DNA of 61,999 bases, the filler included, from Dimargaris cristalligena (lineage: Eukaryota), in assembly GCA_003614675.1 (NCBI GenBank). It is 4 parts of 4 records of this genome, joined end to end, with 100 filler letters (N's around TTAATTAATTAA, not from the genome) between each part and the next. Parts side by side here need not be neighbours in the genome. Positions count along the whole stretch, not along the records: positions 1 to 15,456 come from ML002889.1; positions 15,557 to 30,986 come from ML002890.1; positions 31,087 to 46,510 come from ML002891.1; positions 46,611 to 61,999 come from ML002892.1. One strand, 5' to 3'. Positions 1 through 61,999 of this stretch are shown here, piece by piece. The position numbers and the translations under genes are program-made. The notes beneath the pieces are model-generated. The model saw only the letters and a program-made list of their open reading frames with translations, did no database searches and was not told where the DNA came from. Position 1 is the first letter of the stretch. Each line of letters starts with the position of its first letter.

Positions 1-493
1 TTCTTTATGCCTCTGAAGTTGTGGTTGCCAAGGAAATGGTCCTTTTGAGCTTCCAAACAGGTATTTCTATTACTTTAGTTTAAACTGGTTTTATTTTATT
101 ATAAAAAGTATTATATTTTTAAAGAATTTCCTAGAGTGACTAACCAGTTCGCCTGGAGAAGCCACCCTGCCCTTTTTGATATATTTTGTTGTTCATTTTA
201 GTGGCTTGACACCACCACACTGTGACACCGGTGGATCAAAATAACTAACTGGTAAACTATACTTGGTGTAAAAACTGCCTGTTTATTGGGAGAATACCCA
301 ATGGGTATTTATATGAAATGTAATAAAGAAGGCCAGTAATGTTGACGGCTCTGAGGGTACTAAGTCTGGGGATATGCCCCAGACTTCTATAACTAAAATA
401 TCCTCAAGTTATAAATAAGAACTATGAATACTGAATATTGAATATTGAATACTGGAAAAATGACCTAGCCATTGAAGGGCTTGTAACTGGGTG

Positions 494-538
494 GGAAAAG
501 ATGAAGACTGACATTCAGTGATGTTCTTCATCTTTTCC
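494..538. repeat. Perfect 14-bp inverted repeat (hairpin)
   Basis: GGAAAAGATGAAGA (494-507) is the exact reverse complement of TCTTCATCTTTTCC (525-538); an extra ACAT/ATGT pair lies inside the loop. Confidence 0.85.
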
Positions 539-1827
539 AAACTAAAAATAGTTTGGGTGGGATATGCTATTAGAGATTAAGCAGGCCTGACCACAACACC
601 TTAGTTTATTTTGGGTTATTCGATGGTCTTGGCACCCAGCAGCTTTGTTTTATTACTTCTAGTATATACCAAATGCGACAGCTCACCAACAGCTGTGTAT
701 TGGCCATTAAATTTTCTGTTCAATTTTTATATTTCCTTTATTCTGGATGGGTATGCAGCTTGCACCAGCTTACTTTAGCTGCCACTATTTACTTCAAACA
801 GTTAATTTGTGTAATTTCAATAAAGCATTCCTGGTGTTGCATTTTTGTCCATAATGGCCAGAGGGCATATCACCCCTTTTCAGCAATCGGACAAAGGATT
901 CCTTCACCCTAGCCTATTATTTCGTACTATGAAGACTATTTTTTATCTAAAGGAATGCAGCTCTACCCACCCTTAGTTAAATGTCGAGACATGCTAAGCA
1001 TATTCTGTCCAGTGCTAGTCTTGGTTGGGGAGAGGCATCTTGCCTATAGTACATAATATCCACCTTACCTCTCCAAATTCGTGTTCCTGTTCCTCTGGAT
1101 CAATTTTCCACCCCAATAATGAAACGACTCTACTAAATTTAATACAATTACCTGATGCCTTTAGCAGTTGGTATTCCATTTCCAACACATAACACAGTTC
1201 CTTTAGTCGTTTTCCCCTATATATTTATGAACAACCATATATTCATCGATTTACTATAGGTCCTGTGAATAATCGCCAGCTTGGTGATAATTTCCCAAAT
1301 TTTCAAATAAAGTCCCACCATTGTACATATTTTCCAGTTTTATTAACAATAGGTGCTGCTATATCACTTTGGAGCATCATCCAAGACTTTATATACAATA
1401 GCATTGGACTTCTCTCATTTGGTACACTTGTGTAGATAACTAGTGCCCAGCGTCGCCTCCCTCGTATAAGAGTGGTTGGCCCTAAGCCTCGTCGCTTACC
1501 AGGTCGTCAAACCACGCGAGATTTTCTCCGTTCCTCTCTGCGCCTGTCCTTAAAGCTGCACCGGCCAATGTTACGACCCGACAGCTATACTGTGCCCCGG
1601 ACTTACCCTTTCCCCCAGGTCATACTTAAGCCAGCAAACCAGGGTCTGCTCAAACGGTGTGCTCCACTACCCTCCAGTCCATAGTATATTTTGTCAGCTG
1701 TGGCACGGGTATTTCCAAGCCCTCCCTCCCCTAGTGTTTTTTCCATTCGGACATTACTTTGTTTACTTGTGTTTCCCGTTGTTCCTTTGCCAACTCCCCT
1801 CCACAACCTTAAACACGCTACTACTCC

Positions 1828-4314
1828 ATGGACAACACCGCTCAGTCAGCCGGGACCAAGTTCCCCACCATCACCCATTGCATCTTCGACATGGATGGTC
1901 TCCTTCTGGTAATGCCCTTCTCCATTCACCCGGAGTACTGCCGCAACCAGCATTTACCCTTCCCCCCATTAACTGCTCCGCACCATATCTAATGATATTC
2001 TTGTTCTGCCCCAACCCTCCGCTATAATATTACCCCTATTCCAGGACACTGAACGTATCTATACCGAGGTTACAGGTTAGTTTAGGTTAATTTCTTCCAT
2101 TTCTGGCCGCCCCAACTCCCAAATCATCGATAAAATTGTGTCGCTATTTAGGAGTGACCTACGTGCATTCCAGATTGATATGTTTCCACCCGCCAGTATA
2201 ACTCACACTCTTCAACCGATATTAAAACTTGTCTATATACCACACTAGAGGAGATCCTTCGCCCCCATGGACTCACATTTGGCTGGGATGTCAAGGCTAA
2301 GCTAATGGGCCGTACCACCCACGATGTAAGAGCCCTTGTCCCATATGGCTTAATCCACCCCTCCCACCCCCTTATAATGAAAGGCATGGATTGTTCCATA
2401 GAACCATCGATAGTAAGGTTTCGCTATTTTCACTTCCGGAAAATTTAATCAACAATCAATTTATCATACTTTATACATCCTTGTTTTCCCGGTATTTTCG
2501 TGAACTTGGACCACAATCTATCATGTCGATTAATCTATATTGCGGGGCCGAATAGTCTATTCGTATTCTACTCGAGGAAACCAAAGTGCCCATGACTCAT
2601 GAGGAATATTACCAAAAAAGCCACAAGCTACAGGTAATTATGAATTTATACGATGTTTCGAATCCCCGATTAATCATTTTCTTAAGGAATCATTTCCCGG
2701 TCATCTGAACGACGGCTTCGCGTCACCCCATCTTCTTTTACCTAGCCCACGGTTTAATTGGCGAAAAAATTGGGCCAGGACTCGTGTTCAATTGTCCTGG
2801 TCACTTGAACATAGCACATGGCTGTGTCCTTGATGCACTTTAACCATTTACAGCCGAAGACCCGGTTGATTTTAATTTTGGATCCCTAACTTACCCTCTA
2901 CATCTCTCACTCCCATTGTCCCATGCATAGTTCGAGAAATTTCCTTCCTGTCGTCCCCTTCCGGGAGTAGAGGTACTAGATGATTACCTTTGTTGTTGGC
3001 CAGTTTTTTTTATACTTATACTAGTGTTGTTACCACAGGTTCCGCTGGTAGCAAAACAATCAGAATAGTTTATATCCTGATTTAAACGGTATACTGGGAC
3101 ACGCTCTTATTACTAATAATGTATCATCTTTCGGAATTGGCTTGATTATATTGGATAGCGGTTGATTGCCCACCTGAACGACACCAACGTTCCCATTGCG
3201 GTAAGTATTTGATCATACCCACGCCCTTTTATGGTGTATATACAACTAGAAGCATTAGGAAAAAAAGGACATATTAAGAATAGCCCAATCCCCAACAGTG
3301 TGACTGCATCGAATAGCCACCCCTCACCTACCATTGTTGCATAGCTTACACAAGTTGGAGGAGTTATCTTGTGTATGGCAGTGTGTCTATAAGCCCATTT
3401 TAGAGTAGTAACCGGATATGGTAATGGGAAATACGTAGCATCAAGGCATTGGCTAGCACGTCGGACTTGCTGTAAAGGACCTCCTGCTTCACCGCCACCC
3501 CCCACCTCACTTTCCACACACCCCCAAACTAATATATTCGGCAGTATTTGATAATCACACGAACACTCTGTTCGCGACCACTTGTGTATACGGCGGTGAT
3601 TTCAATTAGGTGGGAACCAGCTCTCGCATGGAGCATTTCGAGACCAAAACCCAAGAAAACAAACCGCTGTTCCAACTGTTTGACACCATCACTTGCGGGG
3701 ATGACCCTAATGTTGAGCATGGTAAACCCCATCCCGACATTTTTATCGAGGCCCGTCGTCGACTGGGCAATCCCCCGGCCGACCAATGCCTTGTGTTCGA
3801 AGACGCCCTTAACGGCGTGGAGGCCGCTCGTCGAGCGGGTATGCATGTAAGCCAATAGTGCCATAGCTTATAACTCACCAGTCGATTCGGGTAGATCTCT
3901 GACATCAGTGGGTCGGTGTACGTCAGACTACTCCGACGAGTTTAGAGGATAAACTCTTATGTAATGCAATAAGGGAAGAGCTGTGTCTGTGGGTGTGGGA
4001 CGAGGGCAGGGGATACACCCAGACCAATTAATTAGGACAATTGTCCCCCCGTACAACTTTAAGTGATACTACCATCCACGCTGCATTCGATTCCGAATGG
4101 CGGGTTTACCAATATCCCCAAATTTTAATAACTCCCTTTACATTACGGCCATTAACTTGCTAAACAACTGATTTAGGTGGTATGGATCCCGGACCCGAAC
4201 ATTGTTGCTATGGGTATTCGCGATGATCACGGTGCGGCCGAGATTCTTACGTCCATGGAAGAGTTTCAACCCGAGAAATATGGCCTTCCTGCGTTTCCCC
4301 TGCCTTCGGCCTAA
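1828..4314 (+). CDS. HAD-family pseudouridine-5'-phosphatase (HDHD1/PUDP-like), 8 exons, ~241 aa
   Basis: Manually spliced at GT-AG sites: 1828-1908, 2045-2075, 2249-2325, 2556-2633, 2931-2972, 3159-3200, 3610-3846, 4177-4314 (726 nt, in frame). Motifs: THCIFDMDGLLLDTERIY (motif I), VGTSS (II), GKPHPDIF (III), CLVFED (IV), C-terminal FQPEKYGLP. Confidence 0.9.
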
Positions 4315-5287
4315 TTCTTTGATGGTGACCTGGATATAGTATTACTTCCCCCCCTTTTTTTTGAATTTTACAGTTACCATAGACATTTATGCATCCTCAC
4401 GTGAATACTTTGGAAAATATGACTTCGCGGAGTTATAAACGATCGTTTAAATACAATATACCTAGTTTACATTTAGTTTATTGAATTTTAAGGGGGATTA
4501 GAAGAGACCATTGTTTCAAGAATAGCTTAGTTGCGAGAGTACAGCATCGCCAATCAAGTAAACCGATGATCAATAGAGCGGCCGCAGCTTATGTGACGGT
4601 AATACAGTTGTGCGTCGAAATCATGAGACTTTTGTACAAATCGACGTCATATAATATACGTGATATTTTAAAATGGTGAGAGTTCCTTCCAGCAGAAAAA
4701 TGGCGATGGAAGGGGTTGTTTTGTTACAGGCCGGCTAGGCTAATGGGCTATTTCCGGATCAATGGGCATTTGCATCCCCCGGGATTGGAGATAATGGTAA
4801 TGCAAAGCTCAATTAAGGGGCGGTGTGTGCTTGGAACTGGAAAAGCTGAAAGCGGAAGGGAAAAGCCCCTCCCTTCCGTATGCACAGTCCATTCATAATA
4901 AACACCGGATCCGGTTTGGTCGAAGTGAGTGAGTAAGTAGGTGAGTGTTCACAGACGTAAATATGCTCGGAAAGCGAAGAGCCCAAACTAAGCGGGGGAG
5001 GGGTGTTAAGAAGACAGCTTTAAGCATGCGGATATATGAAACAGTAAATTGGGGATAAATCTAGAGAGGCAAACCCTACCGAAGGGAACTTGGGAATACA
5101 TAATGGGGGGTTTCGGGTCCTGTATTCGTGGAGGACGCCCAGCTAAGAAGGGTAGGGGAGGTCAAGAAGAATGGCGCCGGCCATTGCAAGCCTCTTCCAA
5201 CCCAGCTGGTGGACCCCCACCAAAGTGGCGTAGGCCAAAAATTAAATGGCCGCGAAAAGAGGGTCAATACGAAGATGCTGGCGGTGA

Positions 5288-6361
5288 CTAAAGATACCGG
5301 CTCGAGTTTCCGGCCGTTATAGCCGCCTCGCGCGATGCCGCGGTATAGTTATTGCGCGACTCCTTTTTAACCAGCTGGCTCTGCTTCTTGGTGTGGTATT
5401 TCTTGAGCCGAATCGCCTTGGCTTGAACTTTACGCCGGCGTCCGCGTTCCTGTTCGTCGATACCCTCGATGATGAGGTTGTTGTTCTGGGTGACCATACC
5501 GTACACCTTTTTCATGAGCCCGCCGAAACCGTCAATGGCACCGGCGATGACGCTGGGGTGCTCGCCCTTGGCGTGGTAGCACCCTTGTTCACCGCAGGCT
5601 TCCATTTCGCGGTTGGGGGCTTTACTCGCGTTGGAACGCTCGCAGGCCGAACGGGTCCCCGCCAAGTGGTACTCGGTGCCCGCGCGGACACCGGCGGTCA
5701 CCATGGGGTATTTCGGAATCATCGTGCCTCCGTTGCCAATCATGGGAGGGCCGCCTCCGAGCACTGGGCGAATCATGGTGTTGGCCTCGTTAAAGTTGGG
5801 GTGGGGCTTCGTTTGCGGTTGGGTTGGGCGGGCAATGACGCCGGCGCCCATGCCCATTCCCATGTTCATACCCATGGCTGAACCCATGCCCATACCACCC
5901 ATCGGGCCCATCATACTGCCGCCGGGGCCGCGACTCATATTCATACCCATGTCCATATGGGCCCGCTGGGCCGGCAGAAGGGCCAGGTCGTCCCGTACTC
6001 CGCCCATATGGGCGAAGCTTGAACCGGCGAACGGGGGTGGGTGGGGCATGTGTAGAGCGCTACCCATGGGCGGCGGGGGCAGGGGGGGCATACCCGACGT
6101 AGCGCCGTAGGGGACCATTTGGGCCTGGGAGGCGGCCAGGGCCATGGAGTGATTGGACCGCTGGTAGGCTTGGCAGTTTGAGCACAGACCCGAGCCCATG
6201 GCATTCCCGGGAATGGGTCGTTTACACTGGCTGCAAGGTACAGTGCTCTCGAACATGGTGTTCCGACGGGCGAGCTGGTGGTGACTCTGGTTCATCATGG
6301 CCGAGTCGTGGAGGGAAATATGGCTCGCCAGGTGGGCGTGGGAGGGCGAAGTACCGTACAT
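5288..6361 (-). CDS. Hypothetical 357-aa protein: CX2CX13CX2C motif, Met/Gly/Pro low-complexity core, CsbD-like and basic C-terminus
   Basis: Long intronless ORF with GC-rich codons like neighbouring genes; CSQC...LCSNC; GMGM repeats; Lys/Arg-rich tail. Confidence 0.75.
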   Translation of the reverse strand: MYGTSPSHAHLASHISLHDSAMMNQSHHQLARRNTMFESTVPCSQCKRPIPGNAMGSGLCSNCQAYQRSNHSMALAASQAQMVPYGATSGMPPLPPPPMGSALHMPHPPPFAGSSFAHMGGVRDDLALLPAQRAHMDMGMNMSRGPGGSMMGPMGGMGMGSAMGMNMGMGMGAGVIARPTQPQTKPHPNFNEANTMIRPVLGGGPPMIGNGGTMIPKYPMVTAGVRAGTEYHLAGTRSACERSNASKAPNREMEACGEQGCYHAKGEHPSVIAGAIDGFGGLMKKVYGMVTQNNNLIIEGIDEQERGRRRKVQAKAIRLKKYHTKKQSQLVKKESRNNYTAASREAAITAGNSSRYL

Positions 6362-9300
6362 GGCGGATGGATAGATATATTTTACTGGTGGCTGGGTTTA
6401 AAACTCAGTTGGTGAAGGAGGTTAATAGGCAGGTGGTCCAACAGGCCACCAATTGGAAGTGTGGGGGTGTGGAGCGGCTTTAAATAAGAGGGCCTAGGAA
6501 GGGGATTAGATGGTTAGGTATATTAAACCAGAATAATCAAAAGTAGACGGGGTTGAGCGTCAGGGGAAATTTGTGGTAGGAAGGAAAACACCTTCGCTAC
6601 TAAAAGAAAGTAGAGAGCAGAGACGGCTGGAAAAGGACCGCAAATACTAGTGAAATGTATTCGGTGGAAGCGAGGAAAAGATAAGGTTATGGCCGAAATT
6701 GGGTACGAGAAAAGTAGACGAGTAAAGGAAAGAGAGAGGACGGGGGCGCCCTGAGATATATAGGCGAGGAGGGACAATGGAGAGGGGGAGGAGGGACGAA
6801 CTAGGGCTTGGAGGAAGTTGTGCCCCATGATCATTGTTCAGCTAGTAAGTATTACATGGCCATATATTCGTGTTATAATGGGAGGAGGATATCAAGGATG
6901 ACATAGCAGCCCAGCCATGGGATCCGCAGACGCCCTAAGGACGAGGAAACGGAGGGGAGGATAGCGGCGGTCGACAAAGTAGCCAGCCAGACCGGGCCCA
7001 ATGAGTGCAGCCCGAGCCCTGGAACACCTCCCTTAGTCCAAACTGCAGGGCGGTGGGGCCCTGGTGCACCCGAGCCCTTTTAGGTGAAGTCGGCCCCCGT
7101 GGATCTAATATATATATATTTAGAGAGAGATGTATAAATGTGTGTGTGTATGTGAAGTATAGGGTGAAAAACTAAAGGGATTCCGCCGGTTAAATTGCCC
7201 CAGTCGCCCAATCAGCAACGGTAAAGTCAACCAACCTTCCTTCCCTTCCCGTCCCTCCCAGATCCCCGCCGACCTACTCAGCAAATCTGCTACACCACAC
7301 CCAATCTACTTACAATTAAGGCGGGGGGAATCCCCGCCCCTCCAATAGCCGAAAGGGCAAAATACATTTTACAATTACAAATCCATTTGGTCAGATGGGC
7401 GAGCTTTCCTTCCCCATCGGGCACTTCTACTCCTCCATTTGTCTCTAGCACCGCCTCTATTCACCCACACCCTGGATCATCGTACATCTCAGCCTCTCTC
7501 CTGCATAGCTCAACGCGGACATCATGCGCGATTCATTATTCATCTCCGGTTGGGCAGTAGACCCCTTTGGAAACCCCCATCTGGGGGGACGGGGCCGCGG
7601 GCCGGCCGTCGGGAGAAATATGATCATTTGGAGAGAGCTCGCTCCCCAAAAGCCATGCGCAATCAATCCATACAATATTAGCCCTTATCACTATTGTCAG
7701 TGGGCTAACCGGCCAGCTCACTGGTCATCGTGGGAATTAGAGTATGATGTGTATTCCAATCCTGATTATAGAAGCGCTGAGCAGTCACATGACCTTACCC
7801 CGTTGCCATCTATTGATGGGGGGGAGGCCTATCCGCAATAACGAACGCCTCCATCGTTGTCCAACTGTCCAAGCTTACAGGAAATGGAAGACTCGTCTGA
7901 AACATACCGTCCAGGAATACGTCAAAAAATAGATGAATAGGCTGAAGTAAACCACCGAATTAGCTGTGACACCGAGAAAGAGGATTGGGAGGAAGGTCAT
8001 AATAGTATCATATTTGGCTATGATTATGATTGCCGACCGAACAGGTATATATCATTATTCCATTTTTATTAAAACATTTCCATGTCTCAATGCGCCGCTG
8101 TATATCCTGTTGTAATACATCTCCAGCAACTAAACATAGGCACTTGAATTGGTGATCATAGGAAGAGTCGCTGCAGTCGTGATCAAAGCACATGTGGCAG
8201 CGGAAACCCTATATTCTGCCGGATGAGCAGCAGTCTTCGCATATCACCCACCTCCTGATTACCCCATAATACCCGGATAGCAGAAAATTAAGTATTTATC
8301 GGTGCCCATATTTGCATCACAATTCAAACCGGGTGCTTGCATTCTCCGCCTTTAACATGCCACATATATCCGATTTTCTTTCCACCGTTGGTTCTTTTAA
8401 CCCATACGACCCTTTAGTACATGAAGCCCTCCAACACTAATCGGTACTCGCATGTTTCCGACAGTCTGCCCGGTCATCCCCCAATTTATAACCAATCCAG
8501 CTCGTGGATGTTCTCAGCCTCCATTATTGCATTAGTGTAAGCGGGGTTAGGTAACGATAAAAAAAGGAGTCAGTATGGATGTACATTGCGTTAAAATTGG
8601 TTGTAATTACTCAGCAAATAAACTAGTGTGAGAATGGCCACTAATTAATACATGTCGGGTAAGCCGAATAAGCAGCTGGGGAGTAAAGGCAATATCTAAC
8701 TGGAATGTAGGCGGCCATTGGATTCATATTTTGACAAATAACTGGCATGGGAAGTAATATAATTTTTGAGTGATACAATGGGAATGCCCATGAAAAGGTT
8801 TGGAATCCGAGGTAATATCAACATCCTGTTATTTTTAGGGTGGGTGGCTCGGGTTTCGTGCACACCCTTAAACACACATTGATATGTATAACATCACATA
8901 GTTCGAACGGGGAAAAGCTGTATGAGTCTACCGAGTTCTCCATTGGGAGTAGCCCAGTATTTATGATGAAAACCTATATGTGCGGCTACTAACTACTGAC
9001 CGCTTATTATGGGTTACGATACATTTTGTGTTTTGGCCCACGTTATCCAATTTCTTCGTATTTCGGGGAACATCAACTTCAATCGCTACTGGTTGCATTG
9101 GGCTTAGTGGTATCTCAGTTTATGAGTTAACCGAGCGACGAGTACCACTAGGTCCGACTGATTTATAGGCCCAACAGATGGAGTGTCCGTTCTCTTTCCT
9201 TATTTTCTAAGCATCCAAGGTTTTTTAACACGAGAGTGCCAGCTAACTTGGAGAAGTAATAAAGTGTGTCGTAGGCTATAATCTAAGATGGACTAATAGC

Positions 9301-12300
9301 TATGCCTCGGACGGGTTTACAAGAGATAACACACAAGCAGTTGATGCGAAGGGCGTTTTATAGATAATAATAAGGGAGATATCAAATAGTTCGAGTTAAC
9401 TATAAAAGGGGGTATAGAATAAATGGTAATTAACTGAAGAATAACTATCGGAATTGGCTCGGCTTTATATAGCCGAGCAGACTAAAGATAAAGGCATCGA
9501 ACCAGTATAGAAGATACTGGAAGACGCTACTAGGTAGTAATATAATAGGTAACTAATAATAGGCGGTATATAATGGAGGGAATATATTGAATATGTGAAT
9601 CAAGTGGCGGGAATGGCTGAAGGATACTGATCCTTCAACAAGGCCGAATTTCCGCGCCTCATTGATAGAACTGGGCGATGATGGCGCCTAGTCCTTCATA
9701 GTTAGTCGGCTTTGATCCTATAGATTATTAAGCACGACAAAGTGTTTCATACATATAATTCTAGCAGGATATCCCTCCATCGACTCTAGTAAATCATTTG
9801 ATGGTCATGTCACTTATCGAACTCATAAATTTTTTCCATAATTTGACCTGGTTGTTCAACATTGAATATTTCTCAAGATATTTTCGCCAGTAGCACCAAC
9901 TATTTCGCATCCTCCACTATGATTCTTTAACATTTGGCTTGTCTGTCAGAGTGACAGTCCGCCCCCGCGACCTACATGGTCAGGTAATAAGACTAAAACC
10001 CCCATCGTGATAACACGCTTCAGTACAAGATGACGTATATGCAACCTAGCCGCTCCACTAAGTGTCAACACTTTTAATGCAATACCAATCTCTTTAACAA
10101 GGGCTAACCACTCAACTACGCTAGGTAGAGAAACCTATTAGACCGAAGCCATCGGTCATCTGAAGTATATTGCCGGTGAGTAGCGGAGCAAATATCAATA
10201 TGAATGAAAATCAAACCAGCTGTATAAAATTTTACATGATTCGTGTATGGGAGAATTTGTCGGAGAAACTCTTTTAACAGGTGATTTTGGCGCCATGTAA
10301 TGGATTTTTCGCCATATGGCCTGTATGAACTTCTCCCGTACATAGAAGGGCATTATCTAATGCAGTTTGCTTAATGGGGGGGGGGGTGATAAAGGATGAA
10401 AACTTTCGGTTTCCAGGGGAGCTGAATTAAAATATTTATATTAATCTCCAACCATCACCCGGGTTATCTATGAAGGATGTATTTAAGGGATAAGGGACCC
10501 CAGTGTGTTACCCTAGACAAGGGGCGGTTATGGATGATCAAACTCTCTATGGAGCACCCGAAAGGCCATGGATTAAGCAATTGATAGCTGTCGTCTAAGG
10601 TTTTTCAGGTAAACCTAGAATATTATTTATATGTTAAACTGCCACAGATGGAAAACTTGTAGAGCACTCTGAGAGTATGTCAACATTAAAAGGTCATATT
10701 CGGCTCTCCAAGGCCAACCATACCAGACCACAATACTTTGTATTTTAATCATGATAAACCCAGTGTAACTTCCCTATTGATATATTTTAACACCATAGAT
10801 GGCATCTCTAATGGTTATGGATATGTGTGTATTAGCTCGGCCAACATACTGGCATAAGTAAACTTTAAGATCCTATTTATCACGTCTATAAGCCTTTCGC
10901 CTAGTCTCCCGTGCGTGTTCATTTTTTTAATACCTTCTTTATTAATAATTCACTTCCCTGGAAATCTTGCTTGTAGCTACCCCTATTTCCCTGCTGCACA
11001 ACTCCCCCAAATCTTGTGTATCCATGTTTTCAGCTTTACACACCCATAATGGCTAATCCACATCCCCCCCTAAAGGTGAATTATTCACGTTATGAAATAG
11101 ACTTGATAGACGTCCCAGTTAATTCATTTTGGTTTCATATTATAATCATAATTCCTCCTATCCCAAGTTAGAGATTTCATATAGTTTAAGGTGGGACAGC
11201 GAATTCACCGTTAACAATATTTCCGCAAATTGTGCTTTAGGAATATAAATGAAGTTTTTCAAGGCTGGTAATAATACCGAGAGTATTCTAATTAAACCAT
11301 CGAAATATATGCTTTCCCTATCATTATACATTATTTTGGAGGAATTTCCCTCAACAAAAAGCGGCCTTCACCCACTGACACCTCTGGTTGACGAATCGTA
11401 TTTACTGACATGGTGTTTACGCCTTGTCACGTATCAGGTATATTTGGCAATAATAAGCCGCTTTTACGAGAAACTAGAAGGGTGGAGCGGATGGAGCGGA
11501 GGCTGAATCCCGTTTCTGACAGAAAAGAAGGAGGGCAGGGCTCTTAAAAGTTAGAGGAGTAGGCAATAGTAATACCCGCCCATCTACGGATCTCTCCCGA
11601 TGGACCCCCCCCCCAAGATACATGGTCAAAGACAAGACCTACATCGATTGTACACTATTCACATTGTTCAGCAGACTGGGACTTTAATGTACTATCGATT
11701 TTACTCACTAGTGGATTTTGCCTACCCCTATTAATCCCACCCCTTGGCAAAGGCTAGGCTGCGGTTTCCAGAGAGCTATGACATAAATACATTTTCTCTC
11801 AGGCTCTTTTTTGCAGATGTACCACCCAGAGTAGGCGGGTCAACTTGGCCGACATAGTCCCAGGGTTTCTGAAAAGCGGGGTAGGCAGTGACATACTATT
11901 ATGAATCACTTTTCCCCGACGAGAAACCGATATTGTTAGCCTGCCTCACACAGTTAATATTCCGCATATATCCCCAATGTATTTTCAGTACATCTACTTA
12001 ACTGTGTTCCCTTGTGGACAATTAAGTAAGGAACCCGCAATTCCATCAGTTGAATTCATAGGCACCCAAGTCAACCTCGGCCAGTTAAACCTAAACCAGC
12101 CGGTAGTGTATTGCCGTCAATTTTTACTTGATATAATCCACTGTTAGACAAAAGTAGCCATGGGAATACATTAATTGAACTGCCTTGACTAAGCAGGGTG
12201 GTTTGCTATACTAGACTATTAACCCAAAAACCAGTGCATATCGGTATGGCTATTGGTATGAGAAATGCCCGGCATAGCTCAGAGTAACCCAACACAATAC

Positions 12301-13180
12301 CATTAATTTTCAGACTAATGGCGACACTATCGCTGGTAAGTGCACTGCTAAGCATTCGTAGGAAAACCCCAATAAAAAATGGCTGAGGGGGGGATGATAA
12401 TATCAAGCATAATGCACATAAAACAACTAAGGGAAAATGACAAGGAAAAGAAGGAGGAGGGAGGGTTCGGACTAATTGGCTCTATGGAAGGTGCCATTCT
12501 AAGCACCACAATCGCCCAGTGAATCGAAGATTTGCCTAAATGAAATGATTGTTCATGTCATCTTTTTCCTTGTTATTCTTCCTCTCCGGCCTGCCGCTCT
12601 TCTGCTCATTATCCGTACCCTTGCACAGATTCTGACGTTATCGGAGGTGATGCCAATATTAGAGTAAGGTAAATCTGAAGGCGTTGATACTTTGCTCCTA
12701 ATGCTCACCTCCGCTGCAGGTTATTCCGTTGTGTCCAACCTTAGACCAACATTACTCTTGGCCACCCTTTTATAAAAAGAAGGGGGGTCCAGCTCAATGT
12801 CTTTGTCAGTGCAAATCCAGCTTTAAATGAAACGATGATGCTGACTGAGACCAAGAAATAGTGCATCGGTTGGCGACATGGGGGCCATTTGGGTAAATAG
12901 GGGCGAGTAGCCTGCAGGAATTATTGACCTTCCAAAAATTCACAAAATGATCCCACTGGGGACGAGCAACCATCGGCAAATGTGGATAAAGGCAGTGGCA
13001 GTCAAGCGACTACAGGGCGCCATTGTATCGGCCACCAAAGTATATAAAACCCCACCTATACCCCACTTTACAACATTATCATTACCCATTCATACCTCAA
13101 TTACATCCCCCCTTCCCTCACCGGCTTTCTACACAGTTCTACTCCCCATCCCTGTATTCTCGCAGTCTAGTCTAAGCATC

Positions 13181-13546
13181 ATGTACTACATTGGAACTTT
13201 CGCTGCTACTGTGCTCCTCGCCTTGGTCGCTACTCCTATTTCTCTAGCCCAACCCATGACTGGCCATGTCGGACAGACTAGTTTGCCTGTGCCAACCTCT
13301 CATATCTATCGTCGCCAGCCTTCGCCTGCATTCTCTTTCCCTCCTCCGTCTAGCAGAATGCCTGGGGCATGGGTCGACAAAAAGAAGGAAACCCCGAAAG
13401 CCGGTGGAACCAATGTCTCGTCCCCCAAGTCCCTGAAACCCACTGTTGTAAATAAACAGAAGACATCTTCTAGCACGGTGTTTTCTACCGCAAAGAATGT
13501 CATGCCGAAAGTCAATGACTATGAAAAGAAGATTATTAAGAAATAA
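13181..13546 (+). CDS. Small secreted basic protein (~121 aa), candidate effector
   Basis: Start reassigned to ATG 13181 (MYYIGTFAATVLLALVATPISLA, signal-peptide-like); TATATAAAA at ~13041; HIYRR dibasic site; K/S/T/P-rich mature part. Confidence 0.65.
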   Translation: MYYIGTFAATVLLALVATPISLAQPMTGHVGQTSLPVPTSHIYRRQPSPAFSFPPPSSRMPGAWVDKKKETPKAGGTNVSSPKSLKPTVVNKQKTSSSTVFSTAKNVMPKVNDYEKKIIKK

Positions 13547-14527
13547 TATCTCAAAACAACAAACCAAAGCATAGAAGTCACCATCGCCCAGTCCCCCGGT
13601 TGATCACCAGCCTCCGTGGATAAGGTGTTTCCCATTTACGATAAATGCTTATGCAGCAAAGTCCCATCAATGGGCAACACTCATAGTACATTTCTGCCTA
13701 TTCAACAGCATCATCACCAAGCAGCTGTGATGATTATAGCTGTTATTTCTCAAATACAATCATTCACTGACAACTATACATTACCCATTCCATCCCTCCT
13801 TCCATATTTTCAGGGTCTTCATTCCAGCTTTTCCTGTAATCAGTGTGAGCTTGCCTCAGAAGCTCATCAGTATTTCAAATGTTTTTTTCTGAGATTTCAA
13901 TAAAATATTACTATATATGGGAGTAGTTCAATAAGGCTGTATAACAAAAAATCTGTTTAATGAGGCAAATACTACTGGTTGAAAATTAACATCCCACTGA
14001 TTTTCCCATACACATATCTGTTAAAACCTTATACAGCCGAGCGGAATTTCACCCATATATTTTTTTGTCAAGAATGTCCTGCGGATATATCAGCATAGGT
14101 CGGCTATTGGTTATGTTAGAAATTCATACCCTGGTTCCTACTATTTCTATATATTTAATTAGCTTATTTTATATTTGGTACTATATCATATCTATGATTA
14201 TATCAGTCCATGCTCAGAATATTGGTTTTATTTTGGTATCTGTTTTTATCTGACCCAGTAGAACAAGCCACAGGCATCTTGCTTTACCTCCTTTGGCTCC
14301 TTCTCTCTTCTATAATTATTTTAGGTTGCATTAGAAAGCAGCTACATTAGCCTTTCAGTTTATTGCTTAAATAAGATTCATATCCAGGGAGTAAAAATAT
14401 ATCCAATAGGACCATATGGCTTATTTATAGGGGTGTATTGAAACAAATGGCTCGTAATAAATATAGGTGAAGAAATGTGAGGGTAGTAATATTAAAATAG
14501 ACCAAACTACAAATTAAACTAATTATA

Positions 14528-15079
14528 TGTTGCCTAAGCTATCCACTCTTAGTCCGTTAAGAGTCCTGGGGGGGGGCTTCTAATGGTTGGTGGGGCTTAG
14601 ACTCAGCCAAGTGGTTACTAGTGTTATGGTGGGAGTGATTCTAACTAAATAAGGGATATGTGCAGGCTGAATGCAAGGGACATGCAGCAGCACACTTACT
14701 AGTCAGTACAAGAGGGTGAGCATATAGGGAGTTTATTGGGAGTAAACTATGAGGGTAAGAAATAAGCTAAGGAACTTAACCAGTCCCAGAGGGGCCTGGC
14801 TATTTATACATAGGGACTACTCATAATGAGAGGTCCCAAGGAGAATAGGATAAGACTAGAAGGAGTAAAGGAAGGAGTCTTAACCAGGTGGCCTTGCTTC
14901 CAGAAGACTCTTATGGGAACTGGAGGGTCATTAGATCAGCCAGTGGAGTGTTGTGTGTGAAGTATTAGGGGCCAGTCATAGAGGGTTATATAGTAAGGGT
15001 AGGTAATATGACTCTATAAGGCAGGATAGGGCAGGACAATCAGTACTTCAGTATTTAGGTGGCATTAGGAGGGTCAATA
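14528..15079 (+). mobile_element. Solo LTR, family 1 (divergent copy A)
   Basis: Starts TGTTGCC and aligns by eye with 34443, 39078 and the reverse complement of 46788-47368; ends GTCAATA (mutated ...CA); flanked by a TTATA 5-bp direct repeat (14523-14527 / 15080-15084). Confidence 0.75.
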
Positions 15080-15150
15080 TTATACATTAAGAATTTAATT
15101 CATAGAGAAGAATACTTCTCTGGATAGTAATTAGCTTTATATTTACAATG

Positions 15151-15387
15151 TGTTAGACTATCTAATTCCCCTTAATCTAGACACCTTAGTGTCTATCCCT
15201 ATTAGGCCTTATAGTACTATATTAACCTTCCCATAATTACACATAGTACTACAGGACCACCCTATATCATGTAACCCTTCCCCTTTTGGACTCTACCTCT
15301 TTACACTAATTACTCAAGTACTGATCCAAAGACTCTTCCAGATACTAGCAGCTGTCTAGTCAGCCTATTTACCTATATCTTAGTCTT
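15151..15387 (-). mobile_element. Family-1 LTR 3' half (copy E), interrupted by a family-2 repeat end
   Basis: Begins TGTTAGACTATCTAAT (reverse complement of an intact ...TCTAACA terminus); colinear with ~46788-47045. Confidence 0.75.
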
Positions 15388-15456
15388 TGTGGTGAACTTA
15401 CCACATTTTTTACCTACTTTTATTTTTTATCTATTTTTCGCACTTATCGGAAGTAT
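15388..15456 (-). repeat. Terminus of a second repeat family (family 2), running into the gap
   Basis: Near-identical reverse complement of ~46667-46735; terminal palindrome TGTGGT-GAACTT-ACCACA. Confidence 0.75.
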
Positions 15457-15556
15457 NNNNNNNNNNNNNNNNNNNNNNNNNNNNNNNNNNNNNNNNNNNN
15501 TTAATTAATTAANNNNNNNNNNNNNNNNNNNNNNNNNNNNNNNNNNNNNNNNNNNN
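15457..15556. other. Artificial contig spacer N44-TTAATTAATTAA-N44
   Basis: Exactly 100 nt with an all-frame stop linker; identical structure three times in the window. Confidence 0.97.
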
Positions 15557-15702
15557 CCCTTTAGTTACCATATCCCTAACTTAAACTTTACCATTCGAAA
15601 CCTGAACCAAACTGATCCATTTCCTCACCTCTTAGAAGCATTGGTCTGTGTGCCCTCCTCATCCCCACCCTCACATCCAACCAAACTACCTTCTCCCCCA
15701 TA

Positions 15703-16939
15703 ATGTCAGCCGCTCAGCCCAACTAAGAAACCCGCCCCATCCATTGCCCCAGGCATGTATGGCCCAAGGGGGCAAACTCGAACCCTACACATATACCCCC
15801 CGTCCCCTCGGTCCTCAAGACGTCGAAGTTGCCATTGGCCATTGCGCCATTTGCGGCACTGACAACGCTTTTGGCATCCCCCAGAAGTACCCCGTGGTGG
15901 TGGGCCATGAAATTGTCGGACGCGTTACTGACCTCGGGGCCGATGTCCACGACTTGAAAAAAGGGGATACCGTCTGTGGGCTACATTTGTAAAACCTGTG
16001 AAAATGGGGACTGTGAAAGCTGTAGTAAGGGCCGGGACGCTTACTGCACCCAGATGGTCCTGACTTCCAGGCACCAATACAGCGACGGCTCGCCCACTCG
16101 GGGCGGTTTCGCCAGGTAAGTATTTTCACGAGTCCCGATATATGGGGTGCAGGTTATCCTGCCTTTTTTTTTCTTAAAAAAGCACCGGAATACGGTTTAT
16201 GATTAACAGTAAGCGGGAAAAAACTACGCAAATATGGCTAACCATGATAATAATGTCCACCAACACCGCCTACTTTCCTACGCCCCCTCCATTTTTTAGT
16301 GCGATCCGGGTCCAGGCCAAACACGCCACCCGTGTTCCAGCGCAGCTGGACCCCGCCGAAGCCGCCGCTTTAGTGTGTGCTGGCGTGACCGTTTATGTTC
16401 CCCTGGTCCGCTTCCAGGTGAAGCCGGGTGACCAGGTGGGGGTGATTGGCATCGGTGGCCTGGGTCACCCGGCCCTCCAATTCGCGCGGGCCCTGGGCGC
16501 CGATGTGACGGCGTTTACCTCCAAAGACAGCAAACGGGACAAATGTATCCGTCTCGACGCCCACCGTGTGGTCAATATCAACGACGCAGACCAAGTCCAG
16601 GGCGCCGCCAATTCCATCGACTTTATGCTCGTGGCTAGCAACTCACCCCACCTGGATTGGAATCAGTTGGCGACTTTTATGGCTATGCACGGTAAAATCG
16701 TGGTGGTGGCCGCCCCCGAAGTGCCCATTAGCTATAGATTGTCATTTTTTATTATGAAGGATATTCAAATCAATACGTCGTTGGTGGGAAGCATAAGCGA
16801 AATCCAACAGACGTTGGAGTTCGCGGCCCAACATGATATCCATCCTATCATCGAACGTCTAGATATGAAGGACTGTAACGAGGGATTACAGCGTATGCGC
16901 GAGGGCAAGGCTCGCTACCGTGTGGTGTTGTCCAACTAA
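15703..16939 (+). pseudogene. Disrupted copy of Zn-dependent (CAD/ADH6-like) alcohol dehydrogenase
   Basis: Compared with 19357-20666: TAA at codon 8 (15724), +2 nt at ~15748, 15-nt deletion at ~15863 (ISQID lost), -2 nt at ~15977 giving a stop at 15990-15992. Same intron position; exon 2 still open. Confidence 0.8.
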
Positions 16940-19356
16940 CCGATTCGCTGCTGTACCCCCGGTGGATGCAGCCGCCTGTCCACGGATGGTGTTTACGGAA
17001 GTTTAGCGTAAACATCATTACCAGCCAGGCTCCTCTGCCTGGGTAAATACTGTATCCGAATAAACTCCCCTTTCCGATATTATAATGACATTTCTTAGAG
17101 CAGCCAACGCCTCAGTGGCTGAAATATCACACTTAAGAGCTGAGATGAAAGGTCAAAGGGCTAGTCCTAATTACGGGCAAATTGGTCTACCCTTTACTAT
17201 AATCATCCACTGCGTAAAATAATGTGGACCTTCAAAAGCAGAAGGTATAAGCAATACTATAATTATACGACAGTGAAAATTGTATAAAAATGGGAATGGC
17301 ACCCTTGGCGGGGATATTCGGGTAGCATGGGTCAGTTACGCGCTTTTCATACATGTGTAGTGCTACATAGTGCATAATTGTATAAAAATCATTCGCCTAT
17401 TGGCTTTTTTCATCCCCTTCGATTTCTATCAGAACCAGCGATAAATGTTTATTTACACGGTTGTTAACCAACAGATATATCGGACATTACCTATTATTAA
17501 CTTAGCACTTTTACAATATTTGTTCTGTTAGGGTGCGGTCAAACGATTAATCGCTCGACCAATCTATCAGTAGGGTTAGTAATAATTCATATCATCGTTG
17601 AATCCAATAGTATTGGTATCTTTACCTATATTTTGTCCCTAGCTCTTATTATTACTGCTTGCCGTAGATATATCAGCAACCGATTCATTCAAACGATTTT
17701 ATCATTACTAACAAATATTCTAAACCAACCGATTGACAGTTTCTTCCTTTCTTTAGTACCACCGCTACTCAATTCTAAAAATATTTAAACTGAGAGTTCC
17801 AGTCGGATTCAAGGAAAAATTAGTCAGTCTTATAGCTCGAGTTTACTTATATTTTGCCCTTATATCTTCATAAATTCCCAAGTTAGTTTATTTTGTAATC
17901 CTTGCAGATTCTCTTTGCTTCTATTTGGAAATCTTTACACAATATCATTGACCATCTCTTAGTTACTCTACCCTTCCATAAATAAATTCGTAAAAAACCA
18001 CAATATCTTACCCCAGGTAGATTTCCCCCAAGGTCCCTATGATGAATCCAAACCTCCCACTGAGAACCCCGGTTTTTCAACCCAGAGACCCCAAGTATCT
18101 CTTCGAGTAATTTGGAGGCATCCACGGTTCATTTCTTCCCTCTAGTTATAATTTAACTAATATAATACCGCATATCCCAATTTTGTAATAAAATGGCCTG
18201 AGAGTAGCTTGAATGTACCCTATTAGTTGCGCAATATACCATAGCAAGACCCATACCAAGAGCTCTTGCGATTTTCCAGCATCCATTGCTATTATTGGGG
18301 TTCTGGAAGATATTCCATTTGTTAGCCTTACGGACGGGTCTTATAGTGGGTAAAAAGGGCAGTTAATAGAAAGGGAGGAATAGCAAATGGCAAATATAGG
18401 AAAAGACTATGCAGTATACGAAACTTATCTTTGTTAACATCCAAGGCCAAAGAAAATAAAAATGCAATTTTTTTAGTAACTTGAAAAAGTGTATCAATGC
18501 ACAGGTCATTTTAAAGCCCCTATACCATGTTATCAAATATATTTATAGACGCATAGATTATTATATATAAACTAGAGAATCAGGGCTTTCTCCTAGTGGT
18601 TAAAAATTATCCCCGACCTTATTAGATGCCGAGTAATTACTTCGCAAAATCAATGAGTGGGAAGCATTGAACATGGTTCGTAATGTACAAGTAAAGTGAT
18701 TTTAGTAGTCATTAAGTCTAAAAAATATATACACGGATATTGGGTTATACCGGCTAATGTAATCGGATAGGCTGGCGGACTTTATCACCTTCGGTGTTAT
18801 GCAGCCAATATTAAACATAGGGATTGTGTACATTTTAATTGGACTTGATAAGAGCAGAAACGCTCTGACAATTACCAAACCAGCTAATCCATGGTTTCAG
18901 TTGTGATGGATAATTTATTGCCCGCCCCGCCCAATGTTTTACTTTGCTTAGCCGAAGTGGGAATTCATCACCACCAACCACGCTGACCACCTAAGCCGGA
19001 ATTTGGGCATAGCACCCTTCCGCGTCCCCCATTAATCCATACATATAACCGTTAACGAGTCTATAGAAATTCCATCTTTGTGAATATGAGGTTGCCCATT
19101 ACTGGTCCCCATTATTAATTTGGCATTCCAATGGCTGCGCCGGTTTAGCCGGCGTATAGATGATTCGTCTATTAATGGGTTTATTTCCATTTATTATCGG
19201 ATAATAGGCGTCCCTTTAACCTACCCATCCTTAACTCACACTTTACTAATCGAAAACCAAACTAAATTGATATATTTTCTCACCAAGTAGCAATATCTAT
19301 ATAGTCGCGTTCCCTCACCCCCACATTCTGCCATAACCACCAACCTTTCTTCTACA

Positions 19357-20666
19357 ATGCCGTCCGCTCAACCCAGCAAAGAAACCCGTCCCATCGACTG
19401 CCAGGCCTGCATGGCCAAGGGGGCCAAACTCCAACCCTATGCCTACACTCCCCGTCCCCTCGGTCCCCATGACGTTGAAATTGCCATTGACCACTGCGGG
19501 GTCTGCGGCACTGACATCAGTCAGATTGACAATGCTTTTGGCATCACCCAGTACCCCTTGGTGGTGGGCCATGAAATTGTCGGACGCGTTACTGACCTGG
19601 GCGCCCACGCCCATGATTTGCATAAAGGGGACACCGTCTGTGTGGGCTACATTTGCGCAACCTGTGAAAATGGGGATTGTGACAGTTGTATTAAAGGCCG
19701 GGACGCTTATTGTCCCCAATCGGTCTTGACTGCCGGAGGCCAGTACAGCGACGGTTCGCCCACCCGGGGCGGTTTCGCCAGGTAAGCAATCTATCTATTT
19801 TTATCATACACGTTTTTGATCCCCAACCACACACATATATATATATATATGTAGCCTTTCTAAAAAACACTGGAACGTGGATTATAATTAAACGCAAGTA
19901 ATAAGCAATTACAGATGTGCCTAACCATGATAATAATGTCCGCCACCACCACCCACTTTACTACATTATTACACCCCATAAACGATATACCTCTCCATTC
20001 CCCCACTCCCTCTTCTCTCTCTTTAGTTCCGTCCGAGTCCAAGCCAAACACGCCATCCGCGTTCCCCCGCAGCTGGATCCCGCCGAAGCGGCTCCTTTAG
20101 TATGTGCCGGTGTGACCGTCTTCGCCCCCATGGTCCGTTTCCATGTGCAAGCGGGTGACCGAGTCGGCGTGATTGGTATCGGCGGCCTAGGTCACCTAGC
20201 CCTCCAATTCGCGCGGGCCCTGGGCGCCGACGTGACGGCGTTTACCACCAAAGACAGCAAACGGGACGAATGTACCCGTCTCGGTGCCCACCACGTCGTC
20301 AACATCAATGATGCGGACCAAGTCCAGGCCGCCGCTGATTCCATCGATTTTATGCTCGTGGCCAGCAACTCGCCCCACTTGGACTGGAATCAGTTGGCGT
20401 CTTTCGTGGCGTTGCACGGTAAAATCGTGCTGGTGGCCGCTCCGGAAGTACCCATTACCCTGAATGCCCCACCCCTCATTATGAAGGATATTCAAATCAA
20501 TACGTCGCTGGTGGGCAATATGAGCGATATCCAGCGGACGCTGGAATTCGCGGCCCAACACGATATTCATCCCATGATGGAACGTCTGGATATGAAGGAC
20601 TGTAACGAAGGATTGCGGCGTGTGCGCGAGGGCAAGGCCCGCTACCGCGTGGTGTTGTCGAACTAG
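19357..20666 (+). CDS. Zn-dependent medium-chain alcohol dehydrogenase (cinnamyl-ADH/ADH6-like), 2 exons, ~354 aa
   Basis: Exons 19357-19781 + 20027-20666 (1065 nt). Motifs: CGVCGTD, VVGHEIVG, structural Zn Cys cluster, APLVCAGVT, GIGGLGH, GKARYRVVL. Confidence 0.92.
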
Positions 20667-21180
20667 CCGATTCGCTTCTGTGCTCTCAGTTGGTGCCGCC
20701 CCCCGTCCACGGATGGTGTTTACGGAATTTCAGCGTAAACATCATTACCAACCAAGCCCCTACTTGGGTAAACACTACATTCGAATAAACATCTCTTTCC
20801 AGTATTTCGGTGATACTTCTTAAAGCAGCCTACGCCTTAGTGGCTGAAACATCACCCCCAAGAGCTGAAATGGAAGGGCAAATTGGGTTACCCTTTACTT
20901 TAATCACTCACTGGGTAAAATGATACGAACTTCCAAAAGCAGAAGGTATAAGCGATACTATAATTATGCGACAATTAAAAATGGCTGATAATACTCATTG
21001 ACAAGGGGGTATATGTGGCAATGGCGATGGAACCGTAACAAATATATATCAGGTGTATATGTAAAATGAAAATGTTAAAAAAAATGAGAATGGCTCTCTT
21101 GGGGAGGGGGGGATATTCGGGCGGTATGCGTCAATTACGCTCCTTCCAACCTCACGTGCACACGCCAGATTGAGGTTTAG

Positions 21181-23917
21181 TTAGCCCTTGCGCCACTTTT
21201 TACCATAGACGGTAAAATTGAAAATGGGGTATTGCCCATCCCCCTCTTCCGTGTAAAGCTGGTAAGTAGCGGTAGGTTGGTCTGGGTTGGATTGGGTGTC
21301 CACGGTAAATATACCGAACTTAGTATTCCCCTCCCGGCGGTAGAAGATGGAGTCATCCAAGTCGGTGGTCGTGTTGAACGAATCGAACAAGGGTACGTAA
21401 AATTGGTTGACCGGGCTGGTCGAGAAATCAATGGGACGGTCGTCGATGCTGAGTTCGTCGTAAAGGGCCACAGCGTGAGCCACGGGCCCGGGAGGGTTGT
21501 TATGGGAGGAGGGGGTATCGTCACCATCCGATTCGTTAGTGTGGGCCCAACGGCTATGCGGGTCGTGGTCATCAGCTTCGTCGCCTCCTTCTTCGTTGAG
21601 TTGGTCGAGTATATCCTCCCCTGATTCATCGGCGTCATCGTGACCCAGATAATCGTCGGTGATTTCCTGGTGGACCCGCCGGGCCAAACTCCGGTAGTGT
21701 TCGACGGTTTCGGGTATACCCAGGCGAGTCACCGACGCCTCGTGGCGGTCACCCGTGAGGAAAATCACATTGGGGACGGTGGCCACCACGCGGAGGATCT
21801 CGGACCGCTCGGTGAGATAGCCGGCCCAGGTATCGGTCTGTCCATTGGCCCAGACCCAGTTTTTAGTCAAGGGCACGGACGAGGCAATGAATTTAAAGGC
21901 GTGGGTATGGTTCACCGCCCGCAGCCAGTCGAAGAGGTACTGCTTTTGTTCGGCCCCTAGCATAGTTTTGTTGGCCGAGTCAGGTTGGCGAATATGACTC
22001 CGGTAGCGCCGGGCGTCCATGACGAAAAAGGCCACGTCGCCGTATTCGAAATCAAAGTAAGTGGGGCGGCGTTGGTTGACGGGAAGGGAGGTGGACGAGG
22101 CGGAGGGTGCGTCACTGGGCATCGCGGCCATTGCTTCCGAAGAAGTGTCTTCGGCACTGGCATTATTATGGGCGCCCTGGTCGGACCCCTCGGCGGGATT
22201 GGGCGACAGGCGATTCCAGAGGGAGGCGATCAATGCCCGCGAGTTGGCAAATAGGGGGCCCACCGTTTCGGAGTATAGGCGGTTAACCATAGCGGCATAG
22301 CGGCGAGTCAACGAACCGGCGTTTTTGCCCTGGCCAGGGGCATCGGGATTAGCCCAACCGTTGTATTCTTCGTAGGCCCGCAGGGCGTTGGACATGGGGA
22401 AGGCGTCCCGTCGATCCCAGTCGTTCAGAATCTCGTGGTCGTCGTAAATGTGGATGGTGGGGATTTTCTGCAGGTAGGGGAGGGCATCGGGGTCGCTGTA
22501 GACTTGGCGGTACAGGCGGCGGTAGTCCTCGAGGGCGGGGCCAAAGAAATAGGGCACATCGGCGTAGATGAAATCGCCCAGGAAAAGCATAAATTCAATG
22601 GGGTGGCGGCTCAAGCGGCGCAGCCCGGGTAGCCGGGAGGTAGACATGGGTACATAGGGGAAGTTGGGTTTAATGCAGGAACCCGTGCCGAATTGGAAGC
22701 GAACCCCGGGGGAAGTCAACGACGAGGCCGCTTGGGCGGGGGTCAGGCGTACGGGGGCGGTGCGGAAAACCACGCGGTTGATTTCCGTCTCGGTGGCATT
22801 AGCGAATCGGCGGACCCCCTTGACGGCGTAGTAAGTACTGGGTTCCAGGGTGGTGAACTCGGCCACCTGGACAAAATCCTGGTTAGCCGGGAAGTTCAAC
22901 TCCAGGGCATAGGTCCATGGGACTCCCTCCGAGGCCTGGGTGTCACTGGAGACGGTCTCCGCCGGGTGGAGGATGCGATCCATAATGGCATCACGACTAA
23001 CCGGGTCTTTGATGGCCAGTGGGGTAGTCCATAACTGCACCGACGAAGCTTCGGGGTCGCGGACCAGAACCTTGGCGCCCTGGGGGGTTAGGGCCCCCAC
23101 CCGCATAAAGGCCAGATCATGGGCGGGCTGGAACAGGTACGGCACAAACGCAAAATCAAACACGAAAGAGCAGGCCACGATGTTCAGAAGACTGAGGATC
23201 GATTTTACGGCCCGCATGCGTGGGGAACGGAAAGCCACTTGGCTAAACGGAGAAATGGTCGCCGTGGGACCGTCGGCCGGTGTGTCTGAGGAGGGGTTAG
23301 CCGCAGCGGCGACGGCGGAGTTGCCCGTACGCTGGCGAGCCGAGGAAGCCGGGGTGGAGGCTACGGCTGATGATTGGCCTTGGGCCTTATCTTTACGCTT
23401 AGACGATCGGTAGTATTTAGGGCGCTGGGGAACAACGGGTTGGGCCCCACGCAAGCGCCAGAGTAGCCAGTATATCCGGAGCTGGATGAGAAGCAGCACT
23501 GTGACGCATGCTCCGATAATGTAAATGGCCGGTCGCCCCGGAACCCTGCGAATGGGAAAGTATATATATATATATATATAATTTGAGGGGAGGTTAGTCT
23601 TTGCTAGGCAGGGCCGATTCTTGTAGCGAACTCCAGGGGGTAGGTGTATTTAGTTTGAGAATTGCCCAGTGTTTATTCAGTGGATAAGACCAAAGAGGCC
23701 TAAGATTGATAGGAAGGGGGCAGACCTAATAGGGGAACCCCCTCCCCATATTGAAAAGGGGCGAGCGGAGTGTGGGCCAGTGGTTCTTTGATTTTTTAGG
23801 AGAAAGGTGAGTGAGTACACTTAGGCAATGAGTTACTTACCAACGCAAGAAAAAGTGGGAAACGACCAGGTTAAGCACGGAGACTACGATATACAAGACC
23901 TCGAGTGTGGAAGCCAT
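21181..23917 (-). CDS. PhoD-like alkaline phosphatase with N-terminal transmembrane segments, 2 exons, ~813 aa
   Basis: Exon 1 23917-23841 (MASTLEVLYIVVSVLNLVV...) splices GT-AG in frame to 23545-21181. Motifs: GSC, FLGDFIYAD, YDDHEILNDW, DARRYR, MLGAEQ, DTWAGY, LTGDRH. Confidence 0.88.
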
Positions 23918-24448
23918 GGCGACGGGTATATTTATGCGAATACGCTATACTAAGGACGAAACAGGTAGAAAATGAGTCGAAGTTGCGGACAAAAACGGCC
24001 GAAGCCGCGGTGGGGGGATGGGGGGAACTTAGAAAGGGGCAAAGAAGGAAATGGGCAGGTCCGTTGGTATAATAATAACAAAGGCAACGGAAATACAAAA
24101 GGAGGGAGTACTATAAGGAGTCGCCGTATCACCCGGAAAATGGCAGCGCATATATTTAGGCGGAACGGGGAGGAGACAGACATCATACCCAAATGCTGAT
24201 GCTGTCTAATCTTACAATAATACCACAGTCTCGCTTCCCATTGGTGCAGCCCTGGCCGAGAAATAGCCCAGTTTTAGGTTTGTGGGGGGTTGCCTATACT
24301 ACACAACCGACGAAGAGACCTCCGCTATATACTCTACTCTACTCCGCTTTCCTCATTGAATCTCTGGGCCATTCCAGCTGCACCGCAACCTCCTCCTTTG
24401 TCTCACGACCCAACCCTGCGTTCCTTGACCACCCAACGACCCGTCACC

Positions 24449-26698
24449 ATGGCCGCACCCGTTGCCCAATTGGACCTAGAGCCCCCACAACGCTACCAGG
24501 GCCGCTGCCCCGCGTTCCGCCAACCCACCGAAATCATGTCCTTTAGTCTGGACGACAACCGGGACATGCACTTTGACGATCGCGCATTGGTAGGTGTAGC
24601 TCAAACGGACCATCGCCTGGCCCTCCCTAGTGGCCTGTGTATTGGTTCCCTTATACCCAAAAGTGTGCACCCTTTATGCAAGATAGAGGTGATTGGTACC
24701 TTACCTCGTCTGACGTCCCCCCACTCTGACGCCCCTGGTGGTCTCGGTTGGCCCATATGGCTGCCCCTGCCTGGCACCCCATCTCTTTATTTTATTTTTG
24801 GCAATATAGAACTGCTATTATCCTGCTGATATGGGCACCGATTTAACCAAACGATATGAGACCTTCAAGGCCCGCGATATGTCCATCAACGAACACCTGG
24901 ACCACCTACTGGCCGGTCTGGTCCATGCTCGACAGACCAATTTACAACAACTTCCCAGTCGCCCAGATTTTGTAAGTATTGACTATCCACTCACCCCGAA
25001 CGGGTAGCACTAGCTAGTTAGCCACTCAATCCGTAATCAGCCGTCTCACCCCCCCAGTCACGGGGCCCCTCTCTCCTAAGCAAGGCTCTAATCAACCTAA
25101 CCATTAATGACCCCCCCTCCTACCCATCCCTCTGGCCGACCCGTCACACCTGCTCCATCCGAACTCTAGGTGACCTTTCGTGGCATTATGACCCGCATCA
25201 TGTACCTTCCCTATAACACCCGAGAGGACTGGGAACTCGGCGCTACCCGGTTTAATGGCACCGTCTACTTGGAGGACCACCTGACCCCCGCCCGCCTCCG
25301 CCAGCAGCAGGACATGAACCACCACCACCGCCTCCTGTCCTACTCGGGCTACCGGTTTGAGACGGTATCCACCGTACCCGTCGAACCCGACCAGATTCGG
25401 GGCCCAAACGACCCCATCCTGCGGGAACGGCATGACCAAGATACTAATAATATGGCCGAATTCAACTGCATCTTCCAAACTAAACTGGGAAACCACTCGA
25501 TTATCATGGGCGCCGAAGTGGATTGCGTATCGCGTAAGTATATCAAATGTTACATACATATATATATATGGCGCAGCTGGTGTTGTAATAGCGCAAAGGG
25601 GAAGTGGGAGGGGCAGCTTAAGAGAAAGGCCCGAAATTTCTGAGAGATGGGTATATTCCACTGTATGTGATCTTGCTGTGGGGATCGCCATCAAACGACT
25701 AAATACTGAAATGTTATTATTTGGCTCACGACAATTCCCCTCACCATAATCAGATGGCCGACACAAAGAAGGACGGGTTGGTCGCTATATGGAACTCAAA
25801 ACCAGTGCCGTGATTAATAACGATCGGCAGCGCCATAATTTCGAAGCGTAAGTAGAACTCCTTTCACAATAGATGAATACGACTGTTGCCCATATGGATG
25901 GGCTCCCTATACACCCCAATCTTTCGGGTATGACAAGGGGGATATGCCGAAATCAACTGAACTGCGGGGCTTCTCTATACATAATCATACCCATTTGTTG
26001 TGGAAATAATTTTGGTATACCCGCCCATCATTAGCCCATTACATGCTAAACAGCCCGGTCACAAGACCCGCGACACTTATATTCAGCTAACAACAATATA
26101 TGATAATATTGCTATTTGATTATTTTGATCACCCCACCCACTTCCCCCCTCTAGTAATAAGTTGCTCAAATTCTACATTCAATCCTTCTTAGCCGGAATT
26201 CCCAAAGTCGTAGTCGGATTCCGGGACCACAATAACCGCCTTCGGGAATTATGCTATTTAAAAACTTTGGAAATCCCCCGGATGGTTCGACAGCAGCAAC
26301 TCTGGGTAAGCCTATCTAATTAGAAACCTCCATATTCATCCGCCTCTGTAAGGGTAGTTGGCCATACTACCTTCATGTGGCCTTGCACCTATGTCACCAC
26401 CACATACCTACAACGTGCCGTCCCTCTCCCTCTCTCTCCAATGGATCGGTGTTTTTATTTGCACGTTTATTAACCCTATCTCCCCTATTCATCGTGGGTT
26501 ACTTAGGATCCGACCGTCTGTTTGAGATTTGCGGACCAATTTCTTACCTGGCTTGGTCAGGTCATTACCGAAGATGACCCCAATACCTCGTATACCATTA
26601 AATTCCAGTCCTCTACCCGATCAGTCCAGGTGGTTTATGAAGGCCATCAGGGTGGATTTTTACCCTCCGAATTTGTACAGACCTTCCGGTCATGGTGA
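24449..26698 (+). CDS. RAI1: RAI1/DXO-family decapping nuclease, 6 exons, ~367 aa
   Basis: Exons 24449-24589, 24810-24971, 25170-25533, 25754-25847, 26155-26305, 26507-26698 (1104 nt). Motifs: DFVTFRG, SYSGYRFE, GAEVDC, YMELKT, KLLKFYIQSFLAGIPKVVVGFRD. Confidence 0.9.
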
Positions 26699-27216
26699 AA
26701 CTCGTGATTATTCCCGGTGCAGTCCCTTACATCAACAAAATGATGGTAGCCTGATCAAACGAACTTACCAGATGACCTGTTACCCATCTCCTTCTTTCCA
26801 TAGTTAGTTACAGGAATAATAATTTAGTCTATTCGAAGTAATTTATAATGAATCGGTGTTGGGGAAGAAATAATGCTACAAATGAATCGGTAAATTAAAT
26901 GAACTAACGATACAGGGTGCGAGTGAGCAATAAAATTAAAAGTAAGGGCGCATGGGTAGGTACGGGGGTAAAGCAAAGGAAAAGTTAAGGAGGGGCAAGC
27001 CATTGGGTTTCCCGAAAACAAATACTAGGCCTATGTTTAGTTTTGGAGATCGACCAGCGTACCTCACAAAACACAATCAGAACCTAACTAACTAAAAACC
27101 ACTGATTGGATTGAACGGGCCATCTGGGAGAAAATCGATGCGAGTTGGGACTGATCAATTCGGGCAATTTAAGCATGCGGAAATAATAATGGTCCACCTG
27201 GTTCACATTGAATAAA

Positions 27217-28890
27217 TCATTCGGGGGCCTTGGGGGGCAGGTCGCACATGCCGGGGTTGCGGGCACACCAGAGGGGCTGGAGGGGCTCGGCTTTGATACC
27301 ACGGGCGACCAGCCGGAAACGTTGGTCTTGGATCCGCACCAGGGCATCCTTGACGGTGAGGGGCTTGCCGTTGGCCTCCTTACCACTCCACAGTACTTCG
27401 GCGGCGGCAGCGGCACGGGGCCAGAGGACATTGTCCAGGTTGTTAGTGTCGGTCTGTTCGGCCCAAAGGCACACATCGCCGCCGATGACCAGTTTCTGTT
27501 CCGCCGGGGAGGTGATGTTGGCAATGGGATCGTAGCTGTAGACGCGCTGCCAGTGCTTAAAGGGATCGCACCACGAATTACCCTCGGGGTTGTTGCCCAA
27601 CCAGGTACCGTGGCCACAGTCGAGGTACCAGTACTCGTAACTATTGGCCAGGACCTTATGGCCCTTGGCGACGACCTTCTGGACATTTTCGGCGCTCCGC
27701 CACACTTGAACCACAGCTTCTTTGGACAGGGTGGCGTTGAAGTCAAGGATGGCCTCTTCCCACACCATGGGCAGCTTTTTGTTGTCGGTCAGGAACTTGT
27801 GCGCGCGGCCGAGGAACATATCCACCAGCTCGCCGGCCTTCTTCTTGTTCGCCGTAAGGAACTGCTGGATAGATTGGGTGGTCTCCCAGCAGTGGGTGTT
27901 GACTTCGTCCGTGCCCGTGTGGAAATAGTCGTCGCGGAACAGGCCGCTGTATTCATCGATGATTTTCTTGACGAATTTGTAGGTGTCCTCCAGAAGCGGG
28001 TTGAACTGGCCACTGGGCGGTTCGGCGGCAAAGGCATCCCAGCCGGGCTGTTCATTGACGCAGGTCATGATCTGGGGCAGGACGTGGTTCACAACGCTTA
28101 CATGGCCGGGCATATCGAACTCGGGGATGACCCGGATACCGCGGACGCGGGCGTACTGGATGATATCCTTGACTTCCCGGTGGGAGTAGGTCATGGACGG
28201 GCTGTAGGCACCCTTCTGGTACAGCTCAGGCATAAACTTGGACTCGATGGGCCAGCTCTGGGCGTCCACGATGTGCCAGTGAAACACGTTGAGTTTGTTG
28301 TAGGACATGGCATCCAGGGTCCGCTTGATGTCCGCTACGGGGAAGAAGTTGCGCGAGGTATCCAACATTAATCCACGATGGGCATAAGCCGGCTTGTCGG
28401 TAATATCCACGGGTAGGCTGCCAATGACCAGAGCACCGGCGCGGGTAGTGTACACCAGTTGACTAAGGGTTTCCATACCGCGCAGGGCACCCCATACGGA
28501 CTTGGCCTTAATAGTGGCCTTGGTGGACTGCTCAGGGGTGGGAATCTTGAGGGAGTAGGATTCGTCGTCGTCGAGGGAGGGGTACTTGCCGGAGCAACGG
28601 TCTACCTGGACCTTGACGAGTGCGAGCTGTTCCTGGGGCGCCGCTTCGGTGGCATTATAGAGGGTGGGCGGGTAGAACCCGGCCTGGGTCATGAGGGCCC
28701 GGTAGCGCTGGCTAGCGGCGTCTAGTACAGTGTTCGAACAGCCGCTAAGGTCAAAAGTGAGGTAGGGGGTAACCACAGCCAGCTTGGTACCGAGGGAGGA
28801 CTTATTAGGGGCAGGCCAGAGGTGGGAGTCAACACCCTTGGGGGCGGTGGTTAGAAGTAGCAGACCGGCTAAGGAAGCGATAACCTTCAT
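27217..28890 (-). CDS. Secreted GH20 beta-N-acetylhexosaminidase
   Basis: 557-aa intronless ORF with a signal peptide. Motifs: LWPAP, DESYSL, HRGLMLDTSRNF, NVFHWH, EFDMPGH, HTGTDE (catalytic DE), WYLDCG, LWPRAAAAAEVLW. Confidence 0.95.
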   Translation of the reverse strand: MKVIASLAGLLLLTTAPKGVDSHLWPAPNKSSLGTKLAVVTPYLTFDLSGCSNTVLDAASQRYRALMTQAGFYPPTLYNATEAAPQEQLALVKVQVDRCSGKYPSLDDDESYSLKIPTPEQSTKATIKAKSVWGALRGMETLSQLVYTTRAGALVIGSLPVDITDKPAYAHRGLMLDTSRNFFPVADIKRTLDAMSYNKLNVFHWHIVDAQSWPIESKFMPELYQKGAYSPSMTYSHREVKDIIQYARVRGIRVIPEFDMPGHVSVVNHVLPQIMTCVNEQPGWDAFAAEPPSGQFNPLLEDTYKFVKKIIDEYSGLFRDDYFHTGTDEVNTHCWETTQSIQQFLTANKKKAGELVDMFLGRAHKFLTDNKKLPMVWEEAILDFNATLSKEAVVQVWRSAENVQKVVAKGHKVLANSYEYWYLDCGHGTWLGNNPEGNSWCDPFKHWQRVYSYDPIANITSPAEQKLVIGGDVCLWAEQTDTNNLDNVLWPRAAAAAEVLWSGKEANGKPLTVKDALVRIQDQRFRLVARGIKAEPLQPLWCARNPGMCDLPPKAPE

Positions 28891-30946
28891 AGTGATAATA
28901 AATAGTAGGAAAATCCAATGGAGGGGTTCTTAAAGTACTGGATAGATAAAGGTCAGCGAAGTGAAGCCAGTCAGGTCACCACCATATGTGTCGAAAAAGG
29001 GAGGAAAAGTAAGAAATACCAGTGGGTTGTGAGTGAGTGCGGGATAATTAGACGCAGCGGATGCGGTGTTTATATATCAACATAGCATAAGCATAACCCA
29101 GGAGGGCGTGCAGTTGAGGTTGTCCGCTGCCGACAATCAGGTCGGCGTGGAAAAAGAGATTCGCTTACTTAATGCGCATACAGGGACAGAGACTGTGAGG
29201 GGGGACCGGTGTTGGCCTGTATGCACTAGGGTCGGTGACCCACAACGGCGGGGGTCGGCCCAGGACTCCAGCGGGCAATGGCTGCCTTTGTAGACTTCAG
29301 GAAGGAGGGGCTAGGAGGAAAATGAACGAAGTGGTGGAAAAGACAGACGGTGGCGGGGAAAAGGGGTGAGTGCTGCCATAAAGGAGGGCTATATTCAGCC
29401 CGGTTGTCTTCGCGGTGGGTGATTCAGCATACTTCAGGGGCGGCGGCGAAGAAAGGCAGCAGAACATGTCCTCAATGAAAAGTGCCTTGGGCCGGTTGGA
29501 CATTACCATGTTCTGTCCCCTTTAAACTTCCTTTCAGAATAAAACCCCACTGGTCCAGGGGAAACCCATCAGCCGTCTCGAATAAGGCGGACTCGCCACT
29601 CGTATGAAGTCCGAAAGTAGACTACACAGTTTATGAACACTACTAGCAATAGCCTAGGCTTCACTGTGGGGCCACGGCTATTATACATCGGCAGGGCCAT
29701 GAAATCAAAGCCTAACGAGATTCGGGAGCACTAAACCCTGTGATAGGCATAAAAAAGTAAACAAAAGGCAGTCTGCCATTGGGTCGGTGAAATCTCCTGG
29801 GCCAATGCTATTTAGGAGGCGTATATACGACTAGTTACTTTTTCAGCTCAAAGGCTGGCGGACAGTGGCAACTCCTGCGGACCAAAAGTGCCCCAGGCAT
29901 AGTTGACCCCGACTCCTCTTTAGATTGGCAGCTATTTACGTGGGCCTTGGGTGAGTTGGATAGGGTATTATAGTCCTCCTCTGGACCACCTCCTCATCGG
30001 CGTCGTCCCCATCTCCGAAAGGATTAATCTACTCTTCTTTAAATCGAATCCCCCTCTAGTCGCCTGTCGTCTAACTTTAGACTCTAGAGCATTCCTGTGG
30101 AAATACCTCAACACTGCCAGTAAACCCCTAATGTGATCCTATTCAGGGCTTAGTGATGGCTGAACTGCAACTTGGGCGCTCAAATCTGCCACTATACCTC
30201 CAGTGGTATTTGGACGCTTCTTTTTAATTATCCTATACATTCAGCGACACCCAATTGGCCAGTCGTAACCCGAAGATGAATCAAATATACTTTGGTAAAT
30301 TAACACCAGCTGGCTTATCCACTGTATCTTGGTAAGAACATCTAGCATGTTTTAATACACCCTCCCCTTCCCTCACTTTCCGGCCTTTACTTGGCGGAGT
30401 AGATAGTTTAATGGTTAGCCTAAGAAATCCATGTGTCGTGGCAATACTTGTGGCTATGGGAAATGAGTCTGTGTCAATGGAAACTATTGAATCGCGTCTT
30501 TTACTGCCCCTGTTGTTGCACTTGCGAATGTGCCTATCCCAAGAGTTGCTAACATTTAGTACTACTCTCTACATTTCCCCCAATTTGCCTATTTACACCA
30601 ATATTTCTAATCACGTGATGGTTATCCAGCCATTGCTGCCTGCTCTTTAGGCAATGAAGGGTGGATTGTGAGTGGTTGGATTATCCAATAGTAGTCCCCA
30701 CCTCCCCTCTGGACAAGCCAACAACCTCCTCTCCACCTACAACAATCTCGCCTACTCACTGCCACTGCCACTGTGTGGTGGTGTGGATAGGCAAAGGAGG
30801 GGTTGGCAGACCGCCCCGCTGGGAGGGGAGGCGAACCAGACTAATAAGATAGAAAACAACGCGGAGCGTCGCTGTTTCCTTCTCTTGACCAATTTACTTG
30901 CTTCCTGTATCCAAGTCTACTGTTGGGCCGTGCCGTATACTCCACC

Positions 30947-30973
30947 ATGCCTCTGATTAACAAGAAGAGAAAG
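30947..30973 (+). CDS. RPS3: Probable first exon of 40S ribosomal protein uS3, truncated by the gap
   Basis: CCACCATG start, MPLINKKRK, then a GTATGT donor; resembles the uS3 N-terminus (ISKKRK); upstream pyrimidine tract at ~30873-30890. Only 9 codons are visible. Confidence 0.5.
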
Positions 30974-30986
30974 GTATGTTAACGCT

Positions 30987-31086
30987 NNNNNNNNNNNNNN
31001 NNNNNNNNNNNNNNNNNNNNNNNNNNNNNNTTAATTAATTAANNNNNNNNNNNNNNNNNNNNNNNNNNNNNNNNNNNNNNNNNNNN
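30987..31086. other. Artificial contig spacer
   Basis: N44-TTAATTAATTAA-N44. Confidence 0.97.
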
Positions 31087-32505
31087 TAGAATCTGAATCA
31101 AATGCGAACGAAAAGAGAGTCGGTAATTATATTCTTACCGGTAACACCTGTCTCATCCAACGTGGTGATTTGCTATTCATCTGGATAGAACCTCTCACCT
31201 AATAATCACCTGAATTCGCGGCTCGGCCCGTAAAGCCGAAGGCCCTAGTTAATCAAACGGTCGTATCATAAGCGACGAGGAGTATTGGATAAAGCGGTAA
31301 ACATACCAATGGTCCTAACAGGTAATGGGGAGCCAATAACTCAGTGCCTTGGCCAATGTGGTGGCTACTTTATGGCATGGTTATTGGGTTTTCGGGGTCA
31401 TAAAAACCTTGTAGTACTTTTGAGAAAGACCATAGGGTAACTGATTAGGTATTTATATATTCGGCTGCTGTTGTTACTTCCACCCCGGCGGCTGATGCTA
31501 GCCCTGCCATTAATGACCTAGTAGTATCCGCTCCAGATGGTGATTTGGCCAGGGGCCTAAACAGCCAGGGAACTGGCCAATTAGACACCCCGGCCATCGA
31601 TGAATGACGAACCCACCTACCCGTAGTAGTGAGACTAGCATACGAAGTTCGCCGTTTCACAAGGCCAACTGTAGGTTCCAAGGCCCAGTGGGGCGAACTT
31701 TATGCATTATGTGCACTCCCGCGATAGAATACAATCCGACTATATAAAAAGTGCTCGGCCAAGGTAATATTACTCACTTAGTTTTTTCGCATCCCTACCG
31801 CCGATTTCTTCTCCCGCTCTCTTATATTCACAGTATATTCCCTAATAAAACGCTCATTACATTCGGCAATCCAACATCTCCAACACAATGGGTATTAGCG
31901 AAACCTCTATTTACTCATATTTCCGCGGCCTTAATCTTCACGGGATGTATCGCACGAAGTAAAGCCAGTGAAAAGATGACGCTAACGAGCTCCTGTATGT
32001 TTCCTTCTCTCTAACGGGCCTGGGCTGGGAGTTTGGCGAACAATTATACACTAGTATGTACATTTACGAGGAGTCGAAAAAAAAAACAAGGGTTAGTATA
32101 GAAAACGACAATTGGTTAACCCGTTGCCTTACACAAAGATGGAAACGGAGGGACGGGGTGGTTGTTGCCCAATGTAAGCTGTCCTAGCAGGGTGGTGAGA
32201 CTACAAACGGGTACCTACCAATGTGTGAACATCCACAGTATTATGTGTTGGTGATGATATTACATGTCCAATTAGAGGCATATATTATGCACCATTGTCC
32301 TAGTTGGCTCAAGGTGGTCTGTACCACGCCTACGGTATATATATCGACCGGGCTTTCATCACCAACACCCTACTTCTGTTTTTTTTATCACCTGCATTCA
32401 AGTCAACATTGTCATTACGATATCTAGGACTAATTTTATTCCTCGACCACACTGTGCTCTCATAATCTCGAATTCGCTACCCTACAAAGTCCCCGACACT
32501 ACAAA

Positions 32506-33660
32506 ATGTCAGACTTAAAGCTGTCGGGTGGCATAGTCGCCATAACCTGCCTTTTGTCATTCGCTGTCCCCGTTGCAACGACCGACCAGTATAGTAATAA
32601 CCCAGCCCAGGTAACTGCCGACCCGACTGCTTATGGGGTCGGCGACGTCCATCCAACAAAAGGCCTTGTCTCTTGGGCTCAGTCCCCAGGGAAACCCCGC
32701 TCACCCCCGGTGGACTCAACTGATGACCAATATCACCTAGATATCACATCGGGCCGGACACCTCCACCTCCACCTTCATCTCCATTCCTCCAATCCCAAT
32801 CAGGGGAGGGTATGGCTAGTACCCGTTCCAACCATCAGGCCGTCGAGCTAGTGGCAACATACGGTGACGAGGATTTATCAATTACCACCTACCTGGACTC
32901 CCTGACTCATATCGCTTTTTATCCAGACTCAACCGAAGGAGCCCAAACGGACCACCAGGACCATACCTTTTCCTCGCAAAACTATCCTGCAAATCCCATG
33001 TTCTCCGTCAGCTTCGGGGAATCGGACAATTTATTATCGTACGATAAATCAGAGACAGTCAACAATCGAAAGGGGGAACAGCCGTTTCCCATCACTGCTC
33101 CAGTGAGCTCGATTCGCAAGATACCCAGTAATCAAATACGCCAAGGCTTTGGTGGTGGGGGCCTACATTCGTGCACTCCTAAAAAACTGCGTCCAAAAGC
33201 CTTAACCCTTGAGGAAAGCATAATCACCTGTGCTAAGCTATCCAAAAAGGCATTTTCACAAGGCTACCCCCGGCATATCCAAAAGGAGGGCTCGCTCGAA
33301 CTACGGGAGTTTTTACGTAAATACATGTTCCATGCACGCATGTTTAGTCCAACTGATCACGTCGATCTCGCTGACAATATCAAGAAACTTTCAAAGCTCA
33401 TCAAGATTAATCAGCTCAAGATGGAATCCCCTTCCCTTATCTACGCACTTGAGTGGAACGCCAAACTCCAAACTATAGTTCCGTACTTCTTCACCGGTGA
33501 GCAGGGCTATTTGTGTGAAAAACTCCGGGCTAGTATAGGTAAATTATTGCCTTCCGTTCGATATAGTAGTATACCCATCTTTGGTACTCCTGATGATATG
33601 GAGAAGGCATTTAAAGAGGCCATTGCTGTTTTTATGGCCAATCAAGCCTTCAAGGGGTAA
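32506..33660 (+). CDS. Orphan secreted protein, 384 aa
   Basis: Intronless ORF; hydrophobic N-terminus (IVAITCLLSFAVPVA); disordered S/P/D-rich middle; helical-looking C-terminal ~150 aa. Confidence 0.75.
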   Translation: MSDLKLSGGIVAITCLLSFAVPVATTDQYSNNPAQVTADPTAYGVGDVHPTKGLVSWAQSPGKPRSPPVDSTDDQYHLDITSGRTPPPPPSSPFLQSQSGEGMASTRSNHQAVELVATYGDEDLSITTYLDSLTHIAFYPDSTEGAQTDHQDHTFSSQNYPANPMFSVSFGESDNLLSYDKSETVNNRKGEQPFPITAPVSSIRKIPSNQIRQGFGGGGLHSCTPKKLRPKALTLEESIITCAKLSKKAFSQGYPRHIQKEGSLELREFLRKYMFHARMFSPTDHVDLADNIKKLSKLIKINQLKMESPSLIYALEWNAKLQTIVPYFFTGEQGYLCEKLRASIGKLLPSVRYSSIPIFGTPDDMEKAFKEAIAVFMANQAFKG

Positions 33661-34442
33661 ATATATACGTTATTGCAACGATCTTGCTTTGGATTGATTG
33701 GGAGATTAGTGGCGTCGTTTTTCATACAGTGCAGCGGTCATATGTTTGCACCAATACCTTCAAAGAGTCCATTGAATTTATTTGAGTATAATTGTGCTGC
33801 TGTAGGCAGCTGAGCCAAGGCCGCGTAAGCACCGGAGCTAGTTACCAATCCAAGAAATAGTCATACTTTGGATGGATTCGAGTTCCCCGGACGATTAATG
33901 AGTCGATTCCATGGGAACATCCGGGGATGAAAGCATTATTATATTTCCTTATGCAAACTGATTCTCCTTTCCTTCAGCTTTCCAAATTATACTTCCATTT
34001 ATATTTATGCTTATTATTGACAAGGTTATAGGTTGTCAAAGTTGATGGTAATTTAAACCCATGATGATTGGCTACTTCAAATCATTTTATTATTATTATT
34101 AATGATCCTTTTTTTTATGAGTGGGGCTTGTGATTAACCGGCCTCTGGTGGATTCCTTCTTGGAATTGCACCATCTAACTACATATTATGAACTATTTTT
34201 ATTAATTATATCCATATCCAATGTGAGTGAGGACTAGGAAGACTGTCTTCTAACCTTCCAATTTTTTATTATTTTACTTCCATTTAGCATATTTACAACC
34301 ATAGTTTAGCCATTAGGTTAGTTTTTCCCCTACCATAGGGTTTTATAACCTATAATTATTGCAGTTAATATCTTTAGCTATAGTTATTTAGTTTGGTTGA
34401 TTTCTTATATATACTCTAGCAGTATCCCCTTAGTTAAAGGGA

Positions 34443-35025
34443 TGTTGCCCAGGTTAACTACTCCTAGCCCATCAAGGGTCCTGAGGATAGGCTTCTAATA
34501 GTAGGTAGGGTGTAGACTTAGCCAAGTGGGCTACTAGTGTTAGGTATAGGCATGGTACTAACTAATAAAGGCTACAGCAGGTATAGGCAAGGGATGTGCA
34601 GTGGGCACACTTACTAGTCAGTATAAGGGTGAGTGAGTGTATATAGAGTTTATTAGGGGTAAATCAGGGGGTAAGAATAAGCTAAGGAGTCTAACTAGTC
34701 CTAATAGGGCTTGGTTATATATATATGGAGATAACTCCAGAAGGAGGTCCCAAGGGAGGAATACTACTAAGGCTAGCAAATAGGTGAATAAGCCAACTAG
34801 ATGGCTACTAGTAACCGAAAGACTCTGATGGTAACTGGAAGAGTCTTTGGATTAGCACTTGAGTAATTAATACAAAGAGGTAGAGTCAAGAAGGGGGAGG
34901 GTTATATAATATAGGATGATCCTATAGTACCAGGAGTGACCATGGGAAGGTTAATATGGTGCTATAAGACCTAATAGGGATAGGCACTAGGACCTCTGGA
35001 TTAAGGAGGATTAAATGGTCTGATA
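34443..35025 (+). mobile_element. Solo LTR, family 1 (copy B, 583 bp)
   Basis: TGTTGCCCAGG...GTCTGATA; full-length alignment to the reverse complement of 46788-47368; almost no CpG. Confidence 0.8.
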
Positions 35026-36423
35026 AAATAAAAGTGTATGAGTAAATATAAAGCCTTATTTATCAACATGAGTAAAAGTAAAAAAAAGGCTAGCAGAGTT
35101 GTTTGGGATACATTCTGCTATGTGTTTTATTGAGTGACTATGAGCTGTAGAGAGAGTTGTGATCTAATAGTGTATATGATGGGAGAAAATTTAGAGTAAA
35201 ATGTGATAGAGATGGGAGCTGCATTTCTAACAATTTATTTATTTACAATATTACCCATTTCACTTATCATGTTCAGTGCTAACTAGCACTATTCAGAATC
35301 CCCACAGAAAACTTCACCCTTCCCCTCACCTTCTGAACTCCAAATCCCCGACAACACAGTTGCCTTGGCCAACCCCCTTGTCCTGATTTCCCCCCCTCCC
35401 AACCAGATAGGTAACTGATGAATCCTCCAGACACTTGGGTTGCTGAGCTATAATTGATATCCGTTAACTGTGTTTACTGAGATTGATCAATTTCTATGAC
35501 TTGTGGGGCTTCTTAGTCAACTATATAATTATGTGATAATGTTTTTCCCAAAATTACCCCCTTCTCCCTGCTATTGTCATCACAATTCTTTAGATAGATT
35601 TGGCAGGACAGTGTGGTTCAAATTATGGTTGGGCAGGAATCATGGATATATGTCACTTTTAAATAGATCCTTAATAGTCTAAAAAAAATAAGGATAATAT
35701 AATGGATTGATGTAAACAGCTCATCTATAGCATAAGCCATGGTTTCAACTACTAAGGGTCCATATGTCAGCCAACTGATGAGGTTATTTTGAATAGCCCC
35801 TCGGATTAAATTCTCTAACCAAGGAGCTTACCCCTTACTCGGACTCCTGTAGTAAAGTAATTGTGCTCGGTTCATTAAGTATACAAGATGTTTAATTGAA
35901 GTACACAATCGATATAAAACCGAAAATCCGCAATGGATCAAAAAAAAAAAGCCAGATGAAAAATGACTTACGACTGATGGATAAGCCAACCCCGCCAGGG
36001 GGAATCCGAGACTAGGCATAGTATAGAAGGGGGCTAAAGATAGCAGTGACAGCCGGGAATACTACATATAGTAAAAGGATATGAGTGCTACCATTGGGTA
36101 CTTTGCCCAAGCCATGACCAGTTGACTTGGTAATATATCCATAGGGGTAACCATTCCGGAATACCAGAGTTATAGTCAGATAACCTGGTCAGCAAAAATT
36201 TAAGATTGAATGGAGGTCACAGACATACTCCATACAGTGAGGCAAATCAAGAAACAGCTAAATTCCCGAGTCGGGGAGGAGGAGGTATGAAAAGCGACCA
36301 AGCTTCTTGGTTCAAAAATATCCAAATGGTGAAGTAATGTTACCACATGGTACCGTATGCGAGATTGTGCTCAACGAGGGAGGACGAGAACATCCCGTCG
36401 AAAAATAATAACTGACCCAGTTA

Positions 36424-37266
36424 TCAATTACCGATGGTACAGGTAGTAGGGACAATATCCACGGTACCCTCTGAAACGACCTTATTGAGAGTTTTGTAGT
36501 TAGCCTCGGTCTCGACGTACCAGTCGATTTGGTTATTACCGAAGCTCCAGCCTTCGTCGTCGACTCGCACACAACCATTGTGAGTTTTACCGTTAGGTAA
36601 TTTGACCCCCTTGAGTTTTGCTACTTGCAAGGTGGTGCCACGTTTCATGTCGTTCGCCGCGACGCTGTAGTACGGTACGAGCGTATTGTCTCCACTGCCA
36701 ATGGCCCCGTCCGTCACCTCGAAACACATATAATTGCTGCAGGAGCAACTTCCGAGGTTAATGGTTTTGCCGTTCGCTAGGATGGCGGTTCCCTCCATCT
36801 TAGCCTTATCGGCAAAATCTTTGGTCACGGAAGCCAGTTTCTTTTTGTCGCAGGTGCCCAATACCACGTTGCCGGAGTCGGAACTTTCTTGCTTCTCGGA
36901 CCAGTAGAAGGTGAGCTTGACCGATCGCGACTTGGTATTGGATTTCGAGCTTGATTTGTTATCCGAGGAATTGTCATCGGAATCGCTGTCCTTCGAAGTG
37001 CTCGCTTTCTTGGACTTCGAAGACGACGAGGTGTCGGACTTCTTGGAGGACTTGGATGAAGACGAATCATCGGATGAGTCATCCTTGGAGTCGGATTTTG
37101 AGCCCCGGCGCACTAGGGGAAGGGCTGCGTGGGAATAGGAGCTACCTGCCACCGCCCACTGTCCTACGGAGTAAGCCTCGGTGATTGGAGGGATAGGAAG
37201 CCAAACAGCGGCTAACATAAGCACAGCAACACCCAGCAGAGACATGAATCGATTGGAGTGCACCAT
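36424..37266 (-). CDS. Secreted protein with S/D/K-rich linker and C-terminal 3D (MltA-like double-psi barrel) domain
   Basis: Signal peptide, LVRR dibasic site and low-complexity linker, then LTFYW, KMEGT..LANGKTIN, LVPYYSVAAND, VDDEG, NQIDWY, which match the 3D-domain Asp pattern by eye. Confidence 0.75.
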   Translation of the reverse strand: MVHSNRFMSLLGVAVLMLAAVWLPIPPITEAYSVGQWAVAGSSYSHAALPLVRRGSKSDSKDDSSDDSSSSKSSKKSDTSSSSKSKKASTSKDSDSDDNSSDNKSSSKSNTKSRSVKLTFYWSEKQESSDSGNVVLGTCDKKKLASVTKDFADKAKMEGTAILANGKTINLGSCSCSNYMCFEVTDGAIGSGDNTLVPYYSVAANDMKRGTTLQVAKLKGVKLPNGKTHNGCVRVDDEGWSFGNNQIDWYVETEANYKTLNKVVSEGTVDIVPTTCTIGN

Positions 37267-39077
37267 TCTGGATATTGAAGGAAGTTTTTTGGTGAGCGAT
37301 TAAAAAAAGAGAGAGGAATGTGTAGGGGGGACGACGGACAAACTACTGAACTGAATATATTAAATGACCAGCAAATAATATACTAAAATAACACCTCAAC
37401 CTTAAGGATACTTTAATTCAAACTGATGAAATAATAGAGCTAGTTAAGAGCAAAAAACTAATAGGAAGATTGTGTAGCGGGAGTGGAGAATAGTATCGGA
37501 GGGTTGAGATGTAATCAATAGTTGGCGACGACCGGTAGGAAAAGAGAAGAAGATGTAGAAACTGAAGAACACTTGGATAACCGCTGGTACAGGCCGTATT
37601 TATAAGATTTTCCTAACCACTACCTCAGACAGGGACCCCTTTACTTTGAACTCCCCCTCCTCCCTTGTAGACTTGAGCATTAGTAACCAATATGACCCTA
37701 ACCCTTCTCCCTATAGAGGAAACGGGCATAGTATTACCCGACATGGGGCGTTGTTATTTCAACATTGCTTGGGCACCGGTCCACTTTGACAATCGACAAG
37801 TCCCATTATACAGGCCCGATTATCGATGGCCCGAGTCAACTTCGGTAGGGTGGGGCTCAGTCGAAGTGATCCGCCGTTGCCCTTCCTTAGAGCAAATGAG
37901 CGAATAATTCGCCCTAACCATTGGGCACTCGCCCAATCTATAGCCAATAATTAAAAATCACCCACCCTAGTTTTACCAAGGCAAGAAAAAATCGACTTGG
38001 CGTGGCCGGAACCATATATATCCGATTCTTTCCGAAGGGCTAAGATTGCCGGATTAACGGGTGAATAAATTTCATTAAAAAAATATCAGCGTACAATAGG
38101 GGGGTTGGAAAGGGGGAAGGGGTAAATATTATTCCGCATATTAGAGAGTATACTCTGGAAAGACCAGGGTACCAAATGACTGGATAAAATTAAACATAAC
38201 GAATTGTGAAATAAATATGAGGGAGGTATCCCATGGTCCTGTAATTCGAAATACTCTTTAACGAACAAGCAGTTATATCACCCGCTCTCCCCATTCTCTC
38301 TCCCTCACCCTCTTGCTTCCTCCCTTTTTCTTTCGACAAAAGTTGCATTGCACTATTCGAGAGATTGCATTACTCTGTGTTCCTCGTAGTTGTGCCCCTT
38401 GCTGAAGCTAAATACAATAAGACAGTGTGTGTTAGGCCATACACATTCTCTTTTACTCATGAAGCAGTTCTGCTCTAGACCATCTTTGAAAGTAATGGTA
38501 TTAACGCAGGGTGGCATATCCAGCTTAAAGTGTGGCTGTAACAGTACCTATGAACACTAAATTCAAGGAAAATAAGATGCTATATCTGTGTTAATTCGGA
38601 ACACCGGTTAGGCAATGGATACATAGTAGTGGCAAGTTCCTACAAGAGTTAAATGAACCATACAATATAGTAACGGGTTGTCTTTATAAAACTACTGCAG
38701 AATTTCGTGGCAATAAGCTAAAAGTGTTTTTGTACCAGTGACGTTACTTCTACTTCAGTAGCTGACACTGTCCCTGACAATAACAACAAGGTGGTACTCT
38801 TGCCTGAAGGTGATGTGGCCAAGAGCCTAGATATCCAGGGGACCGGTTATGCATACACCCCTGATGCTGATGAATAATGACCCATTGGAGAATAAAATTA
38901 GGACTAGCATATATAGTTGGCCTCTCCACCAGTTGACCTCAAGGCCCTAAGGCCACCGGGAGTATCATCTACACTCACCAACTTTGATAGTATTGATGTA
39001 TGAGTGAAAGAGAGAGTACAATTAACAGCAGGAAATGGATAGAGAAAAACTAGAGCTTTTTATTAATAATTCATAAT

Positions 39078-39605
39078 TGTTGCCCAGGTTAACCACTCTT
39101 AGTCTATCAAGAGTCCTGAGGACAGGCTTCCAATGGTAAGTGGGGCTTAGGCTTGGCCAAGTGGGCTATTAGTGTTAGGTATAGGCATAGTACTAACTAA
39201 TAAAGGCTAAGTACAGGTATAGGCAAGGGACATGCAGTAGGCATACTTACTAGTCAGTATGAGGGGGAGTAAGTATATATAGGGTTTATTAGGGGTAAAC
39301 TGGGGGTAAGAATAAGTTAAGGAATTTAACTAGTCCCAATAGGGCCTACTTATATATACATAGGGATAACTCCAAAGGGAGGTCCTAAGGGAAGGATACT
39401 ACTAAGACTAGAGGATAAATAAATAAGCTAACCAGATAGTTATTAGTATCCAGAAGACCCTGATGGTAACTAGAAGAGGCTAATAGATTAATACTAGAGA
39501 AATTAATATAAAGAGGTAAGGTCTAGCCATCAGAAAGGGTATATGTTAATAGATGGTACTGGGTGTGACTATGGGAAGGTTAATATGGCACTATAAGGCC
39601 TAATA
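39078..39605 (+). mobile_element. Family-1 LTR (copy C, 3'-truncated)
   Basis: TGTTGCCCAGGTTAACCACTCTTAG...; colinear with copy B up to GGCCTAATA. Confidence 0.8.
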
Positions 39606-40201
39606 CTTATTTACCCTAATCTCTATTATTATTTGGTATATAACCCAGATGTATTATTACTAATGAGTGTAATCTGTCACCTATCCCCAACAACCTGGGA
39701 CAAGTGTGAGGAGTTGCTTGTGCCCACCCACTATCCTCCAACCACCTCCACTGACGTCTTAATCGACAGGCCAATCTAAACAAGTGGCTTTATTTAGAGA
39801 GATATCCTACCCCCAACCAATGCTGATACCAAGGTATATGATTAGAAACCAATTTTATATCCATCGAAACCAGTGCAGTCCGAATAGAGCGCGGTAAAAG
39901 TAATTGGATATACCTTGTACTTTTTTTTAGAAACCGAATAAAAGTCCGAAATGCGGACAATGGTGGGTGAAAATTAAGTAAGAGGTAATGAAGGTGATCC
40001 CAGAATGGGGGGAGTGATTATGAAAAGAAGAAATGAATATCGAGTCAAGAGGAGGATAAGAAGTGCCCTTAAACAACTAAGGCAAACAAGTCGGTAGCTA
40101 GAGCAATGCTGAAGGATCGTCCAGAAGGTTAAGGCCGACATAGCTCCTCCTATCTAAACGCACGCACAAAACTAGAGGAGGATGTGGTAAAAGTGAGATA
40201 C

Positions 40202-40225
40202 ATATATATATATATATATATATAT
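40202..40225. repeat. (AT)n microsatellite just downstream of the CCT5 stop
   Basis: ~12 AT units; similar tracts at ~19834-19850 and ~23561-23580. Confidence 0.9.
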
Positions 40226-40236
40226 ACAGAACTGAT

Positions 40237-42417
40237 TTACTCGTCGCCGTAGTGAGTGATGACATCGTCAATCTTCAGGATCATTTTGACTAGCTGGGTA
40301 GCCAGCAGGAACTGTTGGCGTTTAGAGATGAGAGGGTCAAATACATGTTGTTCACGCATATCGTTGGACCCCTTGTGCATACAGTCGATACCCAGTCGGC
40401 TATTCTGGGTGCGCACCTGCTCGGACTTCACGTCAGCCAGGGCATCGATGGGGGACAGCCCACTGTTTTCGGCCAAGGTCAGAGGCACGGCATCCAAGGC
40501 AGCAGCGAAGGCGCGCATGGCGTACTGCTCGATGCTGCTGATCTGGTCGGCTTCCCGGGCCACGGCCAACGAGCAGCTGATTTCGGCAGCTCCGCCACCG
40601 TAAACGACCCGCTTGTCGCGGACCATGTTACGCACCACACACATGGCGTCATGCAGGGAGCGCTTGGCTTCGTCGATGATCATCTTGTTGCCACCGCGCA
40701 CGAAAATGGTCACGGCGCGGGTGTTAGCGCAGTCTTCAATGACCAGCATCTTATCCCGGGTGGTTCCGAAGCTGATTTCACGCACCAGACCGGCGTGGCC
40801 AAGTTTCTCGGGGCTCAGGTCTTCGAAGCGGGGCACGATGCGGCCATTGGTGGCAATGGCGATGAGTTCCAACTCGGGACCACCGACCCACCGGACGGCC
40901 GGCAGATTGTTCTGCAGCAACAGGTGGTTGGCTTCGTCGTCGAAACCCCACTGGCAAATAACCAGGTTGGCCCCGGCATCCTTGACCTGCTGGATCATTT
41001 CCTTGAACTTATCCGTTTCGTAAGCCTGGAGCTTCTGGTATTCCTCCACGGAGGTGATATCGAGCTTATGCTTAGTCTTGGGCTTGGGGGGCTCAAAGGG
41101 GCAGGTGAGGATGGCCATCTTGACGTCATGGATTTCACTGGGCATCTGGGGATGGGACATATCCTTGTCCACCACTACACCGCGTACCAGCACCGTGTCG
41201 GTAAGGGACCCGCCGACCTTACCGTCCACCTTGATCAGCTCAAAGTTGACATCGCCAGTCTCCAGATTAGCCACAGCAAGGACAGCGTCCACGGCGATGT
41301 TGGCGAATTGGTCGTGGCACTTGGACACGATCTTACTACCCAGACAGGTCTTGGCCGTTTTGAGCAGGTTAGTGATGTTGCCGGGACCGAATTCGATCAC
41401 GTCCGAGTTTTCCTCGAGGGTTTTCACGGCGACCTGACAGGCCTTCTCAAACCCGTCCGCGATACGGATGGGGTGGATACCCCGGTCTAGCAGTTGCTCG
41501 GCCTGCTCGAGAAGGGCACCAGCGAGTACGACGACACCAGTGGTACCGTCACCAATCTCATCATCCTGGGACTTGGACAGCTGGACCAGAAGTTTGGCGA
41601 CCTGGTGGGTCACTTCCATCTGATCCAGGATGGTGGCACCATCGTTGGTGATAGTGATATCACCGTCGGGCGAGATCAGGATTTTGTCCAAACCTATTGG
41701 GACGAACAGCGTGGGGGGGGGGGTGCAATAAATAGCAGTGCGCCAGGGATGTTAGTAGTGGAAGTGGGAGAGGCGGTATTAAGGTTTGTCGCACTTTTAC
41801 CTGGCCAAGATCTATCGTATTTATTAGCTAACCGATGGGGAAATGTGGGCGACTAGGAAGAACCACATTGGCTTATGATAATAACGACGATATGCAATAC
41901 TTACCGCGGGGGCCAAGCGAGGTCTTGACGATATTAGTCACAGCTTTGGCAGCCAGGATGTGGGACTAGGGGAGCGGGATCAAATGCCATAGTAAAATGA
42001 ATACGGGAGTGTTATTAGCGATAGGACCAGGTATTGTCGTGGATCGGATAGCATATGGCCAGGAGTCCATCCGTACAGAAAGGCATTCCGGCCCGGGTTG
42101 GGGGGCGATCAGAAAGATAACTCTAGGCCATCTACCCCCCATGAGTGGGCTTCCATCCGAAGCTGAGCATCCACTTGGACGGATGCGCTGGACTCGGATA
42201 GAAAAGGGAGAGGTGGGCCACCCGAACTGGACTAGGCAAGTCCCGATCCAGCCAGATCGGCCGTCGACTTGTAAAATAATAAAGCAGATATTCACAGTCA
42301 AGTCCGTTAAGAATGTACCTTCTGAGCCTCGAGACCAGATTTGCGAGTCTTCTTCTGTTGTTCCCTCACAATAATGATGGGACGGCCATACTCGTCCGTG
42401 GCGTACATGGCATTCAT
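40237..42417 (-). CDS. CCT5: T-complex protein 1 subunit epsilon, 3 exons, ~538 aa
   Basis: Exons 42417-42319, 41965-41905, 41693-40237 (1617 nt). Motifs: [45 protein letters not shown], and epsilon-type [16 protein letters not shown] and [14 protein letters not shown]. Confidence 0.96.
42032..42265 (-). ncRNA. Candidate intronic structured RNA (H/ACA snoRNA-like) in CCT5 intron 1
   Basis: On the host strand: two short 5' hairpins, a long hairpin, an AGAGTTA hinge (imperfect H box), a second hairpin with an internal loop, then ACA+3 nt. Confidence 0.4.
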
Positions 42418-43508
42418 GCTGGGCGAGTTAGTATTAATTACGAAAGGGAAAGTACGATCAACAACGAAACCAAGAAGAGAACAATCAAATAAAATAGGAA
42501 AGTACGCTTAACCTCCGAGTAGAATCAAGCCGGAGTTCTATTAGAGACCAACCGGGCACGGCGACTGGATGAGGCTGTGGAGCAAGTGGAGATGGGTCAG
42601 GGAATCAGGTCAGCCAAGCAGAGAGAGGGGAGGAGGGTCTGGGTGGACTTTTGCCCAGGGAGAGTGGATCTTAACGGGTGAATCTCTCTCCTCCTCCTCC
42701 TCATTTGTGAGCCAAGTCGCCTCTATTTGCTGGTCCACAATACTTGCATAAGACTGAAGCCTGGATTCCATGGGATAGTTTATGATAGGAAGTGGGGAAA
42801 CTTAATTTGGGATGATACGCTCTAAGGCCCTATTTCCACTCCAACCACTCTGGCAGCCATACTTCCAGATGATGGGCCCTGATAGTTAAGATATTGGGAT
42901 AAGGGTGCTGATTCGAAAAGGAATTATTGCTTGTTGGTCAGGTTCCTTATTATAAATCCGTTGGTTGGAATCCATTAATTCTTACCGAATGGGGAGACAT
43001 GGTATGTGGTAACTGATTTCACAATGATTGTTAATCGGTTAGAGACTATAATCATGGATCTCTCCCATGCGCTATTTAGCGCCTTTATGGGGAGGGGTCA
43101 GCAGAACAGGAAAATATCCAAGTGTCACTGGAGTTGGGAGGTATTGTTGTTGTGCAGCAGGGGTAGCCCATGTGACTGTTGGCTTTACATGGCAGCTGAC
43201 CCGGAAGAATGTCTCCCACGCAATCAGCAGCCTCCAGCACCAGAGTAGTAACTGCCGGACGGTGTAGTAGTAGGGGGGAAAGAAGGGTCTCTCTATCTCA
43301 GTTACCCTCTTATATTAAGGCCCTCGCTTCCTTGTTGACCGCATTGATATACGTCCCTTTAAAACTATCCCTGCCCTACCCAACCTATTCGCCTTTCTTT
43401 ATTTACTCACGCGCTCTCTCTCTTTTTATATATATTTATCTTTATTTTACTCCGCGAACTCTCCACACTTGGCCTGTCTCATCCCGCGGTCGTCGCTCAT
43501 TGCCCGCC

Positions 43509-46500
43509 ATGCTGAACCACGCTGCGCTTGGGGAGGCTACAGTGGAGGCCTCCCCGTATTCCAATCGCCTATTCCTCTATGTGAACCAAACCCCATACGA
43601 GCTAGTCAACCCCGCCCCCGAGACCACCGTCCTCCAGTTTCTGCGCGACCAGGGTTTGACCGGCACTAAACTGGGCTGCGCCGAAGGAGGCTGTGGTAGG
43701 TACCCTTGGTGTATTCGACAATTTACCGGCTTTTCATTCGTACCATTCTTGCTGTAGGGTAGGTCGATTTGCTCACTCTCCGCTTTATTAACAATATATC
43801 GTATATCCCTTACATCCATTGTATACGGCCAATTTGTAACGCAGGGGCCTGTACCATCGTTATTGCTAGTCTCGATCCGACCACCCTACGAATTAGCCAT
43901 CGTTCCGCCAACGGCTGTCTCCTGCCCCTATGCAGTCTCGACGGTAAACAAGTCATTACCATCGAAGGCATCGGCAATTCCAAGCAACCCCACCCCGTCC
44001 AGGTAAATACACATGAATTCTGTGTCCCGCCGGGCAGGTTCAGATATATGCTTAGCGCATACATACACCCTTTGGCCTATCTATCAACTGATCTTGAGAG
44101 GAGATGCACGCCAGATAGTCCCCCTTCCATTCTCCCTCTTTCTCCCATGGCTGATCACACTAATCAACAACTAATGGTTGACAATCGATGGTGTACTCAA
44201 TGGTGATTGGCTAGGAACGACTGGCCGCCCTGCACGGCTCCCAGTGCGGCTTTTGCACGCCCGGAATTGCCATGTCCCTCTACGCCCTACTGCGCAATAA
44301 TCCCGAGCCAACTGACCACGACATTGAGGATGGCTTCGATGGCAACCTCTGTCGGTGCACGGGCTACCGACCTATTCTTGATGCCGCCAAGACCTTTTCC
44401 GTGGCCCATGACGACCCTAGCCCCAGCCCCCCTTCAGCGTGCCCCGGTCAACACTCCTGTGGGAAATCCCGCTGTTCGGAGCAGGAACACTTGGAATGTC
44501 GCCAGAAACATGCCGATCAAATCGATGATATTGAAGAACTTCAGCCCATCCGTTTATTGGAAAAAGTAAGACCACTCAGTAGCACGGCCCTTCTAATACC
44601 CGTAGCCCAGGCATTCAGTAATTATGGTACTTTGTGTCACTAGGGGGTTTACTAACCACCCCCTTATCTGATTTCACCAAATACACTGCTCCAGCACCAA
44701 TTTGCGCCATACGAGCCAGCCACCGAGATGGCGTTCCCGGAGGCCTTGGTCCAGTACGGTCAGAAGAGACTAAGCTCGGCTGCTACTTCCCTCAGGTTTC
44801 GCGGTAAATGGTGCAGCGACTTCTACAGTCCTACATCGCTGGACGAACTCCTCCGTATCAAGGTAAATTGCCCACGATTGATCAATAGCTATCCAACTCT
44901 TATCCACCATATAATTACTTAGCTATCGTTCCTTATTCCACATACCTCCATTAGCGCTACCAATGCCTACACTTGGAATCTAGCAATATTCTAATAGCCT
45001 TGGCGGAATTCATATGTATCTGGGCTGATTAAATACCTCCCATCAGAATCAATTCCCCAGCTGCAAACTCCTGTCGGGGAATACTGAAGTCGGTATTGAA
45101 ACCAAGTTCAAATACCAGGTCTACAACGTTCGCGCCTTCGTGGGCGACATCCCTGAGCTCACCACCGTTCATGTGGATGGTAGGTTATCCACTAATCTGT
45201 GGGAGTGGTTATCGCTGATCAGTGATACCTAGCCCTATTGCTAATCTAAAAGTGTCTAATACCATTAATTTAGAGAAATAATACTGTCAACATACACACA
45301 CTGGTATCCATTTCTGAATATTAGCTCACCGTTTACCCTCTAAAAATTGTGCCTTGGGACAACTTACTCATTCAATCAACCTAAAATACTCTTGGTCGTC
45401 ATAACCAGGCGTGGGTGTGAAATTCGGTGCCAATATCACTTTATCGGCACTCGAGGACGAGCTGACTAAGCTGGCCAACACCCTAGAGGTAGGTTACATT
45501 CCTTTGCTCAATTTTACCCGAAGTTTAGATTCAATGTAGCTCTGCCTGAAGGGAAACATATTGCTCACCTTGACCATCCTATGGTGAAACAAATCAAGTC
45601 TGGCTCAAAGAAAATTACGCTTGCCTTACCCGTTTGGCACTCCAGGTCATGAAAGAACCTACTCTCTTAACGTTTATTAATAGCAGAAAATGTTTGTGCA
45701 CATCCCCCCATACCTTCCTTCCTATTAGGCCCACCAAACGGAAGGACACAAGGCCATCCTCACCAACCTTAAATGGTTTGCCGGTCGCCAAGTGCGTAAT
45801 TTCGCCACCATGGCGGGTAACATCGCGACCGCATCACCCATTTCCGACCTTAATCCCGTTTTGATAGCGTGTCAGGCGGTGGTAACTATCCAGTCACTCG
45901 ATGCCCCCCCGCGTGAGGTCCCCATGTCGAAGTTTTTCCTCGGCTACCGTAAAACGGCTCTCCAGCCCCACGAGGTCTTGACCCAAGTGTTCATCCCCCA
46001 TTCCCAGCCCGGCCAGTATATACGTGCCTACAAACAGGCCAAACGCAAAGACGACGACATTGCCATCGTGAACGCCGGCCTTAGTATCCAACTGGACTCA
46101 GATCCCGAAGGCCACTGGTGGGTGCGGGACTGTAGCATGGCCTTTGCTGGCATGGGCCCCATATCCGTCCAGTCTAAAGCCACCGAGCAGCATCTCGTAG
46201 GGTCGGACTTTGCCAATCCCGAAACCCTCAATTCACTCATGACAGTCTGCCAACAGGAGCTACGACTGGATCCAGGGGCCCCCGGCGGTATGGCGGAGTA
46301 CCGTCTGGCTTTGGCTTCCAGTTTTGTGTTTAAATTTTGGCATGAAATTTCTTGCCTTATTCAAGTCAACGGCTTTTCTGCGAAGCAGGGCCATGATACC
46401 ATGGAAATAACCCGGGAGCTATCCAAAGGCCTCCAGTACTACGCTGAAACAAGGTAAATATGCCTATATTACATTTCGGAGCGCATCAGTGGTTCTCACC

Positions 46501-46510
46501 CATTCACTCG
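43509..46510 (+). CDS. XDH: Xanthine dehydrogenase, 5' part (Fe-S and FAD domains), multi-exon, truncated by the gap
   Basis: [101 protein letters not shown]. At least 7 exons (approx. 43509-43696, 43846-44002, 44215-44566, 44695-44862, 45048-45179, 45410-45488, 45730-46453). The Moco domain is absent from the window. Confidence 0.93.
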
Positions 46511-46610
46511 NNNNNNNNNNNNNNNNNNNNNNNNNNNNNNNNNNNNNNNNNNNNTTAATTAATTAANNNNNNNNNNNNNNNNNNNNNNNNNNNNNNNNNN
46601 NNNNNNNNNN
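46511..46610. other. Artificial contig spacer
   Basis: N44-TTAATTAATTAA-N44. Confidence 0.97.
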
Positions 46611-46735
46611 AAAAATGACCATACTCGTCAGGGGCAGGGGCAGGGGCTCATTCACTCGTCAGGGGTGTACTTCCGATAAGTGTGAAAAATAGATAAAAAA
46701 TAAAAGTAGGTAAAAAATGTGGTAAGTTTACCATA
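46611..46735 (+). repeat. Family-2 repeat terminus at contig start
   Basis: ~46667-46735 matches the reverse complement of 15388-15456; preceded by CAGGGG repeats; contains AATAAA; ends TGTGGTAAGTTTACCATA. Confidence 0.7.
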
Positions 46736-46787
46736 CTGGCTATACATTTAACCCCAGCTACCTGGCATAAAATCTTAACCTTCTCCC

Positions 46788-47368
46788 TATTAGACTATCT
46801 AATCCCCCTTAATCCAGACACCATAGTGTCCATCCCTATTAGGCCTTATAGTACCATATTAACCTTCCATAGTCATCCCCAGTACAATGGGATCATCCTA
46901 TATTATATAACCCTTCCCTTTCTGGACTCTGCCTCTTTGCACTAATCACTCAGGTGCTGATCTGAAGTCTCTTCCAGTTACCATCAGAGTCTTCCAGATA
47001 CTAGTAGCCATCCAGCTGGCCTATTTACCTATTCCCTAGCCTTAGTAATATCCTTCCCTAGGGACTTCCCTCTGGAGTTGTCCCTGCATATATATAACTA
47101 GACCCCATTGGGACTGGTTAAATCCCTTTGCTTATCCTTACCCCCCTAGTTTACCCCTAATAAACTCTATATATTCACTCCCCTTATACTAACTAGTAAG
47201 TGTGCTTGCTGCATGTCCCTTACCTATACCTACACTTAGCCTTTATTAGTTAGTACTGTGCCTGTACCTGACACCTATAGCCCACTTGGCTAAGTCTAAG
47301 CCCTGCCTGCCATTAGAAGCCTATCCTTGGGACTCTTGATGGACTAAGAGTGGTTAACCCAGGTGATA
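46788..47368 (-). mobile_element. Solo LTR, family 1 (copy D, 581 bp)
   Basis: Reverse complement aligns end to end with copy B; both termini mutated (TG to TA); flanks CTCCC (46783-46787) / CTCCT (47369-47373) look like a target-site duplication. Confidence 0.82.
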
Positions 47369-48002
47369 CTCCTACTATATAGATTCTGATATTATCACAA
47401 TCCTCCATGCATCTACCCATTCTTATATTTAACTCATTGTGTATGACCATTTGCTCCCTATTTTGCTATGTATCCCACCTCATGCATCAAGTTTGTCCTC
47501 ACTGCCGCGCTGGCTTTGGGTGCCATGGCCTTTGCTAGCCTCCCTGACGTTTCCCTTTTCCCCATCGGTGTTCTAGGTTCGTTGTAGCGCGACCACAATA
47601 AAAGGCCGATTTCCTAGGACACTTGTAAACAGAGCTGTCTAGGTAGACGTCAATAAAATGACGCCCATTTTAATCAAATCTTGACCCAGTGGTGATAGTA
47701 GCCGAGGATGAAAGATGAATAATATCGCAACCACCTTTTATCAGTACGTCTTCAACAACTCTCGGCTCTCTGACAAAAAGACATTGGTCGAATAAAAAAA
47801 CTCACCGGAGCATGGATGGGTGTAACACTTAGTATACTAGCTGCCTTTGGTAATTTCCCGTCTTGGGGGAAATTCTACTTGCCTTGAAATGCGAATAATT
47901 TCCACATATAAATGCGGGTGGGTGTTGCCACAAAAAATGGAAGTGATAATTATCTAATAACTTTGCCGACTCACTATTTTCCCCCTCTAGCAACATTTGG
48001 TG

Positions 48003-48060
48003 TGTCACGGCAGCTAACCACTCTTAATCCGCTAAGAGTCCACGCGGGCAGGCATACAGT
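48003..48060 (+). repeat. Short 5' fragment related to family-1 LTR
   Basis: TGTCACGGCAGCTAACCACTCTTAATCCGCTAAGAGTCC resembles the LTR start; CpGs are retained. Confidence 0.55.
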
Positions 48061-49905
48061 GGGTATACCAAGTCACACCTGACTGGCGATAGGAGACTTA
48101 GACTACTGCTGATCAATGCCATTTAGCCATTTCTAGCGCCTATGGTATACACAACAATTTAAATCAACCTAGACAATAAATGTGATTGTATCTTGGGATT
48201 GCTCCTTCCAATACCGTGGATTCCATCGACGGCTTCCATAATGTAACCATCGACAGTAAGACTGTTATTTAGACATCTGGCTCGCCTTTCTCTCCGCACT
48301 TTGTGACGGTAAAGTTTGTTCCGGACGGCGGTATATACATATACCCTTATCCAGCATGATTTTACAGTACTAAGAGGCCCAGTTTTACCTATATAAATGG
48401 TATGACTAAATTTGGAAAAACGAACGGGGGTGGTGTATAATAGGCCCAGAAAGACAGTCTTATTTTAAACTTACTGATATCGAGAAATATCCTACAATTA
48501 ATGATACGAGGCGAGGGTTAATGGAGATGGGCCACCAAAGAGCAGGACAGGTGTGTTGAGACTACCAGTTCCAGACGGCACAGTTAGTAGAGAGGGAGAA
48601 AGGTCAAAAGGGAGAGTCTCGACTTTTAGAGAAGGTGAATGGGGGGAGGGGGGAGTAAACAGGACGGGGATGAGAGAGCACCACACAGTACGGTTGTACA
48701 ATGTACGACCCCTTCGAGGGCTGCTTCCCTTTGCTTTCCTATGATTTATGCGATGGTTTTTATTTTATCTCTGCAGCCTTGCGTGGCCATTATTCCCCGC
48801 TGGCGGTCCCTATGTAATTACTAATATTTAACAAATGAGGCCAAATACTGTTCAATTTGGAGTTGGATAATGTAGCAGAGTGTGGGAAACCCACATATCC
48901 CTAATCCATGACCAAATTGGTCGAAGGAGTGGATAGAGGGGTGGTACGGCCAGTTACTTTGCGTGCTGTTTATGTTAGCGGTGGACCTGACTAACCACAT
49001 GCTAGGGCGAAAGGAATATTCCAAGCTCTTACTTTCCCTCTCCCCTGCTTTACGCATATCCCGAGAATGCGTTTGCTATTACAGTTTCTTCATTCGTCTT
49101 AAGCTTGCTAATATTCCTTAATATTGGACGGAGCCTTTTATGGACGGGCTCAAATGGAAATAACCTTGGTGGGCTGGACCGCACCACTCATGCCCAAATC
49201 CAATTCTTGTGTGGCCGTTATGCCACTTTGCACTTCGTCCCCACGCCCAGGTGCACGCTTAAGGAAGAACGAGCGGGAAAAGGAGCCCAATGGCGAGAAT
49301 TTTGAAGGGTATTGCAAGCACTCTCGCTTGAGCGGGGTAATTAAGGGGAGGCGGAGGAGGGGTGGATAATGCCAACTTCCCCATGGTAATTTGGGGTAGT
49401 GGGGGTCAGTAAAATAGTCGCCCAGTGGCTGAAGTATCTACCCAATACTACCAACCGCTATTTAACCCATCCCCATTAATCAGGGTCTTCGCCTGGGTAT
49501 AGCTTTCTAGCTTTAACGTTTTTTTGTTCACTCCTCCTAATTTATTTCTGGATATAGAATCGCTCAGAAACGTCCCATTTTATTGTCTAAATATACTTGT
49601 TAATTACCTTTGCATCTCCTTCGTCAATATAAATTGGCAGCTGTCCCGCTTTGGCTAATGTCTAGTTCATTTTATTATAAGTACACACACCCAACTGGCA
49701 TATTTCTCCGACATTATTTTATACTTTATATATATATACAAAAACTATATCTTATCTGACTTGTTTTATCTTCCACTACACCAATTTATTGCGCTTTTCT
49801 TAGCCAACTGCCACAGCCCGATACTTATTTCATTATTGTTTATACAGTCCCCAAACGTATTTTTATTTTGGCCGTTGGTGTTCCTCTGGACCAACTTAGT
49901 CAACC

Positions 49906-52169
49906 ATGCAACTGCTAACTGTTACCCTCCTGATTAGTCTCAGTCTATGCGGCGTACTATGTACCTTCGAATCGAATCAGCCGTCCCTGGCCTGCACTTG
50001 TGCCCCGCATCCGAACGAGCGACGTCATCCTTTAGAGGTTAGACGAGAGGCAGTGCCTCCCGGCCAGGCCCCCCGTCGAACGTACGGGGATCTCCTCAGG
50101 GCGGTTCCCCCCGGGCTTACATTGGAAAAATATTTCGGGGACGAAATTATACGCCGAAGTGTAGTGGTAAGTTTACCTTTTTAGACGTGCTCCCCTCTAT
50201 GAAGTCCGCCATATACATACATGATCGCATGTAGAAGGGCATGTTTATTGTTTTCGGTGGAGTTTAAGTTGGGTTTTAATCTCGTATTTGAGACTCTTTC
50301 ACATGTCAAGAGAGGAGCCCACTGTACGTCTGAGTACAAGCTAGAGGAGTGCGTAGAAGAGGTTTGGTTTTAGTGGTTGGCGCTAGTGTGGGCCGGCGGT
50401 TTCACGAAGTGAAAAAGCAATCGGTGGTATGGTACAAGTTCAGGAAGTAGGGGGATGGAGAGGCAACTTAAACTCCGGGCCATTCGAATGGAAGAGGGAG
50501 GAGGGTGATGGTGTACCAATTGGTTGCGGCTCTGTGACCCAAAATACCCTATTTAGGATCTAGGCCGGCCGCTCTCCCCTACTTCACTATGCTTGCCATG
50601 TGTACCACCTTCCGAAGCTGCATCCACGGAACAGTACGGGATATTACCAATTCCGCCATACGGCTATTATGCAAAGTCCAAATTAATTTTATGGTCAATA
50701 CTGTGGACCGAATTAATGCCAGAGGGACCGGATATATTATGATTTGTACTATATTTACTGATCGCATTTATATCTATGCACCTATTTCCGCTAATGTGGT
50801 GGTATCGCATTCGATCCCAGATGTGTCAATGTTTGGTGGTAACTAATCCTTCGACTCTTATCTAACACTATCCGCCTCTTGCTCGCACATCCACTTTCTA
50901 TAGCTGATCAACTCAGACCTGCTATCTACCATCCACTTCACGAATTTACCGGGCCCCATGCCCGGCGCTTTCCCCATTCCCATCAGCAGCGACGACATCC
51001 ACCGCTTCCTACTCTTGCTCGAGGCCCACCTCTCGGCCGTTCTTCTCTGCGACCTTGATGGTTTAATCTTCCATACCCAAACCGAGTTCAACCAACTCGA
51101 CCCCTACCTCCAGTCGTGCCAAAGAGCCGATCCTACCCTCACCCTGCGCAGCGATTACCAAGCCCGCATTGATCAATATTACCATCAGCGGAATAAGTAC
51201 GTGGCCCTAGAACTCAGTCAAATCTCCGATCGAACCATGGCTAACCTCTTTCCCCTACTAGGCCCCATTCGCGTGGGCCACTTCAGTATTTTCCAAGGGT
51301 TTCTAGCTGAAGGAACGCGGATGCTGAAGGAACATGCGTTTGAGCGGGGTATTAATACACGTATGCCCCGACTGCGGGATTTGGGGACGCGCTTCATTGG
51401 CCAGCCCTCGCATACCCGGTATTTCCGATTCTTAACCAATGTCTTGATTCCGCAGGCCATCCTGGTGCTGGTCGCGGAACGGAATTATCTGGCGATTGAC
51501 TCCTTCATTGATACCCTGCCCGAGGATTATAGCAAACAGTACGATTATAGGCGGTGGGGATTGATTTTGATTTTGGAAAGTTTATTGACGAAACCTGCGA
51601 AAGAAAATTACACTAAGGGTTCGGTGAATTTGGACCCGTCTTCGTCGTTGTCGTCATCATCATCATCATCGTCGTCAGTGTCAGTGTCAGTGTCAGTGAC
51701 CTCGTCCTCGACATCCTCAGCGCTGCCCCCGCCCGCACCACGAGGGCCGTCCCGATCAACATCCACCATTTTCGACATTCTGGACGATCCCTATCAAGTC
51801 CTCGCGGCCTACAACCGACCCTTCCTCACCAAAAACAATAATCCCACGGGTGCCGCTCCCCAGCCGGATTTGGATCGGATCCTGCTGTACTCGCACGAGG
51901 ATTGGGTGTTCCAGCACTACCACTGCGCCCGCATGTACCGGTTCCCCACCACCGCGGCGTTCCTCCGCCGCCATTATTCCGCCTATTTCCAACCCTACCG
52001 TAATCCCGTCTCACCGGGAACGTGGGGCGCAATGGAACCGCCCGGGGAATGCACTACGGTACCGACCTTGTTGGCCTCTAATTATCCCATCGTGCGCGAT
52101 GGGGCGGTGTATATTGCCGTGGCCGATGAAGTATGGCAGAACCGGGGATCTTCATCAGTCCCCGTCTAG
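49906..52169 (+). CDS. Orphan secreted protein, 2 exons, ~508 aa
   Basis: Signal-peptide exon 49906-50166 ends at a GTAAGT donor; branch-like AACTAAT at ~50841; acceptor TTCTATAG at 50903; phase-0 join into the 50904-52169 ORF. Confidence 0.72.
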
Positions 52170-53489
52170 AGAATGGTATGGGGTCGAAAGGCCTCCCTGC
52201 TCGCCCCACTCTGGGAGGGAAGTGCTGTGAATTTAACGTCGCCCGTTAAACATTTGCCTTTTAGTGGATGGCACAAGTGGCCCACCGCACCAGTAACCAA
52301 GGCTGTCATAATTAGTACAATGCTCAAAACTATTACTAAACTTGAAACCCCGACCACTCTCAAGTATTTGAATTTGGCTCCCAGATACAAATATACATTT
52401 ATAGAACATCACTAGCGAACAGTTTGGTTGGATTGACCAGATTTTGTGTGGTACAGTTAACAAGTAGTATGGTGGGAGAGTAAGCTTACCTGCCATAGCA
52501 ATACTGGGAGGTGACCATCAACTTCCCGAACTAAAGAGAATTAATCGCTGGGCTTGAATGGAGTAGTTATACCAGTTCTGTAACTGATTATATATTATAT
52601 ATTTACCTATCCAAGATCATAAAGTGGTGAGACTTAAATGGGATTTCCTAGCCATAGCCGACAAGTGGCCATGGAGAAATCATTATGTGCGGCTGTGTTT
52701 ATGTCCTACTGCTTACCCCAGGATCAATTATTGCCCCATAACTATTAACCCTGGCTATTGGACCACTGCTAAATACACTTCTCTCCAAGATCAATGAGTA
52801 AAAACTGTCCTATGTATTATGTTTATTATATTCAGCAAATTGACATGAACAACTACCAATATGGATAAAGCGGAAATTCTCGATTAAAACGAAACACTAA
52901 GGGTAAGCAGATGAACATGAGTATGGCGCAGCGAGAAAGAGTATGGAATAGTAGCAGAGAAAATAGGAAGGCGGAGAGATAAGAGGAATTACCAAATAAT
53001 AATAATAATAATAATAATAAACAAGTACGGTATATTAAGAGAGAAATAAGCATAATATAGTAATAAAAATTAGTAAGATCACTGCAAACAGCATAAATTA
53101 AAGAGGCCAATCAACCCGATACAGAAATCGTAAAGTTGGAACTGAAATGAGAGTTGATGAGGCTTTAACGAAAATGAAAACAACGGATATCCTTGGTCGC
53201 TGTACTATTACTTCCCGCGTCACCACTAAGCATTATGCTTTTAGTACATTACGAAGAAAACCCCGACAACACACCCAGTGAAGATACAAAGCATTAAATA
53301 CCCATAAAAAGATGATACCGAAACTTAGGAGAAGTACCAACCAAACGCTAAATAAACGGTTGCGGGTATGGAGTAGTATTAGAGTGAAGTCGGAAATTAT
53401 GTATATAAAAATGTGTAAGTAGAAGTGTAATGTGGGGAAAGCCATGGGGAAGTGATGATGTAAAGAAATATCACTAATCATATGTGTAT

Positions 53490-56400
53490 CTATTTCTTAT
53501 ACCCAAAGAGTGCCCGCCCACTACCAGGTTGCCCCTCATGCCCGGACGGTTGGCCGGCTGAATTCAGAGTGGGAGTACTTTGTTTGGGACGGAAAGTCGC
53601 CTTGGCCTTTTCGATCCAGGGGGACAATAACCGTTTAGAGGGCGAATTAAAGCCAGACGCGGAGGGCGACAAAGGGGGCTGCTGATGAAAGGCGGCTTCC
53701 GAAGTGCTGGTAAGGCCACGGCGTCGACTTGCCAGTCCAAGACCAAGGCCAAGGCCATGTCCCTGACCATGACCACCACCCGGCTCACTCGAGGTATCAG
53801 CCATGGCATCGCTACCCTCCCCTTCGATATGGGACGGGATAGGTCGTCGGGGTGGATCCGCGTGTTTCTTACTCCGCAGGGAATCCAAGTTCAAGCTGGA
53901 TTGACGCCGAATACGATGCGAGGATGAGGTGACATCCCCTCTTTCAATATCTTGACTCGATAGGGGAACGTGGGACAATGGGCGGGTATTGTTGGTGGAC
54001 GCCAATGGACCACCAGCGCCAGTGGCGAGATTCTGAGCAACTTGCAGGGACAGGTGTCGAGCCGAGGCTGGCGGAACTAGGGAACTTTTTCCTGGCGCGG
54101 TTGAAAGGGCCGACTGGACTCCTCCCCCGTAATGATCGGCTGCTGAGCCGCCCCACTCGCTACTACTCTCAGAAAAACCCCGATTGCGGCGTCGTGGCTG
54201 TTGTTGTTGCTGTTGCTGATGGGAATGATCCGGGAAGGGGGGTGACCCCAACATACTTGAGCTGCCAGCACCCCGCGTTCCCCCGCCTTGCATAGAAGAG
54301 GTGGCTGAAGAACTCACAACCATGGGCTCTTTAGTCAAGTCGGAAAACACGACATGGATGCCACCCGTCTGGGAGGGCAGGATGGGGCCACGGTAGGTAG
54401 TGCCCACGACTTGGTGTTCCGCCTCATTGACGTCGAGTACCTCGGCCTCGTATTCGTCATACTGCAGTTGTTTCTTTCCGAAGAGCGTTTTCTTGAGGAA
54501 GCTGGATTTCATGAGGCGCTGCTGTTGGGATGTATGGGCCGGCCGAGGCTCGCCAGTAGGAGGGTGTTGTGGCTGGTTCTGTTGGGCTTGGGTCTGGGGC
54601 TGCTGAAGGTGCAGGGAGTGTAGACCACTCAACAAAGCGGTGGGCATCGAGGGAGACCGAAGGGACTTGGCTTCCGGTGTGAGATGCTGGAACACCCGGA
54701 GAATCTTATTCCCAGACGGCGTGTCGGGAGCGACGCTTCCGTTACCGCCGGTACTCGACGCAGCTCCACCCATGATAGATGCCGAGGATGACGGATGAGC
54801 CAATTTCAAAATACGCATCTGTTGAAGAAGGTAATGGTTCTTGGTTTTCAGGTCATGGACCATAGCTTCGTATTCTTCGCGGGCCTGAATATTTGCATTG
54901 ATTTCCTGGTCTCGATCGGCCACCCGGTACTGCAATTTCTGGATCTGCTGCAGTAGACTTACGTCATACGCGTCGGGCGATTTAGAACCAGGTTGGGGTG
55001 GTGATAGGGGGGCGGATTCGGAATGGGCAAACGATTTGCGGGCCTCCTTCTCATAGTTAAGTTGACCGCGCAACTCGGCCACGGTAATTTCGAGGTCGGA
55101 TTTTTCCCGTAGCCACCGCTCCCGTTCAGCCCCTGTGGTCAGCTTCTCGCGCTCCCAACCCAGCCGGTCGGATTCATGGTCCTTGGTTAGCCGGTCCAAC
55201 TCAGTCTGTAGCGTCTTGACTTGATTGTGCCAGGTGACGCTGTGGTCAGACACACGACGATCACACTCGGTACGGATGCCCTTGGCGCGCCGGAGTTCAT
55301 TCTCCAAGGTGAGGTTCTGACTCTTGACGAGAAGGTGCAGGGTCTTTTCTTCCTGCCAACTGGCATGCTTGCGATCCAGGTCGTCATTGAGTTTGTCGAT
55401 CTTGGCTAAATCCTGGGCTTCCTGGATTTTGAGGTGGTTAATTTGGGACCGCAGCTGGACCATGGTTTGTTCTTGTTCGGCCAGAATGGCATCATGGTTG
55501 CAGGGAGCAACGACCGGAGCCGGAGAGGGGCCCGACACGTCGTTAGCTTCGTCCAGTAGCGACTGTTCTTTAGAAAGTGCAAGAACGCCCTCCTGTACCC
55601 GCGGGGTTTGGTTGGCCTCCATGTCCATATCAATGTCTTCAATCATGGCGGTAGATTTTTCTACCAGTACCGATTCGGTGCCAACTGTCACCGCTGCCGC
55701 CGCCGCTTCTGAGTGGGACCGAGTCAGAATGTCAATCTTACTCTTACACTTCTCTTCGTTGAGCATGACTTCGTCCTGTAGTCGCTGGTTGTACCGTTCC
55801 TCCATTTCCAAGATTTTCCGATTATACTCCTGTGAGAGTTCCTGGCGTACATCGAATTCAATCTGGGCGCACCGGTACTGGGCTTCGGTGTACTGCTCCT
55901 TAAGTTCATTTAGGGCCTCGCGGAGTTCCAAGGTGTAATTCTGTTGCTCGTCCCATTCGGCTTGGGTCAAGACCACCGAGTCGGGGGGAATTACGGGCTG
56001 AGGCGGTGACGGTGGACTTTTGATGGCCCCGCTGAGCTTAGCCACGTCGAAGGTGAAGGTGAATCCGGGGTTGCTGGGATCGACGGGGGTGACGGTAACT
56101 GTGGGTACAGGGTCTTCATCCATAGCGGCATCGCCGTCGTTATCATCGTCCTCCAACATGTGGGGCTCGTCGCAGTCACTTAAACCGCCATCAGGTAGGA
56201 GTGGCGGCTCAGGAGTGTTTAGCAGTGATAGGCGGGCTTCCGAACCGGGCCCCGCAGGCGTGGAACACCGGGTATTGGACGAGGGGCCCAGAGACGGCGA
56301 GGTGAGGATAGAGTTTAGCTCGCTGGGATCGGGCACGGCGTGGGCTGTACCCCGCTTCCGCTTAGGTGGCCTGTCCTGGTCGGGGGGGTCTTCATACAAT

Positions 56401-58385
56401 CCAAACACGGGCGGTTTACTATGAAGTACTGCGCGGTATAAGGGGGTAGATGCTATAGGTGTATTAACGGTGGTCACATCCTTGGCTACGGCGGCGAACT
56501 TAAGCACTCGGCGGGTTTCCTCGTAACTGTCGTCGTATGGATTTACGTTGACTAGCATGACGGTCTTGGCACCGCCCATGAAGGAGCTCTGGAAGAGTTT
56601 GGTGAGCTGACTTTCGCGGAAAGGCACCATCTGGGGACGCATCTTGTCACTCTTAAATTGGTTAAATCGCAGAGTTTCAAGGCAGTTCCCCAGAACCATA
56701 AGGGATTTGTTGATCATGCCAGCTTCATGGAGTCGGTCACCGGTATTTTGGGTCTTGGCGGCCCGTTCAGAACCGGCCAAATCCACAATGGACATCTTCT
56801 GGACCTGGACCATGTGGGGCTCAATGCATGTATCAGCGCCGACGCTCATTTGGCGGCGAATACGGAGTAATTTGACCGTAAAGATGCTGTGGGATCGACT
56901 GGATTCTTGGTTTAGCAAGGTGGAGTTGGCGGTACGGTGTTTCTGGCCGTGAGCCAGCACAGCCAGGGCATCTTCTAGGGTCCGGATCCGAATCTCAGTG
57001 ATCCCCTCTAGATAATGGCCGTCATCCACATCGGTACGGATCTTCATATTAAGCCGCTTGGAGGGCGAGGATGAGAGCTCAGGTACGGTACTGCTGGAAT
57101 TTCCGCCACCACCGTGGTCTAGGGGGGAGTTACCCTTGCGACGGGGGATTCGCCGGGGCGCGGTACCGCCATAGTTGGGGTCAGGCGAATTGACCCGGGA
57201 GCCCGGCTGGGAATTGACCGCCGGAGGCATGGAGCCGGTGACTAGCGTCTTGAGATCCAGCAGGTCATAAATAAACTCGTTGTAGATTTCGGCGTATGAA
57301 ACCCAAATAGCGTATTCAAACTCGTGGGTATCGAGATTGAGGATGTGTTCATCGTGGGCTATGAGGTCATTGAGGGTTTGGCGAATGGCGGACTGTTCCC
57401 GGTGGGTCCGGAACTGGGGCTGGAAGAGGATGTCTTCGGTACAATACGCGGCGTCACTGGCCCGGGCGGGTCGAATTCTGACCTCGCTCTGGGCGTCTTT
57501 AATGTGGTGCAGTATGATGTTGAGGGCACGGGGAATGATTCCGGGTTGATCGCGGGTACCCTGGATGGTGTACGTTTTACCGGAGTTGGTGACACCGTAG
57601 GCAAAGATCAGGGTGTTGTAACCGTCGAAAAACTCTTGGATCACTGGGAGAGTGGTGGACTGAAACAGCGACTGCTGGGTAATCTGGTTACCAAAGACCC
57701 GGGTGAAGAGGTACTGACTGGAGGCGTAGACACGCGACTGCTTTTTACAGTCACTCAATTTGATTTCCTTGTCATTTAGAAGGGTGATGAAAGGGTCCAC
57801 TGGGTCCTCCTCGGGCTTTAGAGGCCGAATGCGCAGGTAAGTTTTGATAGGGTCCTTGTCGGCGTCGTAATTATGGATGGTACGAGTGAGCTTTGCGGTG
57901 TAGGGAGTGATGGGCAAACGCGTAAGATGGGGATCGATACGAACCCGCTGGGAGTTGGGAGTACGGGGGGCACTACCACTGCCACCACCGGCGATGGTTT
58001 GGGAGATGGACGGCGGAATTGGGGGCATTTTATGGCTATTGGGAAGTAGCAGGGTGGTCTTGGTTCGATTTGACTTCCGACGCATCGATCCTGATTTGGT
58101 GGTGGTGGTCGTGGTTGTAGTGGTGGCTGGGCGTGTCCGGGCCCGGGAACTGTCGGCACCCGAGGGGTCCTTGGTGCGGGCGGTTTCTGGGCTGGAACTA
58201 CCCGTCGCACTAAGCCGAGAGGTAGTGCGGGTGCGTGGAGCCGGGGGCACGAACACCTGACGGGCTTGGTACCCAACGGGGGCTACCGTGGAAGTGACGG
58301 TGGAGTTGGGGGTTTTGTTGCGTTTGCGACTGGGGACCACCAGGGGCGATTGGGGCCTACTGGTCGACGGGGTGGAGTCGGCCAT
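53490..58385 (-). CDS. Kinesin-6 family motor (KIF20/KIF23-like), 1631 aa
   Basis: FAYGVTNSGKTYT P-loop, long loop-6 insert, VSYAEIYNE, NQESSRSHSIF, VDLAGSER, PFRESQLT; long coiled coil; intronless. Confidence 0.93.
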   Translation of the reverse strand: MADSTPSTSRPQSPLVVPSRKRNKTPNSTVTSTVAPVGYQARQVFVPPAPRTRTTSRLSATGSSSPETARTKDPSGADSSRARTRPATTTTTTTTTKSGSMRRKSNRTKTTLLLPNSHKMPPIPPSISQTIAGGGSGSAPRTPNSQRVRIDPHLTRLPITPYTAKLTRTIHNYDADKDPIKTYLRIRPLKPEEDPVDPFITLLNDKEIKLSDCKKQSRVYASSQYLFTRVFGNQITQQSLFQSTTLPVIQEFFDGYNTLIFAYGVTNSGKTYTIQGTRDQPGIIPRALNIILHHIKDAQSEVRIRPARASDAAYCTEDILFQPQFRTHREQSAIRQTLNDLIAHDEHILNLDTHEFEYAIWVSYAEIYNEFIYDLLDLKTLVTGSMPPAVNSQPGSRVNSPDPNYGGTAPRRIPRRKGNSPLDHGGGGNSSSTVPELSSSPSKRLNMKIRTDVDDGHYLEGITEIRIRTLEDALAVLAHGQKHRTANSTLLNQESSRSHSIFTVKLLRIRRQMSVGADTCIEPHMVQVQKMSIVDLAGSERAAKTQNTGDRLHEAGMINKSLMVLGNCLETLRFNQFKSDKMRPQMVPFRESQLTKLFQSSFMGGAKTVMLVNVNPYDDSYEETRRVLKFAAVAKDVTTVNTPIASTPLYRAVLHSKPPVFGLYEDPPDQDRPPKRKRGTAHAVPDPSELNSILTSPSLGPSSNTRCSTPAGPGSEARLSLLNTPEPPLLPDGGLSDCDEPHMLEDDDNDGDAAMDEDPVPTVTVTPVDPSNPGFTFTFDVAKLSGAIKSPPSPPQPVIPPDSVVLTQAEWDEQQNYTLELREALNELKEQYTEAQYRCAQIEFDVRQELSQEYNRKILEMEERYNQRLQDEVMLNEEKCKSKIDILTRSHSEAAAAAVTVGTESVLVEKSTAMIEDIDMDMEANQTPRVQEGVLALSKEQSLLDEANDVSGPSPAPVVAPCNHDAILAEQEQTMVQLRSQINHLKIQEAQDLAKIDKLNDDLDRKHASWQEEKTLHLLVKSQNLTLENELRRAKGIRTECDRRVSDHSVTWHNQVKTLQTELDRLTKDHESDRLGWEREKLTTGAERERWLREKSDLEITVAELRGQLNYEKEARKSFAHSESAPLSPPQPGSKSPDAYDVSLLQQIQKLQYRVADRDQEINANIQAREEYEAMVHDLKTKNHYLLQQMRILKLAHPSSSASIMGGAASSTGGNGSVAPDTPSGNKILRVFQHLTPEAKSLRSPSMPTALLSGLHSLHLQQPQTQAQQNQPQHPPTGEPRPAHTSQQQRLMKSSFLKKTLFGKKQLQYDEYEAEVLDVNEAEHQVVGTTYRGPILPSQTGGIHVVFSDLTKEPMVVSSSATSSMQGGGTRGAGSSSMLGSPPFPDHSHQQQQQQQPRRRNRGFSESSSEWGGSAADHYGGGVQSALSTAPGKSSLVPPASARHLSLQVAQNLATGAGGPLASTNNTRPLSHVPLSSQDIERGDVTSSSHRIRRQSSLNLDSLRSKKHADPPRRPIPSHIEGEGSDAMADTSSEPGGGHGQGHGLGLGLGLASRRRGLTSTSEAAFHQQPPLSPSASGFNSPSKRLLSPWIEKAKATFRPKQSTPTLNSAGQPSGHEGQPGSGRALFGYKK

Positions 58386-59939
58386 GGCGGTGGATTTTGA
58401 GAGTTAGATGGCAGGGAGGTGGACTTGAATTAAGGGTAAAGAGGATAGAGTAGCAATGTGTGGATAAGGTAGACCAGGGGGCTGGTTTTTAGGGAGTAGG
58501 CAGATAGAATAATAGGTATGTACCAGCAGAAATATGTAAGTGTGCACGGGTTTAAAAAAAAATAAGATAGCGATGATGGCTGGTGGGCCAGAGAAGTAAA
58601 AAAGACGAAAGTGAAGAGAGAATGAGAGGTACGGAGGGGGTGGCAGGTGGTGGCCAGGACTGGGTGGGCTTTATCAGGCGACCTTCAGATGGGGGGGGGG
58701 GGGGGTTCGTTGGGCAGACGGGCCGGAGCACTAGGAGCAGGGAGTACGAAGAGCGACGAGGAACCGGAAGAGGAATTCACAATGAAAGTCTGAACAATAT
58801 TAACAGAAGGAGGAGTACAAGTCGAAGTGAGAAGGTTGAAAGAGTTGGAGACCCGTCGTAAAATACCGAATGTGTAAAACAGAGAAGGTGCCGTTCGACT
58901 GGGAGTTGATATATTTATAACAGCGTACTCGGTCAGCGGGGTTTGAAACTAAGCCAGTTGTATGCGCATATACACGCACACCTATTTCGTCTATTGGCAA
59001 GAGCGGTCGACCGCATAATCGGAGTGTGGTGGGTGTATGGTCGAGTGCGGGAGATGACTGTCCTGGCATTTCAAATCAAAATATGGCCAAGGGATCGGAA
59101 ACGCGGCCGATAATTCACTACGAGAAGAGGAGAGGAGGGGGGCGAGCTCAGTTGGCTATCCTGTGGCAAACCTTATTCGCTGACATGCCGGTGGTCGCGG
59201 CCCCCGATAGCCAATGCGACGGGGTGCTCCTCTGGACCATCCCTGTTGTAACGAACCACTGGTATGAGGAGGGGCTATATTAACGAAGGTCTTTTCTGTT
59301 GAGACTAGGCGGGTTGGTTCCCTGCTTGAAACAGCCGGTACCATTGAGCCGGTGTTTAACTACAATCCCTTGGGGAGTACCTCACCAGGAAGCTCTGCCT
59401 GATGGACAATGTTGTCCTTTCTGCGGGATGCACATCCCTTGGACTGTCCACAACAACCACCCGCTGGACAGACTGGCACGCCCCCCACAAGGGTCAGTCC
59501 TTTCACTCGGTCCGCTGTCACCTTACACATGTAAACAAAAGGGCGACCCGTCTGGAGGCACGTGATGCGTTAAATTCCTTTGGGCGAACATCCCGCGCTT
59601 CTCTTCTTAGGCAGGGGAGGCTGAGGACTGAGTAGGGGAAGCGGGGACACATTGCAAGGGCTGTAGGTTCTGTGGAACCATTCAATGCCATACGTGGTTA
59701 GTAAAGAGAGAGAGAGAGAGACTCCACTTGACCCAAATAGTCGAATAGAAGAGAGGGGTGCACCAAGCTCCCCCAAAGCCAACCCTGAGTTCAACGGAGT
59801 CAGTCTCTCCCAGTTTTCGGTTTGGCCCTTTCCTATTCACCCACCTACCGCCCGATATTCTAGCGTCCGGCTTGCTTTACCCTCTAAGCCACCTACATCC
59901 GTACCTCTGCGCCCTTCCGCAACGCATTGTCTCCATCGC

Positions 59940-61604
59940 ATGGCCACTCAGCTTGGCCAATTGGCCCTCGCCCATCAACTGGTCCGCCAATTCCTCGAGG
60001 ACCAGGGCTATTCCGACACCCTCGCGTCTTTGGACCGAGAAACCCCCTCCCGCTTCCTGCCCCCACCTGAGAAGCCAGCCCCGTTTACTGCCACCGAAAG
60101 TTCCGACGGCCAGGGCCCGCCAACTACAGCGACTGACCTGTTCAACTCCGAAGAAGAGGTTCAGCCCACGGACAAGACTCGCTACCGGCGTGCCCCCGGG
60201 AGCGGAAGTCTCCACATCGGACCCTGGGCCAATATCCCCACCCTGGCCGGGCTTATCGATACCTGGTCCACCCACCAACTGGCCCAGCTCGAAGCCGCGG
60301 GCCAATCCCGGAACCAGGCCATGCTTGATATAGGGACCGGTCCCCACGAGTTCTCCGTCCATGACGTCTACGACCATCTCCACGGCAAATACAGTGTTCT
60401 CTTTGCCCGCCTCCAACAATTGCCTACCGCCCTTAGCGTGGAACCGGATGGCCCGCCGCCGCTCAATACGGGCCCCCAGCAGGTGCTCATAAGCAGCGGG
60501 ACGGATAAGCGGGTGCTCGTCACTGACACGGAGAGTCACGCCCTGCTGCGCTCGTTCCACCACCACACCGCACCGGTGATATGCCTTGATGTGAGCCCAC
60601 GCGACCCGTTCTTAATGGCCACCGGGTCCCTGGATGGTAGCCTAGCCCTCGTGGACTTGCGGTCCGGCCAGGTGCTGCAGAAATTCGAACGAGTAGCCCG
60701 CCGCTTTGTGGTGCAAGTGGCCTTCTCGCCTGACGGGTCTTACTTGGCCTGTGCCACCTACGACCACGAGGTCCATATATGGGAACTCAACCCTTCTTCC
60801 ACCACCAACACTATTTACCACCGCCAGTCTACCCTAAAGTTCACCGGGGCCATTGAAGCCCTCTGTTTTATACGCCGAACCCCCGAAAATTCGGAGGGCA
60901 CCGCCAGTGACCTGTCCGCCCCGCTCTATTTGCTCTGTGGAGTCCGCCACGATCCATACTTGCACTATGTTGATGTGACGAGCGGCCAAGTAACCCGGTT
61001 CAGTCTACTCGGTCGACATGCCTTTCAAGACGATGCCCTCTACTGCCCCTTCACCCCGATGGCCATCTCGGTTTCACCCTGCCAGCGCTACATTTGTGTA
61101 TCAACCGATGATCGGTCGCCGCCACAGCAAACCGCCGGTACCGGTAGTGGCTTAGGGGCCAACCGCCCGCGGGCCATCACCGTCACCCCCGAAGGCGGCC
61201 GGGTTATTCTTTTCCAAGCCTTTACTGACCTCATCGTGCGCCAGTTTTATAATGCGCACTGTGGGTTGGATCCACTCGGCAGCTTTCCGCGACACTGTTG
61301 GGTGGCGTCGGGCCAATATATCCTGGCGAACGGAGAGCCCGAGGCTCCTGTTTCATCCGACCTGGCCGATCTTCTCGAGCAGCTAGGAGTAGTCGAGGGT
61401 GGGGATAATGAGGGCGAAGAGACGTTTGTCTCGCCTAATCCGTTCACCCTTCAGATACTCGAGGTGGCGGGCGGTACGACCGTGGATCAAATTGCGGCGC
61501 ACCGGGGCCTGATCCGGTCCCTTTGGTCCAACCCCCATAACCCGGACTTGGCCCCTTATTTCGTCACGGCCTCGTTTGATGGAACTATCATTGTTTGGGA
61601 GTAA
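59940..61604 (+). CDS. LisH + WD40-repeat protein, ~554 aa
   Basis: Likely start ATG 59940; LVRQFLEDQGYSDTLASLDRE (LisH); WD repeats HTAPVICLDVSP..ATGSLDG, VAFSPDGSYLA..IWE, HRGLIRSL..TASFDGTIIVWE. Confidence 0.85.
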   Translation: MATQLGQLALAHQLVRQFLEDQGYSDTLASLDRETPSRFLPPPEKPAPFTATESSDGQGPPTTATDLFNSEEEVQPTDKTRYRRAPGSGSLHIGPWANIPTLAGLIDTWSTHQLAQLEAAGQSRNQAMLDIGTGPHEFSVHDVYDHLHGKYSVLFARLQQLPTALSVEPDGPPPLNTGPQQVLISSGTDKRVLVTDTESHALLRSFHHHTAPVICLDVSPRDPFLMATGSLDGSLALVDLRSGQVLQKFERVARRFVVQVAFSPDGSYLACATYDHEVHIWELNPSSTTNTIYHRQSTLKFTGAIEALCFIRRTPENSEGTASDLSAPLYLLCGVRHDPYLHYVDVTSGQVTRFSLLGRHAFQDDALYCPFTPMAISVSPCQRYICVSTDDRSPPQQTAGTGSGLGANRPRAITVTPEGGRVILFQAFTDLIVRQFYNAHCGLDPLGSFPRHCWVASGQYILANGEPEAPVSSDLADLLEQLGVVEGGDNEGEETFVSPNPFTLQILEVAGGTTVDQIAAHRGLIRSLWSNPHNPDLAPYFVTASFDGTIIVWE

Positions 61605-61999
61605 ATCCACGAATTCTACTTTTTCATTCCAATATAAACATTTTGTATTAATTAGTGTGAACCTCATTCATCATTTCATTAAGATAATGCAACAGTTAAA
61701 GCCATTCAAGTGGGTGGAGCAGATCCTGCCTTTCTCACTGGCCCAGTCTATCTAAATACCGCCTTGGTTACAACACTGACAGGCGTGTATATCCCCCCCC
61801 CCGATTAACCCACTCACAGTGAGAATGAGGAAGAACTGGTTAGTGAAATTGAGCTAGTCCATTGTACTGTATATTCCTCATTCAAACGGAAAATAATCTA
61901 AGCGATTTCCAACGCGTGCTGAGCTAGTGTTGCAACCGCCAGGCGAGGCGGAACACCCAACTATAGAGCGACTAGGACATCCGGCCAATGAAATCGTCC

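Follow-up and report, generated by a model that had tools for sequence, protein, structure and literature searches.

RIP-like mutation at CpA has so far been viewed as peculiar to ascomycetes and linked to RID. A 2025 survey of 1,239 genomes placed such mutation in Ascomycota only and entered Dimargaris cristalligena as "no_rip" (PMC12543289). Methylation beyond CpG is on record in fungal transposons: a Phycomyces study describes CG plus CHH methylation (PMC11258239), and a Zymoseptoria study describes CA methylation at ~1/3 to 1/4 of the CG level (PMC8016269). DIM-2 is present in both precedents. Our search, outside which most subscription papers lie, found nothing published about mutated repeats or 5mC in Dimargaris. 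Clutterbuck (2017) reportedly dealt with the shortage of CG in basidiomycete and lower fungal genomes, which may bear on the Dimargaris pattern.

Host and features of the window

The window, the whole 61,999-nucleotide stretch that was analyzed, is built from four contigs with N spacers between them, and its LTR copies are therefore not neighbors. In a homology search, its CCT5 gene was 99% identical to that of D. cristalligena, which bears out the early-diverging host considered in the first-pass annotation: the DNA is from D. cristalligena, an early-diverging mould-parasitic fungus belonging to Kickxellomycotina and not to Pezizomycotina. Copy B of the repeat had no match in the phage collection. 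The features are as follows.

14528-15079, plus strand: solo LTR copy A, assigned to the A-type subfamily, complete, 552 bp, TG...TA
15151-15351, minus strand: copy E, a B/D-type LTR of which just the 3' ~200 bp is present, 84% identical to D
15388-15456, plus strand: terminus of another high-copy repeat, which is younger and keeps its CpG, reaching the contig end
15572-20983, plus strand: zinc alcohol dehydrogenase (ADH) duplicates (15572-17282 and 19227-20983), 75% identical, weak control
34443-35025, plus strand: solo LTR copy B, complete, 583 bp, TG...TA, no target-site duplication (TSD)
39078-39605, plus strand: copy C, without ~50 bp of the 3' end
40237-41751, minus strand: CCT5 (TCP-1 epsilon), taxonomy marker
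46611-46735, minus strand: a second terminus from the younger repeat family
46788-47368, minus strand: solo LTR copy D, complete, 581 bp, both termini TA, TSD 4/5
48001-48053, plus strand: brief, diverged stretch matching the 5' end of the LTR, CpGs kept, single genome match

The LTR family

The repeat family consists of high-copy solo LTRs of a retrotransposon, present in hundreds of places. The first-pass annotation described five copies of ~550 to 580 bp; a repeat boundary (start or end) lies at the coordinate of each, but only A, B, and D are complete. The near absence of CpG reported there holds (0 to 1 CpG per copy), with just 2 CpG across 33923-35348, the stretch enclosing copy B, and none across 38958 to 39754 around copy C or 46675 to 47505 around copy D. 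Two copies carry TSDs, as had been noted: that of A is a perfect 5-bp duplication (14523-14527 and 15080-15084), and D matches at four of five positions. Copy A is 72 to 75% identical to B, C, and D across the first ~415 bp and, judged by alignment, is of another subfamily. Copy E adjoins a different, younger repeat, whose family gave 315 first-look candidates, with scored matches 91 to 98% identical.

As in solo LTRs of integrase-type (Ty3/Ty1) elements, the copies have TG...CA ends, short inverted termini, and 5-bp TSDs, which match at no fewer than four of five positions in 23 of 28 A-type copies (shuffled mean, 1.1). Unlike those LTRs, no Dimargaris copy was found joined to internal retrotransposon sequence, and a TSD is missing from most B/D-type copies (present in only 8/45 in the alignment); shifted or 4/6-bp TSDs in B-type copies gave no convincing register. 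A parent element (PBS, gag-pol, and PPT) with such an LTR was not found at 15 of 80 reverse transcriptase (RT) matches and in 20 stretches. Beside the 15 RT loci, the only LTR match was at L099, where no PBS or TSD was evident.

Cytosine mutation spectrum

The copies analyzed were the best-scoring matches to the window copies rather than a random sample. In 46 LTR copies, CpG persists in just 17 of the 1563 cells that once had it, and the loss is symmetric on both strands (557 to TG and 557 to CA). With former CpG sites removed, C>T occurs at 0.29 to 0.32 in CpA, 0.09 in CpC, and 0.07 in CpT, a 3- to 4-fold preference (per-site Mann-Whitney P of 1e-10 to 1e-15). The CpA rate thus clearly exceeds the CpC and CpT rates once ancestral CpG is excluded, the comparison on which the first-pass annotation had hung its claim, and it is still 0.30 when every site showing TG in one or more copies is dropped. 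The same preference is found in 28 A-type copies (CpA, 0.185; CpC, 0.092; CpT, 0.064), in 68 copies of the unrelated young repeat (0.197, 0.017, and 0.056, respectively), and in two decayed Gypsy copies (46/566 at CpA versus 24/948; P = 1.5e-6). It is 2- to 4-fold in LTR and Gypsy copies and greater in the young family. A repeat-directed C>T process therefore acts at CpA beyond CpG decay.

The individual changes read earlier from the window agree with this spectrum. Differences between B and C fall at 28 of 50 sites with A as the next base, 11 of 59 CpC sites, and 15 of 79 CpT sites, a pair count in which former CpG sites are still included. The terminal CA has become TA in 23 of 45 aligned copies, and at the two start positions read as former CpG, TG and CA both occur among copies.

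CpG is the main target. Per cytosine, it is lost ~3 to 8 times faster than CpA, and its survival is 1 to 30% across repeat sets. In the young family, the per-cytosine rates are 0.22 for CpA and 0.61 for CpG (~1/3 to 1/4; ~0.16 by site median). All four NCA contexts are raised, so that the bias follows the base 3' of the cytosine and is indifferent to the one before it; an APOBEC-like 5' base preference was not seen. CHG-type methylation was considered and rejected: CAG was not clearly above other CAN, and CTG was low, albeit at few sites.

Distribution and independence of the changes

The C>T excess is limited to repeated, CpG-depleted DNA compared with control sequences. The ADH pair and the fragment at 48003, proposed earlier as internal controls, show an effect that is not genome-wide (the ADH pair kept its CpG, with CpA not in excess over CpT) but are unable to separate RIP from methylation; they are weak controls because the ADH duplicates are coding sequence with just 75% identity and the 48003 piece matches over ~30 to 40 bp only. 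The CpA excess is also absent from an intact Gypsy lineage, L094 (P = 0.83), which retains an open frame of 1111 codons and is 89% identical to decayed copies, and from a CpG-retaining Gypsy pair, L097/L101 (2.1 kb, 90% identical; P = 0.85). These Gypsy elements may be recent insertions. Outside the LTR, single-nucleotide differences from a second isolate show no CpA excess (6/1546 versus 12/3124 sites). That isolate has copies B and C too, and the sole clean listed difference inside B is CpA>TpA.

Across young copies, CpA change is coupled to CpG loss (rho, -0.64), and the ratio of CpA changes to transversions is 19 to 23 in three families, i.e., clock-like and scaling with age. The changes are equal on both strands and postdate insertion. 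Strand dispersion gave P values of 0.2 to 0.9, with neither single-strand clustering nor neighbor correlation, and up to 20 single-strand rounds were rejected in six of six tests (P < 0.05); a strand excess is absent even in lightly mutated young copies. CpA states are unlinked between sites, so mutations are independent among copies, and inheritance of TpA states by subfamily is ruled out.

CpG depletion extends beyond the repeats, the flank CpG/GpC ratio rising from 0.07 in the nearest 100 bp to 0.78 at 1 to 1.5 kb. CpA decay fitted from dinucleotide ratios, with low-GC control windows taken as the preinsertion composition, is ~0.25 to 0.3 at 6 to 50 bp, 0.15 to 0.2 at 50 to 200 bp, and 0.05 at 200 to 300 bp. 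This composition suggests graded CpA decay reaching into the flanks alongside CpG loss.

Methyltransferase and chromatin genes

The genome encodes a DNMT1 with RFD, BAH, and methylase domains and the catalytic PCQ motif, although its last ~430 codons (3' end) are missing from the assembly. A sister orthologue scores far nearer to DNMT1/MET1 than to entries 9BAP/9BAQ, which we take to be DIM-2. The PF00145 profile (E ≤ 0.1) returned only two candidates from this incomplete assembly, DNMT1 and a DNMT2-like exon. In this loose first pass, neither RID/Masc1 nor DIM-2 was found by the profile or by two DNMT protein queries, no true DIM-2 being among the latter. Of the genes that the first-pass annotation had associated with such a mutator, DNMT1 is thus present and RID/Masc1 and DIM-2 are undetected. 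A Clr4-like gene with chromo, pre-SET, and SET domains is also present. In its target-recognition loop, the DNMT1 of Dimargaritales carries Ala or Thr at a position that is Gln in many orthologues. Since Rhizophagus and Arabidopsis deviate there too, nothing is concluded from this residue.

Explanations for CpA decay

The pattern resembles gradual erosion of methylated DNA more than it does classical RIP. We favor, as probable though far from certain, methylation in heterochromatin, mostly of CpG and to a weaker degree of CpA, followed by dispersed deamination. Each LTR copy would nucleate a small domain of silent chromatin, probably H3K9 methylated, and a DNMT1-family enzyme would methylate it mainly at CpG, with CpA at roughly a quarter of the CpG level or less; the methylated domain may take in a few hundred bases of flanking DNA. 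The modified cytosines would then deaminate singly on either strand, CpG being lost first to TG or CA and CpA (including the CA/TG from lost CpG) turning to TA with age. The data establish the spectrum, its limitation to CpG-depleted repeats, the independence of copies and strands, and the DNMT1 and Clr4-like genes; CpA decay in the flanks, methylation itself, an mCpA-writing enzyme, and passive mitotic deamination are what we infer. A CpA rate of ~1/3 to 1/4 of CpG is high for a CpG maintenance enzyme and counts against DNMT1 as the writer. Furthermore, CpA decay is evidently ongoing in copies nearly devoid of CpG, so CpG-independent targeting is required, and we know of none for a fungal DNMT1. 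Among ten genomes, species with a Masc2/DNMT1-type gene alone had a CpG signature only (PMC4352252), which also counts against DNMT1, as does the presence of DIM-2 in both the Phycomyces and the Zymoseptoria precedents. A bolder reading, which we judge less likely than not, is that Dimargaritales possess a CpA mutator without need of RID or DIM-2, in which a single, heterochromatin-guided DNMT1 methylates (or also deaminates) CpA, at a rate amounting to a large share of that at CpG and independently of preexisting CpG, with the RIP-like signature building up mitotically.

The CpA writer may instead be an unassembled DIM-2-type or other de novo enzyme that methylates CpA or mutates it mitotically, with DNMT1 causing CpG loss. 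The assembly is incomplete at DNMT1 itself, so a second enzyme could have escaped assembly, and CpA decay outlasts CpG; DIM-2 is reported from Phycomyces and other early-diverging fungi (PMC7862722, PMC11258239), and Zymoseptoria Dim2 produces mitotic CA>TA (PMC8016269). We nevertheless regard a second enzyme as rather unlikely: PF00145 gave only DNMT1 and the DNMT2-like exon, and the two DNMT queries hit the DNMT1 locus only. Weak evidence at best is that five other Dimargaritales had one DNMT1 match each, among DNMT1-saturated matches falling short of ascomycete DIM-2, and that none from those Dimargaritales was among the best 120 of 5415, which did not reach ascomycete DIM-2. In addition, CG went unmutated in Zymoseptoria (PMC8016269), whereas it is the main target in Dimargaris. 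A methylation-independent route with a preference for C before A, through a cytidine deaminase or error-prone or absent heterochromatin repair, would account for CpA decay without CpG, DIM-2, or RID. Such a route is improbable given the dependence on the 3' base, with all four NCA contexts raised, and given strand-equal, postinsertion changes, unlike editing during reverse transcription; APOBEC-type enzymes have a 5' base preference.

Classical homology-triggered premeiotic RIP (RID-like) at CpA, atop separate CpG methylation decay, would explain a CpA preference whatever the 5' base and its restriction to repeats. No distinct LTR copies exceed 91% identity among 1611 pairs (one identical duplicate pair excepted), the DIM-2 branch of Neurospora RIP also enters single-copy flanks (10.1101/115501), the RIP index is high in Zoophthora radicans (PMC10515909), and many very weak rounds could mask strand clustering. 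However, 91.9% of Neurospora RIP clusters are single-strand (PMC7296669) and Dimargaris has no strand excess, L097/L101 lack the CpA bias and L094 has kept its frame despite 89% identity to decayed copies (though these elements may be recent insertions), and RID is undetected in the incomplete assembly; we consider RIP highly improbable. The repeat-directed mutator suggested in the first-pass annotation thus stands as a CpA process in an early-diverging host but not as RIP proper, because strand clustering is absent, CpG is the main target, CpA and CpG losses are coupled, spread into flanks is apparent, and RID and DIM-2 are undetected. Its premise that CpA-to-TpA marks RIP needs similar qualification: the change is present here but is not unique to RIP, as Zymoseptoria Dim2 makes it in mitosis (PMC8016269). 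Ordinary CpG decay alone, with the CpA excess due to hidden CpG, subfamily variants, genome-wide bias, or amplification damage, would fit the naive CpA-context differences among B, C, and D (~0.55 to 0.63), which are inflated by former CpG sites. It is refuted at the level tested and has only a negligible chance of being correct, as the excess of 0.30 persists without any-TG sites, the LTR terminal CA is affected, CpA states are unlinked, CpG-retaining DNA is unbiased, and the only clean listed difference within B, a copy shared with the second isolate, is CpA>TpA.

Comparison with known systems

The CpA>TpA bias is seen at alignment level in four repeat sets of a member of Kickxellomycotina; screens such as the 2025 survey can thus miss the process, and a CpA or TpA index alone is no evidence of RIP. 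Were DNMT1 the sole agent, how RIP arose could be tested in an outgroup to Dikarya. A DNMT1-only mutator would also break the published link between the CpA signature and RID/Masc1, and it would point to RIP-like erosion as an ancient trait of fungal DNMT1, onto which RID was built later.

Dimargaris shares with RIP of Neurospora crassa and other Pezizomycotina, which involves RID and DIM-2, C>T mutation of repeats, preference for CpA over CpC and CpT, spill into flanks, and TpA enrichment. Unlike RIP, it lacks single-strand clusters, CpG is dominant, repeats 90% identical may escape, RID is undetected, and the host lies outside Dikarya. Near-total CpG loss from repeats with a DNMT1-RFD enzyme is shared with Microbotryum and rusts, which have the Masc2/DNMT1-type gene only and a CpG signature only (PMC4352252), whereas Dimargaris adds CpA. 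Tuber melanosporum transposons have the same order, CpG first and CpA second, but Tuber is an ascomycete and carries RID/Masc1 as well as a second gene of the Dnmt1 family (PMC4352252). Zoophthora radicans and other Entomophthorales, of zygomycete grade and with no true RID homologue, have a RIP-like composition (PMC10515909); that signal is a window index without alignments, while the Dimargaris spectrum is at alignment level and from a different subphylum. In Dim2-dependent mutation of Zymoseptoria tritici, CpA>TpA likewise occurs in transposon DNA only, and the CA:CG methylation ratio is near the CA:CG mutation ratio of Dimargaris (PMC8016269). There, however, methylated CG hardly mutates and the process depends on Dim2 (PMC8016269), whereas in Dimargaris CpG is nearly gone and DIM-2 is undetected.

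LTR family in the window and genome

Self-comparison of the window, which consists of four contigs with N spacers between them, located the repeat at each of the five positions given in the first-pass annotation, which had described five copies of about full length; only A, B, and D are complete. The near absence of CpG was borne out (0 to 1 CpG per copy).

14528-15079, LTR copy A, complete
34443-35025, LTR copy B, complete
46788-47368, minus strand, LTR copy D, complete
39078-39605, LTR copy C, ~50 bp missing at the 3' end
15151-15351, minus strand, copy E, 3' end only, adjoining a different, younger repeat

Three genome searches gave 43, 49, and 45 LTR matches, with 40 candidates scored each time out of 845 to 1,153 from the first look, so the family probably numbers hundreds of copies. 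No parent element carrying the LTR was found among 15 reverse transcriptase loci. Target site duplications (TSDs) of 5 bp, with ≥4 of 5 positions matching, flank 23 of 28 A-type copies (shuffled mean, 1.1), which are typical solo LTRs, versus just 8 of 45 copies in the B/D-type alignment. Age alone should not erase the TSDs of B/D-type copies (34443-35025 and genomic loci L002 to L061); their absence possibly reflects recombination between nonallelic LTRs or another insertion route. The LTR copies on G000:C548 and G000:C2181 are identical in sequence and flanks, which points either to recent duplication of the segment or to duplication in the assembly.

Mutation spectrum and controls

Forty-nine B/D-related copies were extracted and three were dropped (one identical duplicate and two misextracted), leaving 46, among them copy A together with several that resemble it; TSD and strand analysis also omitted a fourth copy, which is truncated. 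At the 36 former CpG sites, where both TG and CA occur, the 46 copies contain 17 CG, 557 TG, 557 CA, and 432 TA. With these sites excluded, C>T change affected 463/1,447 CpA positions (34 sites), compared with 222/2,453 CpC (60 sites) and 211/3,044 CpT (73 sites), upholding the proposed CpA-to-TpA excess. The strictest exclusion of former CpG still left 251/829 at CpA (19 sites; per-site P = 6e-10). Retention of C in >90% of copies occurred in zero CpA columns and in most CpC and CpT columns. CpA changes were unlinked between sites and therefore arose separately in each copy.

Other repeat sets behaved similarly. C>T fractions in A-type copies (28 of 30 extracted) were 0.185 at CpA, 0.092 at CpC, and 0.064 at CpT, where linkage among CpC/CpT sites suggests that subfamily variants inflate the latter two values. 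In 68 copies of an unrelated young repeat, the fractions were 0.197 at CpA (site median, 0.147), 0.017 at CpC, and 0.056 at CpT, with 137/463 CpG cells intact, and two decayed Gypsy copies, polarized three ways, gave 46/566 at CpA versus 24/948 at CpC plus CpT.

The CpA excess was absent in the intact Gypsy lineage L094 (P = 0.83), in the CpG-retaining Gypsy pair L097/L101 (90% identity over 2.1 kb; P = 0.85), and in SNPs outside the LTR relative to a second isolate (P = 1.0), a small sample in which 15 kb yielded 25 clean differences. The sole clean difference listed inside LTR B was CpA>TpA. The ADH duplicate pair (15572-20983) and the short 48003 fragment, proposed earlier as internal controls, do keep their CpGs but lack discriminating power. 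Unlike the copy at 19227, ADH copy 15572-17282 is interrupted by an in-frame stop close to the beginning and lacks a long N-terminal open reading frame; it may be a decaying duplicate still with CpG.

Other repeats and window features

L094 (G000:C1772) carries a stop-free Ty3/Gypsy pol frame of 1,111 codons (2-3334) with normal CpG and is 85 to 90% identical to three decayed Gypsy copies; as several further reverse transcriptase frames of >1,000 codons are also open, some elements have escaped decay. A 55-bp piece of L094 (3280-3334), 100% identical at seven other contig ends, is another very young repeat. A second, younger high-copy repeat (15388-15456 and 46611-46735; >300 candidates) starts with TG, carries a hairpin at its terminus, and lies at many contig ends, where its copies probably break the assembly. 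Window positions 1-1000 are CpG poor (observed/expected, 0.23) without a match to the LTR family in the window. Single-base differences from the read contigs at 41713 (one run, inside the CCT5 region) and 45704 (both runs, in a gene that is presumably xanthine dehydrogenase-like) may be assembly errors. Long frames 36424-37299, 32434-33660, 50904-52169, and 12911-13546 had no Pfam match; two look secreted, judging by signal peptide-like starts.

Host lineage and methyltransferases

The host is an early-diverging fungus, the case in which the first-pass annotation held that a repeat-directed mutator would be notable. CCT5 on the contig of copies B and C shares 99% identity with its Dimargaris cristalligena counterpart, followed by other Dimargaritales (85 to 88%), and Dimargaritales also provide the top matches of the genome's DNMT1. 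The lineage, Kickxellomycotina, lies outside Dikarya, which eliminates ordinary Pezizomycotina RIP.

A PF00145 profile search detected two loci. One is a DNMT1 in which RFD, BAH, and methylase domains are present, and the other is a short exon, probably DNMT2-like by its motif; two DNMT protein queries matched the DNMT1 locus alone. The DNMT1 gene (L063 2724-6770, G000:C729) is cut by a contig end, and the final ~430 codons are missing from the assembly, so RID, DIM-2, and DNMT5, which did not appear among the PF00145 and DNMT-query matches, may still be present in the genome. At one position of a target recognition loop, Dimargaritales DNMT1 orthologues have Ala or Thr and many DNMT1s have Gln. 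A chromo/pre-SET/SET gene with the Clr4/SUV39 layout is present.

Origin of the mutations

A repeat-directed process of C>T change at CpG and CpA in a zygomycete-grade fungus is real, and four results, concerning strand, coupling, age, and space, favor methylation decay over RIP. RIP clusters in Neurospora are reported to lie on one strand in 91.9% of cases (PMC7296669). Here, neither CpG nor CpA changes showed strand overdispersion, neighboring sites were uncorrelated, and lightly mutated young copies had the same strand pattern as others. Simulation rejected ≤20 single-strand rounds in 6/6 tests and 40 rounds in 2/6; given the 5 to 30 mutations that each copy carries, almost all of them are separate events. 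CpG survival and CpA mutation were inversely ranked over young copies (rho = -0.64), old copies with a higher CpA load also had more TA at former CpG sites (rho = 0.61), and CpA load was unrelated to CpC/CpT load (rho = 0.08). CpA changes per transversion were 19 to 23 in three families. CpG loss reaches 0.3 to 1 kb past the LTR with a smooth fade, also with other detectable repeats at the loci masked, and TpA/ApT is raised within ~200 bp, fitting CpA decay with a faster fade; this spread, which is compositional, is compatible with RIP too, since its DIM-2 branch is described as affecting single-copy flanks (10.1101/115501).

The explanation we consider somewhat better than even is heterochromatic methylation: a DNMT1-family enzyme would methylate CpG and, more weakly, CpA, and the methylated cytosines would then deaminate in a dispersed manner. 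The implied order per cytosine is CpG > CpA > CpT and CpC, and in the young family, where change is not saturated, CpA stands at about one-third to one-fourth of the CpG value. TA occupies 28% of former CpG cells, about equal to the CpA rate. CpA decay thus goes on once CpG is lost, which is awkward for DNMT1-family methylation, as targeting cannot hinge on CpG maintenance, and keeps in play an unassembled DIM-2-like enzyme, to which we give roughly one chance in four. Classical RIP is improbable, a methylation-independent deaminase or repair effect is only marginally less so, and an artifact is very improbable.

Searches of the literature found no paper on such repeat mutation in Dimargaris. 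In one comparative account, CpA signatures are confined to genomes with RID/Masc1, and genomes with a Masc2/DNMT1-type gene alone have a CpG-only signature (PMC4352252). Another reports RIP-like signatures in Ascomycota only and lists D. cristalligena as “no_rip” (PMC12543289); as described there, the screen used scaffolds of >50 kb and 2-fold k-mer thresholds and so can overlook repeats located on short contigs. The high RIP index of Zoophthora radicans, given with caveats (PMC10515909), had already suggested a RIP-like signal in a fungus outside Dikarya. CA>TA change is reported to be mitotic and Dim2 dependent in some cases (PMC8016269), and CG and CHH methylation is described for Phycomyces transposons, with repeat 5mC mentioned for Linderina (PMC11258239). 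Compared with classical RIP, the process here lacks two defining features, single-strand clusters and CpA as the main target, and shares the CpA component; its behavior is that of methylation-linked decay to which a RIP-like element at CpA is added.
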